64,000 bases of DNA from contig CBDFLE010000006.1 of the NCBI GenBank assembly GCA_965248925.1, positions 4,448,001 to 4,512,000 on the forward strand, read 5' to 3'. Below the pieces are notes generated by a model that did not search any database, was not told the DNA's origin, and worked only from the letters and a program-made list of their open reading frames with translations. This stretch comes from Candidatus Multivoradales bacterium. GTDB lineage: Bacteria > Acidobacteriota > Thermoanaerobaculia > Multivoradales > J023. Below, piece by piece: positions 1-64,000 of the stretch (position 1 is the first letter of the stretch; every line of letters begins with the position of its first letter). Both the position numbers and the translations under genes were made by a program.

Positions 1-257
1 TCGTTCGGTTCGAGCATCCCGTCCTCGACCATGAGTTGCGGTGAGATCAGCAGCGGGTTGCCAGCGAAAGCAGAGAGGGCGCCGTAAGGCGAGATCTGTT
101 CCGGTGGATTGAGTGGCAACACTTGCCAGATGCCGGCGCCAGCGTTGCTGGCCCAGTCGATGAACGAGTGCGCCTCGGGTCCTAGGTCGCCGACCGCAAA
201 AGGGCCGGGGAGGGAGGTTGGGTGGAGGAGGATTCCGCAGTCGCGAGAGGTGCTCAT
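1..257 (-). CDS. malQ: 4-alpha-glucanotransferase (amylomaltase), 5' part; runs off window
   Basis: Not in ORF track. Hand translation from ATG 257: MSTSRDCGILLHPTSLPGPFAVGDLGPEAHSFIDW...WQVLPL...SPYGALSAFAGNPLLIS, the typical GH77 N-terminus. Confidence 0.9.
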   Translation of the reverse strand, partial: MSTSRDCGILLHPTSLPGPFAVGDLGPEAHSFIDWASNAGAGIWQVLPLNPPEQISPYGALSAFAGNPLLISPQLMVEDGMLEPN

Positions 258-370
258 GGCGCAGCGCAGCCTACCAAGCAAACCTCGGTTCGGCGCGGTG
301 GGCGGCGGCTGTAGTCGTCGCGGCGCTTATTGGGAAGTTGCTCTTGACGGTGGCGGACGGTTCGAGGACC

Positions 371-2101
371 ATGAACCCAGCGCTGCCGAGACCCGCGGCA
401 GACCCTCAGACGACTAGGCCACCAGACCAAGATTTCGAGTTGAACAACGTGATGGGCTCAGTGAACCCTCAGTCTCCAACTCCGTTGCATCCAGAGCCAC
501 AGCATCCAAAGCTGCTGCGTGCAGGCGTAGATATCGGTGGCACCAAGATCGCCGCCGGTTTGCTCGATGGCCAGCGCCGGCTGGTCGCGGAGGCGCGCCT
601 GGCGACGCCGCCGCGGGGCGAGATCGATGCTGTTTTGCAGGTGGTTCTTGACCTGCTCGACCAGCTGTTGAGCGGCGCCGGGTTGGGGCCGGCAAATTTG
701 GCTGCCATTGGATTGGGTTTTCCTGGTGACTTCGACCCCCTTGACGAGAAAGTCAAGACCGCCGCCAACGTGCCGGGCTTCATCGGCCACCATCCGGCTG
801 CGTTGTTGCAACGAGCGATTGAAGAGCGTTTCGGGGTTTCGCCGCCGGTGTCGATCGACAATGATGCTGCCGCCGCAGCGGTCGCCGAAGCTATCTGCGG
901 CGCCGGGCGTGGTTTTGGCCGGCAACTCTATCTCACCGTTTCGACTGGGCTTGGCGGCGCGCGTTACGGTGGCCACGACGCCGCCGGCAGTGAAATACAC
1001 AGCGCTCGGAATATCGAGCCCGGTCTATACCTTTACCCCGACCCGAGCCAAGCCGATCGGCGGTTGATCGATCTGTGCAGCGGGGTAGGCCTGGCTGCGA
1101 TCGCTCAGCACAGCCTGTTACGCCTCCTGCGGCAGGAGGGCGAGGCCGGGTTGGCTCGCTTGACCCGAGTGCTGGACCTGGCACGGGCCGAAGGGGAGTC
1201 GGTCAGCGAGCAGATCAGTAGCCTGAGTGCCGCTCACCTGGGAAGGGCGGCGATTGCTGGGGAGGTTTTCGCGCGGCGACTGTTCGAGCGGGCGGCCCAT
1301 CATTTGGCCCAGGGCTTGGCGCAGTTGTTGGCGCAGGGCGAGGGAGAAGAATGCCTGGTGATCGGTGGTTCGATCGCCCTCGCGGTGCCGGGGTTCCTCG
1401 ATCACGTTCGCCGCGACTTGGCGGAGATCCGTGATCGTGACGATGCTTCACCGGCGCTGCGGGCCTTTGATGTTGGCTCACGGCTGCGTGCCGCTCAGCT
1501 CGGTCAGCACAGTGGGGTGGTCGGCGCCGCGCTGTTGACCGAGACCGGCCGGGTTTACCGGCCACTGCTGCCAGCAGAGGTGTTGGTGATCGGTGCTTCG
1601 GGCTGCTTGGGCAGCGTGGTGCTGCAGCAGCTCAGCGACCGATACTACAGCCTGGGTACCTATCGCAGCCGGCCTGGTCTGGGCTTGGCCAGGCTTGATT
1701 TGCATCAGGCTGGCGCAGCCGTATCCTGCCTGGAGCGTGCCCGGCCGCGGATCGTGGTGCACTGTGTCGCACCGCTCGATGTCGCCAGCTACCGGCGGCG
1801 ACCCGGCCGGCTCGAAGAGTTGTTGATCGAAGGCAATCGGCAGCTCGCCATGGCTTGTAAGCGACTGGATGCTCGTTTGGTGTGGCTGGTGCCGGCGGTA
1901 GGGTCCGACAGCCCTTTTGCCGATTTGCTGGCCGCCGCAGAGGCGGCTCTGCAAGTCCAGCGGCCGCTGATCGTGCGCTGGCTACCGGCGGTGCCACCCG
2001 CCTCAGTCGCCGCCGCCGTCGGTAAGCTGCTGGCAACGGATGCCACCGGTGTCTGGTGCTGTGGGCCAGACGCCGGCCTCGTGCAGCAGGGCTGCTCTTA
2101 G
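371..2101 (+). CDS. ROK family sugar kinase fused to a C-terminal RmlD/NAD-epimerase-like Rossmann domain
   Basis: GVDIGGTKI, IDNDAAAAAVAE, TVSTGLGG, GVVGAALL ROK motifs, then VLVIGASGCLG (GxxGxxG). Start uncertain; ORF-track start 218 overlaps malQ. Confidence 0.75.
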   Translation: MNPALPRPAADPQTTRPPDQDFELNNVMGSVNPQSPTPLHPEPQHPKLLRAGVDIGGTKIAAGLLDGQRRLVAEARLATPPRGEIDAVLQVVLDLLDQLLSGAGLGPANLAAIGLGFPGDFDPLDEKVKTAANVPGFIGHHPAALLQRAIEERFGVSPPVSIDNDAAAAAVAEAICGAGRGFGRQLYLTVSTGLGGARYGGHDAAGSEIHSARNIEPGLYLYPDPSQADRRLIDLCSGVGLAAIAQHSLLRLLRQEGEAGLARLTRVLDLARAEGESVSEQISSLSAAHLGRAAIAGEVFARRLFERAAHHLAQGLAQLLAQGEGEECLVIGGSIALAVPGFLDHVRRDLAEIRDRDDASPALRAFDVGSRLRAAQLGQHSGVVGAALLTETGRVYRPLLPAEVLVIGASGCLGSVVLQQLSDRYYSLGTYRSRPGLGLARLDLHQAGAAVSCLERARPRIVVHCVAPLDVASYRRRPGRLEELLIEGNRQLAMACKRLDARLVWLVPAVGSDSPFADLLAAAEAALQVQRPLIVRWLPAVPPASVAAAVGKLLATDATGVWCCGPDAGLVQQGCS

Positions 2102-3243
2102 TCGGCGGCGCGGATGACGACGTAAAAGCCGCTGGTGGAGAGGCTCTCGAAGTCGGGCTCGAAGCCACTCGGCCAGGAGCGGCAACGTTCCGGCAGGTCG
2201 GTTTTCTGCGCCAGGATATCGAAATCGTCGAAGCTGCAACCACGCAGCCAATCTTCGAGAGTAGCGCGGGTGAAGAAGCGAAAGTGGGTGTAGCACAGCA
2301 GCCCCATCGGCAGATAGTCCCAGCGTCCAGCAGCCAGATCTTCGACAATCGAGTAGTGGCCGACGTTGGGCACCGACAGCACGATCGACCCTCCCGGTCG
2401 CAACCAGCCGGCGGCGCGGCGCAGGAACTTCTCCCCTTCGGTCAAATGCTCGAATAGTTCGAGGGCGAGGACAACGTCGAACTGCTGGTCGGGTTCGAGC
2501 TGTTGGATATCGCCGATCAGCAACCGTTCGAGGTGGGCGCTGGCCTCTTCGGCGATTTCCGGGTTGAGCTCGACACCGGTGACCCGACAGCTGAGTTGCT
2601 CGCGGAGCAGCCGGGCGGTGCCGCCGCGGGCGCAACCGATCTCGAGGACGGAGCTGCCTTGGGCGATCAGCGGCAGGATGTCTTCGCGAGCTTCGCCGTA
2701 GTAGTCGACAAAGTGGTGGAATAGACCTGCCCGCGCGAGATTTTCGGGCAGGGGAGCTAGCGGCTCAATCAACACTCTTGCGAGATCACCCGCGGCGAAC
2801 CAGTGAGTGAAACTCTGGCGCTGCCACAGCGAGACCGGCAGCTGGCTAGTGGGCTCTTCGCCGAGCGCCACTTTGCCACCGCTGAGCAGATGTTGCTCGG
2901 CCTGTTCGTAGCCGCGCAGAGTAAACAAGGGGAAGCGCTGCGGCAGGTCGGTGCGATCGAGGCGGTGAGCCACCACTACTGCCTGGCCGGCAAGTTGCTG
3001 CTGCATCGAGGCCAGCGAATGACGGCCGATCAGGATGCCGCCTCTGCCGATCAGTAGCAGATGGTCTTCCTCGCCGTCGAAGTCGGTAGCCAGGAGCGGC
3101 GTGTCTTCGTCCACCGTCAGCAAGCGGACCTTGGCGAACACCTGTCGCGCTTGGGCCACCAGCCAGCTGAGCAGGTATTCGAGTTCCGGCGAAGCACGGT
3201 CTTCCCGCGGGTGGAGCTTGAGCAGCAGTAGGGAATCTTCCAT
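2098..3243 (-). CDS. Class I SAM-dependent methyltransferase with degenerate N-terminal domain
   Basis: VLEIGCARGG motif I, FDVVLALELFEHL, LRPGGSIVLSVPN; likely start at MEDSLL. Confidence 0.8.
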   Translation of the reverse strand: MEDSLLLLKLHPREDRASPELEYLLSWLVAQARQVFAKVRLLTVDEDTPLLATDFDGEEDHLLLIGRGGILIGRHSLASMQQQLAGQAVVVAHRLDRTDLPQRFPLFTLRGYEQAEQHLLSGGKVALGEEPTSQLPVSLWQRQSFTHWFAAGDLARVLIEPLAPLPENLARAGLFHHFVDYYGEAREDILPLIAQGSSVLEIGCARGGTARLLREQLSCRVTGVELNPEIAEEASAHLERLLIGDIQQLEPDQQFDVVLALELFEHLTEGEKFLRRAAGWLRPGGSIVLSVPNVGHYSIVEDLAAGRWDYLPMGLLCYTHFRFFTRATLEDWLRGCSFDDFDILAQKTDLPERCRSWPSGFEPDFESLSTSGFYVVIRAAD

Positions 3244-3351
3244 GCTGGGCGAGATCTTATCCCGAGTGCCGAGCGAATTAGACAGCCGTCCCTCAGCAGC
3301 TCTTCCGGTGAAGACCATTCTCGGCGAGAATCAGGGCTGAAGGAGAAACCA

Positions 3352-5448
3352 ATGTTGGAGTTGAAAAAGATGACGTTACTACCCTCGAAGCACGACTGGA
3401 TGGGCTTTGTCGCGGGTTGCCTAGCGCTGGCTGTAATCGCCGGCTGCGCTAACCAGACGACAGTGGAGGCGCCACCATTCGCTGAGATTGAAGATCAGCG
3501 GCAGATGGATTCTCCGCGGTTGGCTCTCGCTCTGACTGCGGCTGACCCAGTTTGGCGGCGGCGCGCGGCGGTGGTGGTGGGCAGGCTTCAGGATCCGACC
3601 CTGGCTGCCGGCCTGGCGGCGGCGGCGTTGGCAGAGGGCGATGATGAGGTCCTGCTAGCCCAGCTCTTTGCTCTCGGTCAGCTCGGATTGGCGCGGGGTG
3701 CAGAGCCACTGCCGGTGGCGGTCGCAGCTTGTTCCACTCGGCTCGCTGCTGAGCAACCGCGGGTGGTGGCGGCAGCGGTGGAAGCTCTGGGCAAGCTGGC
3801 ACCCGAGGGCGCGGCCGATCAGCTACTGCCGTTCTTGGACCATGCGGCGGTTGCTGTGCGGGTGGAAGTCGCCCATGCGCTGATGCGCCAACGTTTCGTA
3901 CCTGTCTGGCGGCGCCAGACCACGGCTCCTCCACCCTTGCCCGCCGCCGCAGTCGAGGGCCTGGCGGCGGCGCTCGATGATCCTTCGGCCGAAGTCCGCT
4001 TCGCCGCGGCTCACGCCCTGGCGCGCTATGGCGAGGCAGCGGCCGCCCCTGCTTTGGCGGCGGCTTTAGGTGATGTCGACGAGCGGGTTCGACTGTTCGC
4101 AGTCCGCGGTTTAGGGCGCACCGGTGAGCACGATCAAGCCGCCGCCCTTGGCACTGTATTGGCTGACTCAAGCGTCGCGGTACGCCGCGAAGCAGTCGTT
4201 GCATCAGCGCTTTTGGCGGCTTTCGGCGGCTTGGGTTCCTTACGCTACGACCCGGCGGTTCAAGTGCGGGTAGAACTCGCCCAGGCGTTGGGTCAGGGGA
4301 GTGCGGCGGCGCAGCTGGCGATCCTACGAGAGCTTGAGCAGGATGGGTCCGAGAGTGTCCAGCGGGCGGCGATCGTCAGCCTGGCGCGGCGCCTGGGAAG
4401 CGCTTACAGTAGTGACCTCCGCGGCCACCTCGGCAGCGACAGCGGATTGCACCGGGTGGCTGCGGCTCGCGCTCTGCAATTTGCCAGCGCTGCGGAAAGT
4501 GAAGACCAGGCGCTTGCCGGCTTGGAAATCGCTCTCGGTGATTCTGACCCGCGGGTGCAAGCGGCGGCGGTGGAGTCGGCGGCGGTGATCGACGGCAGTG
4601 GGCGGTGGCTTGAATGGGCGCTGGCGGCCGACGATCTGGCGGTTCGCGGCACCGCTGTCAATGCACTCGGCTCGCCGACTCTGGCCTCGGCTCTGCTCGA
4701 GCGGCGCGTCAAGTTGCTGGAGCAGGCCTATGAGGGATCCGTGGGCGAGGCGTGGGTTGAGGTCCGCGAATTGATTGTCGATACGTTGAGCGCCGTGGTC
4801 GCGAGCGTGGTGCCTAAAGAAGGGGTACCTGAAGAGCTGGCGTCTAGTGAGACTGCGGGATCGGAAAGCGAGGCGTTGTTGCGTCGCCTGGCCGCCGAGG
4901 ACCCGTCGGCCTCGGTGCGGCTCGCGGCGACCGTTGCGCTGCGGGGGTTGGGGGCCGAGGTAGAGCCGTCCTCGCCGCCGAGGATCGATCCGTCGCCATT
5001 TCTCGGCACTGAATTTGGCGCTTCCTCACCCGTGGTGGTGCTCGAGACCAGCCGGGGCGAGATCGAGATCAGCACCTTGCCGCAAGTGGCTCCGATTCAC
5101 GTCGCCAACTTCTTGGATTTGGTGGAGAAGGGCTACTACGATGGTCTGTTGTGGCATCGGGTGGCGCCCAACTTCGTCATTCAAGGTGGCGACCCACGGG
5201 GTGACGGTTGGGGTGGACCAGGCTATTCGCTGCGCGACGAGATCAGCCGTGAGCGCTTTACCCGCGGCACGGTGGGCATGCCCAAAGCGGGCAAGGACAC
5301 GGGCGGCGGCCAGATCTTCATCACCCATCTGCCGACTCCCCACCTCGACGGCAACTACACGGTCTTCGGTCGTGTGAGCCGGGGTATGGAGGTCGTCGAT
5401 CGAATCGAAGTGGGCGACGCTATTGTCCGCGCGCGGGTGGTGCGATAG
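3352..5448 (+). CDS. HEAT-repeat lipoprotein with C-terminal cyclophilin-type peptidyl-prolyl isomerase
   Basis: Lipobox-like IAGC, repeated D..VR.AAA.AL HEAT units, cyclophilin motifs HRVAPNFVIQGGDP and HLDGNYTVFGRV. Confidence 0.9.
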   Translation: MLELKKMTLLPSKHDWMGFVAGCLALAVIAGCANQTTVEAPPFAEIEDQRQMDSPRLALALTAADPVWRRRAAVVVGRLQDPTLAAGLAAAALAEGDDEVLLAQLFALGQLGLARGAEPLPVAVAACSTRLAAEQPRVVAAAVEALGKLAPEGAADQLLPFLDHAAVAVRVEVAHALMRQRFVPVWRRQTTAPPPLPAAAVEGLAAALDDPSAEVRFAAAHALARYGEAAAAPALAAALGDVDERVRLFAVRGLGRTGEHDQAAALGTVLADSSVAVRREAVVASALLAAFGGLGSLRYDPAVQVRVELAQALGQGSAAAQLAILRELEQDGSESVQRAAIVSLARRLGSAYSSDLRGHLGSDSGLHRVAAARALQFASAAESEDQALAGLEIALGDSDPRVQAAAVESAAVIDGSGRWLEWALAADDLAVRGTAVNALGSPTLASALLERRVKLLEQAYEGSVGEAWVEVRELIVDTLSAVVASVVPKEGVPEELASSETAGSESEALLRRLAAEDPSASVRLAATVALRGLGAEVEPSSPPRIDPSPFLGTEFGASSPVVVLETSRGEIEISTLPQVAPIHVANFLDLVEKGYYDGLLWHRVAPNFVIQGGDPRGDGWGGPGYSLRDEISRERFTRGTVGMPKAGKDTGGGQIFITHLPTPHLDGNYTVFGRVSRGMEVVDRIEVGDAIVRARVVR

Positions 5449-5469
5449 CCCGTCGCGGCTTGGCGGTAC

Positions 5470-5955
5470 TTAGGAAATTGCACCTTCTTTTCCTAGAAAG
5501 CGCCGCAAGGTGCCGGTTTGGCCGACATGGTAGGCGTCGTGAAAAATCAGGCTGGCGAGCAGTGAGATAACCTTCTCGTCCGGGTCCCCGACGACGCTGA
5601 AGGGGGCGGGAGCGACCAATGCTTCCGGACTGATCGATTGCAAGCCGGCGACCATGCGTCGTTGGGCAGTTTCGAAGTCGGCTTGGATCTTGGCGAAGGA
5701 GAGGGCGTCTTCGCTTGAGGTGATGGGCTCGGAGCCGCCGGCATAGCGCTCCTCCTCGGTCTCCCCCCAGACTTTTTCCTGTCCCAGAATGCCGAGGATG
5801 ACATCGCGCGAGGCAACCATATGTCCGGCCACCCAGTTGAGGCAGTTACCACTCTCCTGGGGCTGCCGCAGGCTTTCTTCCTGATTGATTCCCTCGGTGT
5901 TTCTGGTGAAGCTGACGTGAATGAGAGCCAGCTGACGTAGCAGATGATCGACCAC
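5470..5955 (-). CDS. DinB/DinB_2 family protein
   Basis: GNCLNWVAGHM and FHDAYHVGQ His motifs. Confidence 0.8.
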   Translation of the reverse strand: MVDHLLRQLALIHVSFTRNTEGINQEESLRQPQESGNCLNWVAGHMVASRDVILGILGQEKVWGETEEERYAGGSEPITSSEDALSFAKIQADFETAQRRMVAGLQSISPEALVAPAPFSVVGDPDEKVISLLASLIFHDAYHVGQTGTLRRFLGKEGAIS

Positions 5956-6176
5956 GGTGTCCTCCGCGAGAGCGAGTTCGAGCCCTTAGGGGGCAAATTG
6001 TATTGATTTGCTGATAATAGCCGACAGCAGATGTGGAGGGGAGGAATACCGATAGCGACCGATAGCGGCTGCCGAAGAGAGGTAGGCGCTGTTTGAAAGG
6101 GCCCGAAAAGGTGCTGTAGTAAGATCGCAACAGCTTCGCTCGCTGCGAGTCGGAGCTGAATGTCGAGGTTGATACA

Positions 6177-7007
6177 GTGAGTCCATCTGCTCTGTCGGTC
6201 ATTCTCAGCACCTACAACCAGCCAGCGCAGCTCGAGAGGGTGCTGGGGGGTTACTCTCGCCAGAGTTTCCGTTCTTTCGAAGTGGTTGTTGCCGACGACG
6301 GATCTGGCCCGCAAACCACCGAGCTGATCGAACGGCTGGCTGGTGAACTCGACTTCAAGCTGCGGCAGGTGTGGCACGAGGACGATGGTTTTCGCAAATG
6401 CGCCATCCTCAACCGGGCGATCGAGGCCAGCCGCCATCCCTACCTGCTGTTCAGCGATGGCGACTGTATTCCCCGCGATGATTTCCTGGCTCTTCACATG
6501 CGCTTGCGGCAGCCGGGCTGTTTCCTGTCGGGGGGCTACTTCAAGCTGTCGCGAGAGGTTAGCGAGGCGCTCGCCCTGGACGATGTTCTGGCCGGTCGAG
6601 CCACGGATTTGACCTTCCTGCGCGGCCTGGGTCTAGGTCGAAGCTGGCGTTCGCGCAGACTAAGCTTGGCGCCCTGGCAAGCGCGGCTGCTCGACCGTCT
6701 GACCCCCACCAAAGCGACCTGGAATGGCCATAACGCCTCTGGTTGGCGCAGCGATATCGAACGGGCTGGGGGGTTCGACGAACGCATGCGTTACGGCGGT
6801 GAAGATCGCGAGCTGGGTGAGCGAATGGTCAATGCCGGCCTGCGGCCGATGCAGATTCGTCATCGGGCGATCTGCGTGCATCTGTGGCACGAACGGGGTT
6901 ATGTGCGGCAGGAGCACTTGCAGGCCAATCGCGAGATTCGTCGTCGGACGGTGAGCGAAGGAGTGCGGGTTACCCGCCACGGCATGGCGGTTCCCGGTTC
7001 CGAGTGA
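6177..7007 (+). CDS. Glycosyltransferase family 2
   Basis: SVILSTYN, VVVADDGS, FSDGDC, GGFDERMRYGGED, HLWH. Confidence 0.9.
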   Translation: MSPSALSVILSTYNQPAQLERVLGGYSRQSFRSFEVVVADDGSGPQTTELIERLAGELDFKLRQVWHEDDGFRKCAILNRAIEASRHPYLLFSDGDCIPRDDFLALHMRLRQPGCFLSGGYFKLSREVSEALALDDVLAGRATDLTFLRGLGLGRSWRSRRLSLAPWQARLLDRLTPTKATWNGHNASGWRSDIERAGGFDERMRYGGEDRELGERMVNAGLRPMQIRHRAICVHLWHERGYVRQEHLQANREIRRRTVSEGVRVTRHGMAVPGSE

Positions 7008-7109
7008 GCTTCTGGTCATCAAGGATAGACGAATTCTATAATCAAGCTCCCCCATCCTCGTGTGGCGGCGATCTGAGTTCGCCGCGCCGCGCCTAGTTCT
7101 GGTGCCCTG

Positions 7110-8540
7110 CTAGGGCTGCTGGCAAACGTCTATATTGGGTGAGAAGCCGAATTGCGCGCCGATGTCGAAGACACAGACCAAGCCGTCCAGGCATTCCCCT
7201 GCGTCGCAGTCGCCCTCGCCGATAGCGCACGGGCCGCAGTCAGTGCAGAAGCGAGGATGACCGGCTGGCCAAGGGCAATCGCGCTCGATTTCGACCTCTT
7301 GGCAGACATCGATATTGGGTGAGAAGCCGAATTGGGCGCCGATGTTGTTGGCGCAGAAGAGGCCGGGTCCACATTCACTATCGCCATCGCAGTCCCCTTG
7401 ACCCACGCCGCAGGGCCCGCATTCCGGATCACGGCAAAAGGCTGGGTGGCCGAGATCGAGGCGGCAACCAGGAAGTGGGGGTAAATCCTTGGGGTCGGTT
7501 GGAACTGTCGCGCGGTCGACCAAGACGAAGTGGCCCGGACCGGTGGGTTCGAAGAATATCTGCTGCGGATCCGGGAAGGTGATCAGGTTAAAGTTGCGTG
7601 CTTTATCGCCCGCCATGGTGTACATCACATTGAGTTGTAGGGGGCGGTCGGTATCCGGCATATTGCGCAACATGACCGACTCCATGGCGGTCATGGCGTT
7701 GCAGATCCACCATTCCTGAGTATTGTAGCGGCTGCTGCCGCTCTGGTTGAAATTGGTTTCGGTAATCGCCACCACTTTGCCGCGAGCCAGCGCTTTGTAG
7801 TCTTCCGCCAAGTCTCGGGCGTCGCCGGTGCGTTGGCGATAGATGTGGGCGCCGAGCACGTCCACCAGACCCAGGCCACCGGCTTCGACCATCCGCTGGG
7901 TCTCTTGGAATCCTTCCTGGTTGCCGAACCAACCGGCGGAGTAGATCCAGATGCGGTCGGCTGCCGAGCGGCTCTGATTGAGTTCATCCACCACCCTCCG
8001 GGCTACCGGCAGGTAGGCGGCGACGTACTCTTCCGGGCTCATATCGCTGAAATTGCCCGGCTCGTTCATGAATTGGATGCGCCGCACCTCCGGGTGAGTG
8101 CTGAACAGGCTGCGCAACTTGCGCTCCATGTCTTGCGGTCTCGGTTTGGAGAACGGACCGTCGTCGACGCCGTCGTCGACCAGCACCAGCAATTTGTCCG
8201 GGCCGAGAATTCTCAATACTCCGCGCAGCAGCGGGTCGTCGTTGTTGACGGTGTAGAACGAGTTGTTGCCGGCGACTGCGTTGGGGCGACCGACGGGATT
8301 GATCCGAATACCACTGAGGCCATTACGGATCAGCTCCAGGTAGGGCAGGAACTGCTCGCCGCACTGGGTGCCGCAGTTCTGCACGTTGAGCCAGAGACTC
8401 CGCGGGCCGCGGCCCTCGTTATAAGGCGTCTGGCAGGGCTGGGCGGTGAGTTGCGCTATGGGCAGCAGGAAGAGCAGGAACGACAAGACTATGGGAGAAA
8501 GATGTCGGTGGGTCATGGCTGAGCTTCCTTGGTGGTTCAT
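7110..8540 (-). CDS. Secreted clan GH-A-like glycoside hydrolase with two C-terminal Cys-rich repeats
   Basis: Signal peptide; FMNEP (acid/base) and VAITE (nucleophile) motifs; AHIY; two CGPC..G(Q/E)GDCD...C..GL.C...IGAQFGFSPNIDVCQ repeats. Confidence 0.6.
   Translation of the reverse strand: MNHQGSSAMTHRHLSPIVLSFLLFLLPIAQLTAQPCQTPYNEGRGPRSLWLNVQNCGTQCGEQFLPYLELIRNGLSGIRINPVGRPNAVAGNNSFYTVNNDDPLLRGVLRILGPDKLLVLVDDGVDDGPFSKPRPQDMERKLRSLFSTHPEVRRIQFMNEPGNFSDMSPEEYVAAYLPVARRVVDELNQSRSAADRIWIYSAGWFGNQEGFQETQRMVEAGGLGLVDVLGAHIYRQRTGDARDLAEDYKALARGKVVAITETNFNQSGSSRYNTQEWWICNAMTAMESVMLRNMPDTDRPLQLNVMYTMAGDKARNFNLITFPDPQQIFFEPTGPGHFVLVDRATVPTDPKDLPPLPGCRLDLGHPAFCRDPECGPCGVGQGDCDGDSECGPGLFCANNIGAQFGFSPNIDVCQEVEIERDCPWPAGHPRFCTDCGPCAIGEGDCDAGECLDGLVCVFDIGAQFGFSPNIDVCQQP
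7113..7465 (-). repeat. Intragenic tandem duplication (~180 bp period) encoding a Cys-rich module
   Basis: tattgggtgagaagccgaattg(c/g)gcgccgatgt at 7133 and 7313. Confidence 0.85.
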
Positions 8541-8559
8541 GAGTCGGCTGGGCGGTGAT

Positions 8560-9870
8560 TCAGCGGCGGGCGGTCAGTAAGATGCGGCCATAACCTTCGG
8601 AGTTGATCGCGCCCACATGGGCATCTAAGTTGAAGCGGCCGGCAAGCGGTCGGCGGGCGTAGAGGAAGGGACCGATCTCCTCCTCCTGGAAGCGATCGCG
8701 GCCGATTTCTTCGGCCCGCACGCCGATGCCGTACTCAAGTTCATCGCGGCGCAAGAAGACAGCCAGGCGAGCCGTTTTCTGGAAGTCGGCGGCATCGTCT
8801 TCCAGCATCATCCAGCCTCCCCATTCGCCGCCGCTGCCGCTGAGTCGCGAGACGGTCAAGCCAGCGCCGGCGGTGGAGTAGTCGTCGAGCAACTCGGAGA
8901 GGGTTTCATTTTCGCCCTCGGCATAGGTTCCGAGGCCGAAGTTCCAGTTGCCAAAACGCTGCCGGAAGTCGATCAAGACTCGGCTTCGCTCGAGTGAGGT
9001 GGGGCCTATATCGAGTTGATTGATCTGCACCTCGGCGTCGATTCGGGTGGACTCTCCCCGCAGCCGGTATTCGCCGCCGTAGCCGGTCAAATCCTCAGCC
9101 CTATCAATGCCGCGCAGCTGTTGTTCGCCGGACTTGAAGAAGGCCCGCCAACTGTGGCGCTGGCCGTCTTTGCCGATGCTGACGCCGGTGAAATCCTGCA
9201 ACCTGTTCTCGTCGATGTAGCGATCGGCCAGGGTCTCGGCGCCGACGATGCGCGAGCGGGGCAGACGCTCTAGCAGCTGGTCGGTGTCGCGGGTCATGTC
9301 GAAAGTGCCCCGGTCGGCAGCGAAGACAGTGGCGTGCCAGCCGCCGGGAAGTCGCCATTCGACTTGGCCGAAGAGTTGTTGGTCGTCTCCGCCAACGCGA
9401 AAGCCCTCGGCGGTGAGGTCGGCACTCCCGGCGGTGACCTCGGCGCTCAGCTCGCCGCCGGCAAAGTCTGAGATGGTCCAGCCGAGGCTGACCAGCCGAT
9501 CGTCGTCGCCCTGGTTGCGGTCGGTAGAACGCACCACCACTTGCAGCCGCTGACGGTCGGTGGAATAAGTCGCGGCCAGACCTAGCTGGTTGCGGTCGTC
9601 GCGAAAGGCTGGCCCGAGGTTGGCGTAGAGGCCCTGGATCAGCCAGTGCCCGCCGCGCCAGCCGACCAGCAGCCGATCCTCCTTATCGCGGACGATGTGG
9701 GAGGAGCGCTCGGCGTCGATGCTCCACACCGGTGGGGTGTTGTCTTCACCGGGTTCGGCGGCGGTGTCACCGCTTTGGGCGGCTAGGCTCGATGGTAAGG
9801 CGAGCAGCAGTATCATGGCGACGAAGCGCCGGACCTGGGTCGAGAAGGCGACGAGGGTATCTTGTTGCAT
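8560..9870 (-). CDS. Putative outer-membrane beta-barrel protein
   Basis: Signal peptide LLLALPSSLAA; alternating amphipathic beta-strand pattern throughout; start uncertain (9870 or 9816). Confidence 0.5.
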   Translation of the reverse strand: MQQDTLVAFSTQVRRFVAMILLLALPSSLAAQSGDTAAEPGEDNTPPVWSIDAERSSHIVRDKEDRLLVGWRGGHWLIQGLYANLGPAFRDDRNQLGLAATYSTDRQRLQVVVRSTDRNQGDDDRLVSLGWTISDFAGGELSAEVTAGSADLTAEGFRVGGDDQQLFGQVEWRLPGGWHATVFAADRGTFDMTRDTDQLLERLPRSRIVGAETLADRYIDENRLQDFTGVSIGKDGQRHSWRAFFKSGEQQLRGIDRAEDLTGYGGEYRLRGESTRIDAEVQINQLDIGPTSLERSRVLIDFRQRFGNWNFGLGTYAEGENETLSELLDDYSTAGAGLTVSRLSGSGGEWGGWMMLEDDAADFQKTARLAVFLRRDELEYGIGVRAEEIGRDRFQEEEIGPFLYARRPLAGRFNLDAHVGAINSEGYGRILLTARR

Positions 9871-9949
9871 GGATTCCGAAATGTACCTCTGCCTGACGGT
9901 CAATGATGAAGAGCTTCTAACTTCGGTCTGTTTTACCCAGAGCTGTTGC

Positions 9950-11350
9950 TCAAAATCGATCCGCCGAGCGCACTTCTTCGAGCAGCGCGTTGCACCAGTT
10001 GTATGGATAGCTACAGCGGCCGGACGGGTCGGGAGCAGTGTGATCGATACCGCCGGCCTCGAACCACTCGCCAGCATTTGACACTACGATCAGAGTCTGC
10101 AGCGGCGTTTCTCCTTCGATAATCGGCCGCCAGGTGTTGTTGTAGCCGGAGCGCAGCATGCGCCGCCAGTCGGCGATTCCGCGCAGGTTGTAGATCACTT
10201 CGATATCGCGGGTCGTGCAACCCGGTAGGTCCGCTCGCCGGGTATCGATCTGGCTGGTGACGCCGGGCCAGATCATCAATGGCTGGCGATTGGCGATCAG
10301 CTCGCGGCGGGTCTGGCGATAGCGTTGATGAATGCGTTGCGCCCACTGCTGCATTGGCGGCTGGCTGCCATCGTTGGAGATCCTGAAGCCCCTGGCGCGG
10401 AAGTTGTCGAAAAAGCTGTACCAGGTCAGTGCCACCGCATTCTGGCCGAACACTTCGACAATGTCCGGGTCATAGGAGGCATTGACGTTGTTCTCGGTGC
10501 GGGTGCCCCAGAAGATCATGTCGAGCATGAAGGCGGGGCGGCCGATGCCAAGGCCGCGGTAGGTGGCGGTGAGTTCTTCAAGCCAGGCCCGCAAAGCATC
10601 GGCGTTGCGGGGCCGGTCGGCGAACTCGCGCGCGATGTAGATACCCAAAATCGGCCGTGGAAGGCCGACTTCATCAAGCACTCTGTGTCCATTGGCATCT
10701 TCGAGAAAGGCGTAGCCACCTGCCCCTTGGGTGTTCATGTAGGGCGAGATCAAGGTCTCGGCAATGTCGCGAAAATCGCGCCGTAGTTGTTCGGCGAAAG
10801 CGCTATCGCGGGCCAAGTCGAAGTTGATCACCCGGCGTTGACCGGCGTTGATGGCGCAGGGAGGGAAAGGGCACAGCACCAACTTGGACTCGCGCGCGGT
10901 GGTGACGAAGAGATCGTAGTAGGCGAAGAATTCGATCCGCGCTTCGACAGCTTGTCCGGCCAGCACTTCAAGGTTGGATCCTTCGAAAGAGTCCGGTAAT
11001 CGGTCGGTGACCAGAAAGGCCACTCCATCGACGCCGTGAGCGCGCAGGCGGTCGTATTTTCGTCCGTAGTAGCCGCCGCTCGACAGATAGTCCGAGCTGG
11101 TTAGTTCTCCTTGCGCCGCCCTCGGCTTGGCGCGAGTGCAGGCCAAACCACGTTGGCTGAGACGTCCTCGGGAGTCGCGGTTGGGGGTGTACCAGGAGAA
11201 ATCGGTGACGAAAAGTTTCGGCCGCCGGTCGAGCTGAATAGTGAGTTCGGAATCCTGGGCCTGGGCCGTCGTGGCACCAAGGGCCGCGGTTAGGGCCAGC
11301 GCCAGCAAGGCGGGGATCCAGAATGGGCGGTGGGTCCGCTGATCGGTCAT
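9950..11350 (-). CDS. Secreted protein, possible GH99/GH71-like TIM-barrel hydrolase
   Basis: Signal peptide (AQA|Q); FSWY, HGVDGVAF, FFAYYD, IWPG, SNAGEWFE motifs resemble GH99/71-like folds. Confidence 0.45.
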   Translation of the reverse strand: MTDQRTHRPFWIPALLALALTAALGATTAQAQDSELTIQLDRRPKLFVTDFSWYTPNRDSRGRLSQRGLACTRAKPRAAQGELTSSDYLSSGGYYGRKYDRLRAHGVDGVAFLVTDRLPDSFEGSNLEVLAGQAVEARIEFFAYYDLFVTTARESKLVLCPFPPCAINAGQRRVINFDLARDSAFAEQLRRDFRDIAETLISPYMNTQGAGGYAFLEDANGHRVLDEVGLPRPILGIYIAREFADRPRNADALRAWLEELTATYRGLGIGRPAFMLDMIFWGTRTENNVNASYDPDIVEVFGQNAVALTWYSFFDNFRARGFRISNDGSQPPMQQWAQRIHQRYRQTRRELIANRQPLMIWPGVTSQIDTRRADLPGCTTRDIEVIYNLRGIADWRRMLRSGYNNTWRPIIEGETPLQTLIVVSNAGEWFEAGGIDHTAPDPSGRCSYPYNWCNALLEEVRSADRF

Positions 11351-11535
11351 TGCGAGCTCTCCTGAAAACTTCGAAGCCTCCCAATCCCAACGCTAGCCTG
11401 TCGACCAACCCACAACCCCGCACTCCAGGCGCCAGACCCAACTCTGCTCGGTAGTCTCCGATCAAGTCCCTTGAGAACCAGCGGTCCCCAGGGCAAAGAT
11501 CCTTAGAAAATGGCGGGAATCAAAGGAAATCGCCT

Positions 11536-12603
11536 TCAGCATATCATATTCCGCCCAGGATGGGCCGATTCTCGGGGCTTCACCGGCTCCACCGCGGTCG
11601 GGCGTTCATCGAGAATCTGGTCCGGAATTCCGCCCATCGCCGCTTCGAGAACCTCTGGCCCGGCACCTGGGCGATGGGCGTTGCCGCTGAGAAAGCGCTT
11701 CCAATAGCTCGTTCCAGGGCGACCGGCGAACAGGCCGAGGAAGTGGCGGCTCAGCCGCAGTAGTGGGGTCCCAGCGCGGCAGTGAGTCTCGACATACGGC
11801 AATAGAGCCTCGACTATCTGGCGGCGGCTGGAGCGAGGCAGATGGCTGCCAAAGACCCGCTGGTCGGCATCGGCGAAGAGATAGGGGCGGTCATAAGCGG
11901 CGCGGCCGATCATCACCGCATCGACCTGGCGCAGATGCTCGGTGGTTTCGTCGAGGCTGCCGACGCCGCCGTTGATCTCCACCGCTAATTCGGGGCGCTG
12001 CTGCTTGAGGCGGTAGACGTCGGCATAGCGTAGGGGTGGGACTTCGCGATTCTGTTTAGGGCTCAGACCCGACAACCAGGCCTTCCTGGCGTGTACGGTG
12101 AAGCGGTCGCAGCCAGCGGTGGCCACCGTATCGACAAAGTGCAGCAGATCTTCAAAGCTGTCGCGGTTGTCGATGCCGATACGGTGTTTGACCGTCACCG
12201 GCAGCTCAACCGCCTGGCGCATCGCTGCCACCGCCCGCGCCACCCGCTCAGGCTCGGCCATCAAGCAAGCGCCGAAACGTCCTTGCTGGACCCGGTCGCT
12301 GGGGCAGCCGACATTAAGATTGATCTCGTCATAGCCATACTCAGCGGCGAGGCGGGCACACGTGGCCAGCTCCTCAGGGTCGTCGCCCCCGAGTTGCAAA
12401 GCGAGCGGCCGTTCGCGTGGGTCGAAAGCCAGCAGTCGTTCGCGGTCGCCATAGAGCAGCGCGCCGGTGGTGATCATCTCGGTGTAGAGCAGAGTGTGCT
12501 GGCTGATCAGGCGTAAGAAAAAGCGAAAATGCCGGTCGGTACGGTTCATCATCGGCGCCGCCGACAGCGGCCGGGGGACTCGCTGGTGGCGACTGTTAGT
12601 CAT
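11536..12603 (-). CDS. dusA: tRNA-dihydrouridine synthase DusA
   Basis: APMMNRTDRHFR, LYTEM, EINLNVGCPSDRVQ.GRFGACLM, VHARKAWLSGLSPKQNREVPPLRY. Confidence 0.95.
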   Translation of the reverse strand: MTNSRHQRVPRPLSAAPMMNRTDRHFRFFLRLISQHTLLYTEMITTGALLYGDRERLLAFDPRERPLALQLGGDDPEELATCARLAAEYGYDEINLNVGCPSDRVQQGRFGACLMAEPERVARAVAAMRQAVELPVTVKHRIGIDNRDSFEDLLHFVDTVATAGCDRFTVHARKAWLSGLSPKQNREVPPLRYADVYRLKQQRPELAVEINGGVGSLDETTEHLRQVDAVMIGRAAYDRPYLFADADQRVFGSHLPRSSRRQIVEALLPYVETHCRAGTPLLRLSRHFLGLFAGRPGTSYWKRFLSGNAHRPGAGPEVLEAAMGGIPDQILDERPTAVEPVKPRESAHPGRNMIC

Positions 12604-12819
12604 GCTGGGTGTAGGGTGGGTTGGACATCTTGAAGCACCGAGATCTGGATCCAGACGGCCTTCCGCCGTCCTAGTGGCGAGACGGCTCGTGAGAATACTA
12701 CCGGCCACGCATTGCCATGCGCCTAGCGCGCAAACGGCCGCCCTTGTAAGGCGGCCGTTTGCGGCATCCAACGTGGCAAGGCACTTGTCGCCGTCGGATC
12801 TGCTCTAGATAAGGCTGAG

Positions 12820-14544
12820 CTATTTCCCCTTCTGCTCTTCGCGCCACTTCTTGTGGGCAATGGCGCTAGCTTCCCAAGGCTTGCGCTCGAAATAGCTCTT
12901 GGTCAGCTTGACTACCGAGCCGGAAAGCACTACCAGGGCCACCAAATTGGGGAAGGTGACGATACCGAGGGCTATGTCTCCCAGCATCCAGACCGTTGGC
13001 AGGGCAACAACGGCGCCGAGGAAGTGAGCGATGATGAAGATCACTTTGTACGGCAAGATGGCTCTCTTGCCGAAGAGGTAGTTGGCGCTGCGATCGCCGT
13101 AATAACTCCACGAGATAGCCGTGGAGATGCCGAAGAGCAGCACCGACACCAAGACGATCATTCCGCCCCAATCGCCCAACGGAGACAGCCCTTTCTCGAA
13201 GGCCATCTGAGTCAGTGGCGCGCTACTCTCTACCGCCGGTCCCCAGAGGGCCTCGAAGGTTCCACCGGATAGATCGCTGGCGGTACCGCTGCGAGGGTCG
13301 ATGCTGCCGCTGAATGGTTGGTTTAAGTTTTCGTCGAGGTAGAAGTTGTCGACCACTACTTCGTGCCAGGCGAGGCTGGTGTTGCCTTGCGGTTCGCCAT
13401 CGAGGACCTCGAAGGCGGCCGGCTCACCGGCGCTGGCGATGTAGGAGACATCACCACCATTAAGCTCCAGGCGAGTCGGGATGCGGTCGTCCCAAACCCC
13501 GGTGATGAGAATCGCCAAACCGGTCATGGTGCAGATGACCAAGGTGTCGATAAACGGCTCTAGCAGCGCTACGACTCCCTCCGAAACCGGTTCGTCGGTC
13601 TTCGCCGCGGCGTGGGCGATCGGCGCCGAGCCCTGACCTGCCTCATTCGAGAACAACCCCCGGCGTACTCCCCACATCATGGTCACGAGGATGGCGCCTG
13701 TACCGGTGCCGGCAATGCCGGCTGAGGGGTTGAACGCCTCGCGGAAGATCAAGCCGAAGGTGGGCAGAACGTGACTCGCGTTGAGCACCAGGATAATCAG
13801 CGCGCCGAGCACGTAGATGGTCGCCATGACCGGTGCCAGGATACCGGTGACCTTGCCGATTCGGCGGATGCCGCCGAGAATCACCGCTCCCACCAAGATG
13901 GCGGCGAGCAAGCCGGTGATCCAGGGCGCGATGCCGAAGTTGCTGTGAACGATGTCGGCTACAGTGTTGGCCTGGACCGCGTTGCCGGTCAGGAACGACA
14001 CCAAGATCATGGCGCCGGCGAAGAATGCCGCCACCGGCTTGCCGAGCATCTTCCACTTGGCGCCCAGGCCCTTCTCGATGTAGTACATCGGGCCGCCGGA
14101 GACCGACCCGTCCCAAGCCTTGGGGTCCGGATCGTCGAAATCGACCTGGCGGAAATGCTGCGCCAGGGTGACCTCGGAGTATTTGACCGCCATGCCGAGA
14201 AACGCCGTCATCCACATCCAGAACAGCGCTCCAGGGCCACCCCAGTGGATCGCCAACGCCACTCCGGCGATATTGCCAATGCCGACGGTCGCCGACAGCG
14301 CGGTGGTCAGCGCCTGGAAGTGGGAAACGTCGCCAGGTTCGTTCGGATCGTCGTACTTGCCGGAGGTAACGGCGAAACCGTGAGCCAAGTGCCGCAGTTG
14401 GATGAAGCCCAGTCGCAAGGTGAGGAAGACGCCGGTACCGAGCAGGGCGATGACGATGAAGGGAATAGTCTGGTCATCGACTGGAATGCCCCAGCTCCAG
14501 ACGACCCACTCGAGCCATTCGATGATCCTGGTAAAGATGTCCAT
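12820..14544 (-). CDS. Sodium:alanine/glycine symporter (AGCS family)
   Basis: SHFQALTTALSATVGIGNIAGV, GGPMYYI, RGLFSNEAGQGSAPIAHAAA, WSYYG. Confidence 0.95.
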   Translation of the reverse strand: MDIFTRIIEWLEWVVWSWGIPVDDQTIPFIVIALLGTGVFLTLRLGFIQLRHLAHGFAVTSGKYDDPNEPGDVSHFQALTTALSATVGIGNIAGVALAIHWGGPGALFWMWMTAFLGMAVKYSEVTLAQHFRQVDFDDPDPKAWDGSVSGGPMYYIEKGLGAKWKMLGKPVAAFFAGAMILVSFLTGNAVQANTVADIVHSNFGIAPWITGLLAAILVGAVILGGIRRIGKVTGILAPVMATIYVLGALIILVLNASHVLPTFGLIFREAFNPSAGIAGTGTGAILVTMMWGVRRGLFSNEAGQGSAPIAHAAAKTDEPVSEGVVALLEPFIDTLVICTMTGLAILITGVWDDRIPTRLELNGGDVSYIASAGEPAAFEVLDGEPQGNTSLAWHEVVVDNFYLDENLNQPFSGSIDPRSGTASDLSGGTFEALWGPAVESSAPLTQMAFEKGLSPLGDWGGMIVLVSVLLFGISTAISWSYYGDRSANYLFGKRAILPYKVIFIIAHFLGAVVALPTVWMLGDIALGIVTFPNLVALVVLSGSVVKLTKSYFERKPWEASAIAHKKWREEQKGK

Positions 14545-14648
14545 GCAGATCTCTCCTCAAGGGTCCCGGTATCGTCGGCGGACCGCGTCGAGCGGTGGAC
14601 GGTGACGGGACATCGTTCGGTTTTCGGGTTCGGGCAGTGTAGGTTCTA

Positions 14649-15319
14649 TCATGCGCTGTCGGGTCGGCAAAGATCGACGGTGCTGAGATCGAGTTCCATT
14701 TCGAGCTGGCTGATCGGCTGGTGATGAAAGCCGAGCTGGCGGAAGAAGTCGTCGGCCAAGCATGCGGGTAGTCGTGTCGGAACCTGCCAGCCGCGCTGCG
14801 GGAATCGGCGTTCGAGGGCTTCGAGCAGCCGCCGCCCCCAGCCCTGGCGCCGCTGTTGGCGGCGGACGACACAGGGTCCCGTGGAGGCCGCTCGAAGCCC
14901 ACCAGCCGGCGTTGTTCGTTGAAGCCAATGCTGCGGTAAAGCGACTCGGCGACCTCGTTCTGCTCGATCACTTCCAGGATTAGTCGCTGGAAGCCGAGTG
15001 CCGCCAGCCGCTGGCAGCAGCCTTCGATCAGCAGGCGGCCGATACCGGTTCCGCGCCGCGACTCGATCACTCCCATTCCCGACACCCGGCAGGCGTTGCC
15101 CCGCGGCGATACCAGAATAATGGCGACCGGCTGGCTATCAATGCGGGCGACCCGACTGAGATGTAGATCGGTCGAATCGATGCGCAGGCGTTGGGCGAGC
15201 AGCTCGGGAGTGTCCCGGACCTCGACGAAGTAGCCGGCGAACGAACGGGTGAAGAGTTCGGCGAGTTCGCTCACGGGAAACTCACTGGCGGGCACAAACT
15301 CAAGCTTGGCGGCGGGCAT
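14649..15319 (-). pseudogene. Tandem GNAT acetyltransferase with internal deletion/frameshift near 14870
   Basis: First GNAT domain intact (RRGTGIGRLL...LYRSIGF). A different frame 14870-14649 reads VVRRQQRRQGWGRRLLEAL...FFRQLGF...QLEMELDL*, the C-terminal half of a second GNAT domain. Confidence 0.7.
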
Positions 15320-15335
15320 GGGCCGATTCTAGTCC

Positions 15336-17150
15336 TCAGTTCCAGCGCAGCGGGGTGTAGATCACCCGGCCTCTCTTTGGGTCGCGCAACTCGATCGTCA
15401 CCACGCCGGCTGCCCCCTGCAAGCCGCTCATGTCGAGGCTCAGCAGGTAGTGCCCGGTCAAAGTAGCGGCCAGTTGTTCGGTGGCGCGGCGGGCGAATCG
15501 GTGGGTGCGGGCGTAGGTGCCGCCGGTCGAAGCCGCGACATTCTGCAAACCCACCTCCAGCGAGTGGAAGTCGGCATCGGTGACGTCGAGCACCGAAACG
15601 GTGACTCGAGCGGCGGTCAGGGCGCGCACCGCCGGGCGGAACTCGGCGGTCATCCGTACCCCGCCGGCGCCAAAACGGCCCAATCCCCAGCCGAGATAGA
15701 TCAGATCCTTGGCGCCGTCGAGTGGAAAGAGGGCCTGGGCGGTGACGTGCAAGGCCCGCTCGGGGGTGGCAACGTCGCGGGCGGCGGCCTGATTCCAATG
15801 CTCTAGCAACGACGGGCCACGGCCGCGGCGGGGCGCTGGCTCGCCGCCAAAGCGGATCGCCTTTTTCAGGATCTCGCTGATCTGCTGGCGGTCGCGGCTG
15901 AAATCGTGCCACAGGCGCAGGTGCGAGTCGAAAGTCACCACCGCCACGTAGTCGTTGGGATGCAGGGTGTCGAGCAGCTCCGCGACCATCGGTAGCAGGC
16001 GTAGCTGACCGGTAATCCGGAGGGCGTTGAAGTCGGACTGAATGTAAATCACCACCAACTTGCCAGGGATCTTCTCGGCGGCGATGCCGGAACTGGCGAT
16101 CTCTGCCAAAGTCAGATCGGTGTCGGGGGTGAGGCTGTCGAAACTCTGCCAAGAAGAGAGCCAGTCGACCGCTGAAATCGGCACCTCACGCTTCTTGATG
16201 CGGGCGCGAAAATCACTTGGGGCGAGATCGGGGAGTGGCTGGCCCCGGCTGTCCACCACCCGAGCTTCGACGGTCACCAAGTCGACTGAGATCTCGTCGG
16301 CAAACCCATAGGGAGGGTAGAAATTGCCAGCTTCGGCGTCACCGGGACGCTCGAACGAGTTCACCCGCCGAGCGTCGTCGGGGGGGCTGAAGGTGATGGG
16401 CTCGGCAGTCGGTAGCGCGGTGGTTAGGAGGTCGTGCTCGACACGGATCAAGATCTCTTGGTGGTTGGCTGACCAACCCGCGCCCTGGGTCGGCAGCCAG
16501 CTCGCATCGAGCCGAGTTTCGACCCGCCGCAGCAGTCGCGAAGAGACTTCGATCCACAGCGAGGTTTCCTCGCCGGTGGCAAGGCGCGAGGTTTCGAGCA
16601 AGTAGCAGGAGTTCGCTCCAGCTGTTGCCGCGCCTTGCTCACCGCTATCGTCGTCGCAAGGTAGCGGCCCGTCGACATAGGCGGCCTCAGGGTCGGATAG
16701 AGGTTCGACGCTCCCCAGTAGAGTGGCCAGCACGGCCAAGCCTTGGTAGGTGCCATCGCCAAACCCGCGCGCCAACTCACCGGCCAGGGAATCAACGGCC
16801 TGGTACTGGCCGAGTTCGGCGTCGTAGTGGAAGGCCCCGTCAGCACCTCGCCACAGCACATGGTCGCGCCCCGCCTGGTTGCCTTCGAGTGCGACTTGCC
16901 AGCGCAGGTCTTCACCTTGAACGACCGTCTCGAAGCGTAGCAAGGTGCGAAGTTGAGTTCCCTCTGCAGTCGTTGCCAGGCGCTCCAGCTGACCGTGATC
17001 GTGGTAGTGCTCGAGAGCTTGATAGGCGGCTCGGACCTCCTCGAGCAGTTCGAAGGCAGTCGGCCGTTCGGCTGCCGCCGCGCTCCATCCAGAGGTTCCC
17101 AGGAGGATTGAAAGGAGCAGAAGCGAACGGGCGCTGGCAGAGCGAGACAT
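15336..17150 (-). CDS. Secreted protein with LolA-like N-terminus and VWA domain (acidobacterial VWFA-related type)
   Basis: Signal peptide; EISVDLVTVEARVVDSRGQPLPDL...DF, DYVAVVTFD, LQNVAASTGG, HYLL motifs. Confidence 0.7.
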   Translation of the reverse strand: MSRSASARSLLLLSILLGTSGWSAAAAERPTAFELLEEVRAAYQALEHYHDHGQLERLATTAEGTQLRTLLRFETVVQGEDLRWQVALEGNQAGRDHVLWRGADGAFHYDAELGQYQAVDSLAGELARGFGDGTYQGLAVLATLLGSVEPLSDPEAAYVDGPLPCDDDSGEQGAATAGANSCYLLETSRLATGEETSLWIEVSSRLLRRVETRLDASWLPTQGAGWSANHQEILIRVEHDLLTTALPTAEPITFSPPDDARRVNSFERPGDAEAGNFYPPYGFADEISVDLVTVEARVVDSRGQPLPDLAPSDFRARIKKREVPISAVDWLSSWQSFDSLTPDTDLTLAEIASSGIAAEKIPGKLVVIYIQSDFNALRITGQLRLLPMVAELLDTLHPNDYVAVVTFDSHLRLWHDFSRDRQQISEILKKAIRFGGEPAPRRGRGPSLLEHWNQAAARDVATPERALHVTAQALFPLDGAKDLIYLGWGLGRFGAGGVRMTAEFRPAVRALTAARVTVSVLDVTDADFHSLEVGLQNVAASTGGTYARTHRFARRATEQLAATLTGHYLLSLDMSGLQGAAGVVTIELRDPKRGRVIYTPLRWN

Positions 17151-17263
17151 TGGTAGAGTTTATCAAAGGCGGCCGCGGATCCTGAGCGACTGGTCCTGCC
17201 GCACGCGCTTCTGGTCCCGATCCGGGCGCTGAACCTGGAAGTGCTGGTAGGCTGCGCCTCCCT

Positions 17264-17354
17264 CGACCTTCGAAGAGGGTGGTACTCAAGAAGATACCTA
17301 AGAAGGACCCGATGAAGATACCTAATCGTCACCGACCTCCGAAGAGGGTGGCAC
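17264..17354. repeat. Nested short direct repeats in a divergent intergenic region
   Basis: cgacct(t/c)cgaagagggtgg(t/c)ac at 17264 and 17333; gaagatacctaa at 17290 and 17314. Confidence 0.7.
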
Positions 17355-17397
17355 CTAGACCAACCCGGTTCGAAGGTCTTTCTGCCAAGAGATCTGC

Positions 17398-19563
17398 ATG
17401 CCGCCAAGGTTGATTTTCCACCATCGTCTAAGGGTTGCTCCGCTGCTTGCTAGCCTCGTCGGGTGCCTGCTCATCGGCTCGCTCGCCGCCGCTGAGCAAT
17501 CGATCGCCGAGGCAGCAGGTGCTGCGACCTCCTCGGCGCTGGTGGCAGAACCTTCGACCCTGCGGCAGGAGCTGCGGGCGCTCATCGGCAGCGCCCGCGA
17601 TCGGGTGTTTCCGGCGTTGGTTTCGATCGAAGTGCTGACCGAGGTTTACTACGGTGGACGGCGACTCACCGGCCATGTTGCTGGTAGTGGCACGTTGATT
17701 TCGGCGGCGGGAGATGTACTGACCAACCAGCATGTCACCCAACGCGGGCAGCGCTTTCTATGCACGCTGTCGGATCGTCGCGAAGTCGAGGCCGATTTGA
17801 TCGGTGAAGATCCGCTGACCGACCTGGCGATCTTGCGTTTGCGCTTGGACGAGCTGAGCCCTGGCGAACTGCCGGTGGCGCATCTCGGTGCCTCGGCCGA
17901 CCTGGAGATCGGTGATCATGTGCTAGCCATGGGTTCGCCTCTGTCGTTGTCGCGCTCGGTCAGTCTGGGCATCGTCTCCAACACCGAGCGGGTCTTCGCC
18001 GGTGGCCTGTTTGGTGGAGAGATCGACGACATGGAACTCGAGCAAGGCCAGCGTACCGGTCTCTTCACCCGCTGGATTCAACACGATGCGCTGATCAATC
18101 CGGGCAACAGCGGCGGGCCGTTGGTCAATCTGGCTGGCGAAGTGGTGGGGGTCAACGAACTCGGGGGCAATGCCATTGGCTTCGCCATTCCCAGCGATCT
18201 CGCCGAGCGCGTCGCCAAGGCATTGATCGAGCATGGGGAAGTGCCTCGTAGCTGGCTGGGGTTGAGTTTCAAACCGATTCGCCGCACCGGTTTGGAGCAG
18301 GGCGTGCTGATTAATTCAGTGGTGGTTGAGGGGCCTGCAGAACGTGCCGGAGTGGCCGCGGGCGATGTCTTGATCAAGTTCGAGGGAGAGCCGTTGACGG
18401 TTCGTTTCGCCGAGCAGCTGCCGGCGTTGCTCGATCGCATCGCCAGCTTGCCCATCGGCAGCACGGTGGCTTTCGAAGTGCTGCGCGATGGCGCCAGCCT
18501 GACCGCTGAGATTGTGACCGAGCGCCTGAATAAGGATTTGGGCGACGAGAAAGTGCTGGTTTCCCTGGGCATCTCGGCGCGCCAGATCACTGCCAAGATG
18601 GCTCGTGATCGCCGCCTCAAGACGACCTTCGGAGTGCTGGTTTCCGGGGTCCGTTCTGGCGGCCCGGCGCAGCTGGCCGAGCCGTCCTTGCAGCCGGAGG
18701 ATGTGCTGTTGGCGGTGGATTCACAACCTTTGAGTGACCTGCGGCAGCTGAGCACCCTGCTCCGTGGCCTCTCAGACGGTGGCCTCACGGACCGCGATGT
18801 CACCGAGGGTGAGCCGCAACCCCTACTGGTCGAGTTTGAGCGCCGCGGTCGCAACCACCTAACCTTGATCGAACCGCGACGGCAGAAGGATCGGGAAGAT
18901 CCGCCGCGGGAGTTGCCCAAGCCGTGGATCGGCATCGAGACTCAACCCCTGTCGTTGCAGTTGGCAGAGCGTTTGGACCTTGGTGGCCAACGCGGCTTCC
19001 GGATTACTCGGGTCTATCCGGGCACCGAGGCCGAGCGGGCCGGGTTGCTGGCCGGTGATGTGCTGGTGGGGCTCGACGGTGCGACTCTGCAACCTAGTAG
19101 TGATGAAGATAGGGGCTTGTTACGGCGCCTGATCCGTCGCCGCGAGATTGGCCAAATGGCTGAACTCGCACTGCTGCGTGACGGTCGGTCGGTGCTGTTG
19201 TCGGTAACTTTGGAACGCACCCGATTGAGCAGGGCGGAAGCAAGGCGCCATCGAGACGAGGACTTCGAGATCTCGGTGCGCGAACTGACGTTCTTCGATC
19301 GCGACGAGAATCGCTGGGACGAGGATCTCCGCGGCGTTCTGGTCGAACAGGCTGAAGCGGGTGGTTGGGTGGGGCTCGGAGGGGTTCGCGCCGGTGATGT
19401 GGTGCTGCGCTTCGCCGATCGGCCGGTGCGCGGCCTGAAGAGTTTTCGCAGTGCTCTCGCCGCGGTCAAGGAGGAGCGGCCGCAGCGGGTAGTGATGGTG
19501 GTGCTGCGGGGTGTCCGCACTCGTTTTCAATATCTGGAGCCGGAGTGGACGCCGGCCGGCTGA
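17398..19563 (+). CDS. HtrA/DegP-like serine protease with about four PDZ domains
   Basis: TNQHV, TDLAIL, DALINPGNSGGPL catalytic triad; repeated (G.)PAE.AG...GDV PDZ motifs. Confidence 0.9.
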   Translation: MPPRLIFHHRLRVAPLLASLVGCLLIGSLAAAEQSIAEAAGAATSSALVAEPSTLRQELRALIGSARDRVFPALVSIEVLTEVYYGGRRLTGHVAGSGTLISAAGDVLTNQHVTQRGQRFLCTLSDRREVEADLIGEDPLTDLAILRLRLDELSPGELPVAHLGASADLEIGDHVLAMGSPLSLSRSVSLGIVSNTERVFAGGLFGGEIDDMELEQGQRTGLFTRWIQHDALINPGNSGGPLVNLAGEVVGVNELGGNAIGFAIPSDLAERVAKALIEHGEVPRSWLGLSFKPIRRTGLEQGVLINSVVVEGPAERAGVAAGDVLIKFEGEPLTVRFAEQLPALLDRIASLPIGSTVAFEVLRDGASLTAEIVTERLNKDLGDEKVLVSLGISARQITAKMARDRRLKTTFGVLVSGVRSGGPAQLAEPSLQPEDVLLAVDSQPLSDLRQLSTLLRGLSDGGLTDRDVTEGEPQPLLVEFERRGRNHLTLIEPRRQKDREDPPRELPKPWIGIETQPLSLQLAERLDLGGQRGFRITRVYPGTEAERAGLLAGDVLVGLDGATLQPSSDEDRGLLRRLIRRREIGQMAELALLRDGRSVLLSVTLERTRLSRAEARRHRDEDFEISVRELTFFDRDENRWDEDLRGVLVEQAEAGGWVGLGGVRAGDVVLRFADRPVRGLKSFRSALAAVKEERPQRVVMVVLRGVRTRFQYLEPEWTPAG

Positions 19564-19610
19564 GCAACGTCCTGAGCCGCTGCAAGAGCGGATGGATCAG
19601 AGGACCCTCG

Positions 19611-20456
19611 ATGTTTTTTTCTCACCGCCGCCGCATTTTCCTGAACGCTGCTCTGACATTGGTGATGCTAGTGGCTTGGCGTTTGCTAGCCGCGCCTAAC
19701 TCGCCGAGCGAGCTGCAGCAGCGCCTGTTGGCCCATGCTGAGGCGATAGTGACGGTCAAATTTGTCCTGGTGATCGAGATGGATGGTGCTGCCGACAGCG
19801 AGATCGAAGGCGAGGTCAGCTGCTTGGTGATCGCCGCCGACGGCCTGGCGGTGTGCTCGAATTCCGAGCTCGGTGGTTTTGTACCGCTGGTTGGCCGTCT
19901 CATGGGTCGCGGTGGTTCTCTCTCGGCTCGGCCCACTAAACTCGAAGTGCTGCTCGCCGAATGGGGCGCGGGGCTGCCGGCCAAGGTGCTGTCGCGCGAC
20001 TCAGATCGTGATCTGCTGTGGCTACAGATCGAGCTTGGAGAGCACCTCCTGCCCTATCTCGACCTCGCTGATACGGTCGAGCTGAGCCTCGGCGAGACAT
20101 TCTTCACCGTTCGCCGTTTGGGCGCTTTTTTTGGCCGCCAGCTGCTGCTCAGCGAGGGTCGGGTGGGTGCCAAGGTCGAACAACCGCGGCAGCTGTGGGT
20201 GCCGGCGGTGCCCTTGAACGCAGGCTATGGCGTGCCAGTGTTCAATGCGGCCGGCAAGCTAGCTGGAATCACCGTCTTGCAGTTGCCCGACGCCGGTTCG
20301 GCGGGTGCTGGTCTGATGGAGGCCTACCCCGCGTTCCTCACCGGTTCGACCAAATTGCAGGACATGGCTAGCGGCTTGCTGCTGTCGGCCGCTGAGCTGG
20401 GGCGGGCGACCCGCCTGGTGCGTGAGTTGCAGGCGGCGGAGGAGGAGGAGGAGTAG
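19611..20456 (+). CDS. Trypsin-like fold protein lacking the catalytic Ser motif
   Basis: AKVLSRDSDRDLLWLQI and GYGVPVFNAAGKLAGI in place of GxSGGPL. Confidence 0.55.
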   Translation: MFFSHRRRIFLNAALTLVMLVAWRLLAAPNSPSELQQRLLAHAEAIVTVKFVLVIEMDGAADSEIEGEVSCLVIAADGLAVCSNSELGGFVPLVGRLMGRGGSLSARPTKLEVLLAEWGAGLPAKVLSRDSDRDLLWLQIELGEHLLPYLDLADTVELSLGETFFTVRRLGAFFGRQLLLSEGRVGAKVEQPRQLWVPAVPLNAGYGVPVFNAAGKLAGITVLQLPDAGSAGAGLMEAYPAFLTGSTKLQDMASGLLLSAAELGRATRLVRELQAAEEEEE

Positions 20457-20603
20457 CAGCGGCTACTTGCAACGGCTGCGTCAGCCCAGTCTATTTGTTA
20501 CCCACGGGAGTTGACTCAACCGGGCCTGGCTGGATATAGTCCGCCAAAATTACCTAATTTTCCGCGTTCGAGGACCAAATACATCCTGAAGGGGACCCTT
20601 TTC

Positions 20604-21734
20604 ATGGAAACTAACCGAGCTGTAAAGCTACTCGCGGTCGTAGGCTGTGGCCTGCTGCTAACCGTCCTTCCCGCCCTGGGCCAACCTGCTACCACTGCCT
20701 TGTCGGCCAGCCCGCCGGAGCAGGCCGGTGGTAACGGCGCCTTGTCCATCCTGGTCGACCAGACATCGAGCTGTGACACCAACGGCTCCACCAGCCAGTT
20801 CTTTCCAGATTTCGGGGGTGGCAGCGAGGCGGCTGACAATTTCACCGTTCCCCCCGGCACGGTGTGGAGCATCGAGAACGTCAATGCCAGCGGCTTCTAC
20901 TCCGCTGCTGGTGCCACCGGCATCGCCAACGTGAACTTCTTCGCCGCGGATGGCGCCGGTGGGCTGCCCGGAACCAATGTCTGCTCCTATCCCTCGCAAA
21001 CCATTACCAGTGGCGTTGGCAGTGGCAATCACGTCATCGACTTGCCTGCAGCCTGCGTGCTTCCCGCTGGCGATTACTGGTTCTCCTCGCAGGCGATCAT
21101 GTCTTTCGTCCCGGACGGTCAGTGGTTCTGGTTCAACAGCTTCGCCAACTTCGGCCCGGAATGGTCATTCCAGGACCCGCTCGACCTGTTCGGTACCGGT
21201 TGTCTTACTTGGGCGCCCCACACCATGTGCGTGGCGCCCAATCCGAACGGCACCACCGATCTCTGCTATTTGATGGCTGGCACGATTTCGGTTCCGGAAA
21301 CCGATCTCGAGATCACCAAGGACGGCGTGTTGGCCGGTTCGCAGATCATCTACACTCTGACCGCGACCAACAACGGTCCTGACGACGCCACCGGCGTCGT
21401 GGTCACCGATGCGCTGCCGGTCGAGGTGGCCTTCAGCAGCGACGACTGCGGTGGCATGGACGTGCCGCCCTGGACTTGGAACATTGGCAGCTTGCTCAAC
21501 GGTGCCTCGGCGACCTGCAACATCACCGTTGACGTGATCGCTGATGTGCCGTCGATCACCAACACCGCTTCGGTGTCTGGTAACGAGACCGATGGCACCA
21601 CCGCTAACAACGACGACTCGACCGACATCGAGTTGGCCGGACCGTTGGATATCCCAACTGCCGGGACCATCGGCTTGTTGGCCCTGCTGTTGGCTTTGGC
21701 CGGTGCCGGCGCGCTGATGCTGCGTCGCCGCTAA
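20604..21734 (+). CDS. Surface protein with DUF11 domain and IPTL-CTERM sorting signal
   Basis: Signal peptide; DLEITK...YTLTATNNGPDDATGVVVTDALP; C-terminal IPTAGTIGLLALLLALAGAGALMLRRR. Confidence 0.85.
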   Translation: METNRAVKLLAVVGCGLLLTVLPALGQPATTALSASPPEQAGGNGALSILVDQTSSCDTNGSTSQFFPDFGGGSEAADNFTVPPGTVWSIENVNASGFYSAAGATGIANVNFFAADGAGGLPGTNVCSYPSQTITSGVGSGNHVIDLPAACVLPAGDYWFSSQAIMSFVPDGQWFWFNSFANFGPEWSFQDPLDLFGTGCLTWAPHTMCVAPNPNGTTDLCYLMAGTISVPETDLEITKDGVLAGSQIIYTLTATNNGPDDATGVVVTDALPVEVAFSSDDCGGMDVPPWTWNIGSLLNGASATCNITVDVIADVPSITNTASVSGNETDGTTANNDDSTDIELAGPLDIPTAGTIGLLALLLALAGAGALMLRRR

Positions 21735-21750
21735 GCCTGGTTCTCAGCTA

Positions 21751-21822
21751 GCCACCGTGGTGCTGCAAACACCGCGGTGGCACGAAAAGGCCGGAATCCC
21801 GAGTTGGGAATCCGGCCTTTTT
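21751..21822. terminator. Two hairpins; the second is a bidirectional rho-independent terminator between convergent genes
   Basis: gccaccgtggtg/caccgcggtggc, then aaaaggccggaatccc-gagtt-gggaatccggcctttt(t). Confidence 0.8.
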
Positions 21823-21838
21823 GCCGTGCAGAAATGCC

Positions 21839-22849
21839 TCAGATCTCGATACAGACCTTGCCCAAGTGTTGCGCGCTGTCGAGGTAGCGGAAAGCGTTGA
21901 CCGCCTCGCTGAAAGAGAACACCCGATCGACCACCGGCTTCAATCGGTGCTGGTCGATGGCTCGGGTCATGGTCTCGAAGCTCTCTCGCGAGCCGACGAG
22001 AATGCCCTGCAGACGGACGTTCTGCATCACGATTGACAGCAGGTTGAGTTCACTGGAGACCCCTGAGAGCACGCCGATCAGGCTGAGTTCTCCGCCCGCC
22101 CGGACGGCTTTCAATGCCTGGCTCAAGGTGCCGCCGCCGCCCACCTCGACGACATGATCCACCCCCCGGCCGCCGGTGAGTTCCTTCACTGCTTTGCCCC
22201 ACTCGGGCTGCTGCTGGTAGTTGATCGTCCGCCAAGCGCCGAGCTGGCGGGCTCGTTCCAGCTTACTGTCGCTCGACGAGGTGATGATGGCGCGCGCGCC
22301 GAGCAGCTGTGAGAGTTGCAGGGCGAAAATCGACACCCCGCCAGTGCCCTCCAGCAACACCGTGTCCCCTGCCTGCACCGAGCCTTCGATGGCCAACGCG
22401 CTCCAGGCGGTAAGCGCGGCGCAGGGCAGAGTAGCGGCTTCGGCATCGCTCAAGTGGTCAGGCACTGGTGAGACGCCCGCCGCCGAGAGCACCATGAACT
22501 CGCACAGAGTGCCGCCGAGCGGGCCCCCCAGAGTGGCGCGCAGATCGGCGGCGGCCGCTCGGCCGGCCAACCAACCCTGGGAGAACAAGGTCGCTACCCG
22601 CTGGCCGACCTTAACTCGGCTGACCCCCTCGCCCACCTCCTCGACCGTGCCTACGCCGTCTGAACAGGGCACCAGCGGTAAGGGTTGGCGCGGGTTGTAG
22701 GCACCCTTGGCCATCAGTAAATCGCGATAATTGAGGCTCGCCGCCCGCATCCGCAGCAACACTTGGCCCGGACCCGGCTTTGGCGTGGGCACCTCGGCGA
22801 AGCGTAGGTTGTCGAGGCCGAACGAATCTTCTATCTGTAGGGCTTTCAT
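21839..22849 (-). CDS. NAD(P)-dependent zinc-type alcohol dehydrogenase-like oxidoreductase (MDR family)
   Basis: ASLNYRDL, PCSDGVG, LPCAALTAW, GTGGVS, GVDHVVEVGG, HLGKVCI. Confidence 0.9.
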   Translation of the reverse strand: MKALQIEDSFGLDNLRFAEVPTPKPGPGQVLLRMRAASLNYRDLLMAKGAYNPRQPLPLVPCSDGVGTVEEVGEGVSRVKVGQRVATLFSQGWLAGRAAAADLRATLGGPLGGTLCEFMVLSAAGVSPVPDHLSDAEAATLPCAALTAWSALAIEGSVQAGDTVLLEGTGGVSIFALQLSQLLGARAIITSSSDSKLERARQLGAWRTINYQQQPEWGKAVKELTGGRGVDHVVEVGGGGTLSQALKAVRAGGELSLIGVLSGVSSELNLLSIVMQNVRLQGILVGSRESFETMTRAIDQHRLKPVVDRVFSFSEAVNAFRYLDSAQHLGKVCIEI

Positions 22850-22884
22850 GGCCGAATCTTACCCGGCCTCGCGACGGCCGCGCC

Positions 22885-23306
22885 GAGTCCTCAATTGCTC
22901 GACCGCAGAGTCGACAACCACTGATCGCGCAAGGCCCCAACCCGTGGCGCCGGCGGCGCCAGAATCGGCAGCTGGCGATGCTTCTGTTTCAGGCGGTGGC
23001 GGCGCTGGCGAACCTCCTCGACGGCTTTGGTGGCCCTTGGCGCGCAACTCGCGGGCGCTGAGGTGGAAGACTTCGAGCAGCAGGCCGGCGCGATGGCGCA
23101 GATTGCCTCCGGGCTGTCGAGCTGGACGGCCCGAGCCAGGGTCAAGGTGGCGGCTTCGAGATCTCCTCGGTCGATCAGCACTGCACCGCGATGGATCGCC
23201 GCCAACCCGGCGTCAGGATCGAGTTTGGTGGCCAGCGTGAACTCGCGGTGGGCGTCCTGCGGTTTCTGCTGGCGGCGGCAGAACGGCGGAGCGACGAGGC
23301 TGGCAC
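22885..23306 (-). repeat. Copy C: 5'-truncated copy of the 3' part of the TPR chaperone gene at 39435-40064
   Basis: Encodes PQDAHREF.LATKLDP.AGLAAIH...DRGDLEAATLTLARA...GALRDQ; aligns with 33616-34037 and 39431-39828. Confidence 0.9.
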
Positions 23307-23396
23307 TGGAGCGGGCCAATCTGTGTCCGGTGCTTGCTCTTGACGCCCAGCGAACATAGGCTTCTTGTCGTAGCCAAGCTCAGGAGGACCGAGACG

Positions 23397-24017
23397 ATGG
23401 GTAAGACTCGAACAATCTACTCCGTGCATCCGGCGGTGACCCACGGCCAGCGCATTCTGGCCAATCTGCCGGCCAAGACCGGACGCTCTCTAGAGCAGTG
23501 GGTCGCACTGGTGAGCGCCGACGGCCCGGCCGAGGACCAGGATCGGCGGGCCTGGATGAAGAGCATGCACGGCATCGGCGGGGTCACCGCCAAGTTGGTG
23601 GTCGACCATGCCGCCGGGCGCTCCACCGACACCGACCCGGATGCCTATCTGGCCGCTGCCGAGAGCATGGTGACGGCGATGTACAGCGGTGCCAAGGAGG
23701 TTCTGAAACCGATCTACGAGCGCCTGATCGAGGTTTCCCTGAGGCTTGGCGACGAGCTGCGGATCTCTCCTTGTAAGACCATCGTGCCGCTCTATCGCAA
23801 CCACGTCTTTGCGGAGATCAAGCCCGCCACCCGCAGCCGGGTCGATTTCGGCCTGGCGCTCAAGGGCTGTGAACATGTGCTGCCCGATCGCTTGCTCCGC
23901 ACCGGCGGTTTGGAGCGTGGTGACCGCATTACCCATCGCTTCCCTCTCAGCCACCAGTGCGAAGTCGACGATCAGGTGGTGGACTGGATGAAGGTGGCCT
24001 TCGCACTCGACGCCTGA
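23397..24017 (+). CDS. DUF4287/DUF5655-like protein
   Basis: RBS AGGAGG; ANLPAKTGRSLEQW and SPCKTIVPLYRNHVFAEIKP...DRITHR. Confidence 0.7.
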   Translation: MGKTRTIYSVHPAVTHGQRILANLPAKTGRSLEQWVALVSADGPAEDQDRRAWMKSMHGIGGVTAKLVVDHAAGRSTDTDPDAYLAAAESMVTAMYSGAKEVLKPIYERLIEVSLRLGDELRISPCKTIVPLYRNHVFAEIKPATRSRVDFGLALKGCEHVLPDRLLRTGGLERGDRITHRFPLSHQCEVDDQVVDWMKVAFALDA

Positions 24018-24176
24018 GGATCTCCACATAAGTTGCCTGGCACCTCTTCGGTCGGCCATGCGCTACCACCAGGCCGGCGACGTGCTGCGGTCCAGGGCCG
24101 CACGGCTGGCTGGATAGGCCGTGCTGTGGCGTAGCTTTTTGGTCCGAGAATTACCGAAGTTGGGAGCCCCATGTCG

Positions 24177-24797
24177 TTAGTCCAGCTTGGTCATCACCCC
24201 GATCGGGATCCGATCATGGCCGAGACTAGACTCGTCATAGCGCAGCTCCAATACCCAGGTGCCAAGGCCGGGCCTCTCGATCCGTAACTCGTGGACCCCC
24301 AAGGGAATGTCTCGCGCGAATCCGCCCCATCCGTTGAGCTTGCCCACGAGCACGCCGTCCAGCAAGACTGCTGCGCCGCCGTATTCCCTAGAACTCACGA
24401 GCCACATGTGTACCAAATAGCGTTTCTCGCAAAGGTCGTATTTAAGGTGTGAGGACTTTTGGGTGAATCCACTCGTCCAAGATATCTGGTATGTCTGTAA
24501 TCGGTTACTGTTCATTTCCAAGATGACTATGGTGGCGCCCTTTTGAGCGACCAGTTTATGAGGATAGCTGTCGGGCCGGTGAAGAAGCATCTTTGGATAC
24601 TGCTGTATATGTTCTTCAACATCCGCCACTACCATCTGGCAACGCAAGCCGCTGACGAATACGTTCGATCTACCCCATGGCTTCACAGAACCAACGAAAG
24701 GCGGCGACAAGCAACCCAGCGCAAGAATCACAACAAGAGATGCAAGAAGGTTGCTTGAGACTGCGGCTAACCTTGGCATCATCGCACTCCTGGACAC
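24177..24797 (-). CDS. Candidate RHS immunity protein (exported/lipoprotein, C-terminal PEGA-like segment)
   Basis: Overlaps the RHS stop; visibly more AT-rich; hydrophobic N-terminus with LALGC; GAAVLLDGVLVG...IPLGVHELRIERPG. Confidence 0.55.
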   Translation of the reverse strand: MSRSAMMPRLAAVSSNLLASLVVILALGCLSPPFVGSVKPWGRSNVFVSGLRCQMVVADVEEHIQQYPKMLLHRPDSYPHKLVAQKGATIVILEMNSNRLQTYQISWTSGFTQKSSHLKYDLCEKRYLVHMWLVSSREYGGAAVLLDGVLVGKLNGWGGFARDIPLGVHELRIERPGLGTWVLELRYDESSLGHDRIPIGVMTKLD

Positions 24798-27700
24798 TTG
24801 GCTTTCCTGTTCCTGGATTGCCGCCCCTTATTGCCCCACCCAGGCGTTTGCCCTGACCCTACTACGTCAGGAGGCGTAAGGCCGCAGGTCTTGGCGATGG
24901 TGCTGGCGAAGGAGTTGCTGTTGGGTCCTCGAAGGAGCCGATAGCCGGATGGGTTTGGATAGTTCAGAAACTGTTGACCGACACACGGGTCTGTCATGCA
25001 ATCCTCGTCGCCACTCCAGGGTCCGCACTCTGTTCTGGTATCTCCGACACCTGCGGTGTCGAACCAGTCATTCTTGAATTTGCATCCCACACCCCGAACT
25101 TTCTGCAACCCATAGGTCGTGCTTTTGGATTTGCCCGAGGGCCCTCCAGTGTTTTGCTCTGTCTCGATGAAGCAGTGCTTGAAGGCTGCCAAGGATTGCC
25201 CTCGCGTGATCGGCGTGCAACAGACCCTTGATTTCTCGCCAGTCGGGTCGACGAATAAGAGAGGGTTCGCTGTGGCGTAGAGGTAAGGGTGGAAGTCACC
25301 TTGAGCACCTAGCGGGTCGGGTCGGCTATAGCTGCCGGTGCCAGATTGATACCACCGTAGAACGTTGAAGAAGGAAGGGCTACCCACATCCCAAGTTGCA
25401 TCCGCCCACTGCCCCGGCAAGCGCAGGAAAACGCCTGCGTCTCCGGCATTTGCGAAGTCACTGCCGAAGGGCTCGAATCCGCCGCTCCAGTTCGAGGCAC
25501 CGACAGTGCTAGAAGCTAGTACCGGTGTCCCGAGGTGGTCTGCCGTGAGGTGGGTCACGAGAGCCCCACCGGTTTGGGCTACCGGCTGCCCTTCGAAGTA
25601 GAGCACTACATTGGCCTCGGTGGCACCCACTCGCCGCTGCAGGACGCCATCGGCACTGTAGGTGGCCGATGTGGCCGTCTCGGCCATGCAGCTACTGGCT
25701 CCGGGATCACCCCTGGCGCTGATGTTGCCGCTTTCAAAGCCATCGCAGAAGAGAGCGTTGCCCGAAGTGTCGGGCTCGCGGCCGACTGCCTGGCGTAGGT
25801 AGCTGCGACCGTCGTAGAACATCGTCGAGCTGGCCTGTGCCGAAGGATGATCAATGGCCGACAGGCGGCCTGCATCATCGAATGTGTAGGTCACTGGGTT
25901 GCCGTTCTCGTCGATCCCGATTTGGTTGCCGGCTGCGTCGAAGGTGTAGACGCGACTGCCGCCTGCACCGAGTGCAATCTGGTCGAGTTTCGCGGTATTG
26001 CCGCTCGCGGCAGCGTTGGCGAGGTACTGGTAGATGTCGGTGGCGCCGTCCCGAGTCTCGCTGAGACGGTTGCCGATTTTGTCGTAGGCCCAGGCCAGAG
26101 CACCCCAAGGGCCGTCGCCCTGGGTGAGGAAGTATTGGTAGTCCTGGTAGGCGTAGGTGCGGTTGTTCAGCGAATCGAGCAGATCACCGATAGCGGTGAT
26201 GTTGCCGACCCCATCGGTGGTGTAGTCCCAGTCGAGCAAGGTGCCGCCAGGGCCAACCGCTGTGATGCTGGCGGGCTGATAAGCGGTTGTCGTGCTGGCG
26301 GTTTTCGGTGACACCATTGCCGCGTGTCAGCTGGCGCAGTGGGCCGATGGGTTGGTAGAGGGCTCCCGTGACGATCAATTGGACGCCCTGGCCTGGCACG
26401 TCGGCATCGAGGGTCTGGTGACGGTCAGCGTGATCGAAGGTGTAGATGGCTCGCACTCCACCAGGATACAGGATCTCACTCTTGTTGCCGTTGGCGTCGA
26501 AGGCGTAGGCCAGCTCGCCGTCTTGAGTCATGCGGCCGAAGCGATCGAATTGGTAGTCGATCGGCTGGCCATCACGTTCGATCTGGGTGAGTCGGCCGAG
26601 ACTGAAGGGCACCAGCGGGTCATCGTAGGTGTAGGTCACGTCGAGGGTGTCGTCGGGGTAGTCGACCAGGGTGACCCGATCCAGCTCATCGAGAGTGCGC
26701 AGGGTGGAGATGCTGCGTGCATCGGTCGTCTCTGTGCGTTCGCCGTGCTCGTTGTACAGATGGCTGGTCACGCCAGAGACCTCGGAGGTCTCGCGGGTCA
26801 GCAAATTTCGATCGCTGTGGACGTAGCTGGTGACCGTGCCCTCTGGGTCAGTGACCGTGTTCAGATGATCCTGAACGTCAAAGCCGTAGGCCGTTACGGC
26901 TTGGCCACCTGCTGCGCCGCCGAATGGCTGGCTGACGGTGATCAATCGGTCGAGTGGGTCATAGGCGTAGAGCGTACTGGCTGGCGCAGATGACCCGCCG
27001 ATGGATGGTTGGCGTCCCAGAGGCGTTCGATGTCACCATCGCAGTTGTAGGCGTACTCGGTGATCGCCTGCTCGGGGCTGCCCGCGCCTTCGATCATCTG
27101 GTCGAGATGACAGCGGGTCGAGTACAGGTAATCGGTAGTCGACGCACTCGTCCAGCTCGCGCCGTCCCAGCTTTGTAGCTCTTCGCGAACCCGGTGACCG
27201 AAGCTATCGAGGGTGTAGAAGGTGCGCTCGATGTGGCTGCCGGGCAGGTCATCGGGCTTGCGTTCGATCGAGGCAAGTCGGCCTGCGGAATCGTAGGAAT
27301 ATTCGAGCACGTTGCCGCGCGGAAGGACGGTTTGGAAGAGATCGCCAAAGACCGTGTAGCGCTGCTCAGTGATCAGGTCTTCGGCCAGTTCCGTGCCTTT
27401 CTGGATGCTGAACAGAACACGATTGAGCGGGTCGTACTGCGTTTCGCTGGCTACCCCGTTGGGGTCGGTGACTGAAGTTCGGCGGTTGAAAGGGTCATAG
27501 CCGAACAGAGTGCTGCCGATCAGTGGATCGGTGCGACTGGCCAGCACCAGGCCGCCACGGGCAGCGTCCCAGGCGCTGGTGGTGACATCGGCGGTGCCAT
27601 AGCCGGGTGGATCGCGATCTTCTGGCTGGCCCTCGGCGGTGTAAGTAGTCGTGGTGGTGTAGCTGAAGGCTTGGCCGTCTTCTACCCCTTCGTCGATGCG

Positions 27701-29184
27701 GTCGGTGGCGTTGCCTTGGCCACTGAGGGTGAAGGTTGTACGGCGGAAATCTAGAGGGTTGCCGGTGGTCGAGGGGCGCTCGATCTCGGTGATCAGGGCC
27801 GGGTAGGTGAGATCTCGCTGCCAAGTGGTCTCGCGCTCCTCCGCCGTGCCCAGCGCTTCGACACGGGAGATTGCTTGGCCGTTGGCGTCGTAGGTGGTGA
27901 GCGTCGTGGTGCCGCCGCCGTCGATCTGGCGAGTGGGGCGCAGGGGGTGGGCCGGATCTTCATAGAACAGCCGGCTGTTGGGGCCGGTGCCGCAGCTCGG
28001 GCAAGAGCCTTCGAGCTGCTCCAGACGAGGCTTGCGGCTCTCGGAGTCGCGGCCCAAGGTGTAGGTGGAGATCTCGCCCATTGGATCGGTGACCGTGGTG
28101 ACCATGGGCAGCTGGGGATCGTCGAAGCTCATCGACCAGCGATCGACGGCGCCGGCGTCGTTGAAGTTAGCGGCGCCTTTCCACATTTGCACAACATTGC
28201 CGAAGGGATCATAGGCCCAGGCGCCCGCGATCCGCTCGCTAGCGTCTGTACCCGCCAGGCTCATTCGGGTCATGTAACCCGGCAAGGTTGGGTCATCGTA
28301 GAGGAAGACCCAGGCGGTGCCGTCGGGTCGGTCGATGCGGGTGAGGTCTTGGCCGGTGTAGGTGTAGCCCCAAGTGCGGCTGGTGGTGCTGTCGATGCCG
28401 ACTTCTGTAATCGAGTCCAGCTTGCCGCCTGCCGAGTAGGTGAAGGTCTCCGAGCGGCCATCGGGGAAGCTGACGGCGGTCAGCCGGCCAGTGCCGTCGC
28501 GGGTGGCGGTCTTGGCGTTGCCGTTGCGGTCGGTGGTCGAGGACCATAGGCCGGTGTTGTCGAATTGCATCAGGGTGCCGTCTAGATCGAGCAGGGTCCA
28601 GCCGGTCGGGGTCTTGGTCAGGGTGCGGTACTCATCGCTGGGAATGGTGCGGTCGTAGCCCCCGTCCATGTTTAGGTCGGTAAAGCGGCGGAAGGTGGCA
28701 TAGCGAGCGAGCAGCCAGACGTTGCTTTCATCGGGGTCGCGAGCGATTCTTTCGGTGTACTCGTGGGCCCAATAGCGCCCCAGCTCGGCGGTGATGCCGG
28801 CCGAGCCGGGATAGCTCGGGTGGCCGACCCCGCCCGCGTGGTAGCGCAGCAAGGCACCGGGGCCGCTCTGCGGCGGCGAGGCGCCGCCGCCTCCACCACC
28901 GGCGCTGCCGCCTATTCCGCTGCCACCACCGACGCACGAGGGGCACGATTCATCTTCCGGGCAGCCGCTGGGCGGGGGTGGGGGTGGGCAGAGGGGCGAC
29001 AGGCTGAAGTCGACGACGCGGGTCGTTTCTTTCGGGCAATGGGGGCACAAGAAGCCGACGCAGGGGCAGGCGGTGGCGGTGAGTAAGTGAGGACGCCGCT
29101 GCAGGCGGTGCCGGCTTGGGCGGGGTGGGTAGTGGCAACGATGAGGGCGATAGCGATGTTCACGATCGGTCTTCTGAGCTGCAT
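24779..29184 (-). pseudogene. RHS/YD-repeat polymorphic toxin with Sec signal, split by three frameshifts
   Basis: RBS AAGGAG and signal peptide at 29184; YD repeats; core end LRLPGQW...YSRPDPLG...YLYATANPLLFVDPTG; frame changes near 29085, 26995 and 26281. Confidence 0.85.
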
Positions 29185-29787
29185 CTAGATATTCTCCTTA
29201 GCTGGTTTGGCTCCACTGTCGGGTTTTTAGCTCGCTTCCATTCTCAGTTTCTGTGCCTTTCTATGCTCTTGGCGTTCTTCGCCAGGCTCGCTGGTGGATG
29301 ACGGCGTTAGCTCTTCGGTTCACGGTCAGGGAACGATCCGGTGCTAGAAACTTCCCTAGAGAATACATGAAATAAAGAGATTCTTCGTTTTAACGCGGTT
29401 ATTCTCTGACCTATATCACGGTTAGTTGACTTCAATATCCCCCTCGCGGTTTGGCGGTCGACGGTGTCTGACCAGGGCCAGCAGGTGGTTTCGCACCGAG
29501 TGTCTGAACAGCGGCTGGCTGACTCCGGCAGTGCCGTAGGCTGAGGTCACGATCCCCCTTCCAACAAGTCCGGGAGGATCGCCTAACACCCTGCTGTCAG
29601 CGTCGCTACGCTGGCGGCCAGCACCTCATGGAGCGCTGGACGCTCCGGTGGGGGAAGGAGTACCCGATGAGTGCACCTAGAACAGAGATCACGCCCGTCG
29701 TAGGCTGGCAGCCACAGTTCGGCCCGCTTTATCTCCCTGGCGGCGCGCCGAGGTTCGGTCCGATCTATCTTCCAAACGGATAGCACC

Positions 29788-31344
29788 TCAGCTCGGCCTG
29801 GCTCCGCGAGGCGGTAGACCAAGTTGCCGACCTTGGCGGAGCGCGGCCCGGGCGATCTCGACCGCCGTCAGCGTCAGGCCCTCGACGGAATGTTGGGTGT
29901 GGCTCAGCTGTTGCAACGCCGCTGCGGCTATGCGGTTGCTCTTGTTAGCCTCCAGCAAGCGACCCACGGCATTGGCCGCTTTGTGGGCTGTCACTATCTC
30001 GCCGCTCTCCAGCAGCAGGGATAACAGGTCGAGAGTCACAAGAGACCAGTCGAAAACGTTGAGTGGCCACAGCAACTTCTGGGCCTGACGCAAGTAACTC
30101 TCAGCTCCGGCGCTATCCCCCAGGGCGCGTTGGATGCTTCCTCGCAGCCAGTTCGTGGTGCCACTGGCGTAGGGGTCGTAGGCTCCGAGGAGAGGTTGTG
30201 CTGCTTCGTATCGCTCCAGTGCCTCCTCAGGCCGCCCTTGGGTAAGTGCTACCTGAGCAAGCCCCTGGAGGGCACCTAGGCGATTCTGATCATCCTCAGG
30301 GTTGAGCAGAGCGAGGCCATTCTCGAAACTGGTTTGGGCTTTGCTACAACGCCCAACCAACAACAGGGCAGCGCCGCGATCGATGAAGACTTGGCCCAAC
30401 CTAGGAGTATCGGCCCGCTCCAAGTAGATCAGCAGAGCCGCAGTGCTGACCTCGAGGGACTCGGAATAACAGGCGTAAGAGATCAACAGCGTTGCTATCC
30501 GCTGCAGAAGGTCGCCGCGCACAGCTGGCGACGCATCGTCTATGACTAACGCCAGGGCGTGGGCTGCGGTCTCAATCGAACCTGAAAGTCGATGGGCGGA
30601 GGCAAGGCTGCCGGTGATACTGGCGAAGGCGTCGCGAGATTCGGTTGCCGGCAGTTTAGGGCATGCCGATAAGGCTAGATAACGCGCCAGAGCTGCTGCA
30701 TCTCTTGGTTTGGAGAGTCGCAAATCGTCCAGCACATCGGCCGCCAGGTGGACAAAATTGCTGCGTTGGCAAAAATCGTGTTCGAGGTACCCACATCGCT
30801 GATCGAGCGAGCCAGTCGACATCTCGGCGAATAGCATCTCGCGCGTGATCCGGCTAACCGCGGGACTGGCTGGCGGCGAGTCCTTCGGTTCCGTGCTGGG
30901 CAAGCTCTCAGCAACCTCGCGCAGCTGTTGGATTAATGGCGGCTCCTGCTGTTGGTCCAGATGCAAGACTTCGAGTAGCCAGCGGCCAGAGCCGATGGCG
31001 GGCGGATCTGGCGGTGGCGGTCGTTGCAGGCCAAAGGCCTCGCGGAAAAAGTCCTCCGGCAGCTCGCCAAATTCGATGAGTACCTCTCCTAGAGTATCGA
31101 GGGGCATGCCTCGCTTGCTCTTCATCATCCTGGTGAGTCGCCCGCCCTCGCCCATCTTGAGCTTCGTCTGTACTTGTTGGACGCGGCCACGATTTCTCCT
31201 CAGGACCCGCTCTAGCTGGCGGTAAATAAGCTCAGAAGTGGAATTCTTCTGCCTCACGGTTTCTTCCTCCCCGGTTATTTCAGAACGTGCAGAAGTATAG
31301 ACGTTCGGTTCTTCTCTCACCACCATCACCGTTCGCCCGGCCAA
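29788..31344 (-). CDS. N-terminal HTH-like plus TPR-repeat protein (paralog of 59965-61401)
   Basis: Xre-like N-terminus (LTRMMKSKRGMPLDTLGEVL..FGELPEDFF), multiple TPR helices (ALQGLAQVALTQGRPEEALERYEAA); start uncertain. Confidence 0.65.
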   Translation of the reverse strand: MAGRTVMVVREEPNVYTSARSEITGEEETVRQKNSTSELIYRQLERVLRRNRGRVQQVQTKLKMGEGGRLTRMMKSKRGMPLDTLGEVLIEFGELPEDFFREAFGLQRPPPPDPPAIGSGRWLLEVLHLDQQQEPPLIQQLREVAESLPSTEPKDSPPASPAVSRITREMLFAEMSTGSLDQRCGYLEHDFCQRSNFVHLAADVLDDLRLSKPRDAAALARYLALSACPKLPATESRDAFASITGSLASAHRLSGSIETAAHALALVIDDASPAVRGDLLQRIATLLISYACYSESLEVSTAALLIYLERADTPRLGQVFIDRGAALLLVGRCSKAQTSFENGLALLNPEDDQNRLGALQGLAQVALTQGRPEEALERYEAAQPLLGAYDPYASGTTNWLRGSIQRALGDSAGAESYLRQAQKLLWPLNVFDWSLVTLDLLSLLLESGEIVTAHKAANAVGRLLEANKSNRIAAAALQQLSHTQHSVEGLTLTAVEIARAALRQGRQLGLPPRGARPS

Positions 31345-31494
31345 CGGTTGGCCGAATGGGTCGATATCGCCCCTTCTGATGGCGTTCGCAGCTCCTTTTC
31401 TTGGCCAGAATCGCGACTTAGACCGTTCCTCTTGCCTCTGTTCTCACGATTCGCCGAAGCTTCCGACCACAACGCAGGTCAAGAGGAGGCCACC

Positions 31495-31842
31495 ATGTCC
31501 GACGAAATAAAACCCGAGTGCGATGCACCATCCTTCGAAGACACCTTCTGGCGCGACCTGCTGGAGGCTAGCTTTAGAGTCAAGAAGGAACACCGACGAC
31601 TCGGCAGATTGCTCGGCACAGCTCTCAAGAACAACAACCAACTACTGGACGGCCGGTTTGCCAGCCCTGACGGTATCCCCACATCCTCTGATCCCCGCCA
31701 GGTGTTGGTGCATTCCATGATCGTGCTCGAATTCGTGGTCAACAAACTGCGTGACTCGGCCCGAAAGGCCGGAGATGGCAGCCAAGGACCTGCTAGCCAA
31801 GCGGCAGCAGCCGCTCCGCCCAGCGACGGAGACTCGCCGTGA
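31495..31842 (+). CDS. Small helical hypothetical protein divergent from the HTH-TPR gene
   Basis: RBS GAGGAGG before ATG 31495; GTGA overlap with next ORF. Confidence 0.6.
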   Translation: MSDEIKPECDAPSFEDTFWRDLLEASFRVKKEHRRLGRLLGTALKNNNQLLDGRFASPDGIPTSSDPRQVLVHSMIVLEFVVNKLRDSARKAGDGSQGPASQAAAAAPPSDGDSP

Positions 31843-32507
31843 GCCACCAGGCCCCCATCCAACTGGCGGATCTGCGCCGCGCCGGCCTGCTGGCCGTCGA
31901 GCACCAGATCCTCGCTGAACGGGCATTGATGGAACCCTGGCCCAGCGCCCTGCTGGCGCCGATCCCAGCCGGTGCCCGCTGGCAAGGCGACGAAGACCCG
32001 GCGCCGCAGCTCTACCCACTGGGCAGATGGGGCAACCTGATCGCCGATCTACGCCAAGACAGCGATGCCCTGCTGGGCTACATGGCCGCGTCGGATGCGG
32101 ATTTGTGGGAGCAGTGGGATACCCACGCCGCCGATAGCCAATGTCTGCCCAACTGGCACCGTAAGACCGGACCGGAAGTGTGGTTGGTGACCCGTGAGCA
32201 CGACCTGCGGCGGCAAACCTCCCTCGGTGCCGTCGCCCAGCTGATCAAAACCTGGCGGCTGATGCTGAATGCTTGCGACGGCTCAGCGCCCGCCGAACTA
32301 CTGGTCAGCGTGCGGGATCTGATTACCGAGTTGCTGCTCTTTGCCCGCGCACCCCAAGAACCCATTTCAACCAGCGCCCTGAGCGACTGCACAGGCGTTA
32401 CGAGCCTTGGCGATAGCGCCGCACCCCGCGGCGCTATCGCCCTTCAAACCCGGTTCGGGGGTTGCCACCATGGCCCCCGAACCGGGTCCTTTTTCAACCG
32501 CTTGTAG
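31839..32507 (+). CDS. Hypothetical protein
   Basis: Translationally coupled ORF in operon; no recognised motif. Confidence 0.5.
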   Translation: MSHQAPIQLADLRRAGLLAVEHQILAERALMEPWPSALLAPIPAGARWQGDEDPAPQLYPLGRWGNLIADLRQDSDALLGYMAASDADLWEQWDTHAADSQCLPNWHRKTGPEVWLVTREHDLRRQTSLGAVAQLIKTWRLMLNACDGSAPAELLVSVRDLITELLLFARAPQEPISTSALSDCTGVTSLGDSAAPRGAIALQTRFGGCHHGPRTGSFFNRL

Positions 32508-32520
32508 GCAGGACTCAACA

Positions 32521-32832
32521 ATGAAACCAGAGCGCATTCAACTCGGCATGAAAGACCTTTCTCATTGGCGGCAGGAGGGCGACTCAGCAACGTTTGTTTG
32601 CTCGCTGCAATTTGACGATCAGCAGGCGGCGCAAGATTTCTTGATAACAATGCTGAAGATGGCGCGGAACTTGAGCGTCGAACTCGATGTCAACCTGCGC
32701 GGTCTTAGTCTCACCCTGATTCTGCCGGCAACCCGCGAGAAGCTCAGGGAAGGCCATCTGCTACTGGCGCGCGGGGTCGAAAGCCTGGCCGGCTTGTCCG
32801 ACCAGGGCACGCGGTCCGAGGAGACGCCTTGA
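32521..32832 (+). CDS. Pterin-4a-carbinolamine dehydratase (PCD)-like fold protein, degenerate
   Basis: MKPERIQ..L..W......F.D..AA.DF...LAR pattern of the PCD fold, without the HHP catalytic motif. Confidence 0.5.
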   Translation: MKPERIQLGMKDLSHWRQEGDSATFVCSLQFDDQQAAQDFLITMLKMARNLSVELDVNLRGLSLTLILPATREKLREGHLLLARGVESLAGLSDQGTRSEETP

Positions 32833-33554
32833 ACGGCTTGGCAATATTTCCTTGTGCCATGAGCGCGGGCGGGATGGCCGGCGCCGCAGCTGACCAGTCC
32901 GCTCAGCGGTCGACGAGTGGATTGAAGCCCAAGGATCGGCTGCTGCGGCACGGGGCGGCTGGGTTGACGGATACCGAGCTAATAGCGGTGCTGCTGCGTT
33001 ACCCCTCGGTGGAGGATGTGGCAGTTGGCCTGCTGCCAACCATTGGCGGGCTCTGGGAGCTGTTCTGCGCCGAGCGAGTGGCATTGGTGCGCAGCGGTGC
33101 CAGCGCGGGGCGAGCGGCTGTTCTGATGGCGGCGGGAGAGCTGATGCGGCGGCTGGCGGCAGCCAAGATCAGCCATCGCCGGCTGCTCGACCAGCCCGCG
33201 GTAGTCGCTGAGTTCCTGGCCCTGGATAGCAACTACGAGCAAGAGGTTCTTGGTGTGCTACTGCTCGATATGAGACACAGACTAATCGCCAAGTGCGAGA
33301 TATTTCGCGGCACAGCGCACCGATCACCGGCCACGCCAGCACCGATTCTTCGTGCCGCGATACGGCACAGCGCTAGCTCATTGATCGCATTTCACAACCA
33401 CCCTAGAGGCGACCCTTCGCCAAGCGCCAACGATCTGTCGTTCACTCGCCAGTTGGCCGGGGCGGGTAAGTTGTTGGCAATACCCTTGGTCGATCACCTA
33501 ATTCTCGGCGAATGTGGAAGTTGGGTTTCGCTGGCGCGGCACAATGCTTATTAG
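32829..33554 (+). CDS. radC: RadC/JAB domain protein (UPF0758)
   Basis: PKDRLLRHGAAGLTDTELIAVLL; HNHPRGDPSPSAND; LVDHLILG. Confidence 0.9.
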   Translation: MNGLAIFPCAMSAGGMAGAAADQSAQRSTSGLKPKDRLLRHGAAGLTDTELIAVLLRYPSVEDVAVGLLPTIGGLWELFCAERVALVRSGASAGRAAVLMAAGELMRRLAAAKISHRRLLDQPAVVAEFLALDSNYEQEVLGVLLLDMRHRLIAKCEIFRGTAHRSPATPAPILRAAIRHSASSLIAFHNHPRGDPSPSANDLSFTRQLAGAGKLLAIPLVDHLILGECGSWVSLARHNAY

Positions 33555-33615
33555 GCGGACAATTCGAATTCTAGGGGCTTCGGCACCGGTGACGAAACCT
33601 AGAGCAGCAGGGTTA

Positions 33616-34037
33616 GAGTCCTCAAGCGCTCGACAGCAGGCTCGATAGGCGCTGATCGCGCAAGGCCCCAACCCGCGGTGCCGGCAGCGCCAGGATCGGC
33701 AGCTGACGACGCCTTTGCTCCAGGCGGTGGCGGCGTTGGCGAATCTCCTCGACGGCTTGGGGGCCGTTGGCACGCAACTCGCGGGCGCTGAGGTGGCAAA
33801 CCTCGAGTAGCAGGCCGGCGCGGTGCCGCAGAGTGTCTTCCAGGTCGTCGAGCTGGACGGCGCGAGCCAGGGTCAAGGTGGCGGCTTCGAGATCTCCTCG
33901 GTCGATCAGCACTGCACCGCGATGGATCGCCGCCAACCCGGCGTCAGGATCGAGTTTGGTGGCCAGCGTGAACTCGCGGTGGGCGTCCTGCGGTTTCTGC
34001 TGGCGGCGGCAGAGCGGTGGAGCGACGAGGCTGGCAC
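33616..34037 (-). repeat. Copy B: mosaic 5'-truncated copy of the TPR chaperone gene 3' part
   Basis: 33616-33850 nearly identical to 39431 onward; 33850-34037 nearly identical to 23120-23306. Confidence 0.9.
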
Positions 34038-34185
34038 CAGATTCGGGGGCTCGATCGAGACAAGTCGGCGGGGATGATGATGCCGGTTGGCGGGATTGGA
34101 GGACGGCACTGTTCTGCGCATTACACCAACTACGTACGCTTTCCTGCAGCCGCCAGCATTCCTGGCACCTGTTTCTGTTTCTGGC

Positions 34186-34971
34186 CTAAATCCCGGGCAG
34201 CGACCGGGGGCGAGACATGAATCGCCCTTGCGGGTCGGGCGCCGATCGCTTGTAGTCCGGATTCGGTAGAAAGGCCGCCGCGTCAGGAGCGACGACCTCG
34301 ATCTTCTCCAAGACCCGGGTAAAGGAGTACCGACGCTGACCCCTGCGGCTGTCGATCCGCCAGCGGAGGGGGAAACCGCCGATCTCCGACAAGTGCTGCC
34401 AGAGCTGCTCCCTACCAGGAATCAACTCACTCTCTACCGCCACGAGCCGCCAATAGAGCGCCGCCTCGGGAAATGGCCCGAGCGTCAAGCAAGCCGTAAC
34501 TTCCTCCACCACACGACCCTCAAGAGCACGAAACCGAACCGAGTGGTCCCGGCACTCGTACCCCGCGATCGTCGTCGACTCCTCGGCGGCAGAGGTGTCG
34601 ACGATCTCGATCGACACCTCGTCGTGGAGCTGGCGATAGGCTTCGACGAGTTTGTCAGCGAGGAGCTTGTCCCGGTGAACCGGGAGGTCGAATTCGAACG
34701 TTTCCTTCAGGGCATGGTCGACCAGAAGAGCCTTCCCCGCTGCGGCATCGAGGATCAGACTCTCGCGGCCCATCTCTTTCCGAATTCGGGTCTCGGAAAC
34801 GACCACATCGAAATCGCGGCCAGCGACGTCGACCCCGTCTTCTTCGACGACGCGGTAGTGAAAGATCTTCTGCTCACCTTCGGCAGGAACTCCGGAGGCC
34901 ATCGCTAGCAGGACTATGGAAATGAGCGCCTTCAAGGGGTGGCCGTTTCCAGCGATGATGCGCTCTGCCAT
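34186..34971 (-). CDS. Secreted DUF4412-like protein
   Basis: Signal peptide; LILD......LLVDH..K, TIAGYEC, GGFPLR, FLPNPDYK. Confidence 0.6.
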   Translation of the reverse strand: MAERIIAGNGHPLKALISIVLLAMASGVPAEGEQKIFHYRVVEEDGVDVAGRDFDVVVSETRIRKEMGRESLILDAAAGKALLVDHALKETFEFDLPVHRDKLLADKLVEAYRQLHDEVSIEIVDTSAAEESTTIAGYECRDHSVRFRALEGRVVEEVTACLTLGPFPEAALYWRLVAVESELIPGREQLWQHLSEIGGFPLRWRIDSRRGQRRYSFTRVLEKIEVVAPDAAAFLPNPDYKRSAPDPQGRFMSRPRSLPGI

Positions 34972-35372
34972 GCGCTACCTACGGCGGCCGAAGTCGGCTC
35001 TTCGCCGACCGTCGGAGCCGCGACGCTATCGTGCGTCGAGCCCGTACAGGCCGCCACCGGGGCGCCACCGGTGCTTCTCCCCAAGTTTTCTGGGCCGTGA
35101 GACCCCGCGGTATGACAGCTGAGAGTCCCAACGCAGAAACCAAACACCACATGGCAGGCGGTGTAGCCGCTCTGCCCCAAGCTTAGACATGCCGTTACGT
35201 TCTCACAAACGCCCGTTCCGGGAATGGGCCAGCAGAAAGTGTAGCAATCTTCACAGTCGGTACCCTCGTAATACGGCGGGAACCGGGGCGGATTGCTCTG
35301 CGCGCTCAGCAAGACTGGCAAGAGGACGCTCAACACCAAGACGACCGACACGACTTTCCACTTTTTCGACAT
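34932..35372 (-). CDS. Small secreted Cys-rich peptide/protein
   Basis: RBS AGGAG; signal MSKKWKVVSVVLVLSVLLPVLLSA; 8 Cys within about 50 residues. Confidence 0.65.
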   Translation of the reverse strand: MSKKWKVVSVVLVLSVLLPVLLSAQSNPPRFPPYYEGTDCEDCYTFCWPIPGTGVCENVTACLSLGQSGYTACHVVFGFCVGTLSCHTAGSHGPENLGRSTGGAPVAACTGSTHDSVAAPTVGEEPTSAAVGSAWQSASSLETATP

Positions 35373-35400
35373 CTTCGATACTCCTAGATTTCGATTCCCT

Positions 35401-37650
35401 TTATTCGGACGCGAGCAGGGGAGACCGCAGGGTCAGGCTGGAGCCTCCCAGCAAGTACCCCTCGACACAAGTACGGCCAGCTTCTTCCTCGGTATCTATA
35501 GGCCAGCAGGCCTCGTAGGCGCCGGGCGGCATCGATGGCACCTCGACCCTCAGCCCCGAGTCGAAGACCTGATTCTGCGCCGCCCATCGTTGGAGAAACG
35601 ATAGCGGAAACCCCGATTCCCCGGCGAAGATGACGATCGGCTGGGTCATGACCGTGGGTTCCCGATCGAGCTCCAGGATCAGGGTTCCGGAGGTTCGCGA
35701 AAGCTCTACCTGCACCGTCTTCGAGAACTCCGACCTGACCTTCCGGCGATACAGCGCGAATCCAGGCACCTGGACGGTCAGCTCGATCCGCCCGCCGCGC
35801 GGTACCGCCACTTCGAACTCGCCGGCTTCGGAGCTGACGGCAGCCGTAAACAGCAGCCCCGGGCTGCCGTCTTCGCGCAGCGGCAAGACGCTGATCTCCG
35901 CCCCGGCAACAGGACCCATCGACGCTTCGATCACAACACCCGAGAGGTGCATCGGCGGCCGTAGATCGAGCACGACCGGCAAGTCGCCACCGTCCACGAG
36001 TTCCGCCGTGATCTGTGCACTGGACCATCGCTCGCCCTCGATGGACCGAAAAGCCTGTACCTTGTACTTGCCCGCCGGCAGACCCGCAAACTCGAACTGA
36101 CCCTCTTCATCGCTGTTCAGATGGGAGACCGGCTCGCCGCTCTGTTCGGAAACCAAGAGCACCGCCGCCCGGGCGATCAACGCTCCGTCGGGATCGACCG
36201 TCTGGCCGCGCAAGGACGTCGCCGGTAGATCGATCGTGAGTTCGGCGATTTCTGCCTGGGCTTCGACGTCGACCTCCCGCAGGCGCCGGAACACCGAGGG
36301 CTCGACGGCTCGCACATCGACCGGCCAGGAACCGGCCCGAGGCAGAGTCACCCGAAAACGCCCTTCGATAGAGCTGTAGGTCTTGACCTTAAGGGCGTTC
36401 GACTGGCCACCGAAGAAGAGTGTCGCCGCCAATGGCTTGCCGCCGAGGGTCACGATCCCTTCGACGATCACTTTGCCGACCTCAACGGTGACTGTCTGGC
36501 TCTTGGTCAAGTGCAACTTCTGTTGCGCCACCCCGTTGTTCTGATGATCGAATACCACCAGAGCATAGGAGCCCGCTGCCAGGGGCCCAAACCTCGACAC
36601 GCCGTCAGCATCGACCGACTTGCGTCTCTGGAACTCGGATCGGCCGGGACTGACCACGAGTACCTGCCAAAGCTCGTCTTGGCCATCGGCCGACGGGTCG
36701 ATCTTTACTGTCAACTGCAAAGGCCGTCGCAGCAACAGAGGCTCGGGGAGGTTCGCCGTCTCGCCGTCTCCCAGGTCCAATCGGGCACCACGGCTAGGCG
36801 AGAAACCATGCTGTACAACCTCAACGAAAAAGGGACCGGGTGCCAGGCCTTGGAGGTGGAAATAACCGTCTTCCGTGGGTTGGGCCGACCTCAAGATATT
36901 CCGCGGATTCGGCGGCGCCGAGCCGTCACTCTGCGATGCCGACCCGCTGATCGCGCGCACGACGGTCGTTGCATCGAGCGCCGTGCCGTCGGTGGTCCTG
37001 ACCTCTCCCACCACCCGGCCACCCAGCTTCAGCGGCAGAGTGCCGACATCGAGGTCCTGACCTGCCGCGAGACGTTGATCCCACAGGAAATGGGACCGGT
37101 AGCCCGCCGGTTCTAAGCGAAGGTGCGAGGCCGCTGCCGGCACTCGGCAACTCCATCGCCGCTGGTCGACCCGGCAATCGACCACGCCCGAAGGGACGTT
37201 CGCCTGCGGATCGTCGGCCTCTGCGGCGATGGTAACTTTGGCCTTGAGTCCGGTCGGCAGCGCCATTCCCAATCCTGGCTCGAAGGTCCCGTGGACCCAA
37301 CCGGCTGGAAAGAGCGGCAGGGTAACGTTGCCCAGGCTACAGGACACTTGATTGTCCGGCGCCCAGAGCGTTTCTGACTGCAGATCTATCTGCCAAATAC
37401 CTTGCAGCGGAACTTCGATCGTCGGATCCGCCGAGGAGTCGGAGAGCCGGATCTCCGATCGATGGGAGTGGGCCGCGGTCGCGGCGGACAAGGGCCGTAA
37501 GGAGAGAGTGATCGGGCTGGGAGACGACAAGTCGACCCTGTCGAGATCCAAGCTAACTTGGCACACCCCATCTCGCTGCTCTACCGCCGCGCTGGCGCAG
37601 AGCGCGACACCCAGGGCAAAGGCCAAAAATGATTTCATCAGTCGACTCAC
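35401..37650 (-). CDS. Secreted carboxypeptidase-regulatory-like (repeated beta-sandwich) domain protein
   Basis: Signal peptide; repeated G.V...DG......V.....SDEEGQFEFAGLPAGKYKV units. Confidence 0.75.
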   Translation of the reverse strand: MSRLMKSFLAFALGVALCASAAVEQRDGVCQVSLDLDRVDLSSPSPITLSLRPLSAATAAHSHRSEIRLSDSSADPTIEVPLQGIWQIDLQSETLWAPDNQVSCSLGNVTLPLFPAGWVHGTFEPGLGMALPTGLKAKVTIAAEADDPQANVPSGVVDCRVDQRRWSCRVPAAASHLRLEPAGYRSHFLWDQRLAAGQDLDVGTLPLKLGGRVVGEVRTTDGTALDATTVVRAISGSASQSDGSAPPNPRNILRSAQPTEDGYFHLQGLAPGPFFVEVVQHGFSPSRGARLDLGDGETANLPEPLLLRRPLQLTVKIDPSADGQDELWQVLVVSPGRSEFQRRKSVDADGVSRFGPLAAGSYALVVFDHQNNGVAQQKLHLTKSQTVTVEVGKVIVEGIVTLGGKPLAATLFFGGQSNALKVKTYSSIEGRFRVTLPRAGSWPVDVRAVEPSVFRRLREVDVEAQAEIAELTIDLPATSLRGQTVDPDGALIARAAVLLVSEQSGEPVSHLNSDEEGQFEFAGLPAGKYKVQAFRSIEGERWSSAQITAELVDGGDLPVVLDLRPPMHLSGVVIEASMGPVAGAEISVLPLREDGSPGLLFTAAVSSEAGEFEVAVPRGGRIELTVQVPGFALYRRKVRSEFSKTVQVELSRTSGTLILELDREPTVMTQPIVIFAGESGFPLSFLQRWAAQNQVFDSGLRVEVPSMPPGAYEACWPIDTEEEAGRTCVEGYLLGGSSLTLRSPLLASE

Positions 37651-37771
37651 AAATAATCTCTTGAAAAGGCTGTCAGGGGCCGCGGGGATGAATCTTCGCG
37701 CGGCCGTCTCAAGGCTATCTTAAGCTGGACCTCATCAGGACACATCGTTAACAAACGCTATCACGACGCAG

Positions 37772-38040
37772 GGTATTGTCAACTTGTCCGATATCAGCGC
37801 GAACCTGGCCGCGAAGCGTGCCCAGGTGACTTCCCACTCCACTGGCGAATCGTCTCGCAGGAAACAATCACCCCGCGTTCAGCGAGCAGATCTTCAACGT
37901 CACGGACGCTCAGGCAGAAGCGGTAGTAGAGCCAGACGTCGTGGCTGATGGCCGCCGGCGGGAAGCAGTAGCTTCCGTAGCTGGGAGCGGGCTCGTTCAT
38001 GGGGCTACTCTGGCCAGCTCGGGCCGAAGTTGACAGTACC
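37772..38040 (-). mobile_element. Internally deleted IS6-family element (269 bp) with terminal inverted repeats
   Basis: IRs ggtattgtcaactt (37772-37785) and aagttgacagtacc (38027-38040), 1 mismatch; ORF fragment FPPAAISHDVWLYYRFCLSVRDVEDLLAERGVIVSCETIRQW matches the IS6 transposase N-terminus. Confidence 0.85.
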
Positions 38041-38055
38041 GGCCCCGAAGCGGGT

Positions 38056-38095
38056 GGCACCCGTATCGGCACCCGTATCGGCACCTGTTTCGGCA
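38056..38095. repeat. 12-bp tandem repeat (3 copies)
   Basis: ggcacccgtatc ggcacccgtatc ggcacctgtttc. Confidence 0.8.
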
Positions 38096-38168
38096 GGCTC
38101 GATGTTGCTTGGAAACCGCCAGCATCTCCTGCTAGGGGTCGACAGCTCTAAGGTACTCTCTCGGCACC

Positions 38169-39330
38169 TTATGGGCCCAATTCTTCTGCTCGAGGCTCGG
38201 CCAACGGTGGGAACAGCTTGACCCCGAGCTGCCGCAGGTCCTGTGGCCCCGGCACCCAGCTGGGGTCGGTCCAGAGCAGGTAGAGCCGCCGCTTGCCAGG
38301 TTCGACCCGAGCCAGCTCTATTTCCAGGAAGCCAGCCTCTTCGAAGACCCAATGACTCAGTGATTGGCCATCGTCGACCGTTACTGTCAGTGGCAGATCG
38401 GCGGCGTTTGCCATGCAGGCCAGTCGCAGTCTGGGCGTCTGGGGCTCGCTTCCCTCTCCCTCGACGGTTACCGCTGCCACCGCACCTCCTCGAGTCCAGC
38501 GATCGGCGGTCAGGTTGACTGCCAGGATACGCCGGTCGCCGATGGGGATCGGATCGAAAAGCCCCCGTTCGACGATGTCGCGGCCCAGAGCGCCCCGCGC
38601 CTCGCTATCGCCTGATTTTCGCAGGCGCAGCACGCGCTCACCAATGGCCTCGCCAGCCGCCATGCCGGTGCTGCGGTAGAGCTGAAAGCCAGTGAAGGCA
38701 AATCGACCGTCGCGGACAAAACGACCCTGAGCAACGGCCTCGAGCACCACCTGCTTCGATCGGCCAAGGCGGATCGTGGACTAGGACGGCGTCAGCTGCC
38801 GAGTTTTCGAGCCAGGCTGAGAAGTCGCGTTGGGCGAGAAAAGCCGAGCGGTGGGGTGTCACCAGCCCCAGCATGTCGATGATCGGCAGCCGTGAATGCC
38901 AGCCCAGGGTACCGATTTCGGCCGCCGCCAAGCGAGTCTCGGTGGCCGAATTCTGCCGTATCCACTGGCCTATCGAGCGATAGACCGGAGTCACCCGACA
39001 GTTGGCTACTTGGCGCTCGGTCAGCCACCACGAACAACCGATCAGAAGGACTACACTGGCGATTACTAGCTGCCAGAAGCAAACGGCCAGCGCCACTCCG
39101 CCGCGGCCCACATCTCCCATCTGCCAGGCCGCGGCGATCGAAAGATAGGTGAACTGCGGGGAGGTCAGCGCGTTGTAGGTCTCCCCCGGGTTGTCGACCA
39201 ACCCGTGACCTTGCAGCAAGTTACGAACAAAACGCTGATAGATCAGCGCGTCGTCGAGTTCAAAAAAGCGGTTGAGATAGCTAAAGCGAAGGCAGACCAA
39301 GAGGGCCAGGGCGAGCAAACAACGCCCGAT
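38169..39330 (-). pseudogene. Decayed integral-membrane (GT-C-like) glycosyltransferase
   Basis: DDALIYQRFVRNLLQGHGLVDNPGETYNALTSP and AAEIGTLGW...IIDMLGLVTP motifs with most intervening TM helices missing; frame change near 38750. Confidence 0.6.
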
Positions 39331-39434
39331 CCACCGCTCGCGCGAAGTTGGGGTCGGCACGGACCCAGATCGATGCTCAGGCACGGGGCCTTTTGAGGCT
39401 GTTCTTGGGGAGTGTCCTGGCAGGAGGTCGGTCC

Positions 39435-40064
39435 TCAAGCGCTCGACAGCAGGCTCGATAGGCGCTGATCGCGCAAGGCCCCAACCCGCGGTGCCGGCAG
39501 CGCCAGGATCGGCAGCTGACGCCGCCTCTGCTCCAGGCGGTGGCGGCGTTGGCGAATCTCCTTGACGGCTTGGGGACCGTTGGCGCGCAACTCGCGGGCG
39601 CTGAGGTGGCAAACTTCGAGTAGCAGGCCGGCGCGGTGGCGCAGACTGTCTTCCAGGTCGTCGAGCTGGGCGGCGCGAGCCAGGGTCAGAGTGGCGGCTT
39701 CGAGATCTCCACGGTCTATCTGCACTTCGCCGAGGTGGATCGCCGCCAACCCGGCGCCGGGATCGAGTTTGGTGGCTCGCGCGAACTCGCGGTGAGCGTC
39801 TTGCGGTCTCTCCTGGCGGCGATAGAGCACTCCCAGGCAGGTGTGCAGCAAGGCGTTTCCAGGCTCCATCAACACCAATCCTTCGAAGATCGCTTGCGCG
39901 GTCTTTAGCTGACCGTGTTCGATCAATTCGCTGCCATAGGCTGCCAGGGCCACTATGTCGTCGGACTCGAGCCCCAGAGCGGCAGCTAGCGAATCGTGGC
40001 CGTGGTGGAGTTCTCGCAGGCCGACATCAAGAGCTTCCTGAAGCTCTTGCAAGGTCGAAGTCAT
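39435..40064 (-). CDS. T3SS TPR chaperone (SycD/LcrH- or SctY-like); intact copy A
   Basis: YGSELIEHGQLKTAQAIFEGLVLMEPGNALLHTCLGVLY, three TPRs, adjacent to T3SS cluster. Confidence 0.75.
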   Translation of the reverse strand: MTSTLQELQEALDVGLRELHHGHDSLAAALGLESDDIVALAAYGSELIEHGQLKTAQAIFEGLVLMEPGNALLHTCLGVLYRRQERPQDAHREFARATKLDPGAGLAAIHLGEVQIDRGDLEAATLTLARAAQLDDLEDSLRHRAGLLLEVCHLSARELRANGPQAVKEIRQRRHRLEQRRRQLPILALPAPRVGALRDQRLSSLLSSA

Positions 40065-40066
40065 GC

Positions 40067-40597
40067 TCAGCCACTCCTGCCCAGCGTCGGCCCGCTGAGG
40101 CCAGCGTCGAGTTGCAGACGCAGCTCAGCGAGTTCACCAATGGCCTTGCCAAATCGTCCCAGGCGTTCGAGTTGTTGGCCCAGCTGCTGGGCCTGAAGGG
40201 CATTGGTCGGAGAGCACAGGGGAGTCTGTGTTGCCGCCGCTGAGGCATCGCCATGCCCAGTCTGCCCAGTGCCGAACTGTGCCTCGATCTGGCTGAGCTG
40301 CGTTCTCAGGCTGGCGGAGTTGGAAACCACCGCCTGCAGCCGGGGGGCGAGGCGTTCGATAGCTTGTTGGCGAACGTCGGCCGATGGATTCTTGCCGCTG
40401 CGATCGCGAAAAATCGGCAGGTCGCGAGCAGCAGGCGAGTGGGCGAAGCGCGCGAAGATGCTGCCGGCGCGCATCGGCGAAGCCGCCAACACCCGCCCGC
40501 TGGTGGCGCGTCGAGGAGCGATGGCAGCGGGCAGCGTAGCTACCGGGCTAGAGGGTTGGCCGCCGATGCTGCCGAAAACCCGTGCGATGAAACCCAT
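40067..40597 (-). CDS. Hypothetical protein, candidate T3SS substrate / SctX-like
   Basis: RBS AGGAG; S/P/A-rich N-terminus and C-terminal amphipathic helices; immediately upstream of the TPR chaperone. Confidence 0.45.
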   Translation of the reverse strand: MGFIARVFGSIGGQPSSPVATLPAAIAPRRATSGRVLAASPMRAGSIFARFAHSPAARDLPIFRDRSGKNPSADVRQQAIERLAPRLQAVVSNSASLRTQLSQIEAQFGTGQTGHGDASAAATQTPLCSPTNALQAQQLGQQLERLGRFGKAIGELAELRLQLDAGLSGPTLGRSG

Positions 40598-40805
40598 GTT
40601 GAATGACTCCTGTCGGAGACTCGGCCACGCCGTGGCCGGGCAACTCCTGACCCGATGGTTCTATGGTGTTTACGGCCGTTTGGCGGGTCGGGTTTCTCCA
40701 GTTTACCCTAGAAACATTGCAATAAAGGGATGTTTTGCCCCGCCGCACTTCGTTGAAACCCCCCGGGTAGCACCTGCGTATCCACAATTGTAAGCGCTGA
40801 TATCG

Positions 40806-40811
40806 TATAAT
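40806..40811 (+). promoter_or_regulatory. Possible sigma70 -10 element for the T3SS operon
   Basis: Perfect TATAAT about 90 bp upstream of the first T3SS gene in a GC-rich genome; no -35 at 17-bp spacing. Confidence 0.35.
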
Positions 40812-40896
40812 GACTTCGCTATCGACGCTTCACGGTCGACTCGGTCGACTGCTGCATGGGACTACAACAGGTAAGTACAACAATGGAGATGCTCCT

Positions 40897-41175
40897 ATGG
40901 ACGACGCGCAGACTTTTTCCGTCGACGACCTCCTCAGTGTCGACAATGCCCCGTCGGCGGTCGCTGCCGAACCCACCTTGGGCGCCATCAACGCCGAAGA
41001 CTTCCCGATTTTGCATCGCTGGTTGAGCTACGACCAGAGCGCCTTCGAAGCCGAGCTGGAGATTCTCCTCGGGCTGTCGACCGAGCCCGAGCTAGCCAAG
41101 GTTAGAGACGGCATCGAAGCTGCTTCGGTCGCTCTGGCCGAGATCTACGCTGCCAAAGACGTGCTGCTCCAGTAG
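40897..41175 (+). CDS. Small acidic protein, first gene of the T3SS operon (possible YscE-like co-chaperone)
   Basis: RBS GGAG; 92 aa, acidic and helical; position before needle-like genes. Confidence 0.45.
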   Translation: MDDAQTFSVDDLLSVDNAPSAVAAEPTLGAINAEDFPILHRWLSYDQSAFEAELEILLGLSTEPELAKVRDGIEAASVALAEIYAAKDVLLQ

Positions 41176-41288
41176 TCGTCTGTTCGCGTCGCGACTCGCT
41201 TTACCCAGCAACGGTGAGACGATTCGTCACTGTCAGAAATGAGGGCTCGGTGATCGAGCCCGCGTCAAACAACAGCAGGAGGAACACC

Positions 41289-41576
41289 ATGAGTAGCAGG
41301 ATTGGACAAAACACGCCGACCGTGGCTGCCAAACCGCTCGAACTTGAACCGCAGGTTGCCAGGACCCGAGGCCTGAGGGTCGATCGCAGCGATGTCGCCA
41401 AGAAGCCGTACAAGGGCGATCCGATGAACAATCCGGATCTGGACGCCAGCTCGCGCGCTCTGTTGCAGGCTCAGCAGGCGATGTTCCGCAAGAACCAGGC
41501 GGTCACCATGGCCTCTAACCGGCAGAAGTCCGAGCATGATACCCGCAAGGCGGTGATCAACAACATGCGGGTCTAA
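41289..41576 (+). CDS. T3SS needle-subunit (SctF)-like protein 1
   Basis: RBS AGGAGG; C-terminus QQAMFRKNQAVTMASNRQKSEHDTRKAVINNMR matches the SN..K...D...AI..N.R pattern of PrgI/SctF. Confidence 0.55.
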   Translation: MSSRIGQNTPTVAAKPLELEPQVARTRGLRVDRSDVAKKPYKGDPMNNPDLDASSRALLQAQQAMFRKNQAVTMASNRQKSEHDTRKAVINNMRV

Positions 41577-41680
41577 GCCCCGCGTTCGACCCACTGGGGT
41601 GGCGGTGGCGGGTGCCGCAGAGCACCGGCCACCTTTCACCGGCCACTTGTCACTGGTCATTTTTCATCGAGGAGACACTT

Positions 41681-41959
41681 ATGGCCGTTCCCTACGTCGC
41701 CGGGGTCGTCGCCGGAAAATTGCTCGACCACATTTTCGCCAAACGGCGGGAAAAGAAAGGTATTACCGCGGGCGGAAGCTCTTTCGGCGAGACCTTGGGC
41801 GCCCTTTCAGGTTCCGATTCGACAGGCCAGATGGACCAGCTGCTAGCGCAGCAGCGAGAGATGTACGCCAAGAACATGCACTACACGATGCATAGCAACA
41901 TGGAGAAAGCGCGCTTCGATCTGTCGAAGAGCATTCTTCAGAATCTGCGGACCGGCTGA
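41681..41959 (+). CDS. T3SS needle-subunit (SctF)-like protein 2
   Basis: RBS GAGGAG; C-terminus QREMYAKNMHYTMHSNMEKARFDLSKSILQNLR, same pattern. Confidence 0.55.
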   Translation: MAVPYVAGVVAGKLLDHIFAKRREKKGITAGGSSFGETLGALSGSDSTGQMDQLLAQQREMYAKNMHYTMHSNMEKARFDLSKSILQNLRTG

Positions 41960-42032
41960 ACGCTTACTAGGCGCGCCGTCGTCCGACGATCGGGTACACA
42001 CAACACGACTTTCAACTCTGAGGATACCCACG

Positions 42033-42431
42033 TTGAGCACGCACGATCTTCGTTCCGAGCTTCCCTCCCTCTTCGTAGAGTTGTCGCTGGCGCTAACCAC
42101 CGCCGATCTGCCGCGGCGCGCTGACGACCTGATCGAGTCGCTACGAATCCTCTGGCCAGATCGCCAGATCACCCACTTCGTCAGTGGCATCGTCCATGCC
42201 AAGGCCCAGCGTTTCGAAGAAGCGGAAGGTCACTACCGAGCGGCGCTGGCCGAGGAGCCGGAGAATCCGGGTATCCAGGCGATGCTGGCTGAGGTGCTGA
42301 TGGGTCTCGATCATTGGCAGGAGGCCAAGCAGCTGATCCTCGCCGTGCTCGACAATGACCAGGCCGGCCCGGCCCGGGTCTTTGCTGAAGAGCTTCGCGG
42401 CCAGCTGGCTGGCGTCGCGGCCACCGGCTAG
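42033..42431 (+). CDS. TPR protein, candidate YscG/HrpB1-like chaperone
   Basis: GIVHAKAQRFEEAEGHYRAALAEEPEN...LAEVLMGLDHWQEA TPRs, between needle-like and rod-like genes. Confidence 0.6.
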   Translation: MSTHDLRSELPSLFVELSLALTTADLPRRADDLIESLRILWPDRQITHFVSGIVHAKAQRFEEAEGHYRAALAEEPENPGIQAMLAEVLMGLDHWQEAKQLILAVLDNDQAGPARVFAEELRGQLAGVAATG

Positions 42432-42540
42432 AGAGTAGTAAAGCGACTGACGGGAGGGCTTTCACCACGCCCTTTCTATCGGCCTAGGCGGCGGCGCCCT
42501 GCGCGCCATCGCCGTGGCCACCACATCAAGGAGATCAGCG

Positions 42541-43014
42541 ATGTCGCTAGGTGCCGTTTCCCTGGGCAACCAGGAAGTGCTGCAACAAGCCCAGCGGGCG
42601 GTCGACAGCACCCCCAAACAGCTGCAGGACTTCAGCGAAGTGCTGAACCAGCTCGATAGCGCCGGCCAGGATGGCGCCGGTTCTGCTGCTGGAAACACAA
42701 TTCAAAACGATTTGCCAGCGCTCGACATTAACCAGGTCGAGCTGCCGGACGATCTCGATGGGATCTACTCCGACAAACTCGAGCAGGTCGCCCAACCCGG
42801 CGGTGCCGAACGTTTGTTGGCCGAAGCGCAAGACAAGTATTCGCGCCTCGACCAGATGATCGCCGAACTTGGCAGCGGCCGCAGCTACAGCCCGGAAGAG
42901 CTGGTTGGCATGCAGACCGAAGTGCATCGCATCACTTTTGAACTCGAAGCCACCACCAAAGTCATGGGGCAAGTGGTTTCCGGGATCAAGAACCTGATGC
43001 AGCAGCAGATCTAG
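42541..43014 (+). CDS. sctI: T3SS inner rod protein SctI-like
   Basis: C-terminus SPEELVGMQTEV...ELEATTKVMGQVVSGIKNLMQQQ; directly upstream of sctJ. Confidence 0.65.
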   Translation: MSLGAVSLGNQEVLQQAQRAVDSTPKQLQDFSEVLNQLDSAGQDGAGSAAGNTIQNDLPALDINQVELPDDLDGIYSDKLEQVAQPGGAERLLAEAQDKYSRLDQMIAELGSGRSYSPEELVGMQTEVHRITFELEATTKVMGQVVSGIKNLMQQQI

Positions 43015-43025
43015 GAGATCGGCTA

Positions 43026-43865
43026 GTGATACGCAGATTCCAAGCCCTTATTTTGGCCCTGGCTCTGGTGCTGCTGCTGGGTTGCAACACCGACCTGCTG
43101 CACCAGCTCGAAGAGGTCGAAGCCAACCACATCATCACCCAGCTGCAGCAGCACGGCATCAGTGCTGAGAAAAAGGTCGAAGATGCCGAGGCCAACACCT
43201 GGACGGTGCGGGTATCGGGTCGCTCCGCCGCTCGGGCGCAGGCGATTCTTGACGAGTACAAGCTGCCCAAGCAGCGCGAGCCACGGGTGCGTGATTTGTT
43301 CTCGGCCCAGGGCTTGGTGCGCACCCCGACCCAGGAAGGCATCCTGGCGCAGGCGGCGCTCGAAGGTGAGCTGGCCTACACCCTGGAGGGCATCGAGGGC
43401 ATTATCGACGCCCGCGTCCATTTGGTGATGCCGCGCACCGATCTCACCGGCCGGCGGATCAGCCAGGCCAAGGCCTCGGTATTCGTCGAGTACCAGCCTT
43501 CGGCTCAGGGAGTGGTGCCGGTGCAGGATGGCGAGATTCAGAAGATGGTGGCGCACGCGGTCGAGGATCTGGTGCCGGCCAATGTCGCCGTAGTGCAGAA
43601 ACCGGCCTCGATCGCCAGCCCGGCGACCCCCGCCGGCGGTGGCCCGGAGTTGGTCAGCCTGGGGGGCCTGGTGGTCGCTTCAGATACCCTGCCAGCGCTG
43701 CGCATCGCGGCGGTCACCGTCGCTGGCCTGGTGGTGGTCCTCGGCCTGCTCTTGTTTCTGCTCAGCCGCCGCCTGAGCCGGTTGCGGGCTGAGTTGCGCG
43801 GGGCGCAGCAAATCCAAAACGTCCCCTCGGCGCGGGCCGAAGGTGAAACGGCGAAGGCCAGCTGA
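43026..43865 (+). CDS. sctJ: T3SS inner membrane ring lipoprotein SctJ
   Basis: Lipobox LLLGC; LLHQLEEVEANHI; ELAYTLEGIEGIIDARVHLV; AKASVFV; C-terminal TM. Confidence 0.93.
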   Translation: MIRRFQALILALALVLLLGCNTDLLHQLEEVEANHIITQLQQHGISAEKKVEDAEANTWTVRVSGRSAARAQAILDEYKLPKQREPRVRDLFSAQGLVRTPTQEGILAQAALEGELAYTLEGIEGIIDARVHLVMPRTDLTGRRISQAKASVFVEYQPSAQGVVPVQDGEIQKMVAHAVEDLVPANVAVVQKPASIASPATPAGGGPELVSLGGLVVASDTLPALRIAAVTVAGLVVVLGLLLFLLSRRLSRLRAELRGAQQIQNVPSARAEGETAKAS

Positions 43866-43867
43866 AA

Positions 43868-44803
43868 ATGGCGCCGGAGGCATCATGGCAGAGTTTCTTT
43901 TCTCTCGCCCTGAGTAGCTGGCGGGAGCGTGAGGGGGAAAGCCGTGCCGAACTTCCCGAGTGGTTGCCTGGCGGGCTGATCGAGCGCCTCGGCAAGAGCC
44001 CGATCGAGTGCCGGAGTGAACTCCTCGAATTGCTGCGCCAGCGCAGTGTGGCCGGTACTCTAGAGCTTGTCCACCCGACTTGGGTGGTCCTACATTTGCC
44101 TACCGACGCACTGCTTTGCCGCTGGGCGGTGATGAGCCTGCCCGCCGCTTTGCGCCTTCCCACCGCGCTGCTGGTCAGCAGGCGAGTAGGCGACTTCGAG
44201 CCCGGTAGCCCGCCACCGTGGTTTGCTGGGTGGTGGCGTCGCCGGCTCGCTCAGCGCCTGGACTATCCGGCACCGATGCCATGGACCCATGCTCCTGACC
44301 TGCCCATCTCTTGGCTTTGGCGGTTGCCGGTGGAGCCGCTGCAAGAGGTGCTCTTGCGCTATGGTCTGCGACCCTTGGCGGCGGTCTTCGCCAAGCTTGA
44401 TGCCAGGGATGCGGCGCGCTTGGCCTACACCGTTGCGCCGCCACTGCGGGATCGGTTGGTGGGCTTGGTGCGGGGTCGCGAACATCCCGACACAGAGCCG
44501 TGGTTCGCGGTCTATCAACGCTGGGTTGAGGTCTCGGGCGAGCCGGCCGAACTGCCGCTGCGAATGGCCTTACTGCGACTCGCCAGCAGCTCTTCGCTGC
44601 GCCGTCAACCGGCCGATTTTCGCCGCCTGGCTTACCGCTTGCCGACCAAATTTGGCCAGCTGCTGTTCGACGATCCCCCTGCCGGCCTGCCCTCTAGCGG
44701 CGCCGGTGCCGAACTCGGCCAGTTGGTTGGCGACCTGGTCGCGGCGGGGGAGTTGGAGATTCCGGGTCAGCTGTCAGGATCTGCTGCTGAGACTCTGCAA
44801 TGA
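43868..44803 (+). CDS. SctK-like sorting platform protein (positional call)
   Basis: Between sctJ and sctL; contains VHPTW (YscK-like IHPSW motif). Confidence 0.5.
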   Translation: MAPEASWQSFFSLALSSWREREGESRAELPEWLPGGLIERLGKSPIECRSELLELLRQRSVAGTLELVHPTWVVLHLPTDALLCRWAVMSLPAALRLPTALLVSRRVGDFEPGSPPPWFAGWWRRRLAQRLDYPAPMPWTHAPDLPISWLWRLPVEPLQEVLLRYGLRPLAAVFAKLDARDAARLAYTVAPPLRDRLVGLVRGREHPDTEPWFAVYQRWVEVSGEPAELPLRMALLRLASSSSLRRQPADFRRLAYRLPTKFGQLLFDDPPAGLPSSGAGAELGQLVGDLVAAGELEIPGQLSGSAAETLQ

Positions 44804-45429
44804 ACACCAAGATCATCAAGTCGAGTCCGCCGGCCGAGGCGACGAATCCGCACGGCAAAATAATCGAGCGCGAGGTCTTGCTGGCGCACGAGGAAGCCCG
44901 ACGGGTGTTGGTGGAAGCCGAAGTGCAGGCCGCCGCGGTGGTCGAGTCGGCGCGCCAGCAGGCGGCGGCGGTGTTGCGGCGGGCCGAGCGTGAGGGGCAG
45001 GAACGCTCGCTGGCCGATTGGCAGCAGCGTTTGGCGCGGCTCGCCGAGGCGCGTCAGCAAGTGCTTGCCGCTGCTCGGCCACAGATCCTGCGATTGGCGG
45101 TGCGAGTGGCGGAGAAGATCCTCCGCCGTCGCTTGCAAGAGGATCCGGCGGCCTTTGATCCGCTGGTCGAAGAGACTCTGGAGACCGTTCGCGCCCAGCC
45201 CGGACAGCAGATCGTGCTGCGTGCCCATGCCGAGGACCGGGCGCGGCTGGAAGACCTCCGCCGCCGCTTGATCGAGCGCCATCCGGGGTGGAGCAGCCTT
45301 CAGGTTCAGGTCGATCCGGCGATGGCTGTCGGAGGCTGTCGGGTGGAGACGGAGTACGGCACCGTCGACGCTGGCTTGTCGACCCAACTGCGGGCGATCG
45401 AGAAGATTTTGCTGGAAGGCCAAGGATGA
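44800..45429 (+). CDS. sctL: T3SS stator SctL (FliH/YscL family)
   Basis: [39 protein letters not shown]. Confidence 0.9.
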
Positions 45430-46778
45430 GCAGCGCCGAGCGCGATCTCGATCTTGATCTCAATCTCGATCTTGAAGGAACTTTCGCCCGCCTGGAGCGA
45501 GCGACCACGGTGGAGATCCGCGGCCGGGTCACCGAAGTGACCGGTCTGGTGATCAAGGCTCGGGTGCCGGGAGTGCGCATCGGCGAACTCTGCTATCTGC
45601 GGACGCCGCTGCGCGAACAGACAGTGCAGGCCGAAGTGGTGGGTTTCCGTGCTCAGGAGGTCTTCCTGATGGCCTTGGGCGAGCTCGAAGGCATCGGCCC
45701 TGACTCCGAAGTGCTGCCGACTGGCGAGGTGATGAGCGTGCCGGTGGGTCCAGGGTGTTTGGGCCGGGTGCTCAACGGCCTGGGCGAGCCGATCGACGGC
45801 AAGGGGCCGCTCGAAGCCGGCTCTGCTCCCTACCCGGTCTATGCGCCGCCGCCCAATCCGATGAAGCGGCGGCGGGTGGTCGATTCCTTTGGCATGGGCA
45901 TCCGCTCGATCGACTCTTGCCTGGCGGTGGGTGAGGGGCAGCGGGTCGGCGTTTTCGCCGCCGCTGGCGGTGGTAAGTCCACTCTGTTGGCGATGCTGGC
46001 GCGCAACACGGTAGCCGACGTCAACGTCATCGCGCTGATTGGCGAACGTGGCCGCGAGGTGCTCGACTTCATCGAGGAAAGCCTTGGCGAAGAAGGCATG
46101 GCGCGTTCGGTGCTGGTGGTGGCGACCTCTGACCAACCCTCCTTGGTGCGTCTCAAATCTGCCTACGTGGCGACTTCGATTGCTGAGTATTTTCGCGACC
46201 AGGGGCAGAAAACCCTGTTCATGATGGACTCGGTCACCCGTTTTGCCCGCTCCCAGCGAGAGGTTGGTTTGGCCATTGGCGAGCCGCCGGCACGGGCTGG
46301 TTTTCCCCCTTCGGTCTTCGCCGTTCTGCCGCGGTTACTCGAGCGCACCGGCAATTCTGAGCATGGTTCGATCACCGCCATCTACACCGTCTTGGTGGAG
46401 GGGGATGACATGACCGAGCCGATCGCTGACGAGGTGCGTTCGATCCTCGATGGCCACATCATTCTCAGCCGTGAGCTCGCCGCTCGTAACCACTATCCGG
46501 CGATCGACATTCTCAAGAGCACCAGCCGGGTGATGAACTCGGTGGTGGCGCCAGAGCATGTGGCGGCCGCCGGCCAGCTGCGCGAGCTCCTCGCCGCTTA
46601 CGAGAAGAACCGCGACCTGATCTTGATCGGTGCGTACCAGAAGGGCAGCGATGCCAAAGTTGATCGGGCGATCGAGATGATGCCCAAGATCGAGTCTTTT
46701 CTGCGTCAAGGCACCCACGACAAGCAGTCCTTCGAAGACACCGCCGAGCAGCTCTCCAGCTTGCTGAGGGAGAACTGA
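45426..46778 (+). CDS. sctN: T3SS ATPase SctN
   Basis: Walker [12 protein letters not shown] (YscN-type), [26 protein letters not shown]; ATGA coupling with sctL. Confidence 0.96.
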
Positions 46779-46779
46779 G

Positions 46780-47271
46780 ATGGCTGCAGCCTATCCCCTG
46801 CAAGCCGTGCTCGAGCTGCGGCGGCGACAACGTGACACCGCCCGCCAGGCCCTCGCCGAGCGCATCGAGGACGAGCACCGCGCCAACCTCGAGCAGACGC
46901 GGCTGCTGCGTCGTGGCGAAAAGTTGGCCGAGGAGGTTCTGCGCGCCAGCTCGCGGCTCTACGAACCGGCCGACGACGGCACTCTAGAAGTGGCCGGCGC
47001 CCTTGATCGCCGCGCTGATTTCGAGCATTGGCAGCAAGAAGTTGCCGAGCAACAGCAGCGGATGGAGCGCCAGCGGCAGGCTATTGCCCAAGCTGCCGCG
47101 GCGATTGATGCCGCGCGCGAAGAGCTACTCGAAGCAACCCGAACTCTCGAGGCTATCGACAAGCACTTCAGCCGCTGGCTGGACAAGATCGCCCGCCAAG
47201 CTCGTCGCCGCGAAGAGCGCCTCGCTGAGGAGATCAACACCAGCCGTTTCGTCAGCGGCCAAAGTGGCTAG
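46780..47271 (+). CDS. sctO: T3SS stalk SctO (YscO/FliJ family)
   Basis: YPLQAVLELRRR N-terminus, coiled coil, follows sctN. Confidence 0.8.
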   Translation: MAAAYPLQAVLELRRRQRDTARQALAERIEDEHRANLEQTRLLRRGEKLAEEVLRASSRLYEPADDGTLEVAGALDRRADFEHWQQEVAEQQQRMERQRQAIAQAAAAIDAAREELLEATRTLEAIDKHFSRWLDKIARQARRREERLAEEINTSRFVSGQSG

Positions 47272-47283
47272 GAGGATTTGCCG

Positions 47284-47904
47284 ATGAGTATCCAACGTCT
47301 TTCCGGATCCCCCGCCTCCGCGGCAAAAACCGCGAAACCCCCTCGCGGTAACTCTGCGCGCCAACAGGCACCCCGCTTTGCGGATGCTCTGGCCAAAGGC
47401 AAGAAGAACTCTCGCCGCGAGCTCTCCACGGAACAGCGGCTGATGGCCAAGGCAGAGCAGCAGCGGCGCGACAACCCAGAAGCCGAGCCGCCCACTGTCC
47501 CTGGCGACCCGTCGTTGCAGCTCGCTGCCGGCTCGGTGCTGGAAGTGGCCGCCAGAGTGGCGCCGAGCGAGGGTGCAGGCACGGCGGCGGCTAGTGGCTT
47601 GGCGGGTAGCGACCAACGAATCCTCGATCAGATGGTCGCGCAGGTGATCAGCGCCGCTCGCACTCTTGATGGCGGCCGTGGCCAACACCTCCAGATTTCA
47701 CTCAACCTGGGTGCCCTGGGGCAGGCTGAGGTCGAACTGCGCAAGGATGCCAACGGCGCCATCGATTTACTCTTCCGCGCTGAGGATGCAGCTGCCGAGG
47801 GAGAACTGGGTCGTGGTCTGAGTGAGCTGCGCCGACGATTGCTGAGCCGCGGCCTGCGTCCTGGCCGTCTCGAAGTACGCCGTGATTCGGAGCAGCGTCG
47901 ATGA
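47284..47904 (+). CDS. sctP: T3SS ruler SctP / FliK-like
   Basis: Disordered N-terminus and C-terminal T3S4-like domain (LQISLNLGALGQAEVELR...LSELRRRLLSRGL...LEV). Confidence 0.65.
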   Translation: MSIQRLSGSPASAAKTAKPPRGNSARQQAPRFADALAKGKKNSRRELSTEQRLMAKAEQQRRDNPEAEPPTVPGDPSLQLAAGSVLEVAARVAPSEGAGTAAASGLAGSDQRILDQMVAQVISAARTLDGGRGQHLQISLNLGALGQAEVELRKDANGAIDLLFRAEDAAAEGELGRGLSELRRRLLSRGLRPGRLEVRRDSEQRR

Positions 47905-49490
47905 CCCCGGCTACCAGCTCTGGCTACCTGCCGCCGGGCAGCGCTCGCGGGCTGCCGTGGGGATTGGAGCTGCCGTGCCGAGGAGGCGAGCAGGTCGCCG
48001 CAAGTGCTGCTCGGGGTCGTATCCGCAGTCTGATCGAAGGGCCGCTAAAACCTTTGGTGGCGGGGGTCGCCGAGGCTCTCGACCTATGGTGGCCGGTGCG
48101 TACCAAAGTGGCCACTGCCGCCGAGTTGGTGGTCGCTGGACCCGACTGTGGCCCGCAGGTGGTGACTTTGCAAGATCCGGTCAGCCGCATTGGCCGTTCG
48201 GCGGCTTGCCAGCTGCGCCTTGACGGGGCGGGGATCGACGCCGAGCACTGTGAGCTGCGGCTTGACGGCGGCCGTCTGTCGCTGCTCGACCTGGGCAGCA
48301 TTAGCGGCACGGTGGTCAATGGCTATCGCTTGCGCCCCTTCGAACCGAGGAGTCTCGAAGCTGGTGACGAGATCTTGCTGGCGCCTTTTTCAATCGTCGT
48401 CGGCGCCTGTGGGCTCGACCCGCGGCAGCAGCCAGCGCGGCTCAGCCTACGCCAGCCGCTGTGGCTCGAGGCCGAGGATCCCTTCACCCGGCTTGGCGCC
48501 GCCACTGATCTTTGGGTGCGGCTGCGGGTTGGCGGTTGGGAGGGCTTCCTCCGCCTGCCCGGTCGGTGGACCGAGCAGGCCTATCAAAGTCTCGATCTGC
48601 AGCTGCCGCCGGGCCGATTTGGCGACGATGAGCTGGATCGGGCGATCGCTTCTTTCTTGCTCGAGAGGGTTGCCGATGCCATCGCGCGCCAGGGTGATCA
48701 GCCGATTTCGCTGGGACAGGTGCTGCCCGCCGAGCTGCTGTGGCAGCGGCAGGGAGCGCTGAGTGCTACCTGGGAAGGGGCGATTTTCGATCTCGAACTG
48801 GCTGGCCGTACCGCGGAATGCGCGGTGATTTGGGCCGCGGAGCAGGCCGAGAACCGGCCTCTGGTCGAGCCGCGATGGTTGGCCGAGTTGCCCTTCACCG
48901 TGTCGGTAGTAGCCGGCAGCCTCGGCCTAGCCATCGACAGCCTGGCCGAGGTCGAGCGCGGCGACATCGTCTTGCCCGATTGCTGGCTGGCGGGCGGCTG
49001 GGTCGCCAGCGAGGCTGAACCGTCCGCGGAGGCGGCTGATCCGATCTCGCTAAAGCTGGGTCGGGTGAGGGCGGTCGTGCAATCTCTCAGCCGATCGGCG
49101 GAACTCGAAGTGTCGCCGGAGAACACCGGGGATTACCATCTGCGCTGGACCGATTCTTGGATCCAGGCAACGAAAGGAGACCCGATGGCGACAGAACGTG
49201 AGGATGAGAGCAACGAGCCGCAAGCGGAAGCCTCTCCTGAGGCACCGATTCAGATACCTAAAGAACTCGAAGTGACGGTTTCCTTCGAGCTCGATCGGTT
49301 ACGGGTGACTCTGGAAGAGCTGAGTTCCTGGTCGCCCGGAGGCACCGTGGAGCTGCAACGAAAACCCTCCGACCCGGTGCGCATCTTGCTGCACCAGGGC
49401 GCTTCGACGCGGGTCATTGGCTCTGGCGCGGTGCTGGTGGTCGATGGCCGCCTCGGGGTTCAGATCGACGATTGGCAAGTGGAGAGCTGA
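47901..49490 (+). CDS. sctQ: T3SS C-ring SctQ with internal FHA domain
   Basis: FHA (RIGRSAAC...EHCEL...DLGSISGTVVNG) and SpoA motifs (SLAEVERGDIVL; FELDRLRVTLEELSSWSPGGTVEL...VVDGRLGVQI). Confidence 0.8.
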   Translation: MTPATSSGYLPPGSARGLPWGLELPCRGGEQVAASAARGRIRSLIEGPLKPLVAGVAEALDLWWPVRTKVATAAELVVAGPDCGPQVVTLQDPVSRIGRSAACQLRLDGAGIDAEHCELRLDGGRLSLLDLGSISGTVVNGYRLRPFEPRSLEAGDEILLAPFSIVVGACGLDPRQQPARLSLRQPLWLEAEDPFTRLGAATDLWVRLRVGGWEGFLRLPGRWTEQAYQSLDLQLPPGRFGDDELDRAIASFLLERVADAIARQGDQPISLGQVLPAELLWQRQGALSATWEGAIFDLELAGRTAECAVIWAAEQAENRPLVEPRWLAELPFTVSVVAGSLGLAIDSLAEVERGDIVLPDCWLAGGWVASEAEPSAEAADPISLKLGRVRAVVQSLSRSAELEVSPENTGDYHLRWTDSWIQATKGDPMATEREDESNEPQAEASPEAPIQIPKELEVTVSFELDRLRVTLEELSSWSPGGTVELQRKPSDPVRILLHQGASTRVIGSGAVLVVDGRLGVQIDDWQVES

Positions 49491-49492
49491 GC

Positions 49493-49842
49493 GTGGACAC
49501 TTCTCTTTGGCCCTCTTTGCTCAATGTCGGTGGGGCACTGGTGGTGGTAGTGCTGCTGGCGGTGGTGCTGCTGCGCTTTGCCGCACCCTGGTTGCGACGC
49601 TTGCAGACACCGGAGGCTCGCAGATTTCAGTATTGGAGGTCAAAGCCCTCGATCGCCAGCACCGGGTGGCCCTGCTGCGGGTACGAGAAGAAGATTTTCT
49701 GGTCGCCTTGGGCGCTGGTAGCCCGTGCTTGCTGCGCTGCTGGCCGGCGGGCGACCGTGACCCCAAAGAGCCGGAGGCGCTGGCTTCCGGCACCGCCGAG
49801 ACCAGCCGCAGCGCAACCAGCCGTAGAGAATCCAGCGACTAG
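49493..49842 (+). pseudogene. FliO-like protein, frameshifted near 49600
   Basis: TM helix LVVVVLLAVVLLRF in one frame; ISVLEVKALDRQHRVALLRVREEDFLVALG (FliO-like beta domain) in another; directly upstream of sctR. Confidence 0.6.
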
Positions 49843-49855
49843 GAGTTTCTCGCCG

Positions 49856-50605
49856 ATGCCTCAGCTAATTCCTCTTTTCGCCATTGCCGGTACAACCGCC
49901 GCCAGTACCGTGCCCAATGCTGCGGCGAGCTTGGGGGCCAATCCTCTCTCCCTGATGCTGTTGCTGGCCCTGCTGTCGATGTTGCCCTTCGTGCTGATGA
50001 TGTCAACCTCCTTCCTGAAATTCGCCGTGGTGCTGTCTCTGCTGCGCCAGGCGCTGGGCACTCAGCAGGTGCCGCCGACGCCGGTGATCATGGGCCTTTC
50101 GATGATCTTGACGGTCTATGTGATGTCGCCGGTGCTGGGTGAGGTCTATGCCGAGTTGGAGCCGCAAATTGTGGCCACTGACTCCACCGAGATGCTGTCG
50201 GGAAAGGGAGCTGAGACTGTGTTGGGGGCGCTCAAGCGGGCGGCGCCTGCACTCAAAGGTTTCCTGGTCAAGCATGCTCATGGTCGCGAAGTGGAAGCGT
50301 TTCATGCTTGGTCGAACATGCTGCGCAGCGGGGCCACCGGGGTCGAACCACTGGCTCGCGACAGCTTGTTGGTGCTTATTCCGGCCTTCGCTGTCTCTGA
50401 ACTCAACGAGGCCTTCACCATCGGTTTCTTGCTCTTCTTGCCCTTCTTGATCATCGACATGGTGGTGTCGAACATCTTGCTGGCGATGGGCATGCACATG
50501 CTCTCGCCGGTGGTGGTGTCGCTGCCCTTCAAGCTGTTGCTGTTCATCATGATCGATGGTTGGGCCCTGCTTACCCGAGGGTTGTTACAGCCATACTTTG
50601 TCTGA
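49856..50605 (+). CDS. sctR: T3SS export apparatus SctR
   Basis: RBS AGGAG; STSFLKFAVVLSLLRQALGTQQVPP; LLAMGMHMLSPVVVSLPFKLLLF..IDGW. Confidence 0.95.
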   Translation: MPQLIPLFAIAGTTAASTVPNAAASLGANPLSLMLLLALLSMLPFVLMMSTSFLKFAVVLSLLRQALGTQQVPPTPVIMGLSMILTVYVMSPVLGEVYAELEPQIVATDSTEMLSGKGAETVLGALKRAAPALKGFLVKHAHGREVEAFHAWSNMLRSGATGVEPLARDSLLVLIPAFAVSELNEAFTIGFLLFLPFLIIDMVVSNILLAMGMHMLSPVVVSLPFKLLLFIMIDGWALLTRGLLQPYFV

Positions 50606-50656
50606 ACCGCGTCGAGCCGGCGGACCATCGAGTCGCCACGGCTGGGAGTCCACTTC

Positions 50657-50923
50657 ATGGAAAGCCACATCATAGATCTCCTACAGCGCGCCATCCTGGT
50701 GACCGTGATGGTCTCAGGGCCACCGATCGCTGCCGCCATGGTGGTGGGTCTGGGGCTGGCCCTGGTGCAAGCCTTAACCCAGGTGCAGGAGCAGACCCTG
50801 CAGATGGCGTTCAAGATCATCGCCGTCTTTGGAACCCTGTCGGTGCTGGGCTATTGGATGGCCAATCAAGTGCACGCTTTCGCCCGTCTGGTGTTCGAGA
50901 ACTTCGGTACTTGGGTGGGTTGA
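50657..50923 (+). CDS. sctS: T3SS export apparatus SctS
   Basis: VGLGLALVQALTQVQEQTL..AFK. Confidence 0.95.
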   Translation: MESHIIDLLQRAILVTVMVSGPPIAAAMVVGLGLALVQALTQVQEQTLQMAFKIIAVFGTLSVLGYWMANQVHAFARLVFENFGTWVG

Positions 50924-50932
50924 GGGGGCGCT

Positions 50933-51772
50933 GTGACCACCGGGCTCGAAGCATTCTTCACCCCGCTCGCCGCCGAGCTGGGAGTGCGCCACGGTCTTGA
51001 GGGCACCTTGCGCTTGCTAACCCTGGCGATGGCCCGCTGGGCACCGATCATTACCTTGGCGCCGTTCATGGGTGGCCGCTTGATCCCGGCGCCGGTGCGG
51101 ATGGGTTTGCTGGTGCTGTTCTCGCTGCTGGTGTTGCCGGCGATCAGCCAGACGGCGCCGCGGCCCTTGTTGATTGGCCCCGTCGAGTGGTGGGCGCTGG
51201 TGCTGAAGGAGACCTTCATCGGTCTGGTGATCGGATTCGCTGCCTCCCTGGTGTTTTGGGGTGGTGAAATGGGCGGCCGTTTGATCGACACGGTGCGTGG
51301 CACCACCACCGCCAACTTATTGATCCCCCAAGCCAAAGTGCAGAGCACGATTCTCGGCGATGTCTACTTCCAGCTTTTCATCGTGCTCTATCTAGTGTCC
51401 GGCGCTCACCTCTTCTTTTTCGCCGCGGTGGCCGATTCCTACCGTCTACTGCCACCCACCGAGTTGACTTTGAATCTCGGTGGTGGGGCCGAACTCTGGC
51501 TACTGGCGGTGGGAAACCTTTTTGTCATCGCGGTCAAGATCATTGCTCCGGCGCTGGTGGTGGTGATGTTTCTCGACATAATGTTGGGGGTGGCCAACCG
51601 CATGGCGCCGCAGCTCAACGTTCACTTCTTGGGCATGTCGTTGAAGGCATCATTGGCGTCTTTGGCGTTGTCTTTGTCGTTGTACTACGTGCTGTCAATG
51701 GCCGGTGACCTCTTCGCTGACCAGCAGCGCTGGATCGAGCTGCTATTTCGCCAGTTGTCTAGACCTGGCTGA
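50933..51772 (+). CDS. sctT: T3SS export apparatus SctT
   Basis: LKETFIGLVIG, GRLIDTVRG, ANRMAPQLNVHFLGMSLK. Confidence 0.93.
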   Translation: MTTGLEAFFTPLAAELGVRHGLEGTLRLLTLAMARWAPIITLAPFMGGRLIPAPVRMGLLVLFSLLVLPAISQTAPRPLLIGPVEWWALVLKETFIGLVIGFAASLVFWGGEMGGRLIDTVRGTTTANLLIPQAKVQSTILGDVYFQLFIVLYLVSGAHLFFFAAVADSYRLLPPTELTLNLGGGAELWLLAVGNLFVIAVKIIAPALVVVMFLDIMLGVANRMAPQLNVHFLGMSLKASLASLALSLSLYYVLSMAGDLFADQQRWIELLFRQLSRPG

Positions 51773-51786
51773 GTAGGAAGCAGACG

Positions 51787-52905
51787 ATGTCTGAAAAGAC
51801 CGAACAACCCACCCCCAAGAAACTGCGCGATGCCCGGCGCAAGGGCAACATCGCCTTCAGCCGTGATTTCAATGGCATCGTTACTTACATCGTGGGTCTG
51901 GCGTTGGTCTTCGTCGCCGCTGGGGGCATCGCGCGGGGCTTTCGCGACTTCTATGTCGAGGTCATCGAAGTGATCGCTATCGGCAACTTCGAGGACGGAG
52001 CCTGGGCCGAGATGACTGGCCGTGCTTTGTCGACGGTCTTTGCCATGTCGGCGCCCTTCATGCTGGCGGTGGCCCTGGTTGGTGGGGTGGTGGGTTTTCT
52101 CCAGGCCGGGCCACTGTTTTCTACCGAGCCCTTGGTGCCGAAGCCGGAGAAGCTCAATCCGCTGAATAAGCTCAAGCAGTGGTTCGCGCCCAAGGGTCTG
52201 TTCGAGTTGGCCAAGTCTGCGCTCAAGCTGGGTTTGATTTTCTGGATCGGCTGGCTAGTGCTGCGCGGCAGCTCGGGGCAGCTGCTACAGCTCGGTCTGC
52301 TCGGCGAGCGCGAGTTGCTGATCTTTCTGGCCTCACACGTCAAGCTCTTCCTGGCCATCATCGGCTTCGCCTTTCTGATCTTGGGGGTGGTCGACGTCCT
52401 TTTCCAGCGTTGGCAGTGGCGGCGCGGTCTGCGGATGTCGAAAGACGACATCAAGCGCGAGTGGAAGAGTGCGGAAGGCGACCCCTTGATCAAGTCGCAG
52501 CGCAAGGCCCTGCATCGCAGCATGGCGGCGGATGGCGGTGCCGCTGGCGCGACCAAGAAGGCGGCGGCGGTGGTGGTTAATCCCACCCACCTGGCGATCG
52601 CTCTGGAGTTCGACGAAGGCGCCGGGCAAGCTCCGGTGGTGGCGGCCAAGGGCCAGGGCAAGTTGGCCAAGCAGATCTTGCGGGTGGCGCGCCGGCATCA
52701 AATTCCGATTATTCGCAACAAGCCGCTGGCCTGGCAGCTGCTGGAGATCGACGTCGAAGAGGAGATTGACCCCGATCTCTATGAAGCAGTGGCGGAAGTG
52801 ATTTTGCTTGCCCGCAAGCTGCAAGCGCGGGCCGCCGGCGAGGTCGCTGACGAACCGGAGGATGATCCAGATGAGCCTTCCCATGGCTCGGAATCGGTGC
52901 CTTGA
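51787..52905 (+). CDS. sctU: T3SS switch protein SctU
   Basis: EKTEQPTPKKLRDARRKG; MSKDDIKREWKSAEGDP; NPTH autocleavage motif. Confidence 0.96.
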   Translation: MSEKTEQPTPKKLRDARRKGNIAFSRDFNGIVTYIVGLALVFVAAGGIARGFRDFYVEVIEVIAIGNFEDGAWAEMTGRALSTVFAMSAPFMLAVALVGGVVGFLQAGPLFSTEPLVPKPEKLNPLNKLKQWFAPKGLFELAKSALKLGLIFWIGWLVLRGSSGQLLQLGLLGERELLIFLASHVKLFLAIIGFAFLILGVVDVLFQRWQWRRGLRMSKDDIKREWKSAEGDPLIKSQRKALHRSMAADGGAAGATKKAAAVVVNPTHLAIALEFDEGAGQAPVVAAKGQGKLAKQILRVARRHQIPIIRNKPLAWQLLEIDVEEEIDPDLYEAVAEVILLARKLQARAAGEVADEPEDDPDEPSHGSESVP

Positions 52906-52998
52906 GTAGACCCTTATGGCCCGCTAGCTTGGCGATGAGACACGGTCGATGGATCTGCCGGTAGATTTGCCGGTAGACCTTAGAGTTACAGCGAAAGG

Positions 52999-55197
52999 AT
53001 GACACCCGTGAAGACCCCCACCGTACCCGCCACTGATCTGAGAGCGCTCCACGCCAAGCTTACCGCCGGCGATCTGGCGACGGTTCTGACCCGCTACAGC
53101 GACATTATGTTGGCAGTGGTGGTGATCTTGTTGGTCGGCATCATGATCATCCCGATGCCGGCCTTTCTGCTCGATTTCTTCCTGGCCACCAACATCACCA
53201 TGGCGGTGACCTTGTTGATGATCTCGCTTTATCTGCCGAATGCGCTGTCGCTGGCGTCTTTTCCGTCGATTTTGCTGATCACCACTCTCTTTCGCTTGTC
53301 CCTCAATGTCTCTTCGACCCGGCTGATCTTGCTCAAGGGAGATGCCGGGTCGGTGATCGAATCGTTCGGCCAGTTCGTGGTGGCGGGTGACTTCATCGTT
53401 GGTTTTGTGATCTTCCTGATCATTACCCTGGTTCAGTTCCTGGTCATCGCCAAGGGGGCCGAGCGGGTCTCGGAGGTCGGCGCCCGCTTCACTCTCGATG
53501 CCTTGCCGGGTAAACAGATGTCAATCGACGCCGATCTGCGCTCGGGGCTGATCGATGTCACCGATGCCCGGCTTCAACGTCAAAACGTGCAACGAGAAGC
53601 ACAGTTTTACGGCGCCATGGATGGGGCGATGAAGTTCGTCAAGGGCGATGCTATTGCCGGCATCATTATTTCGGTGATTAACATCGCTGCCGGCCTCGCC
53701 ATCGGCGTGGCGGTCAAGGGGATGGCGGTTGGGGCGGCGGCCGAGAAGTACACCCTACTGACCATCGGCGATGGCCTGGTGTCGCAGATTCCGTCGCTGA
53801 TCATCTCGATGGCGGCGGGCATCATCACCACCCGAGTGGCCTCGGCCGACCCCAACGACCCTGACGCCGAGAGTTCCCTCGGCGCCGAGATCGGCACCCA
53901 AATCCTGTCGCAGCCCAAAGCGATCGCTATCGCGGCGGTGATGCTAATGCTGCTCGGCGCCATTCCCGGGTTGCCGATGGTGCCGTTTTTCGCCCTCGCT
54001 GGCGTCACTGGCACCTTGGCTTACAGCTTGATCAAGACCCGCCGGCAGAAAGAACTCGAGGCAGTGCGAGCGGAGTTCGTCGAGCCAGCGATGGAACTCG
54101 CCGGCAACGAGAAATCTCGCCTGCCGATGACCGTGCCGGTGCTGCTCGAAGCCAGCCCCGAGGTCACCCCCTTGGTCGATGCGGAGGGCGGCGGCTCGCG
54201 TTTCACCGACGAGCTGGTGCCGCAGATGCGCGAGTGGTTGTTTGGCGAACTCGGGGTCTTGTTCCCGGGCGTTCGGGTACGGGGCGATTCGGCTCACCTG
54301 GAGAGCCACAGCTATACCTTGTTCGTCAACGAAGTGCCGGTGGCGCGCGGTGTGGCGATGGCTGACCGGGTGTTCGTTGGCGATAATCTGGAGCAGATCC
54401 TGATGCTCGGCATCGAGGGGGTGCGCGGGCCCCACCACAGCGCCGACCGGGATGGCCTGTGGCTCAGCCCGGAGGAGGCGCGCCAAGTCGAGCAGGCGCA
54501 GGGGGGTGGCGCTTTCATGCAGCCCGAGGAGTTTATCGTCGTCCATCTGTCGAATGTCTTGCGGCGCAAGGTCGACGAGTTGATCGGCATCCAGGACGTG
54601 CAGAACATCCTCGACCTGATGGAGCAGCAGGGTTTCGAAGCCCTGGTCCAGGCGGTGGTACCGCGGTTGATCTCGGTACCCCAGCTGACCGAGATCATGA
54701 AACTGCTGCTCGCCGAGGAGATCTCGGTCAAGAATATGGTGGCGATTCTCGAAGCCTTGGCGCGCACTGGCGCCTCGGAATCAGACCCCATGGTGTTGGC
54801 CGAACACGTGCGGGTGGGCCTGAAGCGCTACATCGGCTTCAAATTCTCCCGCGGCCGCTCGGTGGTGCCGGTCTATCTGATCGATCCGCAGATCGAGCAG
54901 CAGGTCCAGGCGGCGCTGCGCAAGACTGCCAACGGTACCTCGCTCCAGCTGGCGCCCGAGGCCAGTCGGCAGATTGTCAGTGCATTCCGCGATATCCTCG
55001 GCGCGGCCGAGGCCGAAGGCCCGCCGATCGTGCTCACCCAGATGAATGTGCGACCGCATGTCAAGCAGCTGCTGGCGCGCGCCCACCCCGAAGCGGCGGT
55101 GCTGTCGTTCCAGGAGCTGCCCAGTGATTTGCAGCTGCAGCCGGTGGGCAGGATCACCTTGGATCAGCCGCAACTCGCCGCCAGTCCGGCCGAGTGA
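52999..55197 (+). CDS. sctV: T3SS major export gate SctV
   Basis: KGAERVSEVGARFTLDALPGKQMSIDADL; FYGAMDGAMKFVKGDAIAG; LTIGDGLVSQIP; VLSFQEL. Confidence 0.97.
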   Translation: MTPVKTPTVPATDLRALHAKLTAGDLATVLTRYSDIMLAVVVILLVGIMIIPMPAFLLDFFLATNITMAVTLLMISLYLPNALSLASFPSILLITTLFRLSLNVSSTRLILLKGDAGSVIESFGQFVVAGDFIVGFVIFLIITLVQFLVIAKGAERVSEVGARFTLDALPGKQMSIDADLRSGLIDVTDARLQRQNVQREAQFYGAMDGAMKFVKGDAIAGIIISVINIAAGLAIGVAVKGMAVGAAAEKYTLLTIGDGLVSQIPSLIISMAAGIITTRVASADPNDPDAESSLGAEIGTQILSQPKAIAIAAVMLMLLGAIPGLPMVPFFALAGVTGTLAYSLIKTRRQKELEAVRAEFVEPAMELAGNEKSRLPMTVPVLLEASPEVTPLVDAEGGGSRFTDELVPQMREWLFGELGVLFPGVRVRGDSAHLESHSYTLFVNEVPVARGVAMADRVFVGDNLEQILMLGIEGVRGPHHSADRDGLWLSPEEARQVEQAQGGGAFMQPEEFIVVHLSNVLRRKVDELIGIQDVQNILDLMEQQGFEALVQAVVPRLISVPQLTEIMKLLLAEEISVKNMVAILEALARTGASESDPMVLAEHVRVGLKRYIGFKFSRGRSVVPVYLIDPQIEQQVQAALRKTANGTSLQLAPEASRQIVSAFRDILGAAEAEGPPIVLTQMNVRPHVKQLLARAHPEAAVLSFQELPSDLQLQPVGRITLDQPQLAASPAE

Positions 55198-55225
55198 GCG
55201 GTGACCGGCAAGGAGAGAGCGCGAG

Positions 55226-55795
55226 ATGTCATTTCAGGTGTTGGTGCAGAATCCGGCGGGCGAGGTGCTGCGCTGGGAGCTGGATAAGAGTTCGGTCTAC
55301 CTCGGCCGTCTCGAGGGCAATGACATTCGTCTCACCCATTCGTTTGTCTCGGGCCTGCACTTGTTGATCGAGCGTCGCGGTAGCGGCTTTGTGGTCAAGG
55401 ACTTGGGTTCTACCGAGGGAACCCTGTTGCGGGGCAAGGTGATCGAGCCGCACGTCGAACAGTCCTGGCGCTTCGGCGAGTCGTTGCAGATCGGTAATCT
55501 GGTGTTGCAGGTAGAGCCGGGAGAGGACGAGACCCTGGTCGAAGTGCTGCCCGAGTCCCTGACGGTCGGTGTCCGCGGGGAGCTACCGGCGGTTTCCGCA
55601 GCGAGCGCCCTGGGATCCGGCGCGGACGTCATCGACGCAGTTCCCAACGCCGCTGATGGCAACATCTTCGACACCGCGGCCAGCCCGCCGCGTGCGCCTG
55701 CGCGGCCGTTGCCTTGGGGGCTGATACTGCAATTCCTGGCCGCTTTCGTGGTCCTCGCCGGCGTCATGTTAGCGGTCGTCACTTTGTTGCTTTAG
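55226..55795 (+). CDS. FHA domain protein with C-terminal membrane anchor
   Basis: LGRLEGNDIRL...VSGLH...DLGSTEGT; hydrophobic C-terminus. Confidence 0.8.
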   Translation: MSFQVLVQNPAGEVLRWELDKSSVYLGRLEGNDIRLTHSFVSGLHLLIERRGSGFVVKDLGSTEGTLLRGKVIEPHVEQSWRFGESLQIGNLVLQVEPGEDETLVEVLPESLTVGVRGELPAVSAASALGSGADVIDAVPNAADGNIFDTAASPPRAPARPLPWGLILQFLAAFVVLAGVMLAVVTLLL

Positions 55796-55804
55796 GAGTT
55801 CTTC

Positions 55805-57562
55805 ATGGCGCCTGCAAAAATGCATGGAATTCTTCGTCTCGAGCAAGGCGAGGAGATTTTGGCTGAACTCGAGCTGACCCCGGGCCGGCCGGTGATTCTG
55901 GGTCGCTCCGAGCAGGCCGAGGTGCGGGTGCAGCACGCAACGGTGTCGCGTCGCCACGCCCGCCTGTGGATCGATGCTGAGGGTGCCCAACTAGAGGATC
56001 TGGGCTCATCCAACGGCACTTTGCTCGACGGCCAGAAAATAGAGGGCCAGGTGACCCTGGCCGATGGCCAGCGAATTCAGCTCGGCCAGCGAACAGTCGC
56101 CGAGCCGGTGAAAATTCGCTTTGAGGATCCGGCCGCCGGTGTGCTGCGGGAGATGGGGTTGTGGGACGATTCGCCAGCAGCCAGAACTAGAGCCGGGTCG
56201 TCGGCGGATGAAGAGGCGCCGGCTGAGAGCGGGCGAGAAGGGGCTGCGGCAACCGCTCCGGCAGGCACCAATTTGCCGGCCACCGATTCGTCGGCGGCAG
56301 CCTCCCCCTCCGCCGGCGAACGTCGGGTCGGCGAAGAGCTGCGAGATCCTCGGGTATTGTTGATCCTGGCCTTCGCTTTGGTGTTGGTGGCTGGCGCCAG
56401 CATTGGCTTGCTACGCTTCCTGCGTCCCGCGGCGACTTATTGGCGCTCAGTGCAGATCATGCCGGCGGAAATCGGTCCCGATGTCGCGGTGCGGCTGTCT
56501 AGTTTCGATATTGGCCGGGCTAGTGGACTGGAACTGTTGCTCGGTGACACGCCGGTAGAAGACTTGCAAGTCGAACGCGGCCGGCTGAGCTTTCGCGCTC
56601 CCCAGCTCGACACCCTGGGCGGCGGCAAACTCGGCTTACCGCTGGTGGCTCGGCGCGGTGGGGTGGAGGTCTATCAGCGGGTATTGACCTACAACGTGGT
56701 GCCGCGACTCGACCCTCTGCCGATCGAGCAGCTGCCGGTTGGCGAAGTCCTGACCTTGAGCGGTCGCGGGTTGCACGAAGATGCCAGCAAGATCGCGGTC
56801 TACTTTGGCGAGCAAGCTGGCTGGGTGCTAGAGAGCGATTCCCGGACCGTTCGCGTCCGAGTGCCGCCGGTGTTAGCTCAAGACTCGCCGCCGCGCTTGG
56901 CCTTGCGGGTCGAAGTGGATGGCTTGCGCGCCGCCGCTCCGCTGCCGGACTTCGCTATCTTGCCGTGGATTGGCGAGCCACTTCGACTGGAGCTGAGTGC
57001 CTCCTTTCGCGACCCGGTTGATGACACGGCTGGCGCTTGGCAGCTGCACCACGCCTTAGGTCCGGCTTATGTCCTGGACGGCCCGGCGCCGGCCGCGGAC
57101 GGTTCTTTGCCGGCAGCCGTGGCGCAGGTGATCGAGCGTTGGAATCAACTGTTCGAAGTCGTTGAGCGCGATCCGAGGGTCCGTCTCGTCGGCCGGACGG
57201 CGGCGGAGTCGTGTGAGCTGGTGGCGGTTGGTGGGGCGGTGGGTGGAGCAGGCTTGAGTGTTGCCCGGTTCGCCCGTGGAGAGTTGGCGCTGGCCCTCGG
57301 CTTGCGGCCTGACGACCTCTCTAACCGCAATCTCTGCGCCCGTACCGCCAGTGTGTGGGATCACCTGCTCAATGCCTTTGCCAGGGGTCAGGAAGTGCGG
57401 GGCCTGGCCAGTCCGCCGCCCTATGTCAGGGTACTTGATCGACTGGTTGCGGCCAGCCGTTGGCGGGGTGGTAATGGGCGTCCGGCGGCCAGCGATCTAG
57501 TGGTGCTGGACGCCACCGATCGCGAGCGTTTGGCTCAGGCCTTTGCTAACCCTGGAGGCTGA
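55805..57562 (+). CDS. FHA-TM-IPT/TIG-like domain protein
   Basis: LGRS...VSRRHARL...EDLGSSNGT FHA; TM LLILAFALVLVAGASIGLL; VGEVLTLSGRGL...VYFGE...VRVRVP IPT-like domain. Confidence 0.75.
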   Translation: MAPAKMHGILRLEQGEEILAELELTPGRPVILGRSEQAEVRVQHATVSRRHARLWIDAEGAQLEDLGSSNGTLLDGQKIEGQVTLADGQRIQLGQRTVAEPVKIRFEDPAAGVLREMGLWDDSPAARTRAGSSADEEAPAESGREGAAATAPAGTNLPATDSSAAASPSAGERRVGEELRDPRVLLILAFALVLVAGASIGLLRFLRPAATYWRSVQIMPAEIGPDVAVRLSSFDIGRASGLELLLGDTPVEDLQVERGRLSFRAPQLDTLGGGKLGLPLVARRGGVEVYQRVLTYNVVPRLDPLPIEQLPVGEVLTLSGRGLHEDASKIAVYFGEQAGWVLESDSRTVRVRVPPVLAQDSPPRLALRVEVDGLRAAAPLPDFAILPWIGEPLRLELSASFRDPVDDTAGAWQLHHALGPAYVLDGPAPAADGSLPAAVAQVIERWNQLFEVVERDPRVRLVGRTAAESCELVAVGGAVGGAGLSVARFARGELALALGLRPDDLSNRNLCARTASVWDHLLNAFARGQEVRGLASPPPYVRVLDRLVAASRWRGGNGRPAASDLVVLDATDRERLAQAFANPGG

Positions 57563-57641
57563 GCACCCTTAGCGGCAGTAAGGGCTGGAGATCAGAACCT
57601 CGACTGCTGCTCTGCGTACCAACAAGTAGAAGGAGACATCA

Positions 57642-58112
57642 ATGCTTGACCTCGAAGAACCCTTCCCCAGTTTTACCCTCGCGGCTGAAGATGGCTCGAT
57701 GGTGAGTTCCCGTGACTTGCGCGGCGCTCCCCATCTGGTTTTCTTTGTTCCCAAGGCGGGCTCGCGAGCCTCGCGCCGGCAGCTAGTTGGTTTTCGCGAT
57801 GCTTGGGCCGAGATCCAGAACGCCGGCCTGACTGTCTATGCGGTGACCTATGATTCGCCGGCCGAGAATCGGCAGCTGATCCGCGCCGAACGCTTACCCT
57901 TCTCGTTGCTCGCCGACCGGGGCAAGATCCTCGCCGAGGACGCCGAGGCCCGCGCCGGTTTCCTCAACTTCCCCCTACGCATATCTTTCTTGATGGCGGC
58001 GGATGGCACCCTGAAGAAGATCTACCTGGTGTCTAAGCCGAGCAGTCACGCTTTCGACGTGCTGGCGGATCTGGCCGCTCTTGATCTACGGCGGGCGCGC
58101 TTGGCGAGCTAG
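57642..58112 (+). CDS. Bcp/PrxQ-like peroxiredoxin fold protein lacking cysteine
   Basis: PSFTL...G, FFVPKAGSRASRRQLVGFRD in place of YFYPKxxTPGCT; LPFSLLAD; no Cys in ORF. Confidence 0.7.
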   Translation: MLDLEEPFPSFTLAAEDGSMVSSRDLRGAPHLVFFVPKAGSRASRRQLVGFRDAWAEIQNAGLTVYAVTYDSPAENRQLIRAERLPFSLLADRGKILAEDAEARAGFLNFPLRISFLMAADGTLKKIYLVSKPSSHAFDVLADLAALDLRRARLAS

Positions 58113-58607
58113 ACCGTTGCCCTGGGCAGGGTTATCCGCCACCGGCAAGCGGCGGAAAACGCTGCTGCCGGTAAGCACTGATTCCCACAGATCGTCGGCT
58201 TCCTGGTTGTCGGGCAGGTCTCGGCTGAGGTGCCACTGGCTGTGGATCTGCCCTTCACCGGAGATCGGGTCGATCGTGTGCTGACCTACCCAGCAGCTGA
58301 CCGACGAGGCCGCGGGGCCCGATTTCTCGGGATCCCCCCAATCGACGCAGAAGGCCACCAAATCGCCGTTCTGGAAGCCGCGTAGGGGATAGGCGTGGGC
58401 GTGGCTTGCCCGGCCGACGGCGGTGCGGTAGCTGCCGTGCAGCAATCGACCGCTGACCGTGAATTCTAGGGTCGAGCCGCGGTCGTTCCGCCATTGACCG
58501 CGCAGGTCGGGGGTTGCGGTGGGGGTTTCAGGGACTTGACCAAGGACCACCTGACTCAGCACGCAGCCGAGCCAAGCGGATCTCAATAGTTGTCGGCAGA
58601 GGCGCAT
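58086..58607 (-). CDS. Avidin/streptavidin family protein
   Basis: LRGQWRNDRGSTL, GSYRTAVG, YPLRG, FCVDW, SVSCWVGQ, SQWHL, WESVLTGSSVF. Confidence 0.85.
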   Translation of the reverse strand: MRLCRQLLRSAWLGCVLSQVVLGQVPETPTATPDLRGQWRNDRGSTLEFTVSGRLLHGSYRTAVGRASHAHAYPLRGFQNGDLVAFCVDWGDPEKSGPAASSVSCWVGQHTIDPISGEGQIHSQWHLSRDLPDNQEADDLWESVLTGSSVFRRLPVADNPAQGNGLARQARPP

Positions 58608-58635
58608 CGACGTGGATCTGATGGTGGGTTGCAGC

Positions 58636-59277
58636 CTACTTGGCGAGCGACTTCGCCGCCGCCAACACGACCTCGGCGCTGAGCCGCTGGCGGTAGTCGG
58701 GATTGACGTATTGGAAGTTGATCACTCCATCGGTGCCGACCAGGAAGACCGCTGGCACGGGCAGTTCCCAATGCCCCTTGCCGGTGCGTTCAACCAGGTC
58801 GATGCCATAGCCGCGGTAGACCTTCTTGGTCTTCTCGCCGAGTTTGAAAGCGATGCCGAAGGCGCGCGCTGCTTGCATTTCACTGTCGGCTAGCAGGCGG
58901 AACCGCCATTCGTTCTTGCCCGCGCCCTCTTGCAAGTTTTCAGGTTTGTCGGGAGTGATGGCGAGGATTTGAAAGCCTGTCTTCGCCAGCTCTTCTTCAA
59001 TCGTGCGCAGCTGACCCAGCTGCGTAACGCAGTACGGTCACCAGCCGCCACGGTAGAAGATCAGCACCGTAGGTTGCAGGGCGACCAGCTCGCGCAGCTC
59101 GACGGCTTTGCCATCGGCGTCATGCAGGGTCACCGCCGGCACTTGACTGCCGTTCAGCAGGGGCCGAATCTCTTCGGCGGATGGGGCCGCGGTCGGCGAT
59201 TCAGCCACTGCGGGGGCCGCGATGGCCAGCAGAAGAGCCAGGGTTGCCGCCGCGATCGGCGAGTTGATTCTCGACAT
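58636..59277 (-). CDS. Exported peroxiredoxin-like (AhpC/TSA) selenoprotein, UxxC motif, 213 aa with UGA readthrough
   Basis: ORFs 59038-59277 and 58636-58935 are one frame: FYRGGW-TGA-PYCVTQLGQL...LAITPD...LLADS...PAVFLV. Confidence 0.85.
59006..59024 (-). promoter_or_regulatory. Putative bacterial SECIS hairpin
   Basis: On the minus strand, 13 nt after the UGA: cgcagctg-ggt-cagctgcg, perfect 8-bp stem with G-containing loop. Confidence 0.6.
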
Positions 59278-59326
59278 TGGATCCTCCGGAGTCGGTTGAA
59301 CAGGAGGGCCATTGTAGGACGCTTTG

Positions 59327-59743
59327 CTAGTTCTTGTCTTTGGCTTCGCGGATCAGTCGGCGGCGAATCCGGCGCAGGCGCGAGGTGTCGCCGCGAAAGC
59401 GCGAGATGCGCGCCTCCAAGATGGCCAGCAACCGCGGGTAGTCGATACCCAACAGACGCTCCGGGTCGAGCAGATCGGCGGCGTGCTTCCAGGTGCGGCC
59501 ATCGGCGGACATCAGCCGGTCGACCTCGCGATTGAGCTGCAGCGAAGCGAAGGCCCAATGCTGACTGCCGATGCGAATCCGGGCGTCGTTGGCGAATTCT
59601 TGCAATTGTGCCAGCAAAGGCCCGGTCAGCGGATCGCGGCCGATCAGGTACCAGGTCAGCCGCGAGACCTCGGTGCCGAGCTCTTCGGCTGCTAATAGCA
59701 GGTTGGCGATGTCTTCTAGGGTTGGTTTTAGAACTGCGGACAT
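59327..59743 (-). CDS. Small helical hypothetical protein divergent from the second HTH-TPR gene
   Basis: 138-aa ORF with basic C-terminus; same arrangement as 31495-31842. Confidence 0.55.
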   Translation of the reverse strand: MSAVLKPTLEDIANLLLAAEELGTEVSRLTWYLIGRDPLTGPLLAQLQEFANDARIRIGSQHWAFASLQLNREVDRLMSADGRTWKHAADLLDPERLLGIDYPRLLAILEARISRFRGDTSRLRRIRRRLIREAKDKN

Positions 59744-59964
59744 ACTTTCTCGCTAGGCTGTCCGGCGCGTCGGCCGGTCTACATCAGGACGGTACGAAGA
59801 CCTCATCGATCGAGGGTTCAGCATCTGGGCGCTATGGCAAGAGAATACGGGTATTATCGGGTTTGACCAAAGTCGGGGCGTCAATCAGTAGGCATAGCGA
59901 CGAAAACTCCCAAGATTGGTGCGGTTTGAAGGATCTGTCTGCGCTCCGGTACACTGCCGTTACT

Positions 59965-61401
59965 TTGAGTCAGGTCGAAGATATCTACGGTGCCTTGCTG
60001 AATAGCCTGAAGCGTGATGTTGATCGCGCCCGGCCAGGAGTAGTGCTTTCCCGGCTGGGTCGTTCCGAGGGTTATCTGCGCAATGTCTGGCATGGGCGCA
60101 GCTCGATCTCGCTGCGTCGTTTTCTGGAAGTGATCGAAGCGACCGGTTCGACGCCCGCACGCTTTTTCGAGAAGTCCTTCGATACGACACCAAGTGCCGA
60201 GACCTTCCTGCTTGCGATGGCGGGAGAACTCGTAGATCGCCGGCTTCCGGATGCCTTGAACGAGACCTTGATGGCTGGGATCGAAGGATCCCAGCCGGCG
60301 CGAAACCGGCCGGGCTTCGATCGCGAAGAAGCGGTCGAGAGGCTGGCGCAGAAGAGTGTGGCAGGCCAGCGACGCTTGCTTTGTAGAACTCAGCAGTATC
60401 GAGACGTGGAGTTTCTTCAGCTCTATCTGGAATATTTGGACGAGATGCGCTTCGATCATCGGCAGCAGGCGGCGCGGCTTGCCGAGACGATAGCGCTGAA
60501 GGTCGCGCCCCAGGCCTTTGGAACTCCCGCGCAATGTACCTCTCTTTTCTGCAAGGCACTAGGTATTCTCGCTTCCGCCGAAAGGATCAGTGGCCATCTG
60601 GCCAAAGCCGCCGCGGTGATTGGAGTCGCCCTGGCTGCAGCTAGGAAACGCGATCTCAAGCAGGCTAGAGCACGGCTGTTGGTTTGTTCTAGTTCGGTGT
60701 TGCGCGACAATTCTCAGCCGAACCGGGCCTTTCTTCTGCTTCGCGAAGCGCAGGAAATCTACTTCGACTGCGATGACATGGTTGCCTTGGGGCAAGTTTC
60801 TATTGCTCGCGCGATCCTCTACTGCGAGTTGGGCTCCTATCCGGAAGCTCTGCGTTGCTACGATCGTGCGCTGATGCTGCTGCCGAGCCCAAATCGCACG
60901 CTGCGCCGCTGGCGTATGGCCTGTCATCAGGGGGCGGCTTTGGTGCATTTTCGTTTGAACGATTTCGACCAAGCCGAGCTGTGCCTGGCTGACGCGAGAG
61001 GTGAAAGTAGTGGCGAGAGCCACCACAACCGTGCCAAGCTTTTGCGGCTCGAAGGTCGGGTGGCGATTCGGCGTGGTGAGCATGAACGGGCCGAGCACCT
61101 TCTTCATCGAGCTTGGGGGTTGTTCAGCACTCGTAGTGATCCAAGGGCGCTCTTGACTCAGCTCGATCACTTGGAATCCCTGCTGTTGCGAGGGTGGATC
61201 ATGGAGTCTCACAAGCTAGCAAACCATGTGGTCGCTAGTTTGCTCCGCAAACCTGAACTCAGCTCGATCAAGCCACTCGCCATAGACCTGAAGCGTGCCG
61301 TGGCTCAACAGCGCCTCACCGTGACGTTGATTCGCGAAGCTCAAGACCGAGCTGAGCGGCTTTGTTCGCCAAGCCAGTACCTATCGAGCTTCGGCATCTG
61401 A
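59965..61401 (+). CDS. HTH-like plus TPR-repeat protein (paralog of 29788-31344)
   Basis: LGRSEGYLRNVWHGRSSISLRRFLEVI Xre-like HTH, TPRs; start uncertain (ORF-track start 59608 overlaps the divergent gene). Confidence 0.65.
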   Translation: MSQVEDIYGALLNSLKRDVDRARPGVVLSRLGRSEGYLRNVWHGRSSISLRRFLEVIEATGSTPARFFEKSFDTTPSAETFLLAMAGELVDRRLPDALNETLMAGIEGSQPARNRPGFDREEAVERLAQKSVAGQRRLLCRTQQYRDVEFLQLYLEYLDEMRFDHRQQAARLAETIALKVAPQAFGTPAQCTSLFCKALGILASAERISGHLAKAAAVIGVALAAARKRDLKQARARLLVCSSSVLRDNSQPNRAFLLLREAQEIYFDCDDMVALGQVSIARAILYCELGSYPEALRCYDRALMLLPSPNRTLRRWRMACHQGAALVHFRLNDFDQAELCLADARGESSGESHHNRAKLLRLEGRVAIRRGEHERAEHLLHRAWGLFSTRSDPRALLTQLDHLESLLLRGWIMESHKLANHVVASLLRKPELSSIKPLAIDLKRAVAQQRLTVTLIREAQDRAERLCSPSQYLSSFGI

Positions 61402-61910
61402 GGTTTGTTACCCGTTTGGGTCGATGGCCATGCCCCATTTCTGACATGCATTTGCAGAGTTCTTGTTCAGCATTCTCGTATTTCTCCTCTTGGTCGCGAT
61501 CCGTACTGCACTGTGTTGTGTTGAGAATGTTTTAGAAGAGATTTCTCTTTCGTTCAGAGGTATTCGAGGTACTCGAAATTTATGGTCCTATTTGTCCCCT
61601 AATTCGCCACAATTTTGATTGTTTTGATAGAAAAATGAAGATTCATGTGTTTAGTGGTGCTTTGCGTAGATAATTTGCATATTTGATCCAATATATTCAA
61701 TATTCGGCAATCCTCCGCGCCTTGAGATGCTGAAGGATTTTTTGACTCGGACTCGCATTCCTTGTGGAATGCGCAGCTCTGCTGCCGGTAAGACCAGCAA
61801 GTTACTGCCGCCAGCGGGTTCTTGCGCTACCGCTTTGGACTTCCTCGACCGGAATGGCCCCGGATGGATGGGGTCTTTCGCTGTTTCGGCCTGCTTCTAG
61901 CGGACTCGGC

Positions 61911-63212
61911 TCAGCGCTGATCGACGACGATCCGGCCACCGACCATCACGAAGTCGACCCGCTCGATGGCGTGGATGTCTTTGAGGGGGTTGCCTGACAC
62001 GGCGATCAGGTCGGCCAGTTTGCCGGCGGCAAGGATGCCGCGATCGTCAACGCCAAGCAGGTCGGCGGCGGCCAGGGTAGCGCTTTGCAGGGCCGCCAAC
62101 GGGGTCATGCCGCGATCTACCAGGACGCCGAACTCGCGGCCGTTGTCGCCGTGGGGATAGACCGCCGCATCGGTGCCGAAGGCGATCTTGACGCCTTCGC
62201 GAATTGCCTTTTCCAAGCTGGCCTTGGCCAGCGGCAGGATGCCCTTGGCTTTGGCGCGGATTACAGGTGGCAGGTTGTCGAGATCGATGGCCTCGACCAG
62301 GTAGGTGGTCGGTACCAGGTAGGTGCCGCGCGCTTTCATCTCGGTGATGATTTCGTCGGTCAGCATGGAGCCGTGCTCGATCGATGCGACTCCGGCTAGC
62401 ACCGCCGCCAGGATGCCTTCAGAGCCGTGGGCGTGAGCGGCTACTTTGAGGCCGTGGCGGGCGGCTTCTTCGACCGCCACGCGCATCTCCTGGTCGCTGA
62501 ATTGCTGGGCGCCCACCGGCCCCTCGAAGGACAGCACCCCGGCGGTGGCGCAGATCTTGATCACCTGGGCGCCGTGCTTGATCTGGTAACGCACCGCTCG
62601 CAGCACTTGGTCGGGGCCATCAGCGACACCGCTCTCTGGACCCGATTCCGCGAACCCCGGCGCGTAACCGGTGGTGTCGCAGTGGCCGCCGGTGATTCCC
62701 AGGCTGTGGCCGGCGGCAATGATCCGCGGGCCGTCGACGAAGCCTTGCTCGATGGCATTGCGCAGGGCGATGTCGGCGAAGCCGCTGGAGCCTACGTTGC
62801 GCACCGTGGTGAAACCCGCGGCCAAGGTCAGGCGGGCGTTGCGGACGCCGCGCAGGGCCGCTTCCGCCGCTGTCGTGGTAACGCCGCGATGCCGCCATTT
62901 ACCACTGAGATCGAAAGTCAGGTGGGTGTGCATGTCCATCAGGCCGGGCAGCAGAGTGCGCTGGCCAAGCTCGATCACCTCGAGGCCGTGAGCCAGTTCC
63001 GGGCCGCCGACCGCGACTATGTGCTCGCCCTCGACCACCACCACGCGATCGCTCAGTAGTTGGCCGGACTCGATATCGAGCAGGTGAGCCGCCCGCACTG
63101 CGAGGCGGGTGGGCAGGGTCTCGGCCAGCGATGTCCCAGGCAACAAGGCCAGCGGCGCGAGAAGAACCTGGGTGACGAGGAAGACCTGGCTGAGGTGCTT
63201 ACAGCGGCCCAT
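61911..63212 (-). CDS. Metal-dependent amidohydrolase (Xaa-Pro dipeptidase-like), exported
   Basis: LPGLMDMHTH, AGFTTVRNVG, IKICATAGV, VAAHAHG, SIEHG, FGTDAAVYPHG, GKLADLIAV. Confidence 0.92.
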   Translation of the reverse strand: MGRCKHLSQVFLVTQVLLAPLALLPGTSLAETLPTRLAVRAAHLLDIESGQLLSDRVVVVEGEHIVAVGGPELAHGLEVIELGQRTLLPGLMDMHTHLTFDLSGKWRHRGVTTTAAEAALRGVRNARLTLAAGFTTVRNVGSSGFADIALRNAIEQGFVDGPRIIAAGHSLGITGGHCDTTGYAPGFAESGPESGVADGPDQVLRAVRYQIKHGAQVIKICATAGVLSFEGPVGAQQFSDQEMRVAVEEAARHGLKVAAHAHGSEGILAAVLAGVASIEHGSMLTDEIITEMKARGTYLVPTTYLVEAIDLDNLPPVIRAKAKGILPLAKASLEKAIREGVKIAFGTDAAVYPHGDNGREFGVLVDRGMTPLAALQSATLAAADLLGVDDRGILAAGKLADLIAVSGNPLKDIHAIERVDFVMVGGRIVVDQR

Positions 63213-63213
63213 C

Positions 63214-63972
63214 TCAAGAGTCTTCTGAGTTGGTTGGAGTCTCGCCATCGACGGCGGGTGGCGGCGCGCCAGTGTCTTCCACCACCGGCTTGCTGGCGTT
63301 GGCCTGAACCTCGGCCAAGGCTAGTAACAACTCAGCGTGCAGGCTGAGGATGGCTTGCCGTTGTTTGCGGTTGAGGCGCAGCCGCTGGTCGCAGTTCTTG
63401 CAGTTGATCCGCTGCTGATCGAAGCCGACGATGCGGTCGACGATGGCTGTCAGCTCGCCGGAGAGGGCCCCCAGCTGCTGGCCGATAGCGTCGCGCTGGG
63501 CCCGCTCATCGGCCAGCGCACCGTCGATCGCAGTGCTGATGGAGCGGGTGTCTTTGCCTACGGTTTTGAGCGCCTCGAAGGTGGCGTCGAGACGCAGCTG
63601 GATATCGTGGTTGTCCTGGTTGAGCAGCTCAAAACCCTTCATCACGGTGGCGAAGTAGTCGTCTAGGTAGGCCGAAACCTCGTTCTCGACTTGCTCGGGC
63701 ACTAGTTCGAGGATGCGTTCCCGTTCTTCGTGCAGCTCGGTCAAGGCGCGTGGTACGGCTTCGATGACCGAATTCTCCATCTCTTCCCAGCGGCGGTTTT
63801 CGCGATCGAATCTCTGTTCCCAAGCGATCACCGACGCCTCAGCGCGGGCGCGCTCTTCATCGCAGGTTGCGAGCTGGGCTCGGAGTTCTTCGACTTCGGC
63901 CTTCGAGGCACAGCCGAAGCTGAGCAGGAATAGGGCGATCAGGAGCAAGGCGGAGAGCGGTCGCAAGAGCAT
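63214..63972 (-). CDS. Coiled-coil lipoprotein
   Basis: Lipobox SFGC, heptad pattern, CKNC near C-terminus. Confidence 0.6.
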   Translation of the reverse strand: MLLRPLSALLLIALFLLSFGCASKAEVEELRAQLATCDEERARAEASVIAWEQRFDRENRRWEEMENSVIEAVPRALTELHEERERILELVPEQVENEVSAYLDDYFATVMKGFELLNQDNHDIQLRLDATFEALKTVGKDTRSISTAIDGALADERAQRDAIGQQLGALSGELTAIVDRIVGFDQQRINCKNCDQRLRLNRKQRQAILSLHAELLLALAEVQANASKPVVEDTGAPPPAVDGETPTNSEDS

Positions 63973-64000
63973 GCAGATCTCCTTGGGGAACCCAAAAGCG

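Follow-up and report, generated by a model that had tools for sequence, protein, structure and literature searches.

The region between positions 39435 and 57562 of the window, by which we mean the whole stretch of 64,000 nucleotides from a soil-type bacterium that was analysed, holds a single non-flagellar T3SS cluster of 22 genes, as recognised by Pfam and NCBIfam searches of the window (Table 1). From our point of view, and judged from sequence comparison, the cluster probably represents a working, vertically maintained and early-branching non-flagellar T3SS of the Acidobacteriota that operates without a secretin. All inner-membrane and cytoplasmic parts of an injectisome are present and the secretin is absent, and the cluster appears to keep a needle-like subunit together with its chaperone despite having no gene for an outer-membrane pore. 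A pore-less export machine of this kind bears on the evolution of injection machines from flagella.

Table 1. Features of the T3SS cluster, with window positions and the basis of each assignment (profile scores in bits, followed by the cut-off where given).
Feature	Position	Strand	Basis
TPR protein, 209 aa, relative of SycD/LcrH-class (translocator) chaperones	39435..40064	-	best NCBIfam match TIGR02552 LcrH_SycD (E 1.2e-14, 54.1, cut-off 104.8, model positions 5-134 of 136); Pfam TPR_16 and TPR_19
176-aa protein, candidate chaperoned substrate	40067..40597	-	co-transcribed ahead of the SycD-like chaperone
121-aa small protein, YscE position (needle co-chaperone)	40810..41175	+	position alone
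SctF-like needle-subunit candidate F1, 95 aa	41289..41576	+	hhalign; ATG behind AGGAGG
SctF-like needle-subunit candidate F2, 92 aa	41681..41959	+	hhalign; directly 5' of the TPR chaperone gene
TPR protein, 132 aa, YscG/CdsG-like needle-chaperone candidate	42033..42431	+	weak family matches, position, complex prediction
SctI-like inner-rod protein (probable)	42514..43014	+	Pfam T3SS_basalb_I (E 1.4e-4, 22.7, cut-off 32.4) and TIGR02497 (16.5, cut-off 23.45), both below cut-off
SctJ inner-membrane ring lipoprotein	43026..43865	+	YscJ_FliF 93.6; TIGR02544 158.5, cut-off 161.95; lipobox
All-helical protein, 311 aa, SctK (or FliG) position	43868..44803	+	position; kept in 5/5 relatives
SctL stator	44800..45429	+	Pfam FliH 71.8
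SctN ATPase (probable start, ATG overlapping the sctL stop)	45426..46778	+	TIGR02546 631.2, cut-off 604.75; Pfam T3SS_ATPase_C 101.9
SctO stalk	46780..47271	+	Pfam YscO-like 45, cut-off 27
SctP/FliK-like length-control protein	47278..47904	+	Flg_hook (FliK C-terminal domain) 37.1, cut-off 29.8
SctQ with N-terminal FHA domain, 529 aa	47901..49490	+	FHA 56.2 (residues 96-160); FliMN_C 52.4 (residues 455-525); TIGR02551 SpaO_YscQ 81.8, cut-off 100.8
FliO-like gene	49472..49842	+	between sctQ and sctR; frameshifted in the assembly
SctR (probable start)	49856..50605	+	FliP 218.7; TIGR01102 yscR 211, cut-off 208.6
SctS	50657..50923	+	Bac_export_3 84; TIGR01403 78.4, cut-off 76.5
SctT	50933..51772	+	Bac_export_1 174.5
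SctU switch protein	51787..52905	+	Bac_export_2 333; NPTH in translation
SctV export gate	52999..55197	+	FHIPEP 712.5; TIGR01399 742.4, cut-off 692.25
FHA protein, 189 aa, C-terminal membrane anchor	55226..55795	+	FHA 45.8; Yop-YscD_cpl 34.9, cut-off 33.2; TM residues 161-189
FHA - TM - periplasmic Ig/IPT protein, 585 aa	55805..57562	+	Yop-YscD_cpl 49.8, cut-off 33.2; TIG 24.2; structure model

Within this compact cluster of about 18 kb the core genes are contiguous and all on the + strand, in the order sctI, sctJ, K-position gene, sctL, sctN, sctO, sctP, FHA-sctQ, fliO, sctR, sctS, sctT, sctU and sctV, and the run from sctI to sctV that the sequence-only reading had put forward is borne out by the Pfam and NCBIfam searches. 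SctV, SctN, SctR and SctS exceed the cut-offs of their NCBIfam Sct models; the curated cut-offs are missed by SctI, SctJ, SctT, SctU, SctQ and the SycD-like protein. The SctT and SctU models (146.3 and 316.7 bits) outscore those of FliR (126.8) and FlhB (291), all four staying below their own cut-offs. For SctI, tblastn gave a match in four of the five relatives that carry the system, and one locus (L096) has an ORF in that place with the same C-terminus. The Walker A motif noticed in SctN is present as GGGKST in the translation, and SctJ is, as had been read, a lipoprotein and not FliF, with the lipobox LLLGC, a membrane helix at the C-terminus and just 50.2 bits with the FliF model against 158.5 with TIGR02544. 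The 311-aa protein matches no Pfam or NCBIfam family, reaches 0.3% against canonical SctK in hhalign, and its model (pLDDT 76.9) finds no similar fold in the PDB at E<=0.001. The membrane part and the beta core of fliO lie in two frames in the assembly; the gene is intact in relatives (99-118 aa), and 3/3 spanning contigs built from public runs carry an extra G behind position 49611 and an intact fliO. The frameshift is an assembly error, and its reading as a true mutation was rejected.

On both sides the cluster is bounded by unrelated genes (AhpC, TPR, amidohydrolase and CarboxypepD_reg in Pfam), as had been noticed from the letters, and these are not kept beside it in the three relatives compared. 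The supposed proximity to toxin cargo was not supported: the ORFs with RHS repeats are encoded on the opposite strand, about 10 kb upstream and behind unrelated genes.

SctV was found in five of 40 relatives. Gene order is the same in four of these and rearranged in the fifth (G020, locus L097), and 12 further genomes of the phylum carry variants of the cluster, a 13th stretch (L115) holding sctV alone. Order and content are retained among genomes with SctV just 54-64% identical, and the FHA-SctQ fusion is kept in relatives. Among named sequences, the SctV relatives that match best come from Thermoanaerobaculia and Acidobacteriota MAGs (55-64% identity), in agreement with the earlier assignment of the host, most likely, to the Acidobacteriota, for which our literature search found no description of a T3SS. 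In a SctV tree of 74 rows (LG+C20, rooted on 14 FlhA), the window SctV lies inside the non-flagellar clade (support 100), and it fell on the same side in another tree that took in 54 FlhA rows. The window clade comprises 13 rows, all from Acidobacteriota (support 100), outside the distinct 21-row clade of canonical injectisomes (support 100) and in a basal grade with Myxococcota systems, the nodes of which have no resolved order. The proposed deep branching is thereby supported. Of the suspected kinship with the Myxococcus T3SS*, the shared basal grade was recovered; a sister relation was not, its node giving no order.

Inside the same coordinates lie two SctF-like genes, two genes for T3SS-type TPR chaperones and two for FHA membrane proteins that had previously gone unnamed, and the cluster is more than a basal body only, as it also has needle-like subunits, a needle-chaperone-like TPR protein, a relative of the translocator-class chaperones and a SctD-like FHA membrane protein. 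F1 and F2 are paralogues, and both genes are preceded by Shine-Dalgarno sites (GAGGAG for F2). In hhalign, the F-like family reached 88.4% and 89.1% (E 2-3e-6) against five canonical SctF sequences, with the alignment extending to both C-termini, and 0.1-0.3% against TPR, SctI and SctO profiles as controls. Searches against the PDB gave PrgI only with a profile of four sequences (6/6 matches, E 0.029-0.35), PrgI in three of four matches with six sequences (E 0.26-0.96, the top match being unrelated) and in none of three with 18 sequences, so the PrgI matches fade as the profile grows. No Pfam family except T3SS_needle_F has matches in more than three of the best 150 representatives of the F-like family; T3SS_needle_F is matched by six of them and has no match in the other 144. 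F1 and F2 themselves have no match to it at E<=0.1, nor has any protein genome-wide.

The 132-aa TPR protein matches HrpB1_HrpK weakly (Pfam, 27.4 bits, cut-off 29.3), as it does the CdsG, HrpB1 and SctY models of NCBIfam. Its gene lies between an F-like gene and sctI, which is the placement in annotated canonical loci, and the whole order small gene, F, TPR, I, J, K-position, L, N is that of such loci; the canonical E-F-G order is seen in the annotated Ysc-family locus of a Photobacterium plasmid. A complex of this protein with F2 was predicted with a score of 0.61 (best of three controls 0.00), the C-terminal helix of F2 (residues 73-90) lying inside the groove of the TPR protein; at least 48% of contacts agree among runs and the partner pLDDT is at least 51. 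Among solved complexes 58 of 80 attain the mark applied, and among mismatched pairs 2 of 110; these counts are only rough here because the alignments were self-made. Since structures of needle-chaperone complexes have already been solved, the pass may also mirror a likeness to these. Further upstream, homologues of the SycD-like protein stand at the cluster head in four of five relatives. The adjacent 176-aa protein, which has no Pfam or NCBIfam match, may be a substrate of this chaperone, and relatives have glycine-rich proteins of 290-410 aa with a needle-like C-terminus in its place. The 121-aa protein has no family match in Pfam or NCBIfam and a homologue in one of five relatives (L096, tblastn), with small ORFs in that place in the others.

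Downstream of sctV, the 189-aa FHA protein has a tblastn match in four of five relatives (none in L097), which in L094 coincides with the start of the homologue of the 585-aa protein, and it also occurs in three further phylum loci of the window clade. The 585-aa protein is kept 3' of sctV in that clade. Its model (pLDDT 79.3) has as best Foldseek match in the PDB the FHA domain of Chlamydia CT664 (E 9.3e-9, 33% identity), which we take to be the chlamydial SctD (CdsD). By the model, it is SctD-like in topology and not in its periplasmic domains, which resemble IPT domains in Foldseek. Since a ring-building fold would be expected of SctD, this counts against such a role. The earlier statement that no canonical SctD is recognisable agrees with the family model (TIGR02500, 18.2 bits, cut-off 86), but a protein of SctD-like topology is present.

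We imagine FliO as an aid in building SctRST, together with SctU and SctV, into the inner membrane, where the SctJ lipoprotein would form the inner ring and the 585-aa FHA protein, in place of canonical SctD, the outer ring. The ATPase and sorting platform could consist of FHA-SctQ, the 311-aa protein, SctL, SctN and SctO. Export would begin with SctI and with one or two SctF-like subunits, which the 132-aa TPR chaperone would hold monomeric in the cytoplasm, until the rod or needle has the length allowed by the SctP ruler and by SctU with its NPTH switch, and the substrate class changes. The SycD/LcrH-like chaperone would then serve later substrates, with the 176-aa protein, and the glycine-rich proteins in relatives, as candidates. 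By analogy with Myxococcus, we suppose that the system would most likely act on other microbes in a contact-dependent manner.

It is conceivable, if unlikely, that the machine is a truly needle-less one of the Myxococcus type, which would export into the periplasm only or hand its substrates over to a pilus-type system, the F-like proteins being short rod or adaptor proteins and the secretin of the pilus-type system the outer-membrane exit. The 'needleless' T3SS* of Myxococcus xanthus (mxan_2434-2464; PMC12075869) is reported to have neither needle nor secretin and to work with the Tad-like Kil pilus (PMC12075869, PMC3459982). In the host genome (7.98 Mb, 96.9% complete), the best match of the SctC model scores 125.5 against a cut-off of 238.45 and HrpJ (gatekeeper) has no match, as the sequence-only reading had anticipated, and there is no secretin in the T3SS loci of 18 phylum genomes. 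Tip protein, translocators, sctW and pilotin are likewise not recognisable in the cluster. The search for unlinked secretins and Tad/Kil loci that had been advised found three secretins outside the cluster, in PilQ-type, T2SS-like and Tad-like loci and none reaching the SctC cut-off, and all five T3SS-bearing relatives hold two to three elsewhere. Moreover, an F-like C-terminus is encoded directly 5' of sctV in one Archangium locus, and having the F-like family therefore does not prove the cluster distinct from 'needleless' systems. However, 40 kb to 900 kb separate the clusters from the nearest secretin genes in host and relatives, and a partnership with Tad/Kil is not supported by the Tad-like locus, which is 220 kb away and whose secretin has orthologues in 2/40 relatives and in 0/5 of the SctV carriers. 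A ruler, an NPTH switch and two T3SS-type chaperones also exceed the needs of a periplasmic exporter, and the TPR protein is predicted to grip the C-terminal helix of an F-like protein. A needle at the cell surface, in turn, has no known route there without an outer-membrane channel.

Decay of a canonical injectisome into a non-functional remnant, with loss of the secretin, the gatekeeper, the translocon and the periplasmic domains of SctD, would agree with the parts below family cut-offs, the patchy distribution among relatives and the fliO frameshift as read in the assembly. With the latter being an assembly error, every other cluster gene open, order and content conserved at such SctV divergence and the clade outside, not within, the canonical one, we regard this as highly improbable. 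Equally far-fetched appears an export core of flagellar descent that does not serve secretion, for example in flagellar-related inner-membrane structures or nanotube platforms such as those treated in PMC9380563 and PMC6456723. FliO is present, the NCBIfam HrpE/YscL and FliH models score SctL about equally, SctN reaches 622.6 bits with FliI_clade2 (cut-off 629.8), and in a SctN tree with just two FliI rows the place of the window clade between FliI and the canonical SctN clade is not resolved. SctV, however, is non-flagellar with full support and fails the FlhA model (637.1 bits, cut-off 772.1), in accordance with the non-flagellar type read from the sequence; four proteins pass Sct models, SctJ replaces FliF, and the accessory genes are of injectisome type and in injectisome order. 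The host genome has a single FHIPEP match and no match to Flg_bb_rod, in line with the lack of rod genes noticed in the cluster.

Compared with the Myxo non-flagellar T3SS of Myxococcales (Abby & Rocha 2012, PMC3459982), the secretin-less system favoured here shares the absence of secretin, gatekeeper and recognisable translocon, a place outside the canonical injectisomes near the non-flagellar base, and FliO, which is reported for Myxococcota (PMC12248157); FHA proteins also lie near the T3SS cluster in Archangium loci, and one Archangium locus has the F-like C-terminus. It differs in belonging to another phylum and a separate clade of unresolved sister, in its single compact cluster with the canonical E-F-G-I-J-K-L-N order, in the FHA-SctQ fusion and the FHA-TM-IPT protein, in the missing co-occurrence with a Tad-like locus among relatives, and in a pair of SctF-like genes accompanied by that of a predicted chaperone, the Myxo systems being stated to be without SctF (PMC3459982, PMC12075869).

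With canonical injectisomes, represented by the Ysc-family locus of the Photobacterium plasmid and the Desulfovibrionales-type locus on pDV of Nitratidesulfovibrio vulgaris, the cluster has in common the order needle, TPR chaperone, (I), J, K, L, N, O, P, Q, R, S, T, U, a SycD/LcrH-type chaperone relative, the ruler, the NPTH of SctU and the passing of four Sct models. Unlike them it has no sctC, pilotin or sctD with ring-building periplasmic domains and no recognisable sctW, tip protein or translocators, whereas it has fliO and an FHA-bearing SctQ and branches outside their clade. The core is homologous to the flagellar export apparatus (FlhA, FlhB, FliOPQR, FliHIJ), from which FliO is retained and whose FliH, FliI and FliJ models score near the Sct models, but the SctV split from 14 or 54 FlhA rows, SctJ in place of FliF and the lack of rod genes set it apart. 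Chlamydial systems, finally, resemble it in single domains, namely the FHA domain of CT664 and, by a weak model match, CdsG, and differ in having a secretin and in falling inside the canonical clade of the SctV tree.

The cluster is, in our view, best explained as a functional, early-branching type III secretion system (T3SS) without a secretin. In such a system, the rod protein and the needle-like subunits would be exported first, under the control of ruler and switch, and substrates chaperoned by the SycD-like protein would follow afterwards. Pfam and NCBIfam models identify SctJ, SctL, SctN, SctO, SctP, SctQ, SctR, SctS, SctT, SctU and SctV, with a weak match for SctI, and in the translations SctJ has a lipobox, SctN the stretch GGGKST and SctU the motif NPTH, in agreement with the gene list and coordinates of the sequence-only reading, which proved correct. 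The curated Sct equivalog cut-offs are passed by SctV, SctN (by 26 bits), SctR and SctS, SctJ ends 3.5 bits short of its own and scores only 50 with the FliF model, and SctV passes TIGR01399 and fails the FlhA model (637.1 bits versus a cut-off of 772.1). SctQ carries an N-terminal FHA domain, and the G+C content of the window lies between 0.56 and 0.66.

Features of the T3SS cluster, of its source genome (G000) and of related loci (L, fetched loci; G, genomes)
Feature	Position	Strand	Remarks
RHS-repeat coding region	window 24779-29050	-	split into three ORFs in a row (702, 253 and 512 aa)
T3SS cluster	window 39435-57562		22 open frames, the two leftmost on the minus strand and the other twenty on the plus strand; gaps short or overlapping
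SycD-like TPR protein	window 39435-40064	-	209 aa
176-aa protein			upstream neighbour of the SycD-like gene; no family match
F1, SctF-like candidate	window 41289-41576	+	small paralogue of F2; Shine-Dalgarno site in front; conserved C-terminal helix
F2, SctF-like candidate	window 41681-41959	+	as F1
132-aa TPR protein	window 42033-42431		YscG/CdsG-like candidate
sctJ, N, Q, R, S, T, U, V	window 43026-55197		single locus; all eight above the Pfam cut-off
K-position protein	window 43868-44803		311 aa, between sctJ and sctL
FliO-like protein	window 49472-49842		between sctQ and sctR
FHA585	window 55805-57562		585-aa FHA-TM-IPT protein
Secretin 1	3.58 Mb		AMIN-bearing, PilQ type
Secretin 2	2.79 Mb		TPR-secretin, 5 kb from a T2SSE ATPase (T2SS-like locus)
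Secretin 3	4.225 Mb		Tad-type, flanked by CpaB-like, TadA-like and two TadB/C-like genes
Tad-like locus	G000:C6 about 4221700-4229700 (L100:6773-14637)		220 kb upstream of the T3SS; SAF/CpaB-like protein, secretin with pilus N-terminal domain, TadA-like ATPase, two T2SSF proteins
Second RHS protein	L100:2103-5525		1140 aa, adjoins the Tad-like locus
Glycine-rich protein, relative	L093:1735-2604		directly before the SycD-like gene
Glycine-rich protein, relative	L094:16662-17891	-	directly before the SycD-like gene
Glycine-rich protein, relative	L095:18141-19025	-	directly before the SycD-like gene
Rearranged cluster of relative G020	G020:C1:427600-447500 (L097)
F-like frame, Archangium sp. MAG	L005:8610-9164		185 aa, just upstream of sctV
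Three genes divergent from the G036 cluster	L123:1851-5672		397-aa protein, second SycD/LcrH-like TPR (69.9 bits), 654-aa protein
627-aa protein	L121:8636-10519		upstream of the G026 cluster

For the K-position protein, an assignment as SctK was not supported (0.3% by hhalign against three canonical SctK/HrpB4 sequences), and neither was one as FliG, since Foldseek with the predicted model (pLDDT 77) returned no match at E ≤ 0.001 and FliG chains only at E 3-5 and TM 0.15-0.22. A profile search of the PDB gave no meaningful match either, and going by sequence and model the gene is provisionally kept as "SctK/FliG position", with no family assigned.

That the system is non-flagellar, as had been read from its genes, was borne out by SctV, which falls on the non-flagellar side with a support of 100 in both of two trees. 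A FastTree analysis of 105 SctV/FlhA rows separated 54 flagellar from 51 non-flagellar ones (support 100). The other tree, a "quick" IQ-TREE run under LG+C20+F+G4 with 74 rows, rooted on 14 FlhA and carrying SH-aLRT support only, recovered the non-flagellar rows as a clade (100) whose basal branch is a Myxococcota clade of six rows (96). The other 54 non-flagellar rows (95) form a polytomy of five groups, namely (i) Schekmanbacteria, (ii) seven rows from Acidobacteriota, (iii) three rows from Acidobacteriota joined to an Archangium-type Myxococcota clade (89), (iv) the window clade with 13 rows (100) and (v) the canonical injectisomes with 21 rows (100). The set was assembled without any Myxococcus xanthus sequence, and a long-branch warning arose among the canonical rows, with none near the window. 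As the SctN tree held only two FliI rows within the fetched loci, the root is not placed by SctN alone.

The two small genes F1 and F2 precede a TPR chaperone gene, followed by sctI and sctJ, as SctF genes do in annotated canonical loci, and the relatives carry one F-like gene (79-93 aa) at the equivalent place. Searched against the PDB, a profile built from four F-like sequences matched the Salmonella needle protein PrgI in six of six cases (E 0.029-0.35, the alignment reaching the last residue); with six sequences PrgI accounted for three of four matches (E 0.26-0.96), the top match being unrelated, and with eighteen for none of three. By hhalign, the family gave 88.4% and 89.1% (E 2-3e-6, reaching the C-terminus) against five canonical SctF proteins drawn from annotated or syntenic loci, versus 0.1-0.3% in the controls with TPR, SctI and SctO profiles, of which the SctO control was a single window protein. 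Membership in the SctI family was rejected, profile similarity being absent (0.3%). An exhaustive profile search yielded 2151 representatives at E ≤ 0.001, and among the best 150 of these T3SS_needle_F was matched by six (E ≤ 0.01) and was the sole Pfam family with more than three, HrpF and HrpA_pilin being matched by two each. The Pfam needle model PF09392 found nothing among the window proteins at E ≤ 0.1, its best match in the genome lying elsewhere (13.9 bits versus a cut-off of 29.4), and a word-indexed search for F-like homologues returned the query's own cluster only. The representatives point to a family of needle-like proteins that escapes current models.

At E < 0.01, F-like genes are present in the window, in four of the five SctV-bearing relatives and in eight of 13 further phylum loci; three of the loci without a match end short of that upstream place. 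Among 24,982 ORFs across all fetched loci, one further match was obtained, in one Archangium locus. Two profiles (E 3e-6 and 9e-6) place the F-like terminal helix at the C-terminus of this frame, which belongs to a Myxococcota T3SS type described as lacking SctF. A second Archangium locus (L030) gave no F-like match, and a needle-query tblastn match in an Escherichia albertii locus was false and was discarded.

The 132-aa TPR protein showed weak matches to the HrpB1/HrpK, CdsG and SctY models. Its predicted complex with F2 scored 0.61, the best control scoring 0.00, and 58 of 80 solved complexes attain this mark, as do 2 of 110 mismatched pairs, counts that are only rough as custom alignments were used. 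At least 48% of the contacts agree between runs, the partner pLDDT is at least 51, and F2 residues 73-90 are predicted to lie in the TPR groove. Needle-chaperone complexes have already been solved, and the prediction is a likeness to these rather than proof of binding.

For the SycD-like protein, the best NCBIfam match is SycD/LcrH (TIGR02552; 54.1 bits versus a cut-off of 104.8, near full length), and its counterparts in the relatives reach 55-70 bits on the same model. At the place of the neighbouring 176-aa protein, the relatives encode glycine-rich proteins of 290-410 aa with a C-terminus matching the F-like profile, possibly substrates that form a tip or a pore; the window's own protein looks unrelated to them. 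The N-terminal parts of the glycine-rich proteins are hydrophobic and Gly-zipper-like. In G036, a 654-aa protein encoded divergently from the cluster is 27% identical to the 627-aa protein of G026. These two and the 397-aa protein of G036 gave no family match and are candidate secreted proteins.

Both FHA proteins encoded after sctV (189 aa, tail-anchored, and FHA585) score above the Pfam cut-off for the cytoplasmic domain of YscD, FHA585 with 49.8 bits versus 33.2 for Yop-YscD_cpl. In its model (pLDDT 79.3), an FHA domain and a disordered linker lead to one membrane helix, which is followed by a pair of Ig/IPT sandwiches, one alpha/beta domain and a helical end, the single transmembrane segment spanning residues 178-208 by hydropathy and 182-206 in the model. 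With the SctD model TIGR02500, only the N-terminal part scores (18.2 bits versus 86). Foldseek ranked the FHA domain of Chlamydia CT664 first (E 9.3e-9), the remainder is similar to IPT domains in plexins and MET, and no PrgH or YscD chain was among the matches listed. As such, FHA585 is predicted to have a SctD-like topology without the periplasmic fold of SctD. The residues GR, SxxH and NG are typical of phosphothreonine-binding FHA domains; according to the translations, they are kept in FHA585 and only partly in the other two FHA domains. A word-indexed homologue search gave eight matches, all to the FHA domain only, and homologues were therefore collected from the loci of the relatives. 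Seven full-length homologues from relatives and phylum genomes measure 685-731 aa and have an additional conserved C-terminal region. Since only 80 bases separate FHA585 from an AhpC gene, the window copy is without this C-terminal domain.

In the assembly, the FliO-like protein is divided between two frames, one encoding its N-terminal membrane helix and the other its C-terminal beta core, and intact genes of 99-118 aa occupy the same place in four relatives. Contigs of four public runs, all from one sample of one study that may be the assembly's own source, were inspected over 49300-50000. All three spanning contigs (41-43 kb) carry an extra G behind 49611, the fourth run having no coverage there. 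Because one extra G joins both frames, the frameshift is an assembly error and fliO is intact; split genes elsewhere in this assembly may share the same cause. No RNA run is among the public sequencing runs listed for this stretch. In a non-flagellar T3SS, FliO has been reported from Myxococcota in the accessible text of PMC12248157.

SctV is found in five of 40 relatives (2/23 of the same family, 3/17 in the order's other families); two more rows (E 6e-5 and 6e-4) are short, chance-level pieces. In four of these five, the genes run in the same order, beginning with the SycD-like gene and ending with the FHA585 homologue. The fifth, G020, is rearranged, with no sctO, P, Q, fliO or R match between sctN and sctS and with an FHA-sctQ match on the opposite strand about 5 kb past sctI. 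The best 80 of 584 stretches in a related-locus listing included no T3SS locus from Acidobacteriota; such loci were obtained from genome searches that covered the relatives and a phylum sample of 400 genomes. About 21 of the latter hold a full-length SctV match with at least 43% identity; many matches at 41% or below look flagellar. Loci were fetched from 12 of the 21 and from one genome at 40%, and all 13 fall on the non-flagellar side of the SctV tree. A second acidobacterial cluster type (L110, L111 and L116 from G074, G056 and G164) has the order J-N-O-FHA-Q-R-S-T-U, followed by an F-like protein of 220-240 aa, a TPR protein and sctV, and a third (L108, L109, L112) is joined in the SctV tree to the Myxococcota clade of Archangium type. 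The T3SS seems either to have moved between Acidobacteriota and Myxococcota or to be very old in both.

A secretin profile trained on three canonical SctC proteins and the three secretins of the genome recovered a secretin in five of five canonical loci outside the training set. It found none in the window, in 24 stretches, 425,640 bases in total, that surround the T3SS in 18 phylum genomes, or in nine Myxococcota loci. In the source genome, which is 96.9% complete, nothing exceeds the cut-off of the SctC model TIGR02516 (best 125.5 versus 238.45) and its three secretins belong to loci of a PilQ-type, a T2SS-like and a Tad-like kind. The genome likewise has no HrpJ match, and a search for flagellar genes that covered the rod model and FHIPEP returned a single FHIPEP gene and no match to Flg_bb_rod. 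A comparison of the flanks (12-14 kb per side) of three relatives and the window yielded one weak pair per side, nothing in common with the window and no conserved outer-membrane candidate.

The main rival to a secretin-less needle system is a Myxococcus-like exporter with no needle at all, which borrows the secretin of another system. All five T3SS-bearing relatives do own two to three secretins elsewhere in the genome. However, the Tad secretin has an orthologue in only two of the 40 relatives, neither of them among the five with SctV, a count of co-occurrence on which a partnership of the Tad/Kil type is not supported. The proposed link to toxin cargo did not hold up either, as the RHS ORFs are set apart from the cluster by TPR, RadC and CarboxypepD_reg genes and the flanks are not conserved in relatives; the split RHS region is either broken or another assembly indel.

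According to the accessible text of Abby and Rocha (2012; PMC3459982), non-flagellar T3SS are found only in Chlamydiae, Proteobacteria (including Myxococcales) and Verrucomicrobia, the Myxococcales systems without secretin and SctF being the earliest branch and the sole survivors of a pre-secretin stage; the first non-flagellar T3SS is inferred there to have possessed an SctF that was later lost in the Myxococcales systems. The M. xanthus system is termed "needleless" and tied to the Kil pilus in the accessible part of Herrou et al. (2025; PMC12075869). We found no description of a non-flagellar T3SS in Acidobacteriota in the literature, and the supplementary tables of PMC3459982, PMC4793230 and PMC12248157 could list some. 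SctV homologues in Acidobacteriota MAGs are already named in public annotation, and the presence of the system in this phylum is consequently not new to databases. New are the family of needle-like proteins, the pair of chaperones, the ring and pod proteins based on FHA domains and the occurrence in several separate acidobacterial groups.

One could speculate, with more doubt than conviction, that the window clade represents the intermediate which Abby and Rocha inferred but did not find, equipped with needle subunit, chaperones, ruler and switch and never having recruited a secretin. If true, the needle would be older than the outer-membrane pore in injectisome evolution, and a secretin-free periplasmic or envelope-piercing filament, or an outer-membrane route of a new kind, would have to be considered. 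The term "needleless" for the Myxococcota systems could then stem from a failure of detection, given the F-like protein in front of sctV in Archangium. Beyond this possibility, a separate and well-conserved secretin-less lineage changes the picture given by the surveys, and the at least three groups of such systems within Acidobacteriota in the SctV tree offer independent material for the order of events from flagellum to export machine, needle and secretin. If cultivated carriers exist, the role of a T3SS without an outer-membrane pore could be tested beyond Myxococcus.

Compared with known systems, the cluster differs from the flagellar T3SS, which has an FlhA equivalog and rod or hook genes, in that it fails the FlhA model and its genome has no rod match. 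Its core genes are those of the T3SSscan/TXSScan model for non-flagellar T3SS, but the secretin (sctC), listed among the nine mandatory components in the Figure 3 legend of PMC4793230, is absent. The Myxococcales type is said in the accessible text of PMC3459982 to lack both secretin and SctF; the window cluster lacks the secretin and has SctF-like genes, but an Archangium locus, too, encodes an F-like C-terminus. In the SctV tree, the window clade stands as a clade of its own (100) in the polytomy, which also includes one Myxococcota clade, a second one being basal to all of these groups, and the gene order of the Archangium loci is resembled by the second acidobacterial type. The window order of small gene, F, TPR, SctI, SctJ, K-position protein, SctL and SctN equals that of a Ysc-type locus of Photobacterium, annotated as E, F, G, H, I, J, K and L, and also that of the N. 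vulgaris pDV locus with needle, TPR, hypothetical, sctJ, hypothetical, sctL and sctN.
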